In this document: positions 1 through 64,000 of the stretch, piece after piece
Layout: each line of letters starts with the position of its first letter
Position numbering within the stretch: the stretch's first letter is position 1
Assembly (NCBI RefSeq): GCF_035084215.1
Contig: NW_027139442.1
Span: 4,464,001-4,528,000, forward strand
Source of the DNA: Heptranchias perlo
Lineage: Eukaryota
Direction: 5' to 3'
Length of the DNA: 64,000 nucleotides
Translations under genes and position numbers: made by a program
Notes under the pieces: generated by a model
Told to the model about the DNA's origin: nothing
The model's input: the letters and a program-made list of their open reading frames with translations, nothing else
Databases searched by the model: none

Positions 1-79
1 ATAGAGCTCTAAAGGTTCATAAGCACGGCCGTCATGCGATAGGTAAATATAATAGAATGCTGTGGTCCATTTATAGGAT

Positions 80-890
80 ACAGGAACAGAGAAACCAGAG
101 TCGGCCATTCAGTACCGCATGCCTGTTCCAACATTCAATTAGATCATGGCTGATCTGTATGTGAACTCCATCTGCGTGCATTGGTTCTGTAACCTTAACG
201 CCCTTGCCTAAAAAAATTCTGTCAATCTCAGTTTTCAAATTTTTAATTGACCCCCAGCTGGAACAGTTTTTCAGGGAGATTGTTCCAGATTCCCACGACC
301 ATTTGTGTGAAGAAGTGTTTCCTCACATCACTCCTGGATGGCCCAGCTCTAATTTAAAGATTATGCCCAATCGTTTGGGACTCTCCCACCAGAGGAAATA
401 GTTTCCCTCTATCTACGCTATCACATCGTTTAATCATCTTAATCACCTCAATTAGATCGCCCCTCAGTCTTCTATATTCAAGGGAATATTAGCCTAGTCC
501 ATGCAATCTGTCCTCATAACTTAACCCATTTAGCCCCGGAATCATTCTGGTGAATCTGTGCTGCAACCCCTCCAACGCCAATATATTCTTCCTGAGGTGC
601 GGTGCCCAGAACTGAATGCAATACTCCAGGTGGCATCTCACCAGAGTTCTGTACATTTGTATCATGAATTCCTTCCCCTTGTATTCCAGCCCTCTTGAGG
701 TAAAGGCCAACATTCCATTAGCCTATTAAATTATTTTTTATACCTCCCCACTAGATTTTAATGATTCCTGCAATTGGACCCAGAATCTCTCTGCTCCTCC
801 ACAGTTCCGAGCTTCTTGCCATTTAGAAAACACTGATATATTTTTCTTAGGCCCAAAGTGGATGACCTCACACTTTCCCACACTGAACTC
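80..890 (-). mobile_element. CR1 LINE, degenerate 3' fragment
   Basis: ORF 489-713(-) 'LVRCHLEYCIQFWAPHLRK' is the CR1 ORF2 C-terminal motif; CR1-type 3' UTR lies to its left. Confidence 0.7.
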
Positions 891-899
891 CAATTGACT

Positions 900-1440
900 A
901 TAAAACAATACCTACTATTTTGTCCATGTACAAGACGTTGGTCAGGCCTCAGTTTGAGCATATGGAACAGTTTTTGGCCTCCCCATATGGTGTGTGACAT
1001 TGAGGCTTTGGAATGGATGCAGAGGAGGTCCTTTCGATTAAATGCCAGTTTGAACCATTTTAGTTATCAAAATAGGCTAAAAGAGCTGGGACTCTAAACT
1101 TTAGAGAAGCGTAGGCTTAGGGGTGAATTGACCGACATGTATAAGATGAAGAAGGGAATATATTTTGCTGGAGTAGACAGTTTGTGTCAACTAAATAGAT
1201 TAGGGAGAACCAGGGGTCACAAATTTAAGCTGTACGAAGCCAGGTCTAGGTTAGATGTCAGGAAGTGATTCTTTTCCCGGAGAATATTGAACCTCTGGAA
1301 CACACTATCGGCTCATGCATTCGGCGCTGATTCGACGAATTCATTCAAGCGAGAGCTGGACCTGATTCTAGCTGGGGCGGCGATCACGTCGTACAAAACG
1401 TGGGTACTGCATATCATTATCGGGATCAGAGTGATCTCCG
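900..1440 (+). mobile_element. CR1 LINE, degenerate 3' fragment
   Basis: 'ttggtcaggcctcagtttgag', ORF 'DIEALEWMQRR..SYQNRLKELGL' and 'NLWNTL..SFKRELD' match the CR1 ORF2 end. Confidence 0.65.
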
Positions 1441-1729
1441 CGGAGGACAAGCATTCACATACTCAGAAGATTAGACAACAGGAGGACAGACAGAAGATAT
1501 TTTGTTTAGGTCAATCAAAACGACACGCTGATGTGGGGAAGTGATGCATGCACTTTATTTTATATTAATAGGTATAGTTATGTCGTACTGCTTGGATTTG
1601 TGAAGCCAATAATAACGATTGGTTTGTGAGTTTGCCTGGTGTGAAATGAAGCAGTTTGTCGATTGGGATCAGTTTCATTTTAACAAGTGTTTCCTGTGTC
1701 CGAATATTGAAAGATTGGTGAGGCGTGTG

Positions 1730-3235
1730 ACACATGTACAGAAACAAGAATATCTAGTTCCTGTCACATTCCTGGGTTATACTGTCGCATTGTTAGATAT
1801 TGTACAATGCACAAACCCGAATATCCAATTCAGATTATGAGAAGAAACTAATGTTACATTCTTCGATTACACTATCGTATTGTTCGACATTGGACAGTTC
1901 AGATTATAAGGGGAGCTATTGTAACATCACTGGGTTACACGGTGATATTGTTTGATATTGGACAGTGAAGAAACATGAATATCCCCTTCAGATTATAAGG
2001 GGGAACTGTTGTTACAGCGGTGCGTTACACTGTCATATTGTTAGATATTGTGCAGTGCAGAAACAGCATATCCAGTGCTGATTATAAGCGGAACCATTGC
2101 TGCACCCCTGGTGAGAGCCGTGGCTTAGTTGATAGCGCACTCGCCAAGAAATTAGTAAGGTTATGGTTTCAAATCCCACTCTAGAGATTTGAGCACAAAA
2201 TCTAAGTTGACACTCCAGTCTAGTGCTGAGGGCATGCTACACCGTTGGAGTTGGTGTCTTTCAGATGAGATATTAAACCAAGGCCCGATCTCCCCTTTCA
2301 GGTGAACATAATGATCCCATAGCACTATTTCGAAGAAGAGCAGGGGAATTCTCGATGGTATCCTAGCCCATGTTCATCCATCAAACAACACCTAATAGAC
2401 AGATGACGTGGTCATTATCACACTGATGTTTGTGGGACCTTGCTATGTGAAAACTGGCTTCCGCGATTCCTGCATTACAACAGTGGATGCACTTCCTTGG
2501 TTATAAAGCGCTTCGGGACGTTCGAGGTCGTGAAAGGTGCTATATAAATGCGTCTCTGCATTTCTTTTTCTGGTTTACACTCTCGTATTATTAGATATGG
2601 GCAGTGCAGAGACATGAATATACAGTTCAGATTCTCGGGGGAACTATTGTTACATCATTGGGTTACACTGTCCGTATTGTTACACATTTTGCAGCGCAGA
2701 AAGTTGAATATTGAGTTAAGATTATCAAGGGGAACTGTTGTTACATCCGTGAATTACCCTTTCGTATTGTCAGATATTGGAAAGGGCATAAACAGGAATA
2801 TTCAGTTCAGATTATAAGAGGAATTACTGTCACTTCCCTGGTTCACTCTGCCGTATTGTTACGTATGGGGCAGTCCAGAAACATGACTATCCAGTTCAGA
2901 TTATAAGGGAAACTAATGTTACATCCCTTGGTTAAACCATCATATTGTTAGATATTGGACAGTGCAGAAACACGAATATCCGGTTTAGATTATAAACGGG
3001 AACTGTTGTTGCATCCTTGGGTTACACTAACATATTGTGAAATATTGCACAGTCCACAAGCATGAATATCCATTTCAGATTACATGGGGGAATTATTATT
3101 ACATCCCTGGATTACACTATCGTATTCTTAGACATTGGACAATGCAGAAATGCTAATATCCAGCTCAGATAATACGGGGAACTATTGTTACATCCCTGGG
3201 TTACACTCTCACATTGCTAGATATGTGGCAGTGCC
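1730..3235. repeat. Degenerate ~90-bp tandem repeat, interrupted by a SINE
   Basis: Unit ~ggaactattgttacatccctgggttacactgtcatattgttagatattggacagtgcagaaacatgaatatccagttcagattataag recurs at ~2001, 2090, 2639, 2729, 2820, 2908, 2998, 3088, 3177. Confidence 0.9.
2110..2560 (+). mobile_element. tRNA-headed Deu-domain SINE (SacSINE1-like)
   Basis: A-box-like 'gtggcttagttga', B-box-like 'gtttcaaatccc', Deu core 'gtctttcagatgagatattaaaccaaggccc..gatcccatagcactatttcgaagaagagcagggg', tail 'gtgctatataaatgc'. Confidence 0.75.
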
Positions 3236-3561
3236 ACACACCGGCCTGCAGGATCATCCAAGAACGTCACTAAGGTCAATCTAGGAGAAATGTGAAGCGT
3301 AGATGTTTCAGTACAGGGGATGGCCCATCGTGTCAGTACCACTTCATGGTTATAGCAATTCAAAACGTATACAATGAAAAACTTTCTTCCAAATGCCCTT
3401 TATCTTCAACAATTTCAAATATATATTTAATTTTCTCCTAAACGATGCAATGGTTAAATATGCAATTGTCACTTTTCTGTTTTTTTCCATTCCCTGTGTT
3501 AAAACATTCCATGTTCCAAAAAATCTCTGCGTGAAGAATTTACACAAACTATCTCCAGATG

Positions 3562-3927
3562 CTGGCCATTTGCTGGCTCTCTCTGCCTTCCGGATGTTTC
3601 TGCCTCTCTCTGTTTTTTTTCTCTGTTTTTGTTCCCTGTTTGTTTTTTTGTTGAATGTGTATTCGGGGGTTCTGCAGGTGACACCTCTCTGTCTGAACAC
3701 GGTGATTGCCTTGGCAACGGGCAGTTGCAGGGGCAGTCTGTAAACACCATGTATTGTTCTATATGTATAAATGCGTAGGCTTCAAGGAGCTCCTGAAACA
3801 TTTACCTGAGGAAGGAGGAAGTCTCCGAAAGCTTGTGAATTTAAAATAAAATTGCTGGACTATAACTTGGTGTTGTAAAATTGTTTACAATTGTCAACCC
3901 CAGTCCATCACCGGCATCTCCACATCA
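3562..3927 (+). mobile_element. Penelope-like element terminal fragment
   Basis: Flanked by 12-bp direct repeat TATCTCCAGATG (3550-3561, 3928-3939); nearly identical to 51451-51674; contains a hammerhead core. Confidence 0.75.
3800..3840 (+). ncRNA. Minimal type I hammerhead ribozyme motif
   Basis: ATTTAC-CTGAGGA-A-GGAG(GAAGT)CTCC-GAAA-GC-TT-GTGAAT: helix I, CUGANGA core, helix II, GAAA, palindromic helix III. Confidence 0.65.
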
Positions 3928-3962
3928 TATCTCCAGATGAGTTGGAATTGATGATCCCTTGT

Positions 3963-4383
3963 CACTGATCCTCACAACCACAGGATACAGTAATTCTCTA
4001 TTACTCTATCATTGATTCTCACAACCAGAGGATACAGTAATTCTCTATTACTCTATCACTGATCCTCACAACTAGAGGATACATTAATTCTCTGTTACTC
4101 TATCATTGTTCCTAATAACCAGAGGATACAATAATTATATTACTCTATCACTGATCCTCACAACCAGAGGACACAGTAATTCTCTAATACACTGTCACTG
4201 ATCCTCACAACCAGAGGATACAGTAATTCTCTATTACTCTATCACTGATCCTCACAACCAGAGGATACAGTAATTCTCTATTACTCTATCACTGATCCTC
4301 ACAACCAGGGGATACAGTAATTCTCTATTGCTCTATCCAGTTCCTCAAAACCAGAGGATACAGTAATTCTCTATTACTCGATC
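3963..4383. repeat. 47-bp minisatellite, ~9 copies
   Basis: Unit cactgatcctcacaaccagaggatacagtaattctctattactctat, starts at 3963, 4010, etc. Confidence 0.95.
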
Positions 4384-4929
4384 AAACTCATTTATAACTT
4401 AAAATTTAAGTCTCCTCTTCTCAAGTTACGTGGAAACAATTCCGGTATTTCAAAGATTTTCTGCTACTGTTTCTCCTCCCTCGTTTCTTTGGAGATAATT
4501 TCCATTGTGCTTTCTGTGGCTGCAATATAATGGGACGTCAAAATTGCAGACTCTGCACTGGAACTACGGCTTCACCCGAAGAGAATAATTAAGAAAGCTT
4601 CATCCTTATCATCAGCCCCATTGAGCAGTAAAATGTGATACAACCAAAGAGATAAAAGACAAATAACTAATAAACCTTCATCCTGATCATTGCAGTTGGT
4701 CTCATCTTAGGTAGAAGACTTCCTAATGGCTGTCTCACAGCTGCACAAACTTATTTCAATGTGATGTCTGCAGATAAACCGAGTTTGAAGGAAACAGTGT
4801 CGATGAGTAGTTACTAATGTTAATTTAACTCAAAATGTCCGTCAATTATATAAGTCTCTTTCTGGTACAAGAATATCAGCCCAGAAATTGCTTTTGCTCA
4901 TACAGTGGACAACTAATGAACACATTCCA

Positions 4930-6840
4930 ATGAAAGTCAACAACAACTCGCATTCACAGGCCGCCTTTAATGGAATAAACATTCCCAAGGAGCTTTAGTG
5001 AGGAATGGGTAAAAACGGCTTCTGAATGAATATGAAGATATCATGAGGACTGGCAAAAACCTTGACAAAGAATGGGTTTAAGCAGGGTGTAAAAGTAGGA
5101 GAAGCAAATGGAGAGACGGAGGGGATAAGGTTCGTATTCGATCGTAGAATTTAGATATCTGAAGGAACGGCCACCAATGATGGTAAAATATAGCAATAAC
5201 TGCTTGTATTATACAGCTGGTTTAACGTTGATAGATGTCCTTAGTCGATTTACTGAGGTATGAGCAGACAAAAAATGGACCTCAGGCTAAAGAAGGAGGT
5301 ACTGGAGGGGTAATAAAACTTGGAAGCAAGAGATGGATTTCATAGAAGGTCTGAAAGAAGGAATGAACTTACCTTTATATGGCGCCTTTCAAGACATCAG
5401 GACGTCCCAAAATGCTTTGCAATCAATCAAGTACATTTTGAAGTGTAGTCATTGTGGTAGTGTCGGACACGGGTCAGCCAATTTGCACACGGCAAATCCC
5501 ACAAACTGCATTGAGATAAATGACCAGAAAATCGGCTTTCGTAATGTTGTTTGAGGGCTATATATTGCCCCGGACAACGGTAGAACGCCCCTGCTGTTTT
5601 TCGAATATTGCCGTGGGATCTTTTTCATCTCCCTGAGAGGGCAGATGGACCCTCGGTTTCATTCCCATATATGTCAGCAACACTGACAGTACAGTGATCC
5701 CTCAGTGCCACACTACAGTGTCAGCCTAGATTATGTATTCACGTCACTGGGGTAAAACTTGAACTCAAAACCGTCCGACTCAGATGCGAGACTGCAACCA
5801 CTGAGCCACGGCTGACACTTGAAAGGAGGAGGGGGAGAGGGAGGGGTATGGGGAAGGCATTCTGGAGCGTCGATACGGCAGAAGGCACTGCCGTCAAAAG
5901 TAGGGCAAATGGACTGTGGATGCACAAGCGGCCAGAGATGAAGGAGCTGAGTGTTTGGGAGAGATTGTGGGGCTGGATGTGATCGTAGAGATTGGGGGAG
6001 CTGGGGTTGAGGCCCTGATGGTAAGAAAGAATAAAAACAAACGACAGGTTTAGGAGACTGGAAGCCAATGTAGTTCAGTAAGTAGGTGGATGATTGGTGA
6101 GGGACTCAATAATCAAAAAGAGAAGGGTGAGGATGGAATCCTTGGCCAGCATGTGGAGATTGTGGGGCCAAAGATCTTCACTTCCCACTTTTTAACTGGA
6201 GGAAAACGTCGCAGATCTAAAATAGTATGTCAGTCTGACAAAACAAAGACATTGGAAGGGTCAAAAGATGCATTGCTTTTGTCAGCGTACATCTGAAAGA
6301 GTTCCGTATCTGCGAACAATGTCACCAAAGGACAGCATGTAGATGAGAAAGAGGAGGGAGCCAAGGATTGAACCTTGAGAGACATCAGAGATTACGGTGA
6401 TAGGGTGGGAAGAGAAGCTTCTCCTTGCTATGATCAGATAGGTAAATGGAACCAAGCGAGGGTAGTCCCATCAAAAGAGGCCATTTTCCGATATATGAGG
6501 AGGTCACTGGTGGGTTTCCGGTAGGTGTGGAGGAGAGGGCAGAAATGGGGAGGGGTGGGTCATGGAGAGATTTAAACCCGAGGAAAAAAATGTCAAATAT
6601 TTGGCGATCGGTAACTGGGAGTCAGTGAGGCAGAGCAGGAACTGGTGCTGGTTGGAAGGTGGAGGTTGGGTGACCTGCCAGGAGTGGACTGGAGGAATGG
6701 AGTCTGGAGGGGAGAGAGGCATTGATGAGGGTTTCAATGGCAATAGGCTGAGGAAGTAATGGATGCGAGTGAGGGAAGCACGGGGTCTTTGTGATGGAGG
6801 TCAAATCAGGTCATGAGCTCAGCTCGGGGTTACACGGGAG
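4930..6840 (-). mobile_element. Degenerate L2-like LINE fragments with a nested SINE
   Basis: Purine-rich + strand typical of reverse L2; minus ORF 'GLNPSSPNLYDHIQPHNLSQTLSSF' resembles L2 ORF2 end. Confidence 0.5.
5365..5817 (-). mobile_element. Deu-domain SINE
   Basis: Reverse-complement similarity to 2110-2560: head 'actgagccacggctgac', tail 'tttatatggcgcctttc'. Confidence 0.7.
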
Positions 6841-7374
6841 TAATTGTATTGCAGCTGTCAACCAACGAAAAATAAATGGGTAAACATCTTCAGTAAAATA
6901 ACGGAGAAAGGAATGGCAACGAAGCTCGTTCAGAGTCCGACCCCTAATGTCACCCACAGTCATTTCTCGGCTGCAATACTCAACGTAGCCTTTAACTGTC
7001 CCCGTGTCATGGACTCAATATTCATATTTTAACCGGAAAACTGCAGGAACAGAGTCAAACTGGTTTGCTTATGCCCCTGGATTCAGTGTACACGCGGAGA
7101 AATCGTTAAAATTTTAAATGAATCAGCAGGAGTGAACATGGTCAATACAATTATATGAAAACTGTAAAGGAAGCCGCTCAATTTTGTTGGACCAGTCCTT
7201 TCTGAACACAGCTTTTAACTTTATTCCTGAGAGAGGTCTCATTAAGACAAGGATCTGAGCTTTGAGATGTTTGTGATACATCCACGTCATTGTTTACAGT
7301 GAAGACAAAGCTCTCTTGTATTGTGTTTGTTCGGGTCACTGGAAGTAATAGCAATGATCAGGGGTATAACCGTG

Positions 7375-7405
7375 TCAGTGGAGATGTCTCCCCTGTATAA
7401 ATCAG
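7375..7405 (+). promoter_or_regulatory. Core promoter of GPCR gene 1 (TATAAA 7396-7401)
   Basis: TCAGTGGAGATGTCTCCCCTGTATAAATCAG, ~90 bp before the ATG; near-identical motif precedes gene 2. Confidence 0.7.
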
Positions 7406-7486
7406 AGCTAGTTGCAACGTGACATCACAGAGTGCCTGCCGGAGCTGCGGTTTTCAGATCAACAGAAATCACTGTTTCTCAAAGAA

Positions 7487-7556
7487 ATGGGATATTCACT
7501 AATGATTCAGATAGAACGCGTTTACTATCCCGTTCTTGCAGCCATTGGAGTTCCAG
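7487..7556 (+). CDS. GPR139/142-like GPCR gene 1, coding exon 1
   Basis: MGYSLMIQIERVYYPVLAAIGVP+G, donor G|GTAAG at 7557, phase 1, homologous to exon 1 of gene 2. Confidence 0.88.
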
Positions 7557-8643
7557 GTAAGCCGTTAACTCACCTGTGAATATTGTAAATCGGTGTTTAC
7601 TGTGCTGCTATACTTGACGAATTGTTTTTTCTCCCATCATGTTTTACACCCCCGCGTGTTCTGTTCCATCAGTTGAATGATGGATTTTTTTAAGTCTCTG
7701 CTCTTATGTTCTTGTAGGAGCTGCATTATATCTGTAATAAACGCTCCATATCCAATCATGACATTTTTACTGGATTGTTCTCTGTACTGAATGTAGTGTT
7801 GAACAATGTTACGTCCTTAACTTCTAAACGTTCGGTTTTGTAAAAACTGCATTATATGTTATGGATTTTTGGATGTCTAATTCATGCATTTTAATGTAAT
7901 TTTAATTGAATGAGCAAAGTCAATAAACTGAACACATTATGTATCAAACGAGCGTTGCACTGACACCAGTAACCACAAAAACTAAAGGTTGAATTCATTA
8001 ATTGCGTTGTGTTACCGGGATCAAGAGATCAGGTTTCCTCTAACACTCTGCTGCAGGCTCTCCCTGTGAATCCCAGCTGCTCCTGACATACCCTCCAGCT
8101 CCGACATGGGATTTTCCTTGTATCCCTCCCAATCTCACTCAATGTTTCGAATTCCAACTGCATTTTCCAATCCGATCCGAAGTCTCAAACTCACCGCCGC
8201 GGGTCTCTGGTCCTTTCTCGTTTTGTGCCAGCCCCTGTCGGCTCTCTTAACCCACGGCAAAAGAAAAAAGCAGCACCTCTCCCTGTTCACACAACTTCGC
8301 GGCCCTCGCTCACTTCCCCGTCTATCTGGAGCCCATATTGGATTTAATCCCCTGTATTCCCGGTCTGTAAAGCACCTTCTCCCTTCCCCACCGGCACTGC
8401 GCCCTTACTCGGCCATTCCAGGGGATCCGGTGCTCACATTATTCACTTTCTGTATCAATTTCCCAATTCATTATTGTCAAATGTTTTCCAAATAGTTCTC
8501 TGCCCGGAAGCGCTGGTCAGTGAATCATTTTCCAACGTTTGATGAAGCAATAAAGCTGGGAATTTCACCCCAGACCATGTGAAAATGCTGTCTTGGCTCC
8601 AGGTCTTATCAGTAATTCCTCTGCTTCCTTTTCTCTCTCATAG

Positions 8644-9533
8644 TTAACTTGATGGCGATTGTGATCCTGTACCGAGGAAAGTGCGGACTCTCCAAATGTG
8701 TCTCTCGCTACCTGGTGGGAATGGCGGCGGCTGATCTCCTGGTCGTTATCACTGATGTAATATTGAGGGGGATTGGTGATATTTATTTCCCATTTTCATT
8801 CTTGACCATTACCCCCGTGTGCCGCCTCATCGCCATCCTGATCTCAGCAGTCACAGCGGCTTCTGTCTGGTTAACAGTGGTTTTCACCTTTGATCGATTT
8901 GTGGCGATTTGTTGTCAGAAGCTGAAAACAAAATATTGCACCGAGAAAACGGCGGCTGCTGTTATCGGGGTGGTGAGTGCGCTGAGCTGTTTACTAAACA
9001 TTCCCTGGTACTTTGTAATTGACCCGGAATATATAATGGACAATGTACCCCGGGGTTGTGTCTGGAAACCGACCTTTTTCACTTCACCCGCATGGGCAGC
9101 GTTTGAATTGTTTAATCTTGTGTTAACTCCTTGTCTCCCATTCATTCTGATTTTGCTGTTCAATGTTCTTACCGCCAGGCACATTTTAATGGCCAGTAGA
9201 ATCCGGAGGGGACTCCAGGGCCTCAGCAATGGAGAGAATCACAAGGATCCAGAGATGGAAAACCGAAGGAAATCCATCATTTTACTCTTCAGTATATCAG
9301 GCAGTTTTATATTGTTATGGAGTGCGTTCGTTTTTTTTATTATCTTTCCGCATATAACAAACTCCCAGTACTATATGGCCAGTGACATTGAGTCAGCCGG
9401 ATTCATGCTTCAACTTCTCAGTTCCTGCACCAACACGTGTATTTATGTTGTGACCCAGACTAAATTCAGAGAGGAGCTGAAGAATGGGGTGAAATGCCCA
9501 CTGAATCTAATTGTTACATTGTTTAAATCATAG
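8644..9533 (+). CDS. GPR139/142-like GPCR gene 1, coding exon 2 (spliced protein 319 aa)
   Basis: Pyrimidine tract+TAG acceptor, TT-AAC-TTG in phase; hydrophobic helices, TM1 Asn, AAADL, FDRF, FILLW, SCTNTCIY. Confidence 0.93.
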
Positions 9534-9867
9534 AAACATCTGAAGAATTTTCATCGAAAATTAAACAAAAAGTCAATTAGAGTAGATTTTCACGTTTGTC
9601 GTTGGTGTTAGATGGCCGGTAGCGAATCGTGTGCCTGTTATTCACCGCGCCTGATTTTAGTATCCACTGACATCAATGAGTTCACTAAAGTAACTGATAT
9701 CAATCCAAAACTTTAAATACATTTTGAAATACCAGACAGGAATTGTGTTTTACCCGACAAAGCCGGTGTTGTGAAATGATACAAGATGTGATTCTAACAT
9801 GAAATGATTTACTGTTATTCGTCTGGAAATAATATGATTTCAATATTAAATGTTTAATCCTGAAATC

Positions 9868-9873
9868 AATAAA
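9868..9873 (+). terminator. Candidate polyadenylation signal for GPCR gene 1
   Basis: AATAAA ~335 bp after the stop codon. Confidence 0.45.
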
Positions 9874-11001
9874 ATCGAATACGCCTTTTCGGTTGATGAT
9901 TATTTCCCATCACACACACTGCCCGGTGGGATGGACTGAGGGTGAGCTTTCAGGGCCAGACTGCGTCCTGTTCATTTGGACATTTATTTTGACCAGAGCA
10001 AAATAATAATGGACCAAGACCCGGACCGTTACTAACTGGTAAAATAATAAAGTAATTTCAAACTCCAGTGGGCAGTTGCGGAGATCGTTTCCTCTCTGAG
10101 CTGCTCTGCAGCAATATTTACTCACTGCAGGGAGTTCAATGGGACATGAGGCTGGGCCTGGTTCCATAGATCTATAAGGAAACCTCCTGATACATTTCCG
10201 AGATCATCAAGAGCCGGTAGATTTCGCATTGCCGAAGGAGGCCAAGGGAATGCTCTCATGCATCTCCTTGACCCACAAAATATAAGTTAAAAAGTAGTTT
10301 CTCAGTGTTCTGGCCCATGGAAAGGGCGGCTCCTCCACCCATTTGTGCCAAACATTAAATTGTGTCCCATGTACATCATAATACTCTGATTTACATTTTA
10401 CTCGTGGCCTGACCGGTAACAGAGGGTGTTGCTGCAGCCGCTCTTCTCAGGACCCTGCCCGCGATTCCGGAGGCGTGAACGCCAGCGTTAATGAAGCAGT
10501 AAGTGACCTGACACCATTTACTCGCCTCAGCCACCCCATTTCCGCCAGACAGGGATGCTTAAAATCTGCCACACTTTTCCTGACCTACGCCCTAGTATCA
10601 ATCTTCGAATCCCACAAGCTGGTTCATTGTCTCAAACTGCACCGGTTCACAACACGTAAAGGGAAATTTTCACCATCGCTCGGGGCTGAACTGGTGGAGC
10701 AGATCACCCGCCCCTTTTCGAACCCGGCATTTTAATTTCTGCTCAGTCAGTTTTCCGCCCACGCAGAGAAGATGAAATTAGCCCCTGCGTCTCTGACACC
10801 AAGGTTCGACAGGTGTATGAAAGGCCTCAGACAGTGTTTGCCAAACAATAACGTGAATGTTGGAAAATGGGTCCGTGTATTTAGGTGAAAGACGATAACG
10901 CCCCTCCACAGACTCAGGAACCCCATGTGAGAGAGGTGGTGGAGAGCTTGGGAGTGATAATAACAAGCTTAGAGCACCAGGGGTGTTCAGGGAAATTGTG
11001 G

Positions 11002-11077
11002 TCTGTTGCTCACCGAGAGCTGTTTGATTTGCTCTGCGGCTGTGGAGCAAATCAAACAGCTCTCGGTGAGCAACAGA
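11002..11077. repeat. Perfect 33-bp inverted repeat, 10-nt loop
   Basis: TCTGTTGCTCACCGAGAGCTGTTTGATTTGCTC (11002-11034) and its exact reverse complement (11045-11077). Confidence 0.97.
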
Positions 11078-11158
11078 TAATTACAGGGAATGAAACCAAA
11101 ATACACCAACAACGAGTGCAATTGTGACGTCTTACCCAGAGATGTTAGTCAAGCTGAT

Positions 11159-11543
11159 CCATCGGTCTCACTGGTATTCGGTGAGAGATATCTCGAACGG
11201 GCCATCGGTCTCACTGCTATTCGGTGAGAGATAACTCGAACGGTCCATCATTCTCACTGGTATTCAGTGAGAGATATCTCGAACGGTCCATCGGTCTCAC
11301 TGGTATTCGGTGAGAGATAACTCGAACGGTGCATCATTCTCACTGGTATTCGGTGAGAGATATCTCGAACGGTCCATCGGTCTCACTGGTATTCAGTGAG
11401 AGATATCTCGTATGGTCCATCGGTCTCACTGGTATTCAGAGAGAGGTATCTGGAACGGTCCATCGTTCTCACTGGCATTGCTTGAGAGATATCTCGAACA
11501 CTCCATCGGTCTCACTGGTATTCGGTGAGAGATATCTCGAACG
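11159..11543. repeat. 43-bp minisatellite, ~9 copies
   Basis: Unit ccatcggtctcactggtattcggtgagagatatctcgaacggt at 11159, 11202, etc. Confidence 0.95.
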
Positions 11544-12869
11544 TGTTCGGGAATCTCCTGCTTCACCCGGATTCCCAGTATCAATTCGCCTTTACTTTCG
11601 AAGGACAGCAGTACTCTTGGACCATCCTCTCTCAAGGTTCCCACAACAGCCCCGCTATTGTCCCTGCTCATACGAAAGGAGCTTTGACAGTGCTGTGAAT
11701 CCCCGGGGTGTCATCCAATATGTGGATGAAATCCTAATACACACCGGGACACGGGAAGATCCCCTGCGAATGGTGAGTGAGGTTTTCCATCGACTGGAGT
11801 CCTCTGGACTTAAGGTCAATGTTACTCAGCTGCAGTTGATGAACCCTCAGATCACGTTCCTTGGTGTCCTCCAAGAGGCCGGGTCCCGGTCTGTTGACCA
11901 GGATAAAGTCAAGGTTATCATCTCCTTACCACGGCCCACCGATGTGACCTCTGTGCACTTGTTTCTGGGTATGACAGGATAGAGTGGGGATTTTATCTCT
12001 GATTATACAGAAATTGCTGATCCCCCTATTAACTACTCCGGGAGGGAGAGGAATGGCAGTGAGCAGAGGGCCCAACCAATATCATCACCACCCGTAAGAG
12101 GAGACTTGCTATTGGTCCGATGCTTGCCTCCCCCCACTCTACAAAGGACTGTGCCCTTTACCCCCTTTCCCGATCTGAGAGTACCGTCGCCATGCTTGGG
12201 CGGGTCCATCATGGTAAGACCAATCCCATTAATTTTACATTGACTCGTCTCCGGGGAACTGAGCTGAACTACATTGAATGAGAGAGGCAGATACTTCAAT
12301 TGTATTGCGCCCTCTCTAAGTCCCTCCACATCATTGGAGGTCACAAAGTTAAGGTTTACACCCATCACAGTCCAGGGCTCTTACGAACTGAAGGCCGAAT
12401 TAAAGAGGGAAATGTGTCTCGTGCCCGAATCACTGATTGGCCGCCGAGACCCTCGAGGTCCCACCAGCAGAAGATGTTCGGAGAATTTTTACTAACCTGG
12501 ACCAAAAAGGATTTAAATCTCATGGAATGAAATCAGATTCCAAATTTGAGAGGACCGAGTTGCACAGAGTGGCTCGGGCCAAAGTGAGCAATGCAGTAAA
12601 TTGGACCTAGAGATGGACTCATCGTGACTTTCCCCGTTGGGTAATGGAACACGTGCATGAAATCCTCGCCTTATTTTATCAACACTCAGAATGATTTTCT
12701 CTTGCATTCCAATCTGCATCCGGCGTGTACTCAACTCAAGGTCACTTCCATTGCCTTCTACTCATTCTATCTCAGCACCCCAATCCACAGCAGCCCTCTG
12801 CTTTACGCGATCAGTTAATAAAATCCAAGCTTGCTTTCAACAAATCAGCATTTCTTAGAATCACAACAT

Positions 12870-14815
12870 TATAGATTGCTTACAGCACAGAAGGAGGCCA
12901 TTCGGCCTATCGAGCAATCCAGTTAGTCCCAAAACCCCGCTCGTTCCCCGTCGCCCTGCAATTTATTTCCCTTCAAGTTTTTATCCAATTCCTTTTTGAA
13001 AGCCACGGTTGAATGTGCTTCCGCCACCCTTTCATGTAGTGCATTCTAGATCAACCACTCGCTGCATAAAAAAAGATTTTCCTCACGCCGCCTTTGCTTC
13101 TTTTGCCAATCGTAATTCTGTGTTCTCTGGCTCTCGACCATTCCGCCAATAGGAACAGTTTCTCTTTATTTACTTTCACTAAACCCTTCATGATTTTGAA
13201 CACCTCTATCAAATCTCCTCTTAATCTTCTCTGCTCTAAGGAGAACTACCCCATCTTCTCCAGTCTATCCATGTAACGAAAGTCCCTCATACCTGGAACT
13301 GTTCTGGTAAATCTTTTCTACACCCCCTCTAAGGCCTTCACATCCTTCCAAAAGTGCTGTGCCAAGAATTGGACACAATGCTCTCGTTGTGGCCGAACCA
13401 CTGTTTGATAAAGGTTGAACACAACTTCCTTGTTATTGAACTCTATGCCTCTATTGATAAATCCCAGGCTCCTGTATGCCACTTTAACTGATTCCTCAAC
13501 CTGTCCTGCCACCTTCAAGGATTTGTGCACAAATAACCCCAGGGCTCTCTGTTCCTGCACCTCATTTATTATTGTACCATTTAGATTATATTGCCTCCCC
13601 TCATTCTTCCAACTAAAATGAATCATTTCGCACTTCTCTGCGTTAAATTTCATCTGCCACGTGTCCGCCCATATCACCAGCCTGTCTATATCCTCTTGAA
13701 GTCTATCACTATTCTCCTCACCGTTTACTACACTTCCAAATTTTGTGACATCTCCACATTTTGCAATTTTACCCTGTACACCCAAGTTCACTCATTAATA
13801 TATATCAAGAAAAGCAGTGGTCCCAGCACCGATCCCAGGGGAACACTACTGTACACCGCCCTCCAGTCCGAAAAGCAACAGTTCACCACTACTCTCTGTT
13901 TCCGTTCCCTTAGCCAATTTTATCATGCTGCTACTGCCCCCTTTATTCCATGGGTTTCAATCTTGATGACAAGCCTATTATGCGGCACCTTATCAAATGC
14001 CTTTTGAAAGTCCATATACACCACATATACCGCATTGCCCTCATCAACCCTCTCTGTTACCTCATCAAAAAACTCAATCATGTTAGTTAAACACGATTTG
14101 TCTTTAACAAATCCGTGCTGGCTTTCCTTAATTAATCTACATTTGTCCAAGTGACTATTAATTTTGTCTCGGATAATTGTTTCTAAAAGCTTTCCCAGCA
14201 TCAAGGTTAAATTGACTAGCCTGTAGTCACCGGATTTATCCTTACACCTGTTTTGAACAAGAGTGTAACATATGCAATTCTCCATTCCTCTGGCACCACC
14301 CTTCGTATCTACGGATGTTTGGAAGGTTATGGTAAGCTCCTCTGAAATTTCCACCCCTACTTCCCTCAGCAACCTAGGGTGCATCCCATATGGGCCGGGT
14401 GACTTAACTAATTTAAGTATATCCAGCCTTCCTACGACCTCTCTTTGTCAATTTTTAGCCCATACAGTATCTCAACTATCTCCTCTTTTCCTGTTACTTT
14501 GGCAGCACCTTCTTCCTTGCTAAAGACAGATGCAAAGTACTTATTTGGAACCTCAGCCATACCATCTTCCTCCGTGAGTAGATCTCCTTTACGGTCCCTC
14601 ATCGGCCCACCCCTACTCTTGCTGCCCGTTTACTATTTATATGCCTATAGAAAACTTTTGGATTCCCCTTTATGTTAGCCGCCAGTCTATTCTCACACTT
14701 CCGCTTGGTTCCATTTATTTTCTTTTTCACTTCTCCTCGGTGCTTTCTGTATTCAGCCTGATTCTCACTTGAATTATCAACCTGACATCTGTCATACTCC
14801 CTCTTTTTCTGCTTC
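12870..14815 (-). mobile_element. CR1 LINE, 5'-truncated, frameshifted
   Basis: Minus ORFs 'SQHGFVKDKSCLTNMIEFF..YMDFQKAFDKVPH' and 'WQMKFNAEKCE'. Confidence 0.9.
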
Positions 14816-15539
14816 ATCTTTATTGACCTCATCAAAACGGTCATACCCAGTATTCGGAGTCCTGGTCGTTCACTTCGGTACTTCAATTTGAAGAAAAGTT
14901 TCATTTGTTTTGATGTCCGAACAGGCAAAGATAAGTCCCCTGGAGTCCAGCTGAGGACATCAAGTTTTGAAGTTCATACTGTTGGTCAGACTCACAAGGA
15001 GATGGTCAAAACGTTCCAACTTCTCGATTTGCTGATAGCCTCAGTATAATGAACAGGGCAAGTAACACTTAACTATCAAATATCCTGCTCAGCGTGAAAC
15101 TGACGGGATGGGGTTGACCCCCATTTAACATTCTGCCCATTTCACTTTTGAAATCAATTGTAAAATCAGGCTGGTTTTAACGCGGGCGGCCGAGAACGAA
15201 ACCATCCCCGCCAATAGGGTAAGGTTAAAATCGGGGCATACTGCAGGCGCCAGCAACCAATGTCCCTGACAGTACTAATTATGGGATGGGTTCACCTCTG
15301 TGCACACTTTTAATTTTAATTACAGCTCTTTAATTTATTCAACTACCTTTTTCAAGATGTTAAGTTGTTATTTTAACAGTGTAAATCAACAAAGAACGAA
15401 TTACTAAATAAACAGTGTAATTAATTGATACGCAATTTGAAATCAAATTAATCAATCTACTAATTATAATCTAGACCCCAAGTGATCATATTAGTCCTTG
15501 AAGTAAATTACTGCTGACAATAAATAAATAAATAAATAT

Positions 15540-18031
15540 TAGAAGTAACGCCACGGGCAGTGTGTCGGGACTGCATAATGTGAGGATATGTTGGCAGCGA
15601 GACTGTCTCAGATTGCCATATCTGCAGGAAATGTCTCTGGCTTGAGTCACTCCGGCTCAGAGTTTTTGAGCTGGAGTGTGAGTTAGAGACACTTCGACAC
15701 ACAAGGGAGGGGGAGGAATATCTGGATAGATTTCTCCAGAGCCCAGTCACATCTCAGAGGAAAGCACAGGCCCAGGAAGGGGAGAGTGTGACTGGAAGTC
15801 AGCAGGGTAGGGGTAGCAAAGAATGAGGTGCCACAGACACTGGTCATATCCGACAGGTACAACGTACTTGCGACCGATGAGGATAAGGACGCCGACTGCA
15901 GCTAGGATGCTCAGAATGCTGAACATGGCAACATGGTGCAGGTGGCAGTCCGTTGTGGGGGAGGGATGAGCAAGATAGGAATAGAAAGGTTGACTTCATG
16001 GGTGAAAGAATGTATCCTCTACAGTCACAACCATGAGTCTAGGAGGGTGTGTTGCCTATTTGGTTTCATGGTAAAGAATATTTCGAAGGAACTGCAGAGC
16101 AACCTAGAAAGGGAGGGGCAAGTCCATATTAAGACAACAATGACAAGAGTAATAATATGGTGCGGGGAGGGGGAGATCCAGCTAAGGGAGGATAAAGAGA
16201 TAGAAAGTAAATTAAAAGCAGAACCTCACATGAGGTAATCTTAGGATTACTAGCCGGGTCACGCACTAATTGGCATCGGGAGACACAGATCAGGAAGGTG
16301 AACGCGTGGTGGAAAGATTACTGTGGGAAGGAGGGATTCCATTTCATGGGGCACTGGTATGAGTACTGGTGCAGGAAGGAGCTGCACTGGTGGAACGGGC
16401 TCCACCTGAACCGGAATGGGGCCAAGGTCCCAGCGGAATGGATAAATAGGGCTGTTGATACGACTACAAACTCGTTCGATGGGGTTCGGGATCTGATAGA
16501 AGTAACAGTAGGTTGAAGATTAAAGGTATGAAAGATGAGAGTAAAGGTCAGACTAAGGAAAGGAATAAGTGAAACATAAACGGTCTGGGATCAGATAAAG
16601 TTATAGAACATAAGTACAACATAACTATCAAAATAAAGCGAGAGGAACAATTAATAAAATCAAATTAAATGACTGTACAACAATTTACACAGCATCCGAA
16701 ACAAAATGGGGAACAGGAGGCAATAATTCGTGGAGATGAACCACGTGTAGTAGAGATATCTGAAATATGGTTGCATAAAGAACATGATTTGCAGTTCAAT
16801 ATTGCAGGATATAATATATTTAGAAAGGATAGGGAAGGAAGATGGGGGTGGAGGATCTCTACTAATTGGGGATAACATAATGACAGCAGAAAAACAGGAC
16901 ATAACTATCATTAAGATAGGAACAGAATCCATATGGATTAAGAAAAATGATAAGAATGCGTCGACTACGCTAATCGGGGGACACGACAGACCACCGAACA
17001 GATGAAGGGAGATGGAGGGAGGAATAACTCGGCAAATCTATGAAATAAGTAAACATCATAGAATAGCAATTATGGGAGATTTCAACGACCCCGAATTAAA
17101 CTAGCAAGAAGCGGTAGTGAAAGGAGAGAAAGGGAATGGAGTCTTTACCGTTTGTTCGGGAATCCTTTCTTACCCAATATGTAAGAAGCCTAACAAGAGA
17201 GGAATCAGTAGTGGATCTAGTAATGGGAAATTAAATGGACCAGATAGAGAATTAAGCGTGGGGGAGCATCTAGGCAATATCGATGATAATATAAATAGGT
17301 TTAAAATAATGATTGAGGGATACATAAGTAGGACAAAGGCCAAAATAATAGATTGTAAAAAAAAAAGCTAATTGTGAAGGGACGAAGACGGAGCTAGGGA
17401 AGGTAAACTGGAAAAAAATATTAAGAGACAAAGAGGTGGAACAGCAATGGGAAATATTTTAAAATATGGTTAATAAAGTTCTGCATAAATTCATTCGGCT
17501 AACATATGGAAAAAAAACGAGCCAATAGTGAGACCGTGGATGAATAAAGAAATAAGGGTAACGTTGAATCTCAGTACAAACGCATACAGTTGGTTTATAG
17601 ATAATAAAGGAGAGTGTGACTAAATGGAATACAATGACCTTAGAAAAGAAGATTAAATAAATAACTAGGAAGGAAAAGAGGAATAATGAAATGAAATTGT
17701 GGACGAATATTAAAAGAAAGAGTAAAGTGTTCTATATACAGATGAATATGAAACGGAATATTAAGATAGGGATAGGGCCACTAAGGGATGCACAACATGA
17801 ACTCACAGGCAATGTCACTGAAAAGGCAGAAAGACTGAATAGTTACTTTACTTGATTTTATTTACCAGGGACACTAACATGACATTAGAAGAAGAGATCA
17901 AAACGGAGATCAAGACAGTGAAATAATTGATAAAGTAAACAAACTTAGAGAGGAATAAATCCCGTATCCCAAATCATTGAAGACTCAAAGAAACTAGTGA
18001 AGAGATAGCAGAGGCATTTTTACACATATAT
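15540..18031 (+). mobile_element. Old CR1 LINE (ORF1, endonuclease, start of RT), interrupted
   Basis: Degenerate ORF1 'NAWWKDYCGKEGFHFMGHW..GLHLN', APE 'ISEIWL', 'RPPN'; many stops; resumes at ~22067. Confidence 0.8.
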
Positions 18032-18034
18032 GGA

Positions 18035-21000
18035 ATCATTGAATCATAGAAGTTTACAACATGGAAACAGGCCCTTCGGCCCAACATGTCCATGTCGCCC
18101 AGTTTATACCAATAAGCTAGTCCCAATTGCCTGCACTTGGCCCATATCCCTCTATACCCATCTTACCCATGTAACTGTCCAAATGCTTTTTAAAAGACAA
18201 AATTGTACCCGCCTCTACTACTGCCTCTGGCAGCTCGTTCCAGACACTCACCACCCTTTGAGTGAAAGAATTGCCCCTCTGGACCCTTTTTTATTTCTCC
18301 CCTCTCACCTTCAATCTATGCCCCCTCGTTATAGACTCCCCTACCTTTGGGAAAAGATTTTGTCTATCTACCTTATCTATGCCCCTCATTATTTTATAGA
18401 CTTCTATAAGATCACCCCTTAACCTCCAACTCTCCAGGGAAAAAAGTCTCAGTCTATCAAACCTCTCCCAATAAGTCAAACCATCAATTCCCGGCAGCAT
18501 CCTAGTTAATCTTTTCTGCACTCTTTCTAGTTTAATAATATCCTTTCTATAATAGGGTGACCAGAACTGTACACAGTATTCCAAGTGTGGCCTTACTAAT
18601 GTCTTGTACGACTTCAACAAGACATCCCAACTCCTGTATTCAATGTTCTAACCAATGAAACCAAGCATGCCGAATGCCTTCTTCACCACCCTATCCACCT
18701 GTGACTCCACTTTCAAGGAGCTATGAACCTGTACTCCTGGATATCTTTGTTCTATATCTCTCCCCAACGCCCTACCATTAACGGAGTAGGTCCTGGCCCG
18801 ATTCGATCTACCAAAATGCATAACCTCACGTTTATCTAAATTAAACTCCATCTGTCATTCATCAGTCCACTGTCCCAATTTATCAAGATCACGCTGCAAT
18901 CCTAGATAACCTTCTTCACTGTCCACAATGCCACCAATCTTGGTGTCATCTGCAAACTTACTAACCATGCCTCCCAAATTCTCATCCAAATCATTAATAT
19001 AAACAACAAATAAGAGCGAACCCAGCACCGATCCCTGAAGCACACCGCTGGTCACAGGCCTCCAGTCTGAAAAACAACCCTCTACAACCACCCTCTGTCT
19101 TCTATCGTCAAGCCAATTTTGTATCCAATTGGCTACCTCACCTTGGATCCCGTGAGATTTAACCTTGTGCAACAACCTACCATGCGGTACCTTGTCAAAG
19201 GATTTGCTAAAGTCCATGTAGACCACGTCTACTGCACAGCCCTCATCTATCTTCTTGGTTACCCCTTAAAAAAACTCAATCAAATTCGTGAGACATGATT
19301 TTCCTCTCACAAAACCATGCTGACTGTTCCGAATCAGTCCCTGCCTCTCCAAATGCCTGCAGATCCTGTCTATCAGAATGCACTCGAACAACTTACCCAC
19401 TACAGATGTCAGGCTCACCGGTCTGTAGTTCCCAGGCTTTTCCCTGCCGCCTTTCTTAAACAAAGGCACAACATTTGCTACCCTCCAATCTTCAGGCACC
19501 TCAACTGTAGCTGTCGATGATTCAAATATCTCTGGTAGGGGACGCGCAATTTCCTTCCTAACCTCCCATAACGTCTTAGGATACATTTCATCAGGCCCCG
19601 GAGATTTATCTACCTTGATGCGCGTTAAGACTTCCAGCACCTCCCTCTCTGTAATATGTACACACCTCAAGACATCACTATTTATTTCCCCAAGTTCCCT
19701 AACATCCATGCCTTTCTCAACCGTAAATACCGATGTGAAATATTCATTCAGGATCTCACCCATCTCTTGTGGTTCCGCACATAGATGACCTTGTTGATCG
19801 TTAAGAGGCCCTACTCTCTCTCTCGTTACTCTTTTGCCCTTCATGTATTTGTAGAAGCTCTTTGGATTCTCCTTTGCCTTATCTGCCAAAGCAATCTCAT
19901 GTCCCCTTTTTGCCCTCCTGATTTATCTCTTAACTCTACTCCGGCAATCTCTATACCCTTCAAGGGATCCACTTGATCCCAGCTGCCTATGCATGTCATA
20001 TGCCTCCTTTTTCTTTTTGACTAGGGCCTCAATCTCCCGAGTCATCCAAGGTTCCCTACTTCTACCAGCCTTGCCCTTCACTTTATAAGAAATGTGCTTA
20101 CCCTGAACCCTGGTTAACACAATTTTGAAAGCCTCCCACTTACCAGACGTCCCTTTGCCTGCCAACAGACTCTCCCAATTAACTTCTGAAAGTTCCTGAC
20201 TAATACCATCAAAATTGGCCTTTCCCCAATTTAGAATTTTAACTTTTGGGCCAGACCTATCATTCTCCATCGCTATCTTAAAACTAATGGAACTATGATC
20301 ACTGGTCCCAAAGTGATCCCTCACTAACACTTCTGTCACCTGCCCTTCCTTATTTCCCAAGAGGAGGCCAAGTTTTGCCCCCTCTCTGGTCGGGCCATCC
20401 ACATACTGAATGAGAAATTCCTCCTGACTACACTCAACACATTTCTCTCCATCCAAGCCCCTAATGCTATGGCTGTCCCAGTCAATGTTGGGAAAGTTAA
20501 AGTCCCCTACTATTACCACCCTATTTTTCTTGCAGCTGTCTGTAATCTCCTTACATATTTGCTCCTCAATTTCCCGTTGACTATTTGGGGGTCTGTAGTA
20601 CAATCCTATCAAAGTGATCTCTCCCTTCTTATTTTTCAGTTCTACCCATATAGACTCAGTGGGCGACCCCTCGGATATATCCCCTCTCACGACTGCCGTG
20701 ATGTTCTCCCTAATCAAGAACGCAAATCCCCCTCCTCTCTTACCTCCTGCTCTATCTTTCCTATAGCATCTGTACCCTGGAACATTGAGCTGCCAGTCCT
20801 GCCCCTCCCTGAGCCATGTTTCAGTAATAGCTATAACATTCCAGTCCCATGTAGCCATCCACGCCCTGAGTTCATCTGCCTTGCCCATCAGACTTCTTGC
20901 ATTGAAATGAATGCAGTTTAATCTAGACTTCCCTTGGTCTTTGCCCTGCTTTCTCAGACCATCTGTCCGGTCATGTTTGGTACACTCTCCCTTACTGCCT

Positions 21001-22045
21001 TTTGTTTCTGTCACCACTTTACTTCCCACTGGCTTCCTCATCTGTTCCCATCCCCCTGCCACATTAGTTTAAACCCTCCCCAACAGCACGAGCAAACACT
21101 CCCCCTAGGACATTGTTTCCAGTCCCGCCCAGATGCAGACCGTCCAATTTGCACTGGTCCCACCTCCCCCAGAACCGGTTCCAATGGCCCAGGAATTTAA
21201 ATCCCTCCCTCTTGCACCATCTCTCAAGCCACGTATTCATCCTAGCTATCCTGTCATTCCTACTCTGACTAGCTCGTGGCACTGGTAGCAATCCTAAGAT
21301 TACAACCTTTGAGGTCCTACTTTTTAGTTTAACTCCTAACTCCATAAATTCAGCTTGTAGAAACTCATCCCGTTTTATTATCTATATCGTTGGTACCTAT
21401 ATGCACTACGACAACTGGCTGTTCACCCTCCCCCTCCAGAATGTCCTGCAGCCGCTCCGAGACATCCCTGACCCTTGCACCAGCGAGGCAACATACCATC
21501 CTGGAGTCTCGGTTGCGTCCGCAGAAACGCCTGTCTATTCCCCTTACAATCGAGTCCCCTATCACTATAGCTCTGCCACTCTTTTTCCTGCCCTCCTGTG
21601 CAGCAGAGCCAGCCAGGGTGCCATGAACCTGGCCGCTGTCACCTTCCCCTGGTGAGCCATCTCCCCCAACAGCATTCAAAACGGTATACCTGTTTGAGTG
21701 GGGGATAGCCACAGGGGACGCCTGCACTACCTGCCTGCAACTCTTACTCTGCATGGTGGTCACCCATTCACTTCCTGCCTGTACACCCTTTACCTGCGGT
21801 GTGACCAACTCGCTAAACGTGCTATCCACGAGTTTCTCTGCATCGCGGATGCTCCACAGTGAATCCACCCGCAGCTCCAGCTCCGAGATACGATCGGTCA
21901 GTAGCTGCAGGTGGACACACTTCCTGTACACATGGTCGGCAGGGACACTGGTAGTGTCCATGACTTCCCACATCTTGCAGGAGGGGCATATCGCGGGTGC
22001 GAGGTCTGCTGCCATGACTTGCCTCAGCTTAGATACCCCTTTTAA
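18035..22045 (-). mobile_element. Near full-length CR1 LINE (ORF1 zinc-finger/SGNH esterase, ORF2 APE+RT) with a few lesions
   Basis: ORF1 from ATG 22015 'CPSCKMWE..IGDSIVR..HIGTND'; ORF2 'ITETWL','YRPPN','GDFN','YRPVSL','KFADD'; gaatcat-type tail at ~18035. Confidence 0.95.
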
Positions 22046-22066
22046 ATTGTATGTATATACATATAT

Positions 22067-22270
22067 ATAGTCCAAAGCAAAGAGAATAGTGCCAGAAGAC
22101 AGCTAATGTTATTCCTATGTTCAGAAATGGAGATAGAACAAATCCAGAGAACGATAGAGCAGTTCGTCTAACGGCGGTGGTCGCAAAGATATTGGAAACT
22201 TTACTAATAAATGTAATAGAACACAAATGGAAACCGAAAATTTGATAACGAATAGTCATTACAGATTTCA
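22067..22270 (+). mobile_element. Continuation of the old + strand CR1
   Basis: 'gtgccagaagac..gctaatgttattcctatgttcagaaatgga' resumes RT where 18031 stopped. Confidence 0.7.
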
Positions 22271-22574
22271 AAAGAGGTCAACTTTAAGTACTGGGTTTAC
22301 TTCTGTGCCCGACAGTGAATTGTCAATGGGAGCTGATTGGATTCCATCTTTTTGGAGATGGCCATTGTCTGGCCCTTGTCTTGTGTGAATGCTGCTTGCA
22401 ATAGATCGGCCCAAGCCTTGCTGCATGCAGGCAGGGACTACTTCATTCACTGAGTAAACTGTGTATGACGCACGTTGCCATATATGATAGTGGAGAGGTC
22501 AGGTAGAAACCAAATTTCACCATGCACTCGGTACTTTTTGTTGCAGATGCTTCCTAGCACGTCACCCTCAGCAA

Positions 22575-23465
22575 CACAGGAACAGGATTAGACCATTCAG
22601 CTCCTCAAGCCTGTTGAGCTATTCAGTTAAATCATGGCTGATCTGCACCCAACTCCATTTGTCCGCCATTACTGCTCATTCATTCATACCCTTACCTAAT
22701 AAAACTCTCTCCACCTCAGCCTTGAAAGTTCCAATTGTCCAAGCATCCACAATCTTCTGGGGCGAGAACTCCAGATGTTAACCACCCTTTGTGTGAAAAA
22801 GTGTTTCCTGTTTTCACAGTGCATGGCCTTCCTCTCATATTAAGCTAATGTCCCCTCGGTCTTGATTCGCCCACCAGAGGAAATAGTTTCGATGTATCAG
22901 TGTTACGATCGCTCTACCCGATCGTACTCCTTTATCATTTTAAACACCTCGATTAGATCAACCATCAAATTTATGGACTCAAGAGAATACAAATTAAGTT
23001 CATGCAACCTCTCCTCATAATTTTACCCTTTTAAACCCAGATATTATTCTGGCGAATCGGTGTTATTCCGCCCTCGAAGACTATTGTGTCATCTTAAGGT
23101 GTGGTGCCCAATCTCCAGATCGAGTCTGACCAACGCTCTGTACAACTGAAGCATAACTTTCTCTCCTCTGTATTCCTACCCTCTTGAGATAAAGGCCAAT
23201 ATTCCATTTGCCTTTTTAATAACTTTTTGTTTCTGTGCACTGGCTTTTAGTATTTGTGCAACTGGATACCCAAACCCCTTTGCTCCTCAATAGTTGATAA
23301 TCTCCCTCCATTAAGAAAATGTTATGATTTGTCTTTCTTCGATCCAAAGTGTATGACCTCACACTTCCTCATATTGAACCCCATCTACCACAGTTTTACC
23401 CAATCACTTAATCTCTTTATGTCGCTATGTAACTTCCTGCTCCCATCTATACTACTCACTGTTTT
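22575..23465 (-). mobile_element. CR1 LINE 3' fragment
   Basis: Similar to 80-890; minus ORF 'KLHSDIKRLSDWVKLW'. Confidence 0.7.
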
Positions 23466-23929
23466 CCAAACTTGTCTCTTACACCCACGTGTTGAGCTCC
23501 AGCATGGCTGAGGATCAGAATGTTTATGGAGCCTCCTCCTCGTATTAGTTGCCTGATTGTTGTTACCATATGCCACAATTCTCTACACTTCCTGGAATGT
23601 ATTGAACGCGTAAGGAAGCTTTTTAAGTCGAACGTTGACTTTCCTTTTCGCTTCCTACACGGAGACACCAAACCCAGCCCCCCATTTCACCCCATATACT
23701 CACACTTTTATCGTTCTCAGGATGTGGGTTTCGTTGGCATGGCCTGGATTGATTGCCTATCGCTAATTGCCCTTTGGTGATGATGGGCAACATTCATGAT
23801 CGCTGATTAGTTGTTTTTATACAATGCTTGCTAAGACACTTCAGAAGGCAGCTCGTATCAACAATGTTGCTGCAGGATTGGAGTCACATATAGGCCAGAC
23901 TGGGTAAAGACGTACGAAACTAGTCCATC

Positions 23930-24500
23930 CAGCCTGTCCAACACAATTGTGATGCCTTTTGTGTTCCAGTATATACAGTGCTCAACTCCCACAAAACAAT
24001 GTTATCTCCTGGAGGAGGCGAAGAAACAGATAAAAACCCAGGTTAATTTGGGGGAAAAATCTGGGAAATTCCTCTCTAACCCTCTTTGGCGATCGAAACA
24101 AGTCCCGGAGATCACTCTTGCCCTGATAATTCTATGCATTACTTCACCTACCTTTTGGAAGAGGAGATCTCCGCCCCAGCCAGAAACAGGTCCAGCTCTC
24201 GCTTGAAGGAATTCAGCGAATCGGCGTCCACCGCACGAACCGCCAGCCTGTTCCACAGGTTCACTATTCTCTGAGAAAAGAACCACCTCCTGAGTCCTGA
24301 CATCTAAGCTAGATCTGGCCTTGTACAACTTAAAAGTGTGATTCTTTGCCTTCCCTAAATGATTTAAATGGAACAAACTGTCAATAGGAACACAATCTAT
24401 TCCCTTCATCATCTAATAAACCTTGATCAAATCACCCCAATATTTACTCTGCTCGAATGTTTAGAGTCCAAACTCTTTTAGACTATCTTGATAAGACAAC
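23930..24500 (-). mobile_element. CR1 LINE 3' fragment
   Basis: Minus ORF 'MMKGID..HTFKLYKARSSLDVR', same type as 900-1440. Confidence 0.65.
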
Positions 24501-24945
24501 AGGTTTCCTTCCCTAAAGGGCAATAGTGAACCAGTTTGTCTTTTTTATGACAAGCCGACGGCTTCATAGTCACATGACTTGACATCAGATTTTTATTTCG
24601 AAAATTCCTAATTGAACTTACATTCTCAAACTGTCATGGTGGGATTTGAACTCACGTTCTCTGAATCATTAGTCCAGGCAGTTAGATTACCAGTACAGTA
24701 ACATAACCACCATGCTGCCTTTCTTAGCCTTGATTATTTTTAAGATCTTCAGTGTAACTTTTACTGCAATAAAGCTTTGAAATGTTTCCTGTACCATTTC
24801 ATCAATAGTTTTTAAAACAGGAGACCAGAAACTGACTAAACGGCACTGATTAATCCCTGGAAATTAATCATGGTCAGACCGCACAATTCTGAGCAAAAAT
24901 ATCAATTACCAGCCGAAAACTTTAAGAGACCTTCAATCAAAAAAG

Positions 24946-27192
24946 ATGGTCATGGAAAAGGACAGGGAGGGGCCGGAAATAAAGGTTCGAAATTGGGGGA
25001 AGGCCGATTTTAATAGGATGAGGCAGGATCTGGCCAAAATGGACTGGGATCAGCTGCTTGTAGGAAAATCCGCATCGGAGCAATGGGAGTCTTTCAGAAG
25101 GGAGATTGAGACCATACAATGGCAACATGTTCCCGTAAAGGTCAAGGGTGGTTCCAAGAACTCCAGGGAACCTTGGACGTCAGGGGATATACGAGAATGG
25201 ATTAGGAAAAAAAGGAGGGCTTTTGGCAGATACAAAAGGCTAAAGACGGAGGAAGCCCTAGAGGAGTACAAAAAGTGCAGGGGGATACTTAAAAAAGAAA
25301 TTAGGAGATCAAGGAGGGGCCATGAAATAACACTGGCGAGCAAAATAAAGGAAAATCCTAAGATGTTTTATAAGTATATTAAGGTTAAGAGGATGACGAG
25401 GGAAAAAATAGGGCCCATTAGGGACAAAAATGGCAATCTGTGTGTGGAGCCGGCAGATGTAGGAGGGGTTCTAAATGAATTTTTTGCATCTGTTTTCACT
25501 ATGGAGAAGGAGGATGTAGACATAGAAATACGGCAGGGGGACTGTGATATACTCAAACATATTAACATCGAGTGGGAGGAGGTATTGGTGGTTTTAGCAG
25601 GCCTAAAAATGGATAAATCCCGAGGCCCGGACGAAATGTATCCCAGGCTACTGTGTGAGGCAAAGGAGGAGATTGCGGGGGCTCTGACACATATATTCAG
25701 AACCTCTCTGGCCACAGGGGATGTGCCAGAGGACTGGAGAACCGCTAATGTTATACCATTATTCAAGAAGGGGAGTAGGGAAAAACCGGGGAACTACAGG
25801 CCAGTGAGCCTAACATCAGTGGTAGGAAAATTATTGGAAAAAATTCTGAAGGAAAAATTAGTCTCCACTTGGAGAAGCAAGGATTAATCAGGGATAGTCA
25901 ACATGGCTTTGTCAAGGGAAGATCATGTCTGACTAATTTGATTGAATTTTTTGAGGGCGTGACTCGGCGTGTGGATGAGGATAACGCAATGCATGTGGTA
26001 TACATGGATTTCAGTAAGGCCTTCGATAAAGTCCCCCACAGGAGACTGGTCAAGAAGGTACGAGCCCATGGAATCCACGGTGCCTTGGCACTTTGGATAC
26101 AAAACTGGCTTAGTGGCAGAAGGCAGAGGGTGATGGTCGAAGGTTGTTTTTGTGACTGGAAGCCTGTGGCCAGTGGGGTACCACAGGGATCGGTGCTGGG
26201 TCCCTTGCTGTTTGTGGTCTACATTAATGACTTGGATATGAATGTAAAAGGTATGATCAGTAAGTTCGCTGATGATACAAAAATTGGTAGGGTGGTAAAT
26301 ATCGAGGAGGATAGCCTCAGTCTGCAGGACGATATAGATGGGTTGGTCAGATGGGCGGAACAGTGGCAAATGGAATTTAACCCGGAAAAGTGCGAGGTGA
26401 TGCACTTTGGAGGGACTAACAAGGCAAGGGAATACACAATGAATGGGAGGACCCAAGGCAAGACAGAGGGTCAGAGGGATCTTGGTGTGCAAGTCCACAG
26501 ATCCCTGAAGGCGGCGGAACAGTTAGATAAGGTGGTAAAGAAGGCATATGGGATACTTGCCTTAATTAGCCGAGGCATAGAATATAAGAGCAAGGAGGTT
26601 ATGATGGAGCTGTATAAAACACTGGTTAGGCCACAGCTGGAGTACTGTGTGCAGTTCTGCTCGCCACACTACAGGAAGGATGTGATCGCTTTCGAGAGGG
26701 TGCAGAGGAGATTCACCAGGATGTTACCAGGGCTGGAGCGCTTCAGCTATGAAGAGAGACTGGGAAGATTGGGTTTGTTTTCCTTGGAGCAGAGGAGGCT
26801 GAGGGGGGACATGATTGAGGTGTACAAAATTATGAGGGACACAGATAGGAAGGATACTAAGGAACTTTTTCCCTTTGTTGAGGGTTCTATAACAAGGGGA
26901 CATAGATTCAAGGTAAAAGGCGGGAGGTTTAGAGGGGATTTGAGAAAGAACTTTTTCACCCAGAGGGTGGTTGGAGTCTGGAACTCACTGCCTGAAATGG
27001 TTGTGGAGTCAGGAACCCTCACAACATTCAAGAAGCATTTGGATGAGCACTTGAAATGCCATAGCATACTAGGCTACGGACCAAATGCTGGAATATGGGA
27101 TTAGAGTAGACTGGGCTGATGGCCGGCGCGGACACGATGGGCCGAAGGGCCTCTATCCGTGCTGTATAACTCTATGACTCTATGACTCTATA
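24946..27192 (+). mobile_element. Young 5'-truncated CR1 LINE; ORF2 split by one frameshift
   Basis: Overlapping ORFs 24946-25887 and 25869-27104 with [19 protein letters not shown]; 3' tail (ctatgact)n. Confidence 0.95.
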
Positions 27193-28955
27193 ACAAGCAT
27201 TATAAGGCATGGAAGATATTTTGAAGCATTAATTTATTCCTGTTATTGTGGAATTTGTAATTTGTTCAGCTTTTAAAAATTGTTTCAGCCTTTATTTTGC
27301 AGCTTAAGAATTTCACTTGCTGAAAAAATGGCGGATGTTCCCAATTTCCAGGACTCATTCCCAACGATCTGTCAGAGCCTGTTGGTGGGACATTGCAATT
27401 ACACGACGAGACGTTCACATTCCAAATCTTATTATAAACATGGAGATAGTGTTTTATAACGGTGAACAAAAACTGTGACCAAAATTTGTTGACGAGGAAG
27501 TCAGATTCGATTTACAGGAAATGCGTGCAGACGTAAAATTTTAAATACTGTCTAGACGGAAACATACGTCAAGTCCGACTGAGATAATCTGTTCCCTTTC
27601 TTTGTATCAAACCTTTCAGTATGTTTCCCTTAAATTGAGTAGATTAATATATTTGTGCTTTACTGAACCATTCCTTCATACTGACCTGCGCCTCTAATTC
27701 TTGGTTTTCCCAAATTGTAGTTTTCTATCTAACTTTGAGCGAGGTGTCATCACAGCTGGGATACGTTATCAAACCAATCTCCTTGTGTGATCCACCTCGA
27801 AGTGTTTTCCACTTTATATCATCGCGCTCCTCATGCCATCTCCTTTTGTACATTTACCCCTCACATATCCACTAAAGGAAGTCGGAGCTTGCAATGGTAC
27901 CGTGCCTTTCGTATCAACAGAACACACCTGAGAGTTAAACAGCCAGTGAATTATTTTTGAAGTGGACACTGTTGATGTTCATCCATTATATCCTTCTTCC
28001 TATTATATTTGTTGTACTGATGCCGGCATTTCGTATTATTTCCGTGCTAATGATCTCACTTATATAATCCGTATTCTATCTGTATCGTCCAATTTCCTTC
28101 GTCATGCTGATGTTCTCACGATGTTGTGCTACTCAATAAATTGTCATTTTATATGTTATTCCTTATTGACTAATCCTGATTTGTCACACTGTACAGTAAT
28201 TTCCCGTCTTTTCACCTTAAAAGCAATGTGACCATCATTATTGAAGGTTTTTCCTTGAACTTGTCACATTCACACTTCAGACTGGAACGATGTTTGGAGA
28301 TAATGAATGAACGCCTTACCCATTCATTTGACATTCCTCTGTTGCTGTTTCATAAAAGCATTCAAACATTTGTTTTAAATTATCAAATGTGGCATTGGTG
28401 GCTCCCTTTCTGACAATATGTGTTGCCTGTACTGTGTCAGAGGCTCCATATCTCGCTGCCTGTATTATGATAATGGCTCATTATCTGGCAGTAGTCCCTA
28501 CGTGTGTTCTGTTTTGATCGAAACTTGGATCTATGGCTTGTCAGTGTCTGTATTCTTGCGAATCACTCAGATCAACAAGGACTGAGAGTCAAGCTAGTGC
28601 ACATGGACTAACAAATATATTTTTACAACACAATAGTGTTGACAAGGCAGCAAAGGATTTCAATTTCCCCTCCAGCCTCTCACATTTCCATTTGAATTGG
28701 GTACACTTTATCCTGCAAATTGCCGATTCAGTTTACCTTTCCTCGATGTCAAGTGTGATCTCGAGTTTTATACCAATCTTTAAATGTAATTATTTAAGTG
28801 TCAGAAATCCAAGTAGTCTTGTGGCAGCATTTTCCCTGGGTAATATCATCATTCAAAAAATCTTTTGCGTAACAACCAATAGAATGAAAGCGATTTCCGT
28901 AATTGGTACTTCTTCATTGATTGCAACTGACAACAGGGTGACGTAGACTCACGTC

Positions 28956-28984
28956 TCAGTGGAGTGTCCCCCTGTATAAATCAG
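28956..28984 (+). promoter_or_regulatory. Core promoter of GPCR gene 2 (TATAAA 28975-28980)
   Basis: TCAGTGGAGTGTCCCCCTGTATAAATCAG, matches the gene 1 motif and spacing to the ATG. Confidence 0.7.
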
Positions 28985-29062
28985 GGATCCACGCACGGCA
29001 TCACTTCAGAACAACGAGAGATTCTGCCTCCCACGTTAACGATGACACAGCTTCAGCAGAAA

Positions 29063-29132
29063 ATGCGATATCCCGTCATTATTCAGATAGAATATATATA
29101 TTATCCGCTTCTCGCAGCCGTCGGTGTTCTTG
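29063..29132 (+). CDS. GPR139/142-like GPCR gene 2, coding exon 1
   Basis: MRYPVIIQIEYIYYPLLAAVGVL+G, donor G|GTAAG at 29133; an in-frame ATG at 29042 could add 7 aa. Confidence 0.88.
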
Positions 29133-30057
29133 GTAAGCTAGTATACGTAAGTATTAATTGAATAGATATACATTTCACCTTAAAGCTGCTCTCGTGATGT
29201 ATCTCAAAATGTCATTTTTGATTGATGTGATTGTTATATATTGATATCAGTTCAACGATAGATACATTCTATATTTTCGCCATTTACTTCATGTCATTTT
29301 TCTGTCAGTTTTATAGCGGCATCGAAATTGAAATGGGCTTCTAACCGTCGATTGACCTATTGATATGAAACCTCTTCATTTCAAAGAAACAGGTTAATGC
29401 CTCAGTTAGAAAGGAGAGGGAAATTTCAGATAAATGGAGTAATAATCCATACCACCCACAGCCTGCTGTCAACGCCAATGACTTCGAAATTATCACTGAC
29501 GATAGTAAAAGACCAAAAGTCAAGGTGTTTGATATTCTGCAATATTAGTAATAACACATTTGGAATAAATTAATTAATTCTGCATTCAAAGTATAGGTCA
29601 AAGAATATTATTTGTCGTGAAATGTCAAAACGTTGAAAAATTTGACAGTATAGAAATAGAGACAGTTGGATCATCGCTCTCTGCAGCACGGAGCGTGGCG
29701 CCGGCCGATGAAAATCCGAGGGACTGCAGCAGCACAAGTGGTGGAAGGGAGTAATTACAGTGCTGCAAATTTTCGCAGGCAGTTCCCATTATAAATATGG
29801 AGATATGTATTCATAAGAGGAAGATTTGACAAAGAAAGTACTCCAATGCAATATTTTTATTACAGCAAGATTTATAATTCATGGAAGTTGGCTTGATGTT
29901 CTTATCTTCCTTGTAATTTAGCACCTTCTTTACAAGGACGAGCTGTGCAGCTGAAGGGATCCTATCCATTAATTAATGCAGGAACAGGACTGTGTCAAAC
30001 TGATGGTTTTGCAGTGAGTTGCATGAAAATGCCTTTATTTCTTTCTCTTCATTACAG

Positions 30058-30962
30058 TTAACGTACTCGCCATTGTGATCTTATCTCGAGGAAAGTGCGG
30101 TCTATCCCCATGCATCTCTCGATACCTGTTAGCTATGGCAGTGGGAGATTTGCTAGTCGTTATCACTGATCCGATATTAAGGAGGATTCGTGTGATACAT
30201 TTCCCGGATTCATATTTGTCCGTTTTCCCTGTTTGTAGTGTCATTGTGGCCATGTCTCGTGCCGCTAGAGATAGCTCTGTCTGGTTAACTGTCGCCTTGA
30301 ATTTCGATCGATTTGTGGCCATTTGCTCTGTGAAGCTGAAATCAAACTATTGCACCGAGAAAACTACATTTATCGTAATGGTAACAATTTGCTTGTTAAT
30401 CTCTTTAAAAACCATTCCCTGGTGCTTTGCTTATGAACCCAGTTTTCTACTTGATAATGTTCCGTGGCATTGCAAATTAATATCAAAGTATTATACATCA
30501 CGCGAATGGATAATATTTGACTGGATTGATACCATTTTAATTCCGTTTATTCCATCTTTTGTGATTCTGCTCCTCAATATTTTGACCATCAAACACATTT
30601 TAGTCACCAGTAAAATTCGCAGGAGACTCAGGTGCAGCAGTAGCGGTGATAATCACAGTGATCCTGAGACGGAGAACCGAAGAAAATCCATCATTCTGCT
30701 GTGCACTGTTTCAGGCAGTTTTATACTGTTGTGGACACCATACGTCATAAACTCCGTGTATTTCCAAATTACAGGCACATTTCACATCATATATCCTCAT
30801 AACTCTATATATATCTCACGAAAGCTGGGATATATGCTTCTTCTTTTAAGTTCCTGCACTAATACGTGTATTTATGCAGTAATTCAAACTAAATTCAGAG
30901 AAGAGCTGAAGAATCTGGTGAAATATCCATTGCGACTGATTGTTAAATTAGTTGAGCAATAA
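30058..30962 (+). CDS. GPR139/142-like GPCR gene 2, coding exon 2 (spliced protein 324 aa)
   Basis: Acceptor 'ttcattacag|TTAAC'; RGKCGLS, FDRF, FILLWTP, SCTNTCIY; open to TAA. Confidence 0.93.
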
Positions 30963-31223
30963 AAAGTACGACCGGATTGTATTCCTAGTCTGACAGCTCA
31001 TTCGGCATTTTCTTATTTTGTGCTTGTGGAGCTAATGGACTTCAATGTTGTGAAGTGGCGAATCCATTCGCTATTCCATTTTGCATTTATCTTATTTCAA
31101 AGTTTTATCTATCTCAGTCTCCACCCCTGCCTCAATCCATCTGCTGCTGAAACCCTTATCCATGCCTTTGTTAAATCTAGAATCGACTATTCCAATGTTC
31201 ACTTGGCCGGTGTCCCATCTTCC

Positions 31224-32155
31224 TGGATCCAGGCGTGTAGCTCAGGCCATTGAATAACACATTGGATCCAGGCGTGTAGCTCAGGTCATTGAATAACTCA
31301 CTGGATCCAGGCGTGTAACTCAGGCCATTGAATAACACATTGGATCCAGGCGTGTAGCTCAGGTCATTGAATAACTCACTGGATCCAGGCGTGTAACTCA
31401 GGCCAATGACTAACACACTGGATTCAGGCGTGAAGTTCAGGCCATTGAATAACACACTGGATCCAGGCGTGTAACTCAGGCCATTGAATAACACATTGGA
31501 TCCAGGCGTGTTGCTCAGGCCATTCAATAACACATTGGATCCAGGCGTGTAACTCAGGCCATTGAATAACACATTGGATCCAGGCGTGAATTTCAGGCCA
31601 TTTAAGAACACATTGGATCCAGGCGTGTAACTCAGGCCATTGAATAACACATTGGATCCAGGCGTGAAGTTCAGGCCATTGAATAACACATTGGATCCAA
31701 GCGTTTTGCTCAGACCATTCAATAACACATTGGATGCAGGCGTGTTGCTCAGGCCATTCAATAACACACTGGATCCAGGCGTGAAGTTCAGACCATTGAA
31801 TAACACACTGGATCCAGGCGTGTAACTCAGGCCATTGTATAACACATTGGATCCAGGCGTGTAACTCAGGCCATTGAATAATACACTGGATCCAGACGTG
31901 TAGCTCAGGCCATTGAATAACACATTGGATCCAGGCGTGTAACTCAGGCCATTGAATAACACACTGGATCCAGACGTGTAGCTCAGGCCATTGAATAACA
32001 CACTGGATCCAGACGTGTAGCTCAGGCCATTGAATAACACATTGGATCCAGGCGTGTAACTCAGGCCATTGAATAACACACTGGATCCAGACGTGTAGCT
32101 CAGGCCATTGAATAACACACTGGATCCAGACGTGTAGCTCAGGCCATTGAATAAC
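31224..32155. repeat. 39-bp minisatellite, ~24 copies
   Basis: Unit ggatccaggcgtgtaactcaggccattgaataacacatt; abuts an L2 fragment at ~31105-31222. Confidence 0.97.
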
Positions 32156-32359
32156 ATGCAGGAAGGATTCAATTGCAGACGGTTACACAATCACTCGCAT
32201 AGCCTTCAGGTACGTGCATTTGATATAAAGAGACAGTTCTGTCACGACCAATCACCAGCTGGTGCAAGAAATGTAAAACTGATAGGCAACCATCATTAAT
32301 GTCACCAGATTGACGACGCTGGTTTTCTACAAATATATACCTTTCTTCCTAAATCTTAA

Positions 32360-32720
32360 GAATGATATCAAGGATGAAAGACTTCAGTCACTTGGAGAGA
32401 CTGGAGAAGCTGGGATTGTTCGCCTTGGAGCGGAGACGGTTAAGGGTAGATGTAGTAGAGGGATTCAAAATTATGAGGGGTTTTGATACAGTACATGGGG
32501 AGCAACTGCTTCGACTGTCGGGAGTATTAGTAACCAGAGGACACAGATTTAAGATAATTGGCAGAAGAGCCAGATTACAAAATATTTTACGCAGAGAATT
32601 ATTATAATCTGTAATGCATTGCCTGAAAGGGTGGTGGAAGCAGTTTCAATGGTAACTTTCAAAGAGGAATTGCATAAATAGTGAAAAAGTAAAAGTTGAA
32701 GGGCTAAAGTGAATTTAGGA
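32360..32720 (+). mobile_element. CR1 LINE 3' fragment
   Basis: ORF 'ERLEKLGLFALERRRLR..TRGHRFK'. Confidence 0.8.
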
Positions 32721-33084
32721 TTAATCTTTCAGGCGTTTATAAGGGACATAGAGCTGAACCGTTAACCCGAGTTTCCTTCCCACAAATGCTGCCGGACCTG
32801 CTGAGCCTTTCCACCTAAAATCCTTATCCTCACGAGTAGAAAGCACATTTTACCTGTTGGATAGGACCATTGCTGAACTTTGAAATACGAGCAAAGGAGA
32901 CGAGCTATAAGAACATTTTGTTCGGCAAAACACCAGATTTTATATTGTATTAAATCTTTGTTACTATTTTACAGAATTTTCCTGACTGTCTCTCTTGTTC
33001 AAGGTTTTAAGTAAAAAAAAGCACTGATTCAGAGATTATTATTTCATTTCTGAATTAAAGTTTGTATAGACTTACTGTGTGTGG

Positions 33085-33712
33085 TACTATGTGTGAGTGA
33101 GATTCATTCTGTATCTATCAGCCTCTGATACTGTGTGTGAATGAGGGTTTCATTCTGGATCTGTCGGTCTCTGACACTGTATGTGAGCGTTGGATTCAAT
33201 TTGCATCTGTCAGTTTCTGGTACTGTGTGTGAACATAGAATTCATTCTGTGTCTGTCAGTCTTTCGTACTGTACGTCAGTGTGGAATTTATTGTGTATTT
33301 GTCAGTCTCTGGTGCTGTGTGTGAATGTGGGTTTCATTCTGTTTGTGTCAATCTTTGGTACTGCAGGCGAATGTTGGCTTCATCCGATGTCTTATAGTCT
33401 CTGGTACTGTAGGTGACTGAGATTGATTCTGTATCTGTCAGTCTCTGGCACTTTGTGTGAGGGTGGGATTGATTTTGTATTTGTCAGTCTCTGGCACTGT
33501 ATTTCAGAGTGGGTTTCATTCTGTATCTGCCAGTCTCTGGAGCTGTATGTAAGTGTGGATTTTATTCTATATTTGTCAATCTCTGATACTGTGTGTGATT
33601 GAGATTCATTCTCCATCTATCAACCTCTGGTACTATATGTGAGTGTGGGATTCGATCTGTAACTGTCAGTCTCTGGTACGGTGTGGAAGTGTGGGATTCA
33701 TTCTATATCTGT
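33085..33712. repeat. Degenerate 46-bp minisatellite, ~14 copies
   Basis: tcagtctctggtactgtgtgtgagtgtgggattcattctgtatctg at ~33118, 33164, 33210, 33256, 33302. Confidence 0.9.
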
Positions 33713-33819
33713 ACTTAACTTTCATCTCAGGTTACAATATGGTGCTTGAAATTGCCTTTTCCTTATCTTAATGTATAATAGTTTTTCGTCTATAATTTAA
33801 TTGTAAATATGGATAATTT

Positions 33820-34240
33820 TTTGGATTTGGTGCACTAGGTTTTACTCAGATAATGTGTTTGAGGTTTGGACTAGTATTAAATAGAGAACACTAATGTGAA
33901 TTATAATATATCTTTCAATCCGAATAGGTGATTACTTTGGACTGGTATGAAATGTGTAGCTCAGTCTGCACTCGTGGAATTGATACTGCATCTTTCAATC
34001 TGACATCGTATGACATTTTTGGACGAGAATATAACGTGTAGTTCAGTATGCACTGATGGAACTGATACTGTGTCTTTCAATCTGACACTGTATGAGATTT
34101 TGGAGCTGGTATGTAATGTGTAGCCCAGTCCGCACTAATGGAACAGATCTTATATCTTTTATTCTGACACTCTATGGATTTTTTGGACTGATATCTAACG
34201 TGTAGCTTTGGCAACTATAGTGTAATTAATAATGTGTCTC
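33820..34240. repeat. Degenerate ~82-bp tandem repeat, ~5 copies
   Basis: 'ttggact..atgtgtagctcagtctgcact..tctttcaatctgacac' recurs at ~33937, 34019, 34100, 34183. Confidence 0.8.
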
Positions 34241-34274
34241 TCAATTTCATAGCATGGGTGAGTTCCGAAATTCC

Positions 34275-37200
34275 TAACAGGTGCCAGGGTTAAGGACATC
34301 TCCTCGAGGCTGGAGAAGAACTTGGAGTGGGAGGGGAAGGATCCAGTTGTCGTGGTCCACATAGGTACCATCGACGTAGGTAGGACTAAGAAAAAGGTTC
34401 TGCTGAGAGAGTTTGAGCAGCTAGGGACGAAATTAAAAAGCAAAACCACAAAGATAGTAATCTCCAGATTATTACCTGAGCCACGAGCAAATTGGTATAG
34501 AGTCAATGGGATCGGAGAGATGAATGCGTGGCTCAAAGATTGTTTTGGGAGAAGTGGGTTTGGATTCGTGGGGCACTCGCACCAGTACTGGGGAAAGAGC
34601 GAGCTGGTTCCGTTGGGACGGACTAAACCTGAACCACGCTGGGACCAGAGTTCGAGCGAATCGAATAACTAGGGAGGTAGAGAAGGCTTTAAACGAAACA
34701 AGGGTAGGGGAGTGTCTCGGTGGAGAGAAATCTAGAATGCTAAAGAGAAAATACAAAGAAGCAGTGCAGGGAAGTGATTTGGGTAAGGATAACCAGATTG
34801 TGTCAGGAAGGTACAGAGCGTATAAACAAAAGAGTGCACGAACAAATAGGGTCCGGGTGAGAAAAAAATGGTAACAAGACAAATAGGACCATGTACAAAA
34901 AAAATCAAAATGTCTCAAAATGTTAAAAAAGACAAATCTAAAGGCACTGTATCTGAATGCACGAAGCATTCGTAATAAGGAAGACGAATTAACAGCACAA
35001 ATCGATGTAAATGGATTCGATACAATTGCGATTACAGAGACATGGTTACATGGTGACCAAGGCCGGGAGCTGAATATCCAAGGTTATTCCATAATTCGGA
35101 AGGACAGGCAAAAATGAAAAGGAGGTGGGGTGGCCTGGTTAGTAAAGAATCAAATCAGAGCAAAACTGAGAAAGGATATTGGCTCAGAAAATCAAGATGC
35201 AGAATCAGTCTGGGTGGAGTTAAGAAGCACCAAGGGGAAGAAAACACTGGTGCGAGTTGTCCATCGGCCTCCAAATAGCAGTGGTAATGTAAGGGACGGC
35301 AATTTACAGGAAATTAGAGAAGCATGTAACAAGGGTACTATATATAGACATGCCGAAAAAATTAGCAATAATACTGTGGAGGATGAATGCCTGGCGTGTG
35401 TATAATATGTTTTTTTAGACCAGTACGTTGAGGAGCCAACCAGGGAACAGGCTACCCTAAATTGGGTATTGTGCAATTGGAAGGGCTTAATTAATAATCT
35501 TGTTGTGCGGGTCATTTAGAGATGAGTGACCATAACTTGCTAGAATTCTTCATTAGGATGGGAAGTGAAGTAGTCCAATCCGAAACTAGGGTCCTAAATC
35601 TAAACAAAGGGAACTAAGAAGGTATGGGAAGTGAGTTGACTCCGATATATTGGGAAGCTTCATTAAAAGGCATGACTGTGGATAGGCCAGCATTTAAGTC
35701 ACTAAAGCACAAAAGGAAAAGCGGCCCAACCATGACTAACAAAAGAAATTAAAGAGAGTATTAGATCGAAAGAGAAGTCATATAACGTTGCCGGAAAAAA
35801 GTAGCAAGACTGAGGATTGGGAGCAGATTAGAATTCAGCAAAAAAGGACCAAGAGATTGATTAAGAGGGGAATAATAGATTATGAGAGTAAACTTGCAAG
35901 GAACATAAAAGTGGACTGTAAAAGCATCTATAAGTATGTAAAAAGAAAAAGATTAGTGAAGACAAATGTAGGTCCCTTACATTCAGAAACGGGAGAATTT
36001 ATAATGGGGGACAAGGAAATGGCAGAGCAATTAAACAAATACTTTGGTTCTGTCTTCACGCAAGATGACACAAATAACTTCCCAGAAATGCTAGCGAACC
36101 AAGGGGTTAGTGAGAAGTAGAAATTAAAGGAAATTAGAATTAGTAAAAAAATAGTGCTGGAGAAATTAATGGACTGAAAGCCGATAAATCCCCAGGTCCT
36201 GATGATCTGCATCCCAGAGTTCTAAAGAGGAAGCCATGGGAATAGTTGATGCATTGGTTGTCATCTTCCAAAATTCTATATATTATGTAATAGTTCCTGC
36301 AGATTGGAGAGTGGCAAATGTAACCCCACTATTTAAAAAAGGAGGGAGAGTGAAAACAGGGAACGACAGACCGGTTAGCCGAACATCAGGAGTAGGGAAA
36401 ATACAAGAGTTTATTATAAGGGATGTGAAAACAGGACACTTAGAAAATATCAACGGGATTAGCAAAGTCAACATGGATTTACGAAAGGGAAATCGTGTTT
36501 GACAAATATACTAGAGTTTTTTTGAGGATGTAACTGGTAGAATAGATAAGGGAGAACCAGTGGATGTGTTGTATTTGGATTTTCAGAAGACCTTTGATAG
36601 AGTCTCACATAAGAGGTTAGCGTGCAAACCTAAAGCACATGGGATTGGTGGTAATATATTGGCATTGATTGAAAATTGGTTAACAGACAGGAAACAGAGA
36701 GTGTGAATAAATGGATCTTTTGTGGTGGCAGGCGGTGATTAATGGGGTACCGCAGTGATCAGTGATTGGGTCCCAACCATTCAGAATATATATGAATGAT
36801 TTGAATGAGGGAACCAAATGTAATATTTTCAAGTTTGCTGACGACAGGAAACTAAGTGGGATTGTGAGTTGTGAGGAGGATGCAAAGAGGCTTGAAGGCG
36901 ATTTAGTCAAGTTGAGTGAATGGGTAAATACACGGCAGATGCAGTATAACTTGGATAAATGCCAAGTTATTCACTTCGGAAGGAAAAACAAAAAGGCAGA
37001 GTATTATTTAAATGTTGATACATTGGGGAAATGTTGATGTACAAAGGGACCTGATTGTCCTTGTCCACCAGTCACTAAAAGCAAACATGCAGGTGCAGCA
37101 AGCAGTTCGGAAGGCCAATGGTATTTTGGCCTTTAATGCAAGAGGATTTGGGTAAAGGAGTAAGGATGTCTTCCTGCATTTATGCAGGGTCTTGGTGAGA

Positions 37201-37590
37201 CCACACCTGGAGTATTGTGTGCAGTTTTGGTCTCCTTCCCTAAGAAAGGGTATACCTGTAATAGACAGAGTGCAGCGAAGGTTCAACAGACTGATTCCTG
37301 GGATGGTAGGAGTGTCGTATGAGGAGAGATTCGGTCAACTAGGCCTGTATTCACTAGAGTTTAGAAGAATGAGAGGAGATCTCATTGAAACATATAAAAT
37401 TCTGACCAGGCTGGACAGACTGGATGCAGGGAGGATGTTTCCGCTGGCTGGGGGGTTTGGAACGAGGTGTCTCAGGACACGGGGTAGGACATTTAGGAGT
37501 GAGATGCGGATCAGCCATGATCATATTGAATGGCGGAGAAGGCTGGAAGGGCCGAATGGTTTGCTCCTTCTCCTATTTTCTATGCTTCTA
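34275..37590 (+). mobile_element. Degenerate CR1 LINE (ORF1 3' half plus ORF2)
   Basis: 'PVVVVHIGT', 'NARSIRNK..ITETWL', 'KFADD', 'VRPHLEYCVQFW' in successive broken ORFs. Confidence 0.9.
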
Positions 37591-37799
37591 GGCCAGTCAG
37601 TTTAATCTCGGTAGTGGGAAAACTTTTAGAATTTAAAATTCGGGACAAAATTTACAATTACTTGGACAAGTGTGGATTAATTAAGTAAAGCCAGCACGGA
37701 TTTGCTAAAGGCAAATCTCGTTTAATCAACGAGATTGAGTTTCTTTGCTGAATTGGGGAGTGGAGGAGAGGCGTTGGATGTGGATGGTGTTTGAGCAAT

Positions 37800-39010
37800 T
37801 CATGGGCCTTCGTGTGTCCAAAATCAAAACTATCTGCGTAACTTCAACTGCCCCCTGTCTCTTGCCCTTTACCTTTCCACCTCCCTAAGCTCCCAGCCCT
37901 GCCACTCCATCGAACTGTATCCTCACTATTCTTACTGTACGCAGTTTCTGTTCTGTCTTCCTCCATCCTTCAGCTCAACACCTTGTTCATGAAGCCCACG
38001 AACTGTTCCCTCGATCTCCTACAGCCCAAGCCTCGGATGATTCAAATTCAGCTTCTCTTTCACATGTTTCTTGACAATATTACTATCATCCAGCACTGCA
38101 GCTTCCAGCGCAACCACCGTGATCACACCCTCCTCACGTAGTCAACCCTCAGCGCACCCTATTTCTACACTTGAAATTTTGGAAGATAATTTTGAAGATC
38201 GTAATATACAAGGAGAGAATATGGAGAGAATGCAAAGGACTGGGGTTAGTTTTGAATTGTTTTAGCCAAGCAGGCCGCAATGGACTGAAATTACTCCATC
38301 TGTGCTTTACATTTCTATGGTTCCTAGTTTCCATGGCAATTAATGCCCTATCACCACCTTCCATTCCTCCTCTAAGTCCTGAAATGCGTACTGGTTTGTA
38401 ATTGCGATGAAAGCTCTGTCCCCAGGTTTTATTCGAGTTTTTCTGAAGTGGCTTCTGTCCCGTCCACATAGCTGAGACTGCACTGGTCAAAGTCACAAAG
38501 GATAACCGGAATGATTACAACCTGGGTTATGAATCTCTCCTCGTCCTCATCGACATCTCTGCCACTCACCGCACCATTCGGCACACCGTCCTTCTCCAAC
38601 TCCTCTGCACTGCTCTGCTCAGGTTCTGCTCTTTCCTGACTCACACCACATTGCTGTTAATGGCATTCCCTCTGTTAAACTTCAATGTACCGAATTGATG
38701 AATTCTTGTTCCTCTCCGCTTCACAATCCTTATGCTACCTTCGATGAAGCCAGTGGTCAGCCATCAGATATAGGCCAATGATACACAACTTTACCTCGCT
38801 ACCTCCACTATTGATCCATAATTGTACCAACATTATGAGGTTTCCTCCCAGATTTCAATACTGGTAGGAGCTCAACTTATTCCAGCCGAATTTCAGCAAG
38901 CGTTAACCCATCCTCTTTACCTCTCAGCAGCAATTCGTTCAATTGCATCAAACTCTCTGCATGCTGCCTCAAGCTGAGCCAAAGGGTGTTAACACGACGG
39001 CTTGCTCGAC
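37800..39010 (+). mobile_element. L2-like LINE fragments
   Basis: 'actgagactgcactggtcaaagtcaca' (TETALVKV-like) and 'gccaatgatacacaactttacctc' (ADDTQLYL-like). Confidence 0.55.
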
Positions 39011-39049
39011 CTGATCTCGGTTTTGGCCCTAACATCGAATTTGACACCA

Positions 39050-40220
39050 AAATGAAAGGCAAATCGTGTCTGACAAACTGAATTATTTCTTCGAAGATAT
39101 AACTTAGAGGGTTGATGAAGGTATTGCAGTTGATGTTGTGTATATGGACTTTCAAAAGGCCTTTGAAAACATAATAGGCTTGTTAGAAAAATTGATGCCC
39201 CTGAGATTAAAGAGACAATGGCAGCATGGATACCAAATTGGCTAAGGGACAGACAGCAGACAGCACGGTGAATGCTTGCTTTTCAGACTGGAGGGAAGTA
39301 TGCAGTGGTGTTCCCCAGGGGTCAGTGTTAGGACCACTGCTCTTTTTGATATCTATTGATGACTTGGACTTGGGTATCGAGGGTATACATTCAAAGTTTG
39401 CAGATGACATGAAACTCGGAAAAGTAGTAATGTGGAGGATAGTAACAAACTTCATAAGGACATAGACACAATGGTGAAATTGGAGGACGAATGAGGAGAG
39501 GCACTATAAACTAAATACTACATTTTTATTGGAGGTGCATGAACAGAGGCCCGTGGGTGCACATACATGAACACATCTTTGAAGGTTACAGGTCAAGTTG
39601 ATAAGGCTGTTTAAAAAAGCACAGGGGATCCTTGGCTGTATGGTGGAAGCATAGAGTTCAAAAGCTAGCAATTTATGGTAAATCTTTATAAATCACTGGT
39701 TAGGCCTCCCCTGGAGTATTGCACACAATTCTGGGCACCAGAGTTCAGGAAAGATGTCAAGGCCTTGGGGAGGATGCAGAGGAGATTAACCAGATTTGTA
39801 CCAAGGGTGGGGAATTTCAATTTTGTGGGGAGACTAGAGAAGCTGGGATTGATCTCCTCAGAGCAGACAGCGTTAAAGGTGGATTTAATAGAACTAGTCA
39901 TCGTGTAAACCAATGTAACTCTTACTGCTCTAATTGCTAGTCCTGCCCTGTAACAGATTTGTTCTCGATATATTTTGATTGATACAATATATATATAACA
40001 CGGATTAATGTAAGAGAGAGAAAAATATGAAGAGAGTGTGTTTGTCAGAGAGATAGGTAGAGAGAAAGAGAGAGCGAGAGAGAGAGAGAGAGAGATAAAA
40101 CAGGGAGAAAGAGATAGATACATGAATCAAGACTAATTGAATCACTCTTTCAAAGAGCTGGCACAGACAAAATTGGCCCAAAGGCATCCTTCTGTGTTGT
40201 ATCGTTCTATGATTCTATGA
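39050..40220 (+). mobile_element. CR1 LINE RT/3' fragment, interrupted by a GA-rich insert
   Basis: '[18 protein letters not shown]', 'LVRPPLEYC'; tail 'ttctatgattctatga'. Confidence 0.8.
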
Positions 40221-41109
40221 TCATGTGTCTTGATATGTTTGTGACATAATCGCCCAATCCGTTCATTGTACAGTATTTTTGTTGTCTACTTAATAGGATT
40301 TCATGTTTGAAATAATGAACTGCTTTGAATTTTCAACCTGAGAAATAATGGCAGATAATTCCCCAGTACTGTGTGCTGGAGAATTCCTTATCTCGAATAG
40401 ACGCTGGCATCAGACAGAATATAAAGCTTAATCGGGCTGTGAGAAAACGTAATCGTTGTTTGTGTTGAAGTTTTAAATTGTCCTTTTTATTGCCAGAAAT
40501 ATCATGTTAACACGCAAGGACAAAGGAAGCATTTTTAAATCGATAAATAATCAGCTTAGTCCTGATAATTGTCTCCGAGTTCACACGGTTCAAGGTCCCA
40601 CATAATGGTGATTCGGTGCTGCTGATAGTGAATCGACTACAGTCATTACATTGATTCAAAACAATCTTTGCCAATGTCAAAAGTTGACGACTTGCTCAAT
40701 ATCAATGAATGTTTTTTTGCTCTATGATGGTTGACTGCCTTTTGTTCCGGTTTGGTCGCAGAGATAGTCCCGGGCCATCTAGGTTAACACGCCCTGTCTG
40801 AGACTTGTGAAAGTGGCCTCTTTGATGGTGATCGCAGTGCCCAGAGGTCACCTATGTACCAAATCTATTGGATGTTTGGTAGCGCTTTGTGATCAGTGTG
40901 CTTCAATCTTGCAACCATAAAATTAACTTTTTTAAACGAGATGGGATGGCCAAGCAATGGGAGATTTATCTGCAATAAATGTTATAAAATATGATTAGAC
41001 AGACAACAAAGGGCGTCTCCACTGATTGTTGAGGAAGGAGACATTCAGTCCGGCAACACTTTGCAGGTCATTGTTTGGTTTCTGAACAAAACGGTACAAC
41101 TGAAACAGG

Positions 41110-41990
41110 TATCATAGTATCACAGTAGCATCGTAGGCAGAGCACAGGAGGAGGCCATTCGGACCATCTTGCCTGTGCCGGCTCTTTAAACGAGTTTCCA
41201 ATTAGTCCTATTCCACGGCTCTTTCCCCAGAGCCTCCAAATGTTTTCCCTTCAAGTATTTATCCAATTCCCTTTTGAAAATTACCATTGAATCTGATCCC
41301 ACCGCCCTTTCAGGCAGAACATTCCAGATCATTAAAACTCGTTGCATAAAAAAATGTTTCCTCATGTCCCCCCTGGCTCTTTTGCCGATCAACTTAAAGC
41401 TGTGCCCTCTGGTTACCGACCCTTGTGCCACTGGAAACAGTTTCTCCTGATTTACTCTCTTAAAACCGTTCATGATTTTGAACACCTCTATCAAGTCTCC
41501 ACTTAACCTTCTCTGTTCGAAGGAGAACAACCCCAGCTTCTCCAGTCTCTCCACATAACTGAAGTCTCTCATCCCTCTGCAGCATCCTCTCTAAGGCCTT
41601 GACATCCTTCCGAAAGGGTAGTGTCCTGAATTGAACACGATACTCCAGCTGAGGCCCAACCAGTGTTTTATAAAGGTTGAGGATAATTTCCGTGCTTTTG
41701 TACTTCATGCCTCTATTACTAAAGCCAAGGATTCCAAATGATTTTTAACAGCCTTCTCGACTTGTCCAGCCATCTTCAAAGATTTGTGTGTGTACATCCC
41801 AGGTCTCTGTTCCTGAACCCCCTTCAGAATTGTACCATTAAGTTTACATTGCCTCTCCTCATTCTTCCGACCAAATGCATTACCTCACACTTGTCTGCGT
41901 TACATTTGATCTGACATGTGTCTGCCCATTTCACCAGTCCATCTCTGTCCTCCAGAAGTCTGTTACTATCCTCCCCATTGTTTACTGCAG
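41110..41990 (-). mobile_element. CR1 LINE 3' fragment
   Basis: Minus ORFs 41186-41572 and 41460-41708 match the CR1 ORF2 end. Confidence 0.85.
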
Positions 41991-42254
41991 GTGGATTTGT
42001 GTAAAATGTGAATAGTCTGCATAAGGATTGCAATTTAAATGGAAATGGACATTGTGTAAACGGAATCTGTGCGTGTTGAGTAACGCAGGTTCAACACTCG
42101 CCAATCCGAGATTTTCCCAATCACTGGGGAAATAAATCGCTGACTGGCGATTGTAAACCTCCATCAGTGTGTTTGGGATCTCAGCAGCCAACGGAGCTGG
42201 GGAATGATACACCATTGATTGAGGCTCAGAGAGAGTCGGGAACTGATAAATGGA

Positions 42255-43245
42255 GTAGAATCATCGCATCAGAGAAAGGCTACAGCACGGAAGGTGGCCA
42301 TTGGGCCCATCGAGTCCATGCCAGCTCTATGCAAGAGCAATCCAGCTAGTCCACTCCCCCGCCCTATCAATGTATCCCTGCAAATGTTTTCCTTTCAAGT
42401 ACTTATCCAGTTCCATTTAAAGGCCATGATTGAATCTGCCTTCACCATCTCCTAACGCAGTGCATTCCAGATCATGAACATTCGCTGAGTACAAAGGTTT
42501 TTTCCTCAAGTGGCCTTTGGTTCATTTGACAATCATCGTAAATCAATGTCCTCTAGTTCATGACACTTCCGACAATGGGAACATTTTCTCTCGGTCTCCT
42601 CTGCCCAGACCCTTCATGATTTTGAATGCCTCTATCAAAATTCCTCTCAACCTTCCCTGTTCCAAGGAGAACAACCCCAGCTTCTCCAGTCTATCCACGT
42701 AACTAAAGTGCTTCATTCCGAGGAATGATTCCAGTAAATTTCTTCTGCACCATCTCTAAGGCCTTCACATCTTTCCTAAAGTGCGGTGCCCAGAACTGGA
42801 CACAATACTCCAGTTGTGGCCGAACCAGTGTTTTATAAAGGTTCATCATGACTTCTTTGCTTTCGTACCCTATGTCTTTATTTATAAACTCAGATCCCCA
42901 TATGCTTTTTAACCACTTTCTCAACCTGCCCTGCCACCTTCAATGATTTGTGCATATGCCCCTAGACCTCTCTGCTCCTGAACCCCTTTTAGAATTGTGC
43001 CCTTTAGTTCATATTGCCTCGCCTCATTCTCCTACCGAAATGTATCACCCCGCAGTTTTCAGTGTTAAATTTCATCTGCCACGTGTCACGCCCACGCCAC
43101 CAGCCTATATAAACCACCTTGAAGTCTATCCCTATCCTCCTCACTGTTCACAGCAGTTCCAAGTTTTGTGTCATCTGCAAACTTGGAAATTGTGCCCTCT
43201 ACACCCAAGACCAAGTCATTAATATATATCAAGAAAAGCAGTGGC
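42255..43245 (-). mobile_element. CR1 LINE 3' fragment
   Basis: Minus ORF 'LYKTLVRPQLEYCVQFWAPHFRKD'. Confidence 0.85.
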
Positions 43246-43544
43246 AGAGTTGAGAAAAGATCAGAGGAAACTTAAGTCGGCGGCGGTAGAAATGGACAAA
43301 AAAGGAAAATGAGACCAGGGATTTTGCAACAATGTCACAGGATGAACCCCTTCCCTTCGATCAATCTCTCTTAAATTAAAAAAGAACACTCTGCCAGCTC
43401 TGCGTTGTTTTATTTTCCAACTCCGCTCGGATTTACCTCTGACCCTCCAAGCTACCACTTCATGGATTCTCTCTAACTCTCCGAGTGATCTATTTTGTAC
43501 CGAGTGCGGTGATAATTCCCTTTATCTCTCTCTCTCTCTTACAG

Positions 43545-44443
43545 TTAACTTGGTAGCGATTGTGATCCTGTCCCGAGGCAAATGCGGTCTCTCCAAATGT
43601 ATCACTCGCTACCTGGTGGGAATGGCAGCGGCCGATCTAACGGTGGTGATCATTGAAGTCATTATGAAGCGAATTAACAACATTTACGTGCCAGTAAATG
43701 TTCTGTTCATCACTCCAATATGTGCCCTGAAACTTGTGACGAAGATGGCGGCCCTGGACTGTTCGGTCTGGTTCACGGTCGCTTTCACCGTCGATCGCTT
43801 TGTAGCCATTTGCTGTCAGAATCTCAAACCAAAGTTTTGTACACAAAGGATGGCGAGCCTTGTTGTAGGGACCGTGTGTATGCTAGGCTGTTTGAGGAGC
43901 ATCCCCTTTTACTTTGTGTACCAACCCCAATTTATAATTAATGGCGTCCCGTATTTCTGCATTTTAACGGCTGCCTATCATACCTCGCCCTGGTGGGCAG
44001 CGTACGAGTTTTTCGACAGCATTTTAACCCCTTTACTGCCCATCTTTTTCATTCTGTTTTTCAATGTTCTCACCGCCAAACACATTATAATGTCCAATAT
44101 AGTCCGCAGGACACTCCTGAGGAACGTCGATAATCACAATGACCCAGAGACCGAGAACCGAAAGAAATCCATGATTTTGCTCTTCACTCTATCCGGCAAT
44201 TTCATTCTACTCTGGGCCACGTATGTTGTACATTCCTTAAGTTGGCGGGTGAAGAACTACAATTATACAGACAGATACTACACTAACCCGATATACATCA
44301 ATCAGCAAACGGGATACATGCTGCAGCTTCTCAGCTCCTGCAACAACACGTGTATCTATGGACTGACACTGAGGAAATTCAGAGAGGAGCTGAGGAACGG
44401 GGTGAAATATCTGTTTACACTGAATGGCAGAGTATGTAAATAA
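43545..44443 (+). CDS. GPR139/142-like GPCR gene 3, main coding exon (first exon not found)
   Basis: Acceptor '(ct)n tacag|TTAACTTG'; intact 297-aa ORF with RGKCGLSKC, VDRF, FILLW, SCNNTCIY. Confidence 0.9.
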
Positions 44444-44819
44444 CGGACAACTGACATAAAGCTGCAGCAGGCTTTGTAGATTTACAGCCCTCTTCTATTT
44501 TATAACACCAGGCTGGTAGGTGATGGGAAGAAAGCGACTGGACGTCTTGAGAGGTAATTGGCCAATTCTACTGATAAGCAGAAGAGGGCAAGTTTGATTT
44601 TAATGTGAATTAGTTGGCAATTGGTAATGTGTTCACAGCATGAAAGCGAGACATGGGAAGTTAGCCAGTTGACTGATGGGGTTATGCAACTTTAATCCAA
44701 CTGAGGTACATGCAATTAAAATATCAGCGAGAGTCTGGGGCTCGCACTGCTTTTTAGTAGAATACATTATAAATAAAATACAACAAAATTTTAAAAATGT
44801 GTTCAATAAAAAAGCATCT

Positions 44820-46920
44820 GGTCAGAGTGAAGCATTTAATAATAATGCCCACTGGACCTTATCTGGTCAATGAGAAACATTTAATAGCAATGAACAATTG
44901 ACATTGAGCCACATTTGGTCAATCTGAAACATTTACCAATAATTCACAATGGAGACTTGCGCTTATGTGGCCTTTGTGAAACATCTAATAATAATGCACG
45001 CTGGTCACTGGGTCATATCTGGTCAACGTGAACATTTAATAATAATGCACACTGGATACTGGATCTGATCTGGTCAACGTGTAACATTTAATAATAATGC
45101 ACACTGGATACTGGATCTGATCTGGTCAACGTCTAACATTTAATAATAATGCACACTGGATACTGGACCTGATCTGGTCAACGTGTAACATTTAATTATA
45201 ATGCACACTGGACACTGGACCACATCTGGTCAACGAGATACATTTATTAATAATGATGCAATGTGAAGCATTGAATATTAATGCACGCTGGACATTGCAT
45301 CACATCATTTAACATTTAATAATGCACACTAGATCGTGGGTCACCTCTGAACAATGTGAAGCATCCAGGGGGGATACACACTGGACAATGGGGCACATCT
45401 GGTGAACTTGAATCATGTTTTAATAATAATGTACACTGGAAGCTGGGTCACATCTGGTCAATGTGAAATATATCGTACCAATGCGCCTTGGACACTGGGT
45501 CGCATATGGTCAATGTGGAGCATTTAATAGCAATGCACTATGTACACTGTAACTCATCTGGTCCATCAGAAATATTTAATAATAATGGATACTGGACACT
45601 GGGCAAGATTGTGAACATGTAAAATTTAAAAATCATGTATATTGGACACGATACCACATTTGATCAATGAGAAACATTGAAGAATAATGCACACCAGACA
45701 CTGCGTCACCTCTTGTCAATGTGAAACATTTAACACTGGATACTGGGTCATATCTGGTTAAAGTGAAACATTTACTAAAATTGCACACTGGACAGTGGGT
45801 CACATCTGGTCAATGTGAAACTTTTAATAATAATGCAGATTGGACGTTCGGCCACATCTGGTCAATGTATAACATTTCATAACGCACACTGGACACTGTA
45901 GCACATCTGGTCAACGTGAATCATTTAATAATAATGTACACTGGAGACGTTGCCACATTTTGTCAATGATAAGCATTGAATGATAACATGCACACTGGGC
46001 CATATCTGGTCAAAGTGAAGCATTTATAAGTAATGATAACTTTGACACTGGGCAAATCTGGTCAAAGTGAAGCATTTAGTAGCAATGATAACTTTGACAC
46101 TGGACCAAATCTGGTCAAAGTGAAGCATTTAGTAGCATTGCATATTTGGCACTGGGGCACACCTGGTTAATGTGGATCATCTGATAATAATGTGCACTGG
46201 ATGCTGGGTCACCTCTTGTTAATGTGAAATATTTAATAATAATGTAAACTGGATACTGGATCACATCTGGTCAATTAGAAACATTTATTAATAATAATGT
46301 GCACTGGACACTGCGCCACAGCTTGTCATTGTGAAGCATTTAGTAATAATGCGTATTGGACACTGGGCCATCTCTGGACAGTATGAAACATTGAATATTA
46401 ATGCAGACTGGACACTGCATCACATCTGGTCAAAGTGAAACATTTACTAAAATTGCACACTGGATACTGGGTCACATCTGGTCAATGTGAAACAGTTACC
46501 AGTAATGCACATAGGACAATGGGTCACATCTGGCCAATGTGAAACAGTTACCAGTAATGCACATAGGACAATGGGTCACATCTGGCCAATGTGCCACAGT
46601 TAATAACAATGCACATTGCACACTGTGTCACATCTACTCAATGTGTAGCATTAATTAATAATGAATACTGGGCACTGGGTCACATCAGTTCAACGTATAA
46701 CATTTCGTAATAATGCACATTCGACACTGGGACGAATCTGGTCAATCTGAAACTTATAATAATAATGCACACTGGACACTGGGTCACATCTGGTCAATGT
46801 AAAACCATTCATAATAATGCAGGCTGGGCACTGGGTCACATCTGGTTAATATGAAACATTTAATAATAATGTACACTGGACACAGGGTGCCATCTCATCA
46901 ATGTGAAACATTTAATAATA
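44820..46920. repeat. Degenerate ~52-bp minisatellite, ~40 copies
   Basis: Unit acatttaataataatgcacactggacactgggtcacatctggtcaatgtgaa. Confidence 0.95.
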
Positions 46921-47229
46921 GAAACATAGAGACGCTATGAATCCGCTTGATAATTATTATTACAGTAAAGGAGCTCTGTCAATGCAAGTTGTTGTTAACA
47001 TTCATGGCAATGTGTTTGTTGGTTGTCCACTGTGTGAGCAACAGCATACGTTTCAAATGAAAAATCGTGCTTGACAAACCTCGGAGAATTCTTTGAGGAG
47101 GTAACCGACATGGTAAATGTCGGAAATGCAATGGATACAGAGTAGATGTATTTTAGAAAAACCTTTGACAAGGTACCAAATGGCTGATTAAGAGAGCAGA
47201 TTAAGAGATATTGTTCGAGGAGAGTAAAT

Positions 47230-50190
47230 GTGTTTGTTCTAACTTATAAATTACTCCTCAAATCAGTATGGTTCGCAACATTGAATGCCAGATGTCACCG
47301 ATTTATTAAGCATATAATAATTAAACATACACTTAAGAGCAGCACATACAACACAAACTTTGCAAGTTTTAGCGAGAGAACTGCAATGTATACGAATAAT
47401 GCAAACAGTCTGATCAGACCTCAATCGAATTTGAAAGTATCTGTTCCAATACCCTCTTTAATACCTTTCTCTCACCCTTTCTACCTGACAAGTCGTATGT
47501 ATTGATATTACACAGTTATATCAACAGGTGTCTTTGATTATATATCATTAAACACTGGTTTGATTATGTTCTGTCCTTGCAGCTGCAGGTCCGTGTTACA
47601 TTAGTGACATGGGTGAAAATAACAGCCTTCAAAACATCGCTATTTCTAACTCTTTTTACTTGACGTACACTCACTAACTTTCCAGATCCAGGCTATGCTC
47701 ATTCTCAGCTCGCTGCTTATCTTGAGTAAGGGTTCAAAGCCTTCCTTCTGATGATTAAATTCTTCTCTCTTTCTTTGGTACAAAGGGAACTTTTCAGCCT
47801 GTCCTCTGCTGCTGAAGTTAGTGACTCATTCTTACCCAGATCTCCTATCACCTTCTTCATTAAGCAGATGGTTATAACTTTAGGATTACTGTATACTTCC
47901 ACACGTAAGATTTTACAATATAAGAATCATATTTCCCTTCTTAACAATGTCTAAAAGCTAACATTACCACCATATCAAGAACAAGCGTTGGGAGTACTGC
48001 ATTAGCACGCTTTAATCAGTCCGATTAAAGCTTTCCTTACAGTTCCCTCCAACACCACCCCTCCCCCCACCCCCGTGGTGTTTGCTTTAGAGTATTTAAG
48101 ACCAACACTGGACATTATTTCATTACTGTCATATATGACCACCCATTAGTTGTACATGATATATGAACAATATGATGAATATCATTGTACATTGAACTTG
48201 GTTCAAAACTTCGCCCTTGATACTTCCATGTATCGAAAATTCATGACATGCACCTAAAAGTATTCTGTTACTGTTATTCATATTGCAGATCATTTTAATT
48301 TCAATTTTGGGGGTTGAGGTTGAATTTCCAATTTCCAATTTGATATCTTTCTCCACATGCATTCCCATCCCTCTGATCGGTACCAGTGCGTTTAACCCCA
48401 TCCTGGTTCTTTGATTAACCTTAATATAGAAGGTCGGGTCCACTGTGAAGTCCGTGTCAGAGCCTTAAGTAAAATATTTTAATCAGTAATATACCCTCTA
48501 CTTCTCCTGAGGTACATTAACTATTGTTTTGTCAGCATGAATGAACATGTCTGGGACCCATTCTTCAGTAGGTCTCCTTCATGCAAACCGCAAACTAGTT
48601 GCCTCACTCGCACCATATCACATGTGCTCACACAGCATTATCCCAAGGTCATGCCACCCGTGGCATCAGATACAAACCAATCCTGAGCTTCCAGTATATC
48701 TTTTTGAAAGATCCGGGATGTCTGGAGCTCTTTGCTCACCTCCTGCATGTTCGTGGCTCGGCTATAAAATATATCTTCGCATTGTGACGTATAGGCAAGG
48801 AGATCACCTTCTCCGAAAGAAAGCTATCCACTAACTATGCTTAACTACACTTTCCTGACATTCACCAGATTGTGCATTGATACAATATTGATATCTTGTG
48901 GTGAATTGTGCCCAGGTGATTCATATTACTAGTGAGTGTACTCAGACATCTTTTCCATAACAACTTCAGTCCGAGTTCCTGAAATTAATCCATTATCACC
49001 AAGGGCTTAGATCACATTGTGTGGTATAATTTTCATTTTGTTACCTTATACCGTAGTTACCTCCTCTCATCCAATTTAGAAGTCCAATTATACAATCTTG
49101 CCATCTCATTCATGAGCCATGGAGGAAATTTACCATCCAATACATTATTCATCATTAAACCTGAGTCCATTTTATCTCTTCATGATCTTACCGATTCCAG
49201 AGGGCCGTCCTGCCTGGAAGATATGGGATATGAGTTATCGTTACCACAACAGTACCCCTCCGCTCCCAACAACCCCCCTCCCCACCACCCCTCCCACCCC
49301 CCCACACACACACACTCAACACTAGGATTCGGTTCAGACTCGGCTACTACTGTTGGACTGACAGGACTTGCCAATGTTCAATTATTTCAGCTGTCTCTCT
49401 GTTGAAGTCCTGAGAATTGGTCCCTGGGTCCTAACGCCAGAACGGTTCGAGTGCTCAGTAATTATATCCAATTAACCTCTCTCCTCTCGGTTATTTTATT
49501 CCCAACTTTTGTCTGTCTTATCAATTTGAATTTCCGCTGACTGACATGGAAAACAACATTTCTTCCGCTGTTGCAATCATCTTTTATCCACAGTCTTGTG
49601 AAAGAACCAACCAGACTGTGCTCTTTTTATTAATAACATTTTATTAACCCAGTTCTGAAAAGGGAAACGGTCAGGTAAAGTTTTACCCTTCTCGACTGCT
49701 TGAACAGCAAATCACGTCAATATATTCTGTTCTTCGAAACCAATGGTGCCCAGGCTTAGTGGTTTTACAGCAGAGAGAAGAGTGTTTGCAGCTACTTTTG
49801 GAGGTAACTCCCATGACACCCCCTCAGGCATTCTGTCGTGGAAGCTGAGAAAGGACATTGAAGGGGTTAAAACCGAAACAGGCGAAGTCTTAGTCCAACT
49901 TGTCACCACGCAGGGACATTTGATAATATTCTTCTGATGTCCACAGATCTGAATGGAAATTCTGAACATTGCTGGATCTGCTCCTTGCCCCAACATGTTT
50001 TCAGCAAAAGGCTGCTCCTTTAACTCCATGGAGCTACTTCCATGTAAAAGAAATACTCTCGGTAATCCTGCGCCACCACCATTGAGGAAGTTCCGAAAAT
50101 CTGCAATAACATAGAGAAAATCCATTGTGGCTATTCTGGAGTGCGCCGGAACGGATTAACCTGCTCAGCGTGCGTTTGTCAATATTCTAA
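47230..50190 (-). mobile_element. Possible heavily decayed LTR retroelement (gag/protease/integrase-like remnants)
   Basis: Weak motifs only: 'FYIKV..ALV..ILLG' (protease-like), 'YHVQLMGGH' (integrase-like), 'RRKALNPY'; no RT seen. Confidence 0.3.
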
Positions 50191-50831
50191 TTGCCTTTTT
50201 GCGGATTCAGTAGAAATAGTCACAGCTGTCTACTGAGTGTTTTTAAATTCATTCTTGGGATGTTGGTGTCGCTGGGAAGGCAGGAATGTATTGTCCATCA
50301 GGAGTTGCTCATGAGAAGGTGGTGGTGGGCTTTCTTCTTGAACCGCTGCAGTCCGTGTGGTGAAGATGCTTCCACAGAGCTGTTTGGTAGCGAGTTCCAA
50401 GATATTAACCGAGCGTCGTCAAAGGAAGCGCGATATCTCAGCAAGTCAGTGTGGCCTGTGACCTGGAGGGGAACTCGGCAGTGATGCTGCCCTTGTCCTT
50501 CTAAATAATGGAGGTGTTCGCTTGTTTGGTTCGTGCTGTCGAGGAAGCCTTAGTGAATCGTGCAGATAGCACACATTGTAGCTACGGTGCGCCGATGGTG
50601 GAGTGAGTGGATGTTTAACCTGGTGGACGGGGAGCCGATGAAGCGATGAGCCTGAAGAAACTTTTTGACAGATTGAATGCCGCACTCTAACTGAGATAGA
50701 GGGCAACACACAAGTACATATGACCGGGTATGTCGGGGGTTGAGTTCAAACAAAAGGTTTAGAGACTCATTGGGAGTCTTAATGAATGATTTCAGCTTGG
50801 TGATTGCATTTTAGTTTACGATGGCTGACCT

Positions 50832-50892
50832 GGCGCCGTCGCTTAGCTGGTCAAAGCTCCTGTCCATAGTGAAGAGATCCTGGGTTCAAACC
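50832..50892 (+). pseudogene. tRNA-Thr(AGT)-like pseudogene
   Basis: GGCGCCGTCGCTTAGCTGGTCAAAGCTCCTGTC..TAGT..GAGATCCTGGGTTCAAACC matches vertebrate tRNA-Thr(AGT) as recalled; 3' acceptor strand lost. Confidence 0.75.
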
Positions 50893-51097
50893 AATTTGGA
50901 TTGATTTTAGCGACTTCGTAGAGTGACTGGTGTTTCTAATATACCCTTTTCACTATTTGTTTTTCTCGAGGTCTGCTGCTACATTTGGTGCAAAAATTGA
51001 ATCGATCCTTTTCCAGTCAGATGATAAATTGCTGCTCCAGTAGAAATTGTCACCGCTTCATGTTGGAGAGCCAGGAACAGCTGCCATTAAGTATGGT

Positions 51098-51148
51098 GCA
51101 TTGGTGGTTCAGTGGTAGAATTCTCACCAGTGACGCGGGTTCAATTCT
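51098..51148 (+). pseudogene. tRNA-Gly-like pseudogene
   Basis: GCATTGGTGGTTCAGTGGTAGAATTCTC is the 5' end of vertebrate tRNA-Gly; then deletion and GGGTTCAATTC. Confidence 0.8.
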
Positions 51149-51535
51149 GTGTGTGCTTCACTTGCATGATGTACTGTATTCATTTACCAGCACCTCCACA
51201 AGAACCTTTTTGCACAAGAATTGTTCACAGGAAGTCGAATGCTGCTTTCTGAAGGCAGCGAGGTTCAAATTCTAAGTCTCCGCAAACATTCAATTGTCCC
51301 GGAGCAGGACTTCATCTCACGATCCCCTCAGCAACTCAGAGCAGCCGCTGACTGACGGGAATGTGTGACGTGGCAATGTCAAGCGAACAGTCACAGCTTT
51401 TGTTTCTGATTGACGCTCTGAAATTCGTCCATCACACTTTCTGATTCAGGATGTGGAGATGCCGGTGATGGACTGGGGTTGACAATTGTAAACAATTTTA
51501 CAACACCAAGTTATAGTCCAGCAATTTTATTTTAA

Positions 51536-51576
51536 CTTCACAAGCTTTCGGAGGCTTCCTCCTTCCTCAGGTAAAT
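51536..51576 (-). ncRNA. Minimal hammerhead ribozyme motif (left arm)
   Basis: Reverse complement of 51582-51622. Confidence 0.6.
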
Positions 51577-51581
51577 GTTGC

Positions 51582-51622
51582 ATTTACCTGAGGAAGGAGG
51601 AAGCCTCCGAAAGCTTGTGAAG
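51582..51622 (+). ncRNA. Minimal hammerhead ribozyme motif (right arm)
   Basis: TTTAC-CTGAGGA-A-GGAGG(AAG)CCTCC-GAAA-GC-TT-GTGAA. Confidence 0.6.
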
Positions 51623-51896
51623 TTAAAATAAAATTGCTGGACTATAACTTCGTGTTGTAAAATTGTTTACAATTTTCTGATTCAGGGAACGGATTACAGA
51701 ACCGTCACTAAGCCTCAGCATTCGACTTGACTCAGACTTTTTTTGCTAAGTTCAAAGCAAAGAGCAACTGAAACTCTGCGAAGTCAAACCGAAGTTGAAA
51801 TTTTGAGCGCACCGAACCGCTGGACAGCTGGTTTTGTGGGATATACAAAGCGGAAAATACAATTGTTTTCTTCCAAAAGAGCAACATTTTGTCAAT

Positions 51897-51960
51897 GGGC
51901 ATGTAGCTCAGTAGTACAGCGCATGTGTTGAGGTCGCGAGTTCGGTTCCCGGCATTTCTA
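51897..51960 (+). pseudogene. tRNA-Ala-like pseudogene with anticodon-loop deletion
   Basis: GGGCATGTAGCTCAGTAGTACAGCGCATG..TGAGGTCGCGAGTTCGGTTCCCGGCATTTCTA. Confidence 0.75.
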
Positions 51961-52623
51961 AACAATCTATATTTTAAATCTTGGATGCAATCATGAAATG
52001 ATCCTCTTGAACTCGTCGCATTCTTACAAAGAAGGATCGCCAACACTTCAACACAGCAAAAACGTTTGTCAGAAAAATTAACTAAATGGAGGAGTGGAAG
52101 AGCCAATTCAATGGCTCCTAATACCAGCGTGTCAAGGTGTTATAGTGAAGCGATCCTTAAACGCAAGATCAAACCTGGGACATGTCCCGAGTTCCTCTTC
52201 AGTGACATGAGACACAATGCTCTCTGCGTCACACGTTGCCCTCCTCTGCACCTCAAGGACTTGAAACATTCTTGCAGGCCTCTCTTACAATGTGCATAAG
52301 CAGATGTCGTCCACATCCAACCGTAAGCCACGTGAGTGATAATGGGAGCGTTCGAAGAACGGCGACTTGTAACAGGAAGGATGGAGAAAGTCTCAGCCCG
52401 AGGACACTCTCCCCCATTCCCAGACTTATTCTCAATGCCCCATTATCATTACTCTGTGTAAGGAGACTTTGTTTCCTCCGACCATGCAGAGTTGTATCGG
52501 GCCCCGCGTCTTTTCAGAGGCTGTTGTAAGCCTGGAACGCAGATATAACAGCTAGAAAGCATTGGGGAACCTAACGAAAATTTGGCGAACATTTGTCGGC
52601 TTGGTTGAGGCATTATGACATGA

Positions 52624-52695
52624 GAGAATGTAGGTCAGTGGGAAATCACATGATTCCCGTGTATCAGATCCCACGTTCAATCCCTTGAATCTTCA
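52624..52695 (+). pseudogene. tRNA-Ala-like pseudogene, full length but decayed
   Basis: 72-nt gapless hand alignment to a recalled vertebrate tRNA-Ala, 54/72 identical. Confidence 0.65.
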
Positions 52696-52713
52696 AGCAC
52701 TTCTACACAAGAA

Positions 52714-52790
52714 TTAACCAAAGAAAGACGAGCGATGCTTTCTGAGAGCTGCGGATTCCTTCCTTGAGCCGCTCTCCTGCAGCTTCACCG
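52714..52790 (-). CDS. Candidate cytoplasmic-tail exon of the Ig receptor
   Basis: Acceptor 'ttattatacag|CG', phase 1, reads (A)VKLQESGSRKESAALRKHRSSFFG*. Confidence 0.45.
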
Positions 52791-53029
52791 CTGTATAATA
52801 ATTTAATATGACCGGAGCAGGACTTAATCTCACTCTCCCCTGAACAGTTCGGCTTACGCAGCTTGGGACAATAACGTCTACTGCCGGAATGGGTCCCGGT
52901 GCAATGTTGGGCGAGCAGTCTGCTTTGGTTTCTGTTTGACGACCGTTCATTCTTCCTTTCACTTTCTGTATCAGAGATCAGATTTCACCCCAGCCACCAG
53001 ATCTCGATTTTACAAGGCCACTTAAAGGG

Positions 53030-54160
53030 TTGGGAATCTTTGGAATTCTTTACCCCCCAGAGGGCTGTGGATGCTCAGTCGTTGATTATATTCAAGACTG
53101 AGATCGATAGATTTTTAGAGACTAAAGCAATCAAGGGCTATTAGGATCGGGCGGGAAAGTGGAGTTGAGGTCCAAGATTAGCCATGGTCTTATTGAAGGG
53201 CGGAGTAGGCTCGAGGGGCGGTACGGCCCACTGCTGCTTCTATTTCATACATTCTTATTTCCTTATGTGAGGACAGGAGAGCACTGAACTCAGAGAAGAG
53301 AGAGCAAGGTGAGTTAAGATAGGGTTTGACGTCAGCCAGGATGACAAGTTGTTCAGTGCAGAGACAGAGGGGCAAAACCAGTAATTTATTCTGGGTGAGA
53401 AACTTGGCGTGGGGCATGTGTGGGAGGTAGAGAACAAGGATTTTATAGGAGATGTGAGAGGGGTGGAACAAAGTGAGGTGCTTAAAGGAGGAGAAGGTGC
53501 CGGACGACAATGTGGAGAGAACAAGGTGTGATTCGGTGAAGGGCAACACCGCCACCACAGCGGTTTGGGCGGGGCAGGTGGTGAAAATTACAACCACAAG
53601 GGGGGCTTTAGTAAGGAGGAAGGTGTCATCGCTCATCAACCACGTTATCGTTAAAGCCATCATTTCGATGCAATCCTTTTAATGAGGCCATGGATGGTCC
53701 GGTCAGAGCCCAGTACAGTTTAATTAGGACCTTTTCTGACTTGTATTCCATTGTTTTGGGATGTGTAGTTCAAGATTCTGTTGGATTTATTGATCGCTGC
53801 TCTGCACTGGTTAGACAGGTTGAGCGCCGGGTCTGCTAAGAATTTAAGTCCATTTAAGAAGATAAGAAAATAAAAGAGAGGAGCAGGAGTAGGCCATAGG
53901 GCCTCTCGAGCCTGCTCCGCCATTCAATCAGATCGTGGCTGACTTTCGACCTCAACTCCACTTTCCCGCCCCATCCCCATATCCCTTGATGACCCTACTG
54001 TTCAAAAATCTATCTATCGCAGCCTTGAATATAACAACGACGCAGCATCCTCAACCCTCTGAGATAGAGAATGCCAAAGATTCACAACCCTCTGACTGAA
54101 GAAATTCATCCTCATCTCAGTCTTAAATGGCCGATCCCTTATCCTGCGACAATGGCCCCT
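53030..54160. mobile_element. Mosaic of CR1 3' ends (+ 53030-53260, - 53860-54160) and an L2-like fragment
   Basis: CR1 3' UTR hairpin 'ggcggagtaggctcgaggggc..cccactgctgcttct' present in both orientations. Confidence 0.65.
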
Positions 54161-54348
54161 CATACGAGTGTTAACTTCGTCCTTAGACATTTCATCTTTC
54201 AGTCCATGATCTCCTTACATTTACAGCCCGAGGTTAGGAGTCCAATGATAGATGGTTGGAGGAGATGGTTAGTAGTGGGGAAGAGAGAGGATAATTAGCT
54301 CAGTCCGTGTATTTGTAATGAACTGATATTATATATTGTTTAACCTAC

Positions 54349-54438
54349 CTCTCTTCCAGAAGCACACAACCAACAGAGCAAGGATGAGCATCAGAACCAC
54401 AGCAGAGCCAACACGAGCCTCCAGCGCAACGGATTCAT
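54349..54438 (-). CDS. Transmembrane exon of LRC/LILR-like Ig receptor
   Basis: 'tttag|AT...AGAG|gtagg', 90 nt, phase 1-1: DESVALEARVGSAVVLMLILALLVVCFWKR. Confidence 0.8.
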
Positions 54439-55479
54439 CTAAATGATATAAAGGGGCAAAGTAGAACCAAGTTAGCCCAAAGATTATTCACGAAATAAAT
54501 AATTTGCTATTTAACAAAGAACATAATAGGCAGCGGATGTTTCATAATGCGGAGTGAATTTCTGAAGGGGAAAAAATGGTTGAGATGAAGGTGTGTTTCC
54601 AACACTCGCCGGAGGCGTAATTGGATTTGGCGGGGGAAGCGAAACTTGTGCAGTCCCTTTTGCCGCCAGTTATACCGCACGCCAAATATCCAGTTGAGTG
54701 GAAGTGGCTCCTCTCGTCACTTTTACCCCTATAAATGTCCCACATTAATGCAAGGCTCCAAAATCAGGGAATCGGTAATGAGCTCGGCAATGGTTCGACA
54801 TCCGGGTGAGAAACGGGGACACGGATCAAAGCTCAATTGTCATTAGCCCATTAATTAAAAGCCTCATATATTCATTGATTCCTTCGTTGGATAATAATAG
54901 TGGACCTGGGACCAGGTGAATTTTTAATTCTTCCCAGCTCACGGTAAAAATATCACACCGGCAGTGTGGAAATTAATCAATTTAATTCTGTTAACTCGAG
55001 AATCAGCATTGGGTCTAAACTGCGCATGTGCGGAGAGGATTGATGCGGTGACGTTTCAGGAGTGGATCTTGGTCAGAACTCACCTGTTCTCTGCACAGAG
55101 GCTGACCGATTATTACAGCATTTGATTGTTTTTATCGTGTTTTGCTGACTAGGTTAAATTAGTTCTTGTTAAAGACCGTAGCGTGGATGTTATTTTCTCA
55201 GCTTCACCGGGGGGCAACCCTGGACTGTTCGCGGATTGGTAAGGAACGACAGGACAAACCGAGCGAATTTAACTTCTCATCAGAATTTGAAAAATTAAAT
55301 CATTCAACGTTTTATGCTGTAGTTTTTTCCTCAGTAACACGATAAATGGCGAACATTTAATGAAATAAGCGTTACAATGCTTTTCGATATAATTTCCACG
55401 CCACTTTTACGCCACACTGGATCAGGCCAAAAATGGAAAATAAACACATTTTACTGGTGTCGGATGAACACAAGTTAAC

Positions 55480-56085
55480 AAAGCACTGGGGTTTATTTCT
55501 AGCGGAATAGAATCGGAAAGCAGATTTTTTTGTTAAACTGGTATAGAACCTTGGTTCGACCACATTTAGAATACTGTGTACAGTTCTGGCCTCCAGAATA
55601 CATAAAGGTATAGAAGCACTGTCGAAAGTGGGAAGAAGATTTAGGAGGATGTCACCAAAACTGAGAGGGTACAACTATCAGGAAAGACTGAACAGGCCGG
55701 GTCTCTTTTCTCGAGAAAAGAGCTGATCTGATGGAGGTTTTAAAATTATGAAGGGGTTCGATAAGGTCGATAAGAAGTTTGTACTTGTGCGGAGTCCAAA
55801 GCTCGGGGACGTAAATACAATATAGCCACAAATAAACCCAATAAGGAATTCAGGAGAGACATCTTTACCCTGATCGTGGTTAGAATGCGCATCTCGCTGC
55901 CACATGGAGTGAGTGAGGCAAATAGCATAACTGCATTTAAGGGCAAGCTAGATGAGTACACGAAGGAGAAAGGAAAAGAAGGACATGTTTATAGCGTGAG
56001 ATGAAGTAACGTGGAAAGAGGCTCGTGTGGAGCATAAAGACCGCCATCGATCCGATGGGCTGAATGTCCATTTTGTGAGCTGTAA
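55480..56085 (+). mobile_element. CR1 LINE 3' fragment
   Basis: 'ttggttcgaccacatttagaatactgtgtacagttctgg' encodes LVRPHLEYCVQFW. Confidence 0.75.
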
Positions 56086-56204
56086 AAACACCCATGATCC
56101 ATTTGAATGGCGGAATATGCTTGAGGGAATGGATGGCTTAATTCCATGTTAGTAAAATTCGATAGAATTCGAAGTGATACAGTCACCGTGCCAATCTCAC
56201 TCAC

Positions 56205-56501
56205 CTCTTACAGTTATGTGTACAGGGTCACTCAGAGCTGACGTTTGCAGCTTTCTCTTCCCATTTGCTTCATACAAACATATGTAGTTTCCTCCATCGT
56301 CATGATCTATATTCGTGAGCGTGAAGGTGACATAATTTCGCCGTGCAGCAGCAAACTGGATATCCGAGTAATTCGCTTCCCCATGTCTGTATAAGTAAAA
56401 TGTGGAGCAAGGAAGCTTCTGGCGATTTGTGCAGTTAAAGATGACTTTTCCACCTTTCACAGCAATACTAGAATCCACTGATATATTTGGTTTGGGTAGG
56501 T
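56205..56501 (-). CDS. Ig (C2-type, LILR/A1BG-like) exon, membrane-proximal
   Basis: 297 nt, AG/GT, phase 1-1: DLPKPNISV..VIFNC..TFYLY..GGNYICLY..SALSDPVHITV. Confidence 0.88.
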
Positions 56502-57094
56502 CTGTAATTCGAATGGAACAAGTAGTGACAATCGATTGAAATGCAATGAGCAAACGTATTTTGTGAGCCAAACTGTAATGCACCAGGTACAGCAGTCCTG
56601 AATAATTTCACCGGATTCCGCACATTGCTGCCAATCGTGCAGCTGAACAATTAATGGTTCAACCAACTTTATAGCATTTTGGTTTACTTTATATTCAGCA
56701 TCCGAGCGCCCGTGCAGTCATCTCAGGCACGATACAGTAGACGAAAAGGGAGAGCAGTGGGCGAGGGAAATGCACGATTGGAAAACAGACAACTTGTATT
56801 CACTGGAGATTTGTGTGTGTGAAAATTATAGAAAGAAAAAGATGGCCTAAAATCTCGAGGGTATTTTGAAATCCTTCCCTTCACTGGCTTACACTTTGTG
56901 ATATGTAATTGTACCACTCACCCTGGAATTATCACAGACACAATTTAAAAGGCCTATTGAACATTGCTATTCGTAATTAAATATTTTGTACCCTGTGAAA
57001 CATTTATCAGAAAGTGCGATTTCTTATCATAACTTCCTGTTATGTATCTACTTTAGTTCATGGAACAGCGTTTACTCGACATTTCTCTTCATTA

Positions 57095-58620
57095 TAAGTT
57101 CAGAAGTGTGGCTGTTCGCTAATGATTGCACAGTGTTCAGCTCCATTCGCAAATCATCAGATAATGAAGAAGTCCATACCCGCATGGAGCAAGACCCGGC
57201 CAACATCAGACTTCGGCTGATAAGTGGAAAGTAACATTCGCACCACACAAGTGCCAATCAAAGACCATCTCCAACAAGCGAAAGTCTAACCACCCCTTTG
57301 ACATTCAATGACATTACCATCGCCGAATCCCCGACCATCAACATCTTAGAGGTCGCCATTGATCGGAAACTCAACTGGACCAACCACATAAATGCTGTGA
57401 TTATCAGAGTAGATTCGACGCTGGGTATTCTGCAGTAAGTGGCTCACCTCCTCATTCCCCAAAGCCTATCTGCTGTAAGGAAATATTGGTTAAGGTATTA
57501 TGGGGAACCAGGCGCGAAAGGGTTAATTAGTCAATGCTTTAACTGAAACGACTGCACCATAACATAGATTGCTTTTAAATTAACGTACTGCAGCTGCAGG
57601 CACTAACATTCATCAAAACCATGTCATTTCAAACAAAGGGAGGGACTTAACGGCACCCCCACTCCTTCAGGCTTACTGGAATGCTGAAGTTAACTAGTTA
57701 CCTTAAAGGCCTAGAGAGGGATTTATCAACTGCAGGGATTGAGGAACATTGTGTTAAAGATAAGGGGCTGGAGGGTGCACAAGACGCAATCCTTTCTTGG
57801 CAATTACGTGTTGTCGAGACGATTTGGTAAATTAAAGGGAGGATTTTGGAAAAGACCTGATTGGGTGTATGTTCCCGCAGTTCCGTTTATTGGAGTAAAA
57901 CTGTTAGTCTGGGCTTTTGTTAAGTGCAGGGAACAGTATAGAAAGTACAAGGCGGTAAACGAGAACGAGAGTACTAGGTGAAGGAACGAACAGGGCACGA
58001 GGTCGCAGCTTCGACCCAAAATAATTCTCAATTGTGTTTTGTAAACGACTGCTGAAACACTGTGATGTATTGATTCTTGCTTGTGCTCAGTAAAGTCACA
58101 AGGCTATTAACCATTATGGTGTCAGTCTCGAAGAATTGAGCAGAGAGTCAAATTGACTACACTGCCACCAACAAGGTGGCAGGAGTGTGATGGAATTCTC
58201 TTCACTTGCCTGGGCGGGTACAGCTGCAAATAGACTCAAGAAGCTCGACAGCATCCAGCACAACGCGGACCGCTTGATCGGCAGTCCATTCACTACCTCA
58301 ACCATCCACTCCCTGCATCACTGGTGCACCGTGGCTGCAGTATGTACTATCTACAGGATAGACTGCAGCACATTCCTAACTCGCGAACTCCACCATCAGT
58401 CAAGACAAGTGTCGAATCGCTATGGGAACACCATCACCTCCAAGTTCCCCTCCAAGTCAGACACTCTTCCGAACTCCCTACCTAACAGCACTGCGGGTAT
58501 ACCTTGTCAACATGGACTGCATGGTTGAAGAAGAAGGCTCACCACCACCTTCTCAATGGCTACTATAAATGGGCAATAAACGCCGGCGTTTCAAGCGATA
58601 CACACATCCTGAAGAATGAT
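57095..58620 (+). mobile_element. Non-LTR retrotransposon RT 3' fragment split by a solo LTR
   Basis: 'LFANDCTVF' (FADD-like) on the left; 'KKLDSIQH..SLHHWCTVAA' on the right. Confidence 0.65.
57474..58161. mobile_element. Solo LTR, 688 bp
   Basis: TGTAAG...CTACA termini; 4-bp TSD CTGC (57470-57473, 58162-58165); flanking LINE is contiguous across it. Confidence 0.8.
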
Positions 58621-59049
58621 CAAAAATTCAAGTCCACAAGCCTGTAACTCATTCATCTGAAATGTGAATCCCCATGGATTAGCAGAGATTTTCACTCTTT
58701 TTAATCACGTTTGCAACTCAGATAAATTAGCGGAATTGTGAATGTGGGACAAACGCATTTTCCTTGTTCCATTCATATCCTGGTGTGAATTTTTTGGGCT
58801 GTATCCTTTCTTTGGGACTGGAATCCCTGATTTCTTTTGTTTCTTATTTCCGTTTCAGTCAGCTCGTGAAACTGTGAATTCCCCTTTTGTCGAATCTCAG
58901 TTCCCGATGCAAACACTTCCCTTCAACACAATCGGTATTGAGTTAACAACCTTCCACGACATGTGGCAATTCACAGCTCTTGGCCTTATTTTTCTTTCCA
59001 TTAATTTTACCACAGACCCGGTTTATCTAATGGGCTCTGCATTAGCAAG

Positions 59050-59410
59050 TGACAGATTATCTGGTCCCCTGGCATCTCTCTCGCTACTGAGTTCGAAGGC
59101 GGTGGGTATAAGGTCAACTCCAAGACTTTAGTACCTAAGCCACGTTGAATATTGATTGTAGTGGAAGGCCAGGCTGCAGTGTGAAAGTAAACGTTAAATC
59201 GAGGCACTACCTGCCCGTTTAGCCGAACAGGAAAGAACCGGTGGGCAACATTTAGCCCTCAACCAATACGGTCAAAATGAATGAACCGATTATTCTCTCA
59301 TTGCTGTTCGTGTTAACTGGGTACCGCGTTTACAACAGTGACCACACTTCACCGGCTGTGACATGCTTTGGCACATTTTGAAGAAGGAAAAGCCGCTATC
59401 TGATTATCTT
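59050..59410 (+). mobile_element. Decayed Deu-domain SINE
   Basis: 'cgttaaatcgaggc', 'tacaacagtgaccacacttc' shared with 2110-2560. Confidence 0.5.
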
Positions 59411-59659
59411 TCTATTTACACTGCTGATTTCTGGTTAGAAAATACTTGGGGTTACCTAAATATCTGCATGAAATGCTTCGGCCGTCAAATTTGGGCTGAA
59501 ATTTGTCCTGGTTGGTATCGTAAGATGGGCGATAACTATCGGCAGCCAATTTTACACTCCGCCCAATTTTGCACTCCGCCCAATTTTCATTTCAAGTCAC
59601 TTCAATGTTGGATAATAGGGGACAATTTCGACTCCCGTATAAGGCTAAGTTCACCGCAC

Positions 59660-59982
59660 ACATAGATATAAATTAACATCGGAGTTACAGTGAATGCTGA
59701 TCTCTATAAATGAGACTAATCCCACCCTACACTTGGATGTATATTAGCATAGATGTTACAGTGAGTGCTGGTCTCCAGTAACGATACCATTCTCACCCTA
59801 CACTTGGATCTATATTAACATTGGGGTGACAGTGAATGCTGGTCTCTCTTAATGGGACTAATCTCACCCTACACTTGGATATATATTAGCATAGGGGTTA
59901 CAGTGAGTGCGGGTCTCTATTAACGATACTATTCGCACCCTACACTTGGATATATCGTAACATCGGTGTTACAGTGAATGCT
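59660..59982. repeat. 71-bp tandem repeat, ~4.5 copies
   Basis: 'gttacagtga' at 59684, 59755, 59826, 59897, 59968. Confidence 0.92.
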
Positions 59983-60166
59983 ATAAATGCTTTCACCGGC
60001 AGTAAACGGTCAGCCTATGTGTTCAGGTCCGTTTGTTATAGAGACCATGAGCTGAGCGCCGAGACGTTGAACATACAACACTGAGACATTTATACAAAGA
60101 TTATTTTTTGAAAATATAAAGAGTGTTGAATAGATATATTAACAATCTCTCCTCTCCTTCCCTCAC

Positions 60167-60457
60167 CTGCTATAGTGATTGTCACAGCCTCACTCAGCGG
60201 GGACCAGAATCGCCTTCTTTTGACGACGGTTCTATATTTGCATTGGTACCGCCCTCCTTGGTTTGAACTGGTAACCGTGAATGTTCCAATGCTGCCCTTG
60301 GTGAAGAATTGGCGAGATGTCAGCAGTTGATTATTTCTGTAAAAGTAGATTTTACCGCGATATTCCCTGTTGACGTTGCAGGTAATGGTGACCGTCCCTC
60401 CTTTTAAATACACCCCAATCGATTGATCAAGAGACATCCGCGGCCGTGTGATTGGAT
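60167..60457 (-). CDS. Ig exon of LRC-like receptor
   Basis: 291 nt, 'ccacag|AT..G|gtgag', phase 1-1: DPITRPRMSL..VTITC..IYFYR..GGRYQCKY..SPLSEAVTITI. Confidence 0.88.
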
Positions 60458-61553
60458 CTGTGGTAAAATAGATAGAACCAGCAATGAGAAATTGACCTGT
60501 TGGTATTTTCGTGCGCGGGAATGTTGGTATCACAATAACGATTCCGCGATGATCAAGGGAAATGTTACATCGTGGCCTGGGTTCCACAAAAGAGTAATTC
60601 GCGACTTCATCAGTGGAATGAAATGGATGCGTGACTAAAAAGAAATCGGCTGGGGTTTCTATTTGTAAAATCAGATTTTATCCCAGAAATTGCTCTCTGT
60701 GATACAAGCGGAACAAGCGTTGATTTCAATTCCCATTGATGCTGATATAGCAGCATCTCAAACGCAATTAACAAGAGTACACGCCAACGCTAAACTGTGG
60801 GAAGTCACATTTCAAATAAAGCTTGGAAATGTTGGTGGGCTAGAATTTTGATTCTCATATTTCGGTGTGTTTGTTTTGCTGCAAAAGTCGGCATTTACTG
60901 CCCATCCTTAGGTGCCCTTGAGAAGGTGATCGTCGACCCTCTTCTTGCACCGCTTTAGCCCGCGTGGCAAAGGTACTCCCTCACTGTTGTTAGATAGTGT
61001 GTTCCACGATTTTGAATGGCGATATATGTCCAAATCAGGATGGTGAGTGACTTGGAAGGCAACGGCAGTGATGGTGTTCCCATGCCCCGGCTGCCCTTCT
61101 CAGTGGTGGAAGTCACGGATTTAAGAGGTGCTGCCGAAAAGCAATCAAGTGAGATATATGGAAAACTACAACATAACTGATTTGAAGTATTCTGCAAAGC
61201 AGTATCACGGTGAAAGTCTCAGCAGGCAGTTTCGGTTAACTGTCAGAGAAATTGGTAATATGTCAAGACCAGCCAGTCTGGCGGTACCTCGTGAGGTGAC
61301 GCTACAGTCGGTGGAGCTAAAAGACTGGCGACGTGCTGTCATTGTGGCATTAAACATTTCGCCCTGCTAGTTCAGATATGTAAGGCATAAAATTGGAAAT
61401 CATGACCATAGATGTGTAATAACATCACATCACCTCCATTTACACATTAAGGAGGGCGTATGTTGACATTGTGCCTTATCAGGGACCTTGGACCAACGGC
61501 TGAAAGGAAGACTCATTTCTGGGATGCAGTTTTTCCTCAGTACTGAACTAAAG

Positions 61554-61725
61554 GGGACATGTTAACCGGAACCGCCCAGTGGGAATGGGACGGGATCGAA
61601 CGGCCGGCCATTTTACACTCTGCCCATTAAAGTTAACGGAGGGTAAAATCGGGCGAAGTGTAAAACGGGTGGCCGACCCGAACCTGCCCCCTTTCCCGTC
61701 TTTGAGAGTTAGTTAAAAATAACCC
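61554..61725. mobile_element. Imperfect palindromic MITE-like element
   Basis: 'cggccggccattttacactctgccc' versus 'gggcgaagtgtaaaacgggtggccg'; related copies near 15100-15240 and 63517-63650. Confidence 0.5.
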
Positions 61726-62129
61726 TCCATCCCTTCTTGGGAACTGAGCTCAAGACTTGGTTGAGATTGAAGACACAAAATTCTGCCTTAGGCGGTGACA
61801 TTGCGTCAATGAAAAAGAACATTCGGCGAAGTGTAACATGCTTCTGCATACCCTGGCACCAGTTTTGCGCTACCACTTAAGATGGATTTCATCCCACACT
61901 TGGATACAATAACATGGGGGTCAAAGTGACTGCTTCCCTCTGTTGATGCTTTCACAGGCGGTTCGCCTGTGTGTTCAGGACCCATTGTTACAGAGACCCT
62001 GTCAAGGGATGAACTCAGAAACACTCTCTGCCAATAATAAACACTGTTACATTGAAAGAAGTATAAAGTTCTGGAAATACCAAGAATGTTGAATAGACTG
62101 CCCTAAAATCTTTGTTCCCATTCACTCAC

Positions 62130-62420
62130 CTGTTATAGTTACCGTCACAGACTCGCTGAGCTGGGATTCTAACCATCTTGTTTTGGCATAGATTCCATAC
62201 TTGCATTGGTACATCCCTCCTAGGGTTGGACCGGTAACGGTGAAGGTTACAGTATTGTCCTTTGCGAAGAGCTGACGAGACCACAGCAGTTGATTATCTC
62301 TGTAAAAGTAGATTTGACCACGACATTCTCCGGCCACGGTGCAGGTTATGGTGACCGTTTCTCCTTCTAAATACACCCCAGTCGGTTGATCAAGTGATAT
62401 CTCTGGCGGTGTTAGCGGAT
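62130..62420 (-). CDS. Ig exon of LRC-like receptor (gene continues 5' beyond the window)
   Basis: 291 nt, phase 1-1: DPLTPPEISLDQPTGVYLEGETVTITC..GGMYQCKY..SQLSESVTVTIT; paralog of 60167-60457. Confidence 0.88.
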
Positions 62421-62755
62421 CTGTGGTAAAATCAATGGAAATAACAATTCGAAATGGAACTGTGTATTTTCATGTACAGTTCAAGAATGGTGACTCAGTT
62501 AGGATGGCGGTTTGTTGAAGGGAAATGTTTACATAATTTCTGAGATTCCACAAAAAAAGGGAATTCGCGATTTACTTTCCTCAATCAGTGGAAGTGCGAA
62601 AGTAAAGAAATCAGCTGGTGGTTCTATTTCGAAAATCAGCGCTTGGCCCAGAAATTGCTCTTTGCGATACGAGCAGAACACGGAAAATGCATTGATTTGA
62701 ATTCCCCTGTTCTGTTAATTTAGCCGAGCTGCAAACTCGATTAGAGACAGTGAAT

Positions 62756-62930
62756 GGAGTAGATTTAGATTTTGTGCGTTAGTGTAAGATGAATGCTAAC
62801 GGGACGGCATTCAATTTTACATCTCGGCCGATTTGACTGCAATGGGAATGAAAATCGGGAGTGATGTAAAACAGGATTGATGATTCGCTTTCACCCGTTT
62901 TACAATATCGCGCAAAATCAAAATCTCCCC
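62756..62930. mobile_element. Palindromic MITE-like element
   Basis: Terminal inverted repeats 'ggagtagatttagattttgtgcg' / 'cgcgcaaaatcaaaatctcccc'. Confidence 0.6.
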
Positions 62931-63689
62931 CAATGTATCCGCTAAACCGTGGTGATTCGCTCTTAAAATAAAGGAGTTAAGTGTTGGTGGACTCGAAATT
63001 AATTTTATATAATTGTTTCCGATGTGGGCGTTTCCGCTGCCCATCCCGAGTTGCCTTTGTGAAGATAGTGGTGGGTCTTCTTCATGAGTCGCTGCAGCCT
63101 GTGTAGTGAGGAGGCTCCCACAATGCTGTTTGGGAGAGAGTCTCAGGATATTGATCCAGCAATAATAATGGAACGGTTATATAAGTCCAAGTCGGGATGT
63201 TGCTTGATAACGTTCCTGTGAAGCGATTCGGGACATTATTACTCCGTTAAAGGCGGTGTATAAATGCAAGTTTTTGTTATTGTTGTGACGCTACGTTCAG
63301 CGCAGTTGAGATCTTGGCGATGTGCCATCATTGTGGCATTGAACTGTTCTGTCTGCTAGTTCGGGCATGTAAGGAGTAAATTTGGAAATTAGGAACATAG
63401 ATCTGCTTTTATCCTTCAACAAGGTCTTACGTTGCACTTCATCAGGTGTCTCCTGCCAATGGCTGTCAGGAAGATTCATCTCTGGAATGCAGCATTTCTT
63501 CAGTACTCACCAAAATGGGGCAATTTTAACTTAAACCACCCGGCGGAAACAGAGTCGGTTCAGTCGGCCGACGATTTTGCACTTGGCCCGATTTTATGCA
63601 CCACTAGAATGGTTGGAGGGTAAAATCGAGCGGAGCGTAAAACTGGTGACCAACCTGAATAGGGCTCCAGCTTCGGATAATAACCACCG

Positions 63690-64000
63690 AAGGATAATTA
63701 AAGAGATGGGGCAGGCGCTCTGTGAGCTCCGTGAACCTGTCTTCAGTAGTTCAATAAAGTTAGGGAAAGTTGCCTTAGACTGGAAGTTAGCCCATGTAGT
63801 TCATGTTTTCAAAAAATGGGTCAAATGAGAGCCAGCGAACAACAGGCCCATCGGCCTGACATCCATTATCAGGAAAATACTAGAAGGAATCGTAAGAGGT
63901 GTCCTTCGTGATCACTGGGAAAGAGAAGGGGCCATTAGACATCTACAACACGGCTTCCTGGAAAGTAAGTCGTGCCTTACAAATTTGATTGAGTTTTTTG
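63690..64000 (+). mobile_element. CR1 LINE RT fragment, cut by window end
   Basis: 'DWKLAHVVHVFKK', 'caacacggcttcctg..tcgtgccttacaaatttgattgag'. Confidence 0.8.

What the first reader, a model, noticed from the sequence alone, without database searches (positions are those of the whole stretch)
7487..44443. Tandem cluster of intact, divergent GPR139-like orphan GPCRs: candidate expanded sensory receptor repertoire
Seen: three co-oriented open receptors amid decayed repeats, very short N-terminus, DRF for DRY, N(T)CIY replacing NPxxY, conserved intracellular loops (DPExENRR/KKSI) but highly variable extracellular loops and TM tops. Known: mammals have single GPR139 and GPR142 genes that sense aromatic amino acids. 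Inference: constant signalling face plus variable ligand face fits a diversified chemosensory or immune-sensing family distinct from OR/TAAR/V1R/V2R.
Basis: partly seen in the sequence, partly recalled or inferred. Interest (0 to 1): 0.75.

Follow-up and report, generated by a model that had tools for sequence, protein, structure and literature searches.

The report
Hidden giant shark receptor family
These shark genes belong to a very large, mislabelled family of cell-surface receptors that multiplied in sharks and rays while staying apparently single-copy in amphibians, and whose predicted binding pockets have diverged widely, so they are likely an overlooked set of chemical sensors in animals thought to have few.

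Summary
Real, with two corrections. Two genes are complete two-exon class A GPCRs (319 and 324 aa). The third has an open exon 2 but no exon 1 in the window. They are not GPR139 orthologues despite the database label. The family profile scores human GPR139 at 77 bits, against salamander 232, coelacanth 214 and amphioxus 127.

Gene 1 finds 2,646 relatives at 90% clustering. All 229 named rows listed for genes 1 and 3 are elasmobranchs (21 species); 56 clusters are led by Heptranchias perlo. The elasmobranch copies form one clade (97/86), sister (99/99) to a gene seen once per species in 20 amphibians and in sturgeon. Pocket identity is 97% among amphibian orthologues (whole protein 78%) but 34% among elasmobranch paralogues (whole 59%). 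Four of five GPR139 Trp/Phe-pocket residues are not kept in any window gene.

This is a birth-and-death receptor repertoire with diversified pockets, probably larger than the known shark olfactory repertoire (mean 44 genes). Expression and ligands are untested. A chemosensory role is most likely (0.45); immune sensing is the main rival (0.25). Ten paper searches found no description of the expansion.

The parts
7376..7405 (+). Conserved promoter-like block ending in a TATA-type box, about 80 nt before the ATG of gene 1
   Evidence: 2 matches in the window, 0 in 100 shuffles; the pattern was written from these two sites, so the shuffle count shows only rarity
7487..7556 (+). Gene 1 exon 1: 23 codons plus 1 nt, N-terminus and first half of TM1
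   Evidence: profile score 69
7557..8643 (+). Gene 1 intron, phase 1, GT-AG, 1,087 nt
   Evidence: splicing inferred from sites and from homologous gene models, not seen in RNA
8644..9533 (+). Gene 1 exon 2; whole protein 319 aa; nearest listed relatives 84-86% (H. perlo)
28957..28984 (+). Same promoter-like TATA block before gene 2
29063..29132 (+). Gene 2 exon 1
   Evidence: profile score 57
29133..30057 (+). Gene 2 intron, phase 1, GT-AG, 925 nt
30058..30962 (+). Gene 2 exon 2; whole protein 324 aa; divergent member, at most 57% (BLAST) or 60% (tree alignment) identical to fetched relatives; not used as a search query itself
43545..44443 (+). Gene 3 exon 2, open, 298 aa after the split codon; 297 of 298 identical to H. 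perlo model XP_067835222.1; the one difference is Asn for a Thr held by 55 of 57 aligned members; no exon 1 in the window, so likely a 5'-truncated recent duplicate
11314..27104 (.). Spacer between genes 1 and 2 with broken retroelement frames (RVT_1, endonuclease); context, not part of the genes

Best explanation
The window holds two complete genes and one exon-1-less copy of a very large shark-and-ray family of class A GPCRs, descended from an apparently single-copy jawed-vertebrate gene distantly related to GPR139, and these receptors likely act as a repertoire of sensors for outside chemicals in sensory epithelia. Shown: gene anatomy, family size as a lower bound, tree position, and pocket divergence at positions assigned by generic numbering. 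Inferred, step 1: the ancestor had one fixed ligand, because amphibian and sturgeon orthologues keep F3.33, a basic 6.51 and N7.39 like the GPR139 amino-acid pocket. Step 2: after tandem duplication each copy kept the G-protein face and changed the pocket, so copies would recognise different ligands, most likely small peptides or amino-acid derivatives. Step 3: they would be expressed sparsely in nose, taste, skin or gill chemosensory cells and signal through Go/Gi or Gq. Step 3 has no direct evidence here.
For: Size: 2,646 hits for gene 1 and 1,847 for gene 3 at 90% clustering. Of 235 distinct rows listed, 229 are named and all are elasmobranchs (21 species). 56 are led by H. perlo, on 23 different scaffold lengths (ids read by eye, tallied). 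Origin: 19 elasmobranch rows form a clade (97/86), sister to amphibians plus sturgeon (99/99); AU tests reject two alternatives (p=0.011, p=0.0001). Contrast: the salamander gene finds 20 amphibian clusters each named for a different species, 1 sturgeon and 4 elasmobranch rows (25 of 25). Pocket: 27 generic pocket positions average 2.21 bits vs 1.63 for 37 neighbouring helix positions (p=0.006); the most variable include 45.52, 3.32, 2.61, 2.65, 3.33, 7.39. Pocket identity is 97% among 22 amphibian sequences (whole 78%) vs 34% among 57 elasmobranch ones (whole 59%); in pairs of 65-85% whole identity it is 97% (194 pairs) vs 46% (381 pairs). Constraint: dN/dS 0.21-0.33 between window genes. Turnover: gene 3 is a near-identical truncated copy. 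Context: cartilaginous fishes average 43.8 known olfactory receptor genes despite many sensory neurons (PMC10869828 passages). 111 of 229 gene models lack the canonical exon 1 by a rough pattern test, a weak hint of little transcript support in commonly sampled tissues.
Against: No tissue evidence was obtained. In catshark, the 50 most abundant and specific genes of the brain-plus-olfactory library held no GPCR, and V2Rs are treated as the main olfactory family (PMC11979771 passages; PMC10116579 passages); low per-gene expression would also miss V2Rs from such a list. The nearest neighbour is an FcRL/LILR-type Ig receptor gene, which fits an immune region. Low pocket identity could be relaxed constraint rather than selection; site-wise dN/dS needs DNA that was not available. 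Paralogues were compared with orthologues, which always favours a difference. The 57 aligned members were picked as top hits of genes 1 and 3 and filtered for canonical models. Human GPR139 and GPR142 are not in the tree.
Confidence: 0.45

Rival explanations
1. The family is an immune repertoire: leukocyte or barrier-epithelium receptors for microbial or damage-derived peptides, working like formyl peptide receptors or MRGPRs, with pockets diversified by pathogen pressure.
For: A minus-strand gene with three Ig exons and a membrane exon lies 10 kb downstream (54349-62420); best solved matches are FCRL5, PirB and CHIR, and Atlas neighbours include KIR3DX1 and FCRL2. Fast turnover and pocket variability fit equally. 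Some catshark OR genes are expressed most in spleen. Linkage of FPRs to the mammalian leukocyte receptor complex is recalled, not tested.
Against: One neighbour in one window; H. perlo copies sit on at least 23 scaffolds whose neighbours were not seen. No mention in the one readable supplement of a nurse shark B-cell paper or 7 readable of 10 files of a shark heart transcriptome paper; both are weak negatives. Spleen and blood are commonly in annotation RNA (own knowledge), yet about half of the gene models miss exon 1.
Confidence: 0.25
2. The copies are internal or reproductive sensors (gut nutrient or peptide sensing like GPR142, or gamete and pheromone signalling), expanded for tissue-specific tuning.
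For: GPR139 and GPR142 respond to L-Trp and L-Phe, and GPR142 acts in gut and pancreas (PMC7318219 passages). The wider clade shares an origin with protostome MIP, FMRFamide and myosuppressin receptors (PMC8514136 passages). Some catshark V2Rs are expressed in testis and rectal gland.
Against: An endogenous ligand predicts a conserved pocket, as in the amphibian orthologues (97%); elasmobranch pockets are less conserved than the rest of the protein. No matching expansion of peptide genes is known to me (not searched).
Confidence: 0.15
3. The expansion is largely neutral: repeat-driven segmental duplication in unstable regions, with a few working copies and many decaying ones, and pocket variation from relaxed selection.
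For: Dense retroelement and satellite DNA; gene 3 lacks exon 1; many clusters hold near-identical members; no transcript shown.
Against: Genes 50-56% identical stay open with dN/dS 0.21-0.33. The gene 3 subfamily is kept in both sharks and rays (clade 99; 58-79% identity). 26 columns are invariant in 58 aligned sequences. The promoter block is kept while introns do not align. Variation concentrates on pocket positions rather than neighbouring helix positions.
Confidence: 0.15

Closest known systems
Human GPR139 (PDB 7VUG, 9M42) and GPR142
   Same: Best solved-structure match by sequence for the family profile (76.9 bits vs 55 for the next) and for every relative tested. Two exons. No Pro at 7.50, Asn at 5.58, similar TM3 and TM7 stretches.
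   Different: Only 32-41 bits for single proteins and 20-21% identity in structural alignment, whereas true GPR139 is 70% identical from human to zebrafish. Of F3.33, H5.43, W6.48, R6.51 and N7.38/39 the window genes keep only W6.48. The family has the C3.25 and ECL2 cysteine pair, which GPR139 lacks in the alignment. Many copies against one.
Unnamed amphibian/sturgeon gene annotated 'probable GPR139' (e.g. Pleurodeles XP_069092602.1)
   Same: Sister clade (99/99); shares the short N-terminus and the DPE..RR.S motif before TM6. Best candidate for the co-orthologue.
   Different: One cluster per named species and a nearly fixed pocket; 32-33% identical to elasmobranch members. No function known to me.
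GPR210A/GPR210B and a third set in Rinne et al. 2019 (PMC6504862)
   Same: Extra GPR139/142-related subtypes in coelacanth, gar and fishes, matching in kind the coelacanth, teleost, bichir and caecilian paralogues found here.
   Different: That survey mentions no shark or cartilaginous fish (0 occurrences) and no expansion; its Ensembl ids could not be matched to my sequences.
Vertebrate chemoreceptor repertoires (OR, TAAR, V1R/ORA, V2R/OlfC, T2R) and FPR/MRGPR expansions
   Same: Compact genes in tandem clusters, birth and death, constant signalling face with variable pocket.
   Different: Different ancestry; only 7tm_1 matches in Pfam. Sensory expression, their defining trait, is untested.
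RefSeq models 'probable G-protein coupled receptor 139' of sharks and rays
   Same: The same sequences; gene 3 is 297/298 identical to one.
   Different: These are automatic labels. Some members carry other names (SIFamide, tachykinin 86C, GPR15-, GPR39-, vasopressin V2-, capa-like), which hides the family.

Membership tests
Class A (rhodopsin) GPCR | 7tm_1 match above cut-off and seven helices | tested here: met
   AlphaFold model of the gene 3 twin, pLDDT 81.6, seven helices plus helix 8; peptide-type class A folds at Z 27-29, rmsd about 3, about 280-300 aligned
Class A (rhodopsin) GPCR | N1.50, D2.50, D/E-R3.50, W6.48, C3.25 with ECL2 Cys | tested here: met
   56, 57, 57/56, 57, 56 and 57 of 57 aligned members
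Class A (rhodopsin) GPCR | NPxxY in TM7 | tested here: not met
   0 of 238 proteins; NTCIY in 210. Also absent in GPR139 and in all outgroups, so a clade trait, not decay
GPR139 orthologue | High identity to human GPR139 (70% for zebrafish) | tested here: not met
   20-21% structural identity, 32-41 bits
GPR139 orthologue | Closer to GPR139 than to other subfamilies | tested here: not met
   Gene 3 twin: 143 bits to salamander, 138 to coelacanth, 64-80 to amphioxus, 41 to GPR139. Amphioxus scores about 170 to the coelacanth gene, 80 to GPR139. Scores only; GPR139 was not in the tree
GPR139 orthologue | Trp/Phe pocket F3.33, H5.43, W6.48, R6.51, N7.38/39 | tested here: not met
   1 of 5 kept in each window gene; across 57 members F 13, H 23, W 57, R 9, N 3
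GPR139/142-related clade (wide sense) | GPR139 is the best solved match; no P7.50; N5.58; two exons | tested here: met
GPR139/142-related clade (wide sense) | Same intron position as GPR139 | not testable with these tools
   no GPR139 gene DNA could be fetched
GPR142 orthologue | Clusters with GPR142 | not testable with these tools
   no GPR142 sequence was returned by any search
GPR210A/B of Rinne et al. 2019 | Clusters with ENSLACP00000014196 or ENSLACP00000015589 | not testable with these tools
   ids seen could not be matched to sequences held
OR, V1R/ORA, V2R/OlfC, T2R | Match to their Pfam models | tested here: not met
   only 7tm_1 at E<=0.01 for 3 of 3 proteins
TAAR | Aminergic affinity and Asp at 3.32 | tested here: not met
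   3.32 is I, S, K in the window genes and takes 14 residues in the family; one 5-HT receptor and no TAAR among the best 60 of 314 PDB matches
Chemoreceptor repertoire (works like) | Tandem clusters, high copy number, turnover | tested here: met
Chemoreceptor repertoire (works like) | Pocket more variable than the rest of the protein | tested here: met
Chemoreceptor repertoire (works like) | Positive selection at pocket codons | tested here: inconclusive
   only three DNA sequences; synonymous sites saturated at pocket codons
Chemoreceptor repertoire (works like) | Sparse expression in sensory neurons; response to external ligands | not testable with these tools
   no run on record as RNA with tissue label

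The most novel reading that the evidence does not exclude
This is an unrecognised fifth vertebrate olfactory receptor family and the largest one in sharks and rays: hundreds of receptors, built from a neuropeptide-receptor lineage that bony vertebrates keep as one gene, expressed one or few per neuron in the nose. It would overturn the view that sharks smell with about 40 receptors.
Probability: 0.3. Interest if true: 0.92.

Novelty: new variant of a known kind. Interest (0 to 1): 0.7.

Why it matters
Sharks have large olfactory organs but on average 43.8 known olfactory receptor genes (PMC10869828), and a whale shark genome paper speaks of a relative paucity of GPCRs in cartilaginous fishes (PMC8455134). 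A family with at least 56 clusters led by one shark species, among only 235 rows seen, makes that puzzle directly testable with existing RNA data and in situ probes. If the family is immune instead, it is an undescribed innate receptor repertoire in the oldest lineage with adaptive immunity. Either way the 'GPR139' label is wrong, and the single-copy amphibian orthologue with a fixed pocket offers a clean route to the ancestral ligand.

Tried and rejected
Expression: no RNA holder on record; 9 runs listed, best share 0.30. Four were laid on 7300-9900 at 80% likeness: 579, 602, 120 and 84 contigs, piled on the exons, but some cross exon-intron borders and no 7556-8644 joint is among the 15 joints shown (22 not shown). 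This fits DNA of a multicopy family as well as RNA, so it is no evidence on expression. Eight unnamed Logan proteins carry no exon-1 peptide.

Genome: none held, so no copy count and no neighbours beyond the window. A metagenome scan gave 144 pattern matches, none confirmed.

Fold searches rank many peptide receptors alike and do not point to a ligand. Rfam and ARAGORN found nothing.

Exon 1 for gene 3: blastn, tblastn, local alignment with shuffles, profile and donor scans all negative. Use of gene 2's exon 1 is phase-compatible but has no support.

A 26-bp array before the promoters, reported for another genome: not found here (best period-26 match 0.40-0.43, background level).

Literature: ten searches, terms GPR139, GPR142 or 'receptor 139' with shark, cartilaginous fish, chondrichthy-, elasmobranch, expansion, single-cell; none showed a description of the expansion. 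Searches were too loose (40 of 1,986 and 40 of 22,674 listed). 'GPR210' and a strict GPR142-plus-shark search were not run. Supplements searched without a hit for the family: whale shark (large orthogroup files unreadable), skate (3 files read, 1 not). The catshark 'Sensory Shark' supplement, which may hold tissue data, could not be read, and the Squalomix preprint's tandem-cluster tables were not seen. PMC11886862 gave 0 hits for my terms.

Amniote or teleost orthologues of the amphibian gene were not listed, but that word search also found only 4 of the many elasmobranch members, so loss is not shown. No chimaera is among the named rows; absence is not shown.


Full report
Observation. The window is shark DNA; gene 3's exon 2 is 297 of 298 residues identical to a Heptranchias perlo gene model. 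Three + strand frames encode class A GPCRs. Genes 1 and 2 have a 70-nt first exon, a phase-1 GT-AG intron inside TM1 and a long second exon, giving open proteins of 319 and 324 aa. Both carry the same TATA-type block about 80 nt before the ATG, although their introns do not align. Gene 3 has an open second exon and acceptor but no first exon anywhere in the 64 kb, while its twin in the database has one; it also has Asn at a site that is Thr in 55 of 57 members. I read it as a likely truncated recent duplicate. The three share 50-56% identity.

Family size. Gene 1 finds 2,646 and gene 3 finds 1,847 relatives at 90% clustering; only the best 120 of each were listed. Of 235 distinct rows, 229 are named, all sharks, rays or skates, from 21 species, mostly labelled 'probable GPR139'. 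56 rows are led by H. perlo and lie on 23 different scaffold lengths (read by eye; tally). If all 2,646 hits were family members from those species the mean would be over 100 per species; I could not check the unlisted rows. A profile of 58 members finds 138 clusters at 50% identity with E below 1e-30.

What it is related to. Human GPR139 is the best solved match, but weak: 76.9 bits for the profile, 32-41 bits for single proteins. The same profile gives 232 bits to a salamander gene, 214 to coelacanth, 187 and 148 to teleosts, 127 to amphioxus, 117 to caecilian and 114 to a bichir-group protein. An amphioxus-type protein scores about 170 bits against the coelacanth gene and 80 against GPR139, so the split from GPR139 is inferred to be older than vertebrates; GPR139 and GPR142 themselves could not be put in a tree. 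In a 32-row tree (LG+G4) the 19 elasmobranch-clade rows group at 97/86 and are sister to amphibians plus sturgeon at 99/99; a 68-row quick tree under a mixture model agrees at 86 and 95. AU tests reject one clade of all bony-vertebrate rows (p=0.011) and a union with the coelacanth-teleost group (p=0.0001); both groups were named after I saw the tree. The salamander gene finds 20 amphibian clusters, each named for a different species, one sturgeon and four elasmobranch rows. The relation is therefore many-to-one.

Pocket. An AlphaFold model of the gene 3 twin gives seven helices and an ECL2 hairpin (pLDDT 81.6); fold searches return peptide receptors without separating them. Across 57 members the outer half is twice as variable as the inner half. 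That alone is generic. More specific: 27 pocket positions chosen from standard class A numbering (own knowledge, picked) vary more than 37 neighbouring helix positions (2.21 vs 1.63 bits, p=0.006). In 22 amphibian orthologues the same positions are 97% identical against 78% for the whole protein; in elasmobranch paralogues 34% against 59%; in pairs of 65-85% whole identity 97% against 46% (mean whole identity 77% and 71%). GPR139 binds Trp and Phe through F3.33, H5.43, W6.48, R6.51 and N7.38/39 (PMC5430874 passages). Amphibians keep F, W, K and N there; each window gene keeps only W. Window pairs have dN/dS 0.21-0.33 with dS 1.0-1.8, so the proteins have been under constraint; selection on the pocket could not be measured.

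How it likely works. Shown: a multi-copy, tandem, turning-over family with a constant inner face and a scrambled pocket. Inferred: an ancestral receptor for one amino-acid-like or peptide ligand was copied many times in elasmobranchs, and copies came to read different ligands through a shared G-protein route. Where they act is open. I put external chemosensing at 0.45, because the anatomy matches chemoreceptor repertoires and sharks have few known ones (mean 43.8). Immune sensing is 0.25, helped by the neighbouring FcRL/LILR-type gene. Internal or reproductive sensing and mostly neutral growth are 0.15 each. Against the nose: catshark work found V2Rs robustly expressed there and no GPCR among the top 50 specific genes. 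The read data tried here could not tell RNA from DNA.

What is known. The sequences sit in RefSeq under automatic names. Rinne et al. 2019 noted extra GPR139/142 subtypes in bony fishes and did not include sharks (passages). GPR139/142 share an origin with protostome MIP, FMRFamide and related receptors (PMC8514136 passages). Ten searches of the held library showed no paper on the expansion; two were too loose, subscription journals are mostly missing, and unread supplements may list it. Papers seen as passages only: PMC6504862, PMC11979771, PMC8514136, PMC5430874, PMC7318219, 10.1101/2025.06.08.657570, PMC8455134 (plus supplement searches), PMC10620051, PMC12294341, PMC10869828, PMC10116579; PMC11886862 no passages; PMC5278576, PMC10115646, PMC10529500 supplement searches only.

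Earlier notes of this scan, read at the end, describe the same family in other shark and ray genomes with about a thousand copies; these are unchecked AI notes and not independent support. One says the family is found only in cartilaginous fishes: that may hold for the expansion, but the lineage has an amphibian and sturgeon member here. Another reports a 26-bp array before every copy; none precedes genes 1 or 2 here.

Verdict. Observation partly confirmed (two complete genes, one partial). Interpretation partly supported. A new variant of a known kind: an independently built receptor repertoire from a lineage not linked to vertebrate sensing in the papers I saw. Interest 0.7.

Noticed in passing
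window 54349-62420, - strand: Ig-superfamily receptor gene: Ig exons at about 62420-62130, 60457-60167 and 56501-56205, membrane exon 54438-54349. Best solved matches FCRL5, PirB, CHIR-AB1; Pfam Ig_2, Ig_3, weak Ig_C19orf38. An Arg at the outer end of the membrane helix recalls activating LILR/OSCAR-type receptors (recalled). The first two Ig exons and their flanks look like an internal duplicate. Cytoplasmic exons and leader not found.
   Followed up: partly
window 29132 to 43545: All exon-1 donors and exon-2 acceptors share phase 1, so gene 2's exon 1 could in principle splice to gene 3's orphan exon 2 across 14.4 kb. No evidence either way.
   Followed up: no
window exon 2 of the three genes: Fourfold-degenerate sites differ less in segments coding the inner face (59 of 139) than the outer face (37 of 62) (three non-independent pairs). 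May reflect gene conversion that homogenises the signalling face.
   Followed up: partly
window 7376-7405 and 28957-28984: The conserved block before the TATA box holds a TCCCCTG run that resembles half of an Olf/EBF site (recalled). EBF acts in both olfactory neurons and B cells, so it would not separate the rivals.
   Followed up: no
proteins P0328, P0339, P0350, P0367, P0381, P0392, P0373, P0361: At least three further vertebrate groups and amphioxus genes are all labelled 'GPR139' yet are distinct from it; a little-described chordate subfamily that mostly keeps a basic residue at 6.51.
   Followed up: partly
window 31224-32156, 44861-46920, 2570-3234, 3962-4384, 33088-33712: Satellite arrays of 39, 52, 90, 47 and 46 bp; the 39- and 52-bp arrays lie just behind genes 2 and 3, and the 39-bp array gives two spurious long frames.
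   Followed up: no
window 3775-3925 and about 51450-51680: A short element with an internal inverted repeat appears at both places by eye; looks like a small non-autonomous transposon.
   Followed up: no

Follow-up and report, generated by a model that had tools for sequence, protein, structure and literature searches.

The Ig-receptor gene on the minus strand of the Heptranchias perlo stretch analysed here (64,000 nucleotides, hereafter the window) is the counterpart of automatically annotated shark proteins, and we lean towards the reading that it lacks ITIMs and does not signal, within a shark family of paired receptors. The gene had been taken for an activating receptor on the basis of an arginine in its transmembrane (TM) segment. 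Set against its relatives, this arginine is an isolated substitution in a TM segment of the inhibitory type, and signalling through it is probably absent; the likely activating members of the family appear to use a second TM class, seen in other sharks.

Results

Exon structure of the gene

The predicted arrangement of three phase-1 Ig exons and a TM exon held up at the level of sequence, as the four exons on the minus strand are all stop-free, with AG/GT ends and phase 1 at both ends. Their 969 bases contain neither a stop nor a frameshift, and all eight splice sites are canonical. The features are as follows.

62420-62130, minus strand: Ig exon 1, 291 nt, C2-type, phase 1-1, Pfam Ig_2/Ig_3
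60457-60167, minus strand: Ig exon 2, 291 nt, phase 1-1, Pfam Ig_2/Ig_3
58471-59020, plus strand: inverted, truncated copy of the intron-plus-acceptor cassette preceding Ig exons 1 and 2
56501-56205, minus strand: Ig exon 3, 297 nt, phase 1-1, membrane-proximal, Pfam Ig_2/Ig_3
54438-54349, minus strand: TM exon, 90 nt, phase 1-1, class I of the family (uncharged, inhibitory type)
54415-54413, minus strand: Arg codon CGT, outer edge of the TM, one base away from a Gly codon
54348-54329, minus strand: candidate read-through tail if the TM donor is unused, six residues, no Tyr
52790-52714, minus strand: tail exon of the original prediction, unsupported (acceptor ranked 43rd of 463, no homology)

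The gene has one phase-1 exon per Ig domain, as in the LRC family, an arrangement common to most Ig-superfamily receptors. Ig exon 2 is a tandem duplicate of Ig exon 1 and is strongly basic (16 Lys and Arg vs 3 Asp and Glu), Ig exon 3 carries three N-glycosylation sequons and also lies above the HIDE1 Ig cut-off, and a third cysteine is present in Ig1 and in Ig3. The dN/dS between Ig1 and Ig2 is 0.46, a value which averages the whole time since duplication and which, together with the four open exons and the intact splice sites, suggests constraint. A search for RNA data sets containing Ig exon 3 listed none, which speaks neither for nor against expression. The TM exon ends with a good phase-1 donor, and the inverted cassette copy is 64% and 68% identical to the cassettes before Ig exons 1 and 2.

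The 64-kb window yielded no leader exon; FCRL and FcR genes as a rule have two of them, 30 and 21 bp long (PMC2413239). The count of three Ig domains is probably an effect of the window edge and, judging from sequence, the gene is probably the 3' part, with the last three domains, of a receptor of six to eight Ig domains whose 5' part lies beyond the window. Genes that flank the LRC include TTYH1, LENG8, RPS9 and CNOT3; within the window, the gene is accompanied by three genes for class A GPCRs.

Relationships of the Ig domains

The membrane-proximal domain, Ig3, proved LRC-like as predicted, since its top seven fold-search matches are all LRC proteins. LRC proteins scored Z 13.1-14.4, including CHIR-AB1 (14.4, rmsd 1.6 over 92 residues), LILRB4 (14.3) and PirB (14.2), vs 11.5 for FCRLA and 11.4 for FCRL5. 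The search with Ig2 was nearly tied between CEACAM6 (12.9), CHIR (12.9), murine CEACAM1 (12.8) and CD22 (12.3), and did not separate LRC, CEACAM, CD22 and FcR types. By sequence, Ig1 matched FCRL5 best, with a summed E of 1.1e-9 and no single stretch passing, and FCRL5 and PirB were the top two PDB matches for both family profiles. In the domain phylogeny, an unrooted FastTree of 105 domains with four amniote and three ray-finned-fish proteins as references, the shark domains formed their own clade (0.88), apart from the ray-finned-fish and amniote domains.

In line with the proposed cartilaginous-fish origin, the best named relatives of the gene are shark and ray proteins, which belong to an expanded family automatically named FCRL5-, IGSF1- and LILR-like, and also KIR3DL1, LILRA3 and OSCAR. 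Ig exon 1 is 72.9% identical to D5 of Heptranchias protein P0001, and its match in the 8-Ig proteins of Scyliorhinus torazame and Pristiophorus is D6 or an adjoining repeat of that subtype; Ig exon 2 matches D7 of the 8-Ig proteins (support 0.95 and 0.93). Both cluster with domains of P0001, P0036, P0024, P0019, P0029 and P0020 (support 0.987), and also with those of P0042 and P0181. The Ig1/Ig2 subtype and the domain order before a class I TM fit a long ITIM-less subfamily (P0001, P0024, P0036, P0042, P0181 and P0074, the last placed by BLAST only), of whose full-length members one has 6 Ig domains, one 7 and two 8; a corresponding gene has been retained across several shark orders. Shark and ray relatives in RefSeq and UniRef (for example Heptranchias XP_067837063.1, Scyliorhinus torazame XP_072342980.1, S. 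canicula XP_038635718.1 and Pristiophorus UniRef100_UPI00398E60D0) have the same last three Ig domains in type and order, the class I TM exon and no annotated ITIM; domain identity to them is 54-73%, and the window gene has Arg where they have Gly or Ala.

The TM segment and its arginine

With a profile of the relatives' TMs, the TM exon scored 83.0 vs 17.1 for the next best of 127,846 positions, and is therefore beyond chance. It is 70-77% identical to the class I TMs of Heptranchias P0001, P0003, P0004, P0005, P0007 and P0008, and most Heptranchias relatives sharing this uncharged class have ITIM tails. The arginine predicted near the N-terminal end of the TM is indeed encoded there. At the same site, the 30 class I TMs found among 183 proteins (a count which includes isoforms and the weak-scoring member P0163) have 25 Gly, 3 Cys, 1 Ala, 1 Val and no Arg, and their 23 distinct strings have 18 Gly, 3 Cys, 1 Ala, 1 Val and no Arg. 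All six subfamily genes with a TM, from six species, have Gly or Ala.

The arginine stands immediately before the full 19-residue apolar span, with a Glu two residues before, and the best 19-residue hydropathy window begins directly after it. The marks of FcR-gamma-binding TMs are Asn at -3 (NxxR), a DYT-like start and an acidic C-end (PMC6557307). The window TM has Leu at -3, no Tyr before the Arg, and so no DYT-like start, and a basic C-end (Trp-Lys-Arg). In an Arg-anchored comparison with three reptile NxxR TMs it scored 14.0 (shuffle fraction 0.08), and class II TMs of the family scored 10.7-16.7 (0.004-0.036), with no clean separation between them. One of the reptile TMs likewise has a 19-residue apolar run after its Arg. 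P0004 has a different stray Arg two positions later in its TM and has kept its ITIM, which indicates that changes of this kind arise with the TM class left as it was.

The cytoplasmic tail

The tail of about 25 residues without Tyr which had been proposed for the gene (52790-52714) is like no relative's tail and gained no support. Its low-ranking acceptor was placed by a crude score among 463 downstream AG sites, a list which one stretch of 150-200 bases falls outside, and its shortness and missing Tyr are at chance level because 13 of the top 25 sites also yield short Tyr-free peptides.

Profile scans of three family tail blocks, on both strands, detected no ITIM/ITSM tail exons anywhere in the 64-kb window; the exon junctions in these profiles came from isoform break points rather than DNA, and the 150-200-base stretch again fell outside the downstream lists. 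The best window scores (15.9-18.5) equal background, vs leave-one-out true scores of 28-44, 19-35 and 14-42, although for the last block the weakest true member (P0001, 14.2) falls under the background. Detection of the first tail block is precluded by its shortness, with true scores of 7-15 and background up to 9.6. A regular expression for ITIM-like hexamers gave 31 scattered matches downstream, many with stops or in a tandem repeat and none like the family motifs. The frame 52977-52714 was considered as a family tail, its YYTAVKL resembling the last motif, and was rejected at chance level (rank 294 of 127,912, score 5.0 vs true 14-42). A stretch at 52965 ranked fourth of 127,906 for the first tail block in an initial scan, the profile of which probably spanned an exon junction.

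The annotated tails of the six subfamily genes with a TM also have no ITIM/ITSM, which may partly reflect missed exons, because these tails come from automated annotation and vary from one species to another. Both catsharks retain the ITIM block with Asp replacing Tyr, as is the case for the last motif of P0001; in contrast to these catshark remnants, no remnant of the tail exons is detectable in the H. perlo window.

Two TM classes in the shark family

The family has two TM types. Class I, which is uncharged, is followed by ITIM/ITSM tails in 17 of 30 relatives, though in the gene models of none of the six closest with a TM. Class II consists of Pro-Ile-Arg-Leu, 16-17 apolar residues and Glu, with mostly short, ITIM-free tails; three other sharks have it, attached to ectodomains whose identity to ITIM forms reaches 91-94%. 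A tblastn search of the window (E<=0.05) gave no class II TM. Near-identical ectodomains with either an ITIM tail or an Arg-bearing TM, in three shark genera, are the signature of paired receptors; the suggested paired-receptor system applies to the shark family and not to the H. perlo gene.

Discussion

If expressed, the H. perlo gene would encode a type I membrane receptor whose ectodomain is a long row of C2-type Ig domains. These probably number six to eight, the rest of which would lie beyond base 64000. The gene belongs to a conserved subfamily within the expanded shark and ray family of paired Ig-like receptors, and its class I TM exon points to descent from the inhibitory branch, with the ITIM/ITSM tail lost as in its closest relatives. 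The product would most likely be a non-signalling surface receptor which binds the ligand of signalling paralogues or another ligand, and which may act as a decoy, tether or capture receptor. The arginine would be a lineage-private Gly-to-Arg change just outside the apolar span, tolerated at the membrane surface and binding no adaptor.

Of the alternatives, the one that survives best, unlikely as it is, is an inhibitory receptor with ITIM/ITSM exons that escaped detection, through a position outside the window, loss in the assembly or strong divergence. Such exons would be expected after the good phase-1 donor of the TM exon, and over half of the class I relatives (17/30) have them; however, the three tail blocks are undetectable across 54 kb downstream, where three GPCR genes occupy the other strand, and ITIMs are missing from the models of the six closest TM-bearing relatives, two of which show the Tyr-to-Asp remnant.

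The original proposal of an FcR-gamma-coupled activating member was not upheld, given a TM of class I, no Arg in any of 30 relatives and the absence of all NxxR marks other than the Arg itself. It is also doubtful that the gene is an inhibitory receptor recently turned into an activating one, in which the ITIM exons were lost and the gained Arg pairs with the two Asp residues of a dimer of the FcR-gamma/CD3-zeta type. This would be an independent conversion in the style of KIRs, in which one base change would have given an adaptor-recruiting Arg to a member of a family which already had an older activating TM, and we regard it as improbable. Activating KIRs did arise from inhibitory ones (PMC6557307), and according to a review assembly may need no more than a basic residue in the right place (PMC13107469); the Arg at the N-terminal end of the TM, the lack of an ITIM exon in the window and an Arg-anchored score within the class II range are consistent with such an event. 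However, the position of the Arg is critical in CD89, where a shift of one residue abolishes assembly, and the window TM has neither Asn at -3 nor a DYT-like start, and a basic C-end. The Arg is also missing from all 30 class I TMs, those of the six closest genes included, a stray Arg coexists with an ITIM in P0004, and a dedicated TM with Arg was already present in the family. Decay of a gene copy within a birth-and-death cluster (a young pseudogene), with the tail loss and the Arg as signs of relaxed selection, would explain the missing tail exons, the broken inverted cassette and the third Cys in each of Ig1 and Ig3, but is improbable in view of the intact 969 exon bases and 8/8 splice sites, the time-averaged Ig1/Ig2 dN/dS and retention of the matching gene in several shark orders.

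The FcR-gamma-associating NxxR receptors (LILRA, FcaRI/CD89, GPVI, NKp46, OSCAR and TARM1) share with the H. perlo gene the LRC-like membrane-proximal fold, phase-1 exons and, in the primary sequence at least, an Arg near the TM N-terminus, but its TM, with the differences described above, is homologous to the uncharged class. It is shark class II that shares with NxxR TMs the Ile-Arg-Leu core and an acidic C-end. In Xenopus, XFL genes have TM1 and TM2 exon types, in which an Arg-bearing TM with a short tail is set against an uncharged TM with a Tyr-motif tail, as well as TM-less forms (PMC2413239). At this level of architecture the shark family is alike, being expanded, with two TM exon types and a TM-less form (shark P0002), although class II reads Ser/Thr/Ile-Pro-Ile-Arg and XFL reads NxxR. 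Teleost LITRs and mammalian FCRL5 resemble the shark family in their long C2-Ig ectodomains and mixed FCRL/LRC similarity; stimulatory LITRs have a TM Lys (PMC4810170).

In a 2014 survey, sharks yielded no homologues of FCRL, LRC or FcR-gamma, whose origin was assigned to bony fish (PMC4016189), and a 2021 review traced LILR-like receptors to ray-finned fish (PMC8562567). We found no description of pairing in the shark family in full-text literature covering a minority of subscription papers. From the gene models of other species, we consider it fairly probable that the NxxR module of tetrapods has its shark homologue in the class II Pro-Ile-Arg-Leu...Glu TM. The value of these observations lies in the family rather than in the gene: if confirmed, they would provide named candidates for the activating and inhibitory leukocyte receptors of sharks and make it directly testable whether the FcR-gamma-binding TM module is older than bony fish, and, if class II is the NxxR homologue, paired signalling of the LRC/FCRL type would date to the common ancestor of jawed vertebrates.

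Results

The minus-strand receptor gene near the window end has the three Ig exons and the transmembrane (TM) exon originally predicted, each an open frame with AG/GT ends and phase 1 at both ends, the junctions being predicted:

62420-62130, minus strand, Ig1 exon
60457-60167, minus strand, Ig2 exon
56501-56205, minus strand, Ig3 exon
54438-54349, minus strand, TM exon

All three Ig exons gave Ig_2/Ig_3 matches in Pfam, and the TM exon scored 83.0 with a profile of relatives' TM segments, compared with 17.1 for the second-best of 127,846 positions. The predicted TM Arg is present (codon CGT, 54415-54413). Ig2 (60167-60457, minus) is strongly basic, with 16 Lys+Arg to 3 Asp+Glu, and Ig1 and Ig3 each carry a third Cys.

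Ig1 and Ig2 are tandem duplicates of a ~2-kb cassette, with 65-70% DNA identity, introns included, and a dN/dS of 0.46 between the exons. The duplicated segments are:

59936-60734, paired with 61890-62706
61296-61682, paired with 63285-63659

This pattern extends toward the window end, consistent with more Ig exons upstream. Since the Ig domains of full-length subfamily members (long, ITIM-less shark genes grouping with Ig1 and Ig2) number 6 to 8, those in the window are most likely just the final three, and the leader and remaining exons would lie beyond base 64000. An inverted, truncated cassette copy at 58471-59020 (plus) retains the acceptor but, of the Ig exon, no more than its opening bases.

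Searching with Ig3 gave 11 matches among 45 candidates, every one of them named as a shark or skate protein, the best from Heptranchias perlo (65-72%). The window thus comes from a cartilaginous fish, in all likelihood a shark. With a full-length relative as query, 32 matches were found among 8000 scored proteins (31 from sharks or rays and one from carp); a third search gave 13 among 3250, and with a profile 3929 proteins passed E<=0.001, 150 of them among the matches listed. The relatives are named FCRL5-like, IGSF1-like, LILRA, KIR or OSCAR, and the window gene is a fresh member of a family already in databases under such automatic names. In a tree of 134 domains, which left out seven isoform-like or TM-less proteins, Ig1 and Ig2 clustered, with support 0.987, with domains from P0001 (Heptranchias), P0036 and P0024 (catsharks) and the related proteins P0019, P0029 and P0020. 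In a second tree the subfamily gained P0042 (Pristiophorus) and P0181 (Rhincodon), and Ig2 grouped with domain 7 of two 8-Ig proteins (0.93).

Modelling supports the predicted LRC-like Ig domain at 56205-56501, as the best structural matches of the Ig3 model (pLDDT 90.2) were LRC domains: CHIR-AB1 (Z 14.4, rmsd 1.6, 92 residues), LILRB4 (Z 14.3), PirB (14.2) and KIR3DL1 (14.0), with FCRLA at 11.5 and FCRL5 at 11.4; Foldseek and phmmer agreed. For the predicted Ig2 model (pLDDT 89.9), CEACAM, CHIR, CD22 and PirB were tied, and a second fold search was similarly mixed. Family-profile rankings placed FCRL5 first and PirB second, and in a tree that included a small set of amniote and ray-finned-fish references the shark domains branched together as a separate clade. 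The window protein is therefore LRC/FCRL-like, without an established place in either family.

Two TM classes were found among 183 proteins examined. Class I, the uncharged or inhibitory type (TM scoring at least 45 against the window TM), comprises 30 proteins with Gly (25), Cys (3), Ala (1) or Val (1) at the Arg site, a census which counts isoforms and includes one weak member; of the 23 distinct strings, 18 have Gly, 3 have Cys, one each has Ala and Val, and none has Arg. ITIM/ITSM motifs occur in 17 of the 30 and are absent in 13. P0004, a Heptranchias class I protein, has another stray Arg two positions later and retains its ITIM. In class II, Pro-Ile-Arg-Leu is followed by 17 apolar residues after the Arg and then Glu; its nine proteins are:

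Heptranchias: P0006, P0038
Mustelus: P0017, P0051, P0178
Carcharodon: P0025, P0027, P0039, P0182

In seven of these the tail is 6-40 residues long and has no ITIM, the remaining two being evidently fused gene models. The membrane-proximal ectodomains of class II proteins match those of ITIM-bearing proteins from their own species and pair with them in the domain tree. Identity is 91-92% over 201 residues for Heptranchias and 69-74% over 202 for Carcharodon; for Mustelus it is 94% over ~103 residues, with 59% over 205 in one pair. Model P0182 joins a class II gene to the class I gene after it, which suggests that the two adjoin in Carcharodon. This arrangement, similar ectodomains with either TM, is the one seen in paired receptors. 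When 177 proteins were run against the window by tblastn, only the four exons and repeat-derived or chance matches were recovered, and no class II TM.

The ~25-residue Tyr-free tail originally proposed (52790-52714) was not upheld: its acceptor ranked only 43rd of 463 downstream AG sites, by a crude score and with ~200 bases missing from the site list, leaving many alternatives. Short Tyr-free peptides also arose from 13 of the 25 top acceptor sites, and a transcript running on past the TM donor would end in a tail of 6 residues. When the window was scanned on both strands with profiles for three blocks of the family tail, none was found (best 15.9-18.5; true blocks scored 28-44, 19-35 and 14-42 when left out one at a time); a further block, the first of the tail, has 8 residues and is too weak as a profile for such a scan. 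ITIMs are absent from the models of all six subfamily genes having a TM, these tails being automatic models in which exons may be missed. An inhibitory receptor with tail exons unseen, as the ITIM-bearing class I proteins might suggest, is improbable in our view, if the best placed of the alternatives. The ITIM block is kept in both catsharks (P0024, P0036) and the last motif in P0001, with Asp replacing Tyr; ITIM and ITSM-like motifs persist in all three. Isoform break points suggest that an intron splits the ITIM Tyr codon, and exchange of the preceding exon would therefore remove the Tyr.

In FcR-gamma-binding LRC receptors, the TM is described as having its Arg in an NxxR motif, a start resembling DYT and an acidic C-end (PMC6557307, PMC2413239, PMC4536121). 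In the window TM, position -3 is Leu instead of Asn, Tyr is absent ahead of the Arg, the C-end is basic, and a full 19-residue apolar span follows the Arg. Three reptile proteins from the relatives search have NxxR TMs (16, 16, 17, 19 apolar residues after Arg), with which class II shares an Ile-Arg-Leu core and an acidic end; where these have Asn, class II carries Ser, Thr or Ile. Arg-anchored scores against the reptile TMs were 14.0 for the window (shuffle fraction 0.08) and 10.7-16.7 for class II (0.004-0.036), so that the window is not cleanly separated, which counts against an incidental Arg. According to a review, one basic residue in the right position may be enough for assembly, while in CD89 a shift by one residue abolishes it (PMC13107469). 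Nevertheless, with Arg in 0 of 30 class I relatives and the NxxR marks beyond Arg absent, the predicted FcR-gamma coupling through this Arg was not sustained, and activation through a newly gained Arg is a slightly poorer prospect than unseen tail exons.

The other window features are:

8616-9533, plus strand, class A GPCR gene
30027-30962, plus strand, class A GPCR gene
43346-44443, plus strand, class A GPCR gene, tail-to-tail with the Ig receptor gene
44861-46920, tandem repeat, 52-bp unit x 39.6
59651-59982, tandem repeat, 71-bp unit x 4.7
~31177-32190, further tandem array, apparent from long open frames of repetitive sequence
13318-14973, 18855-21068, 24868-27104 (nearly uninterrupted), 35118-37605, many LINE-like reverse transcriptase/endonuclease fragments, presumably CR1/L2-type

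The GPCR genes are 50-56% mutually identical, and their first coding exons likely lie near 7511-7558 and 29027-29128. In Mustelus P0178 the class II TM is followed by a piece resembling these putative exons, with E 0.003 and 0.029; this hints weakly at an Ig-receptor/GPCR neighbourhood common to different sharks.

Discussion

We consider it somewhat better than an even chance that the gene encodes a receptor of inhibitory lineage which, lacking an ITIM, would be non-signalling and might act as a decoy, tether or capture molecule, its Arg being incidental and sited at the membrane surface. The exons, the TM class and the residue census come straight from the sequences; how many domains the protein has, its C-terminus, its expression, its ligand and its role are inferred. 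A decaying gene copy, of which the truncated cassette might be a reminder, is the least likely alternative for a gene with four open exons.

In the passages available, 2014 shark data reported no FCRL, LRC or FcR-gamma genes (PMC4016189), LILR-like receptors were traced to ray-finned fish (PMC8562567), and bamboo shark B cells had genes named fcrl3 and fcrl5, pairing not being analysed there (PMC11372145); the portions of PMC10247546, PMC6795676 and PMC4810170 seen added no shark data on this receptor family. Full-text searches that covered few subscription papers brought up no account of the two TM classes, and earlier publication is possible.

The class II proteins are the likely true activating members, and in their TM sharks may have a homologue of the NxxR TM. 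The original interpretation stands for the family but probably not for this gene: paired receptors in early jawed vertebrates find a counterpart in a shark family with a paired-like layout, of which this gene is probably not an activating member.
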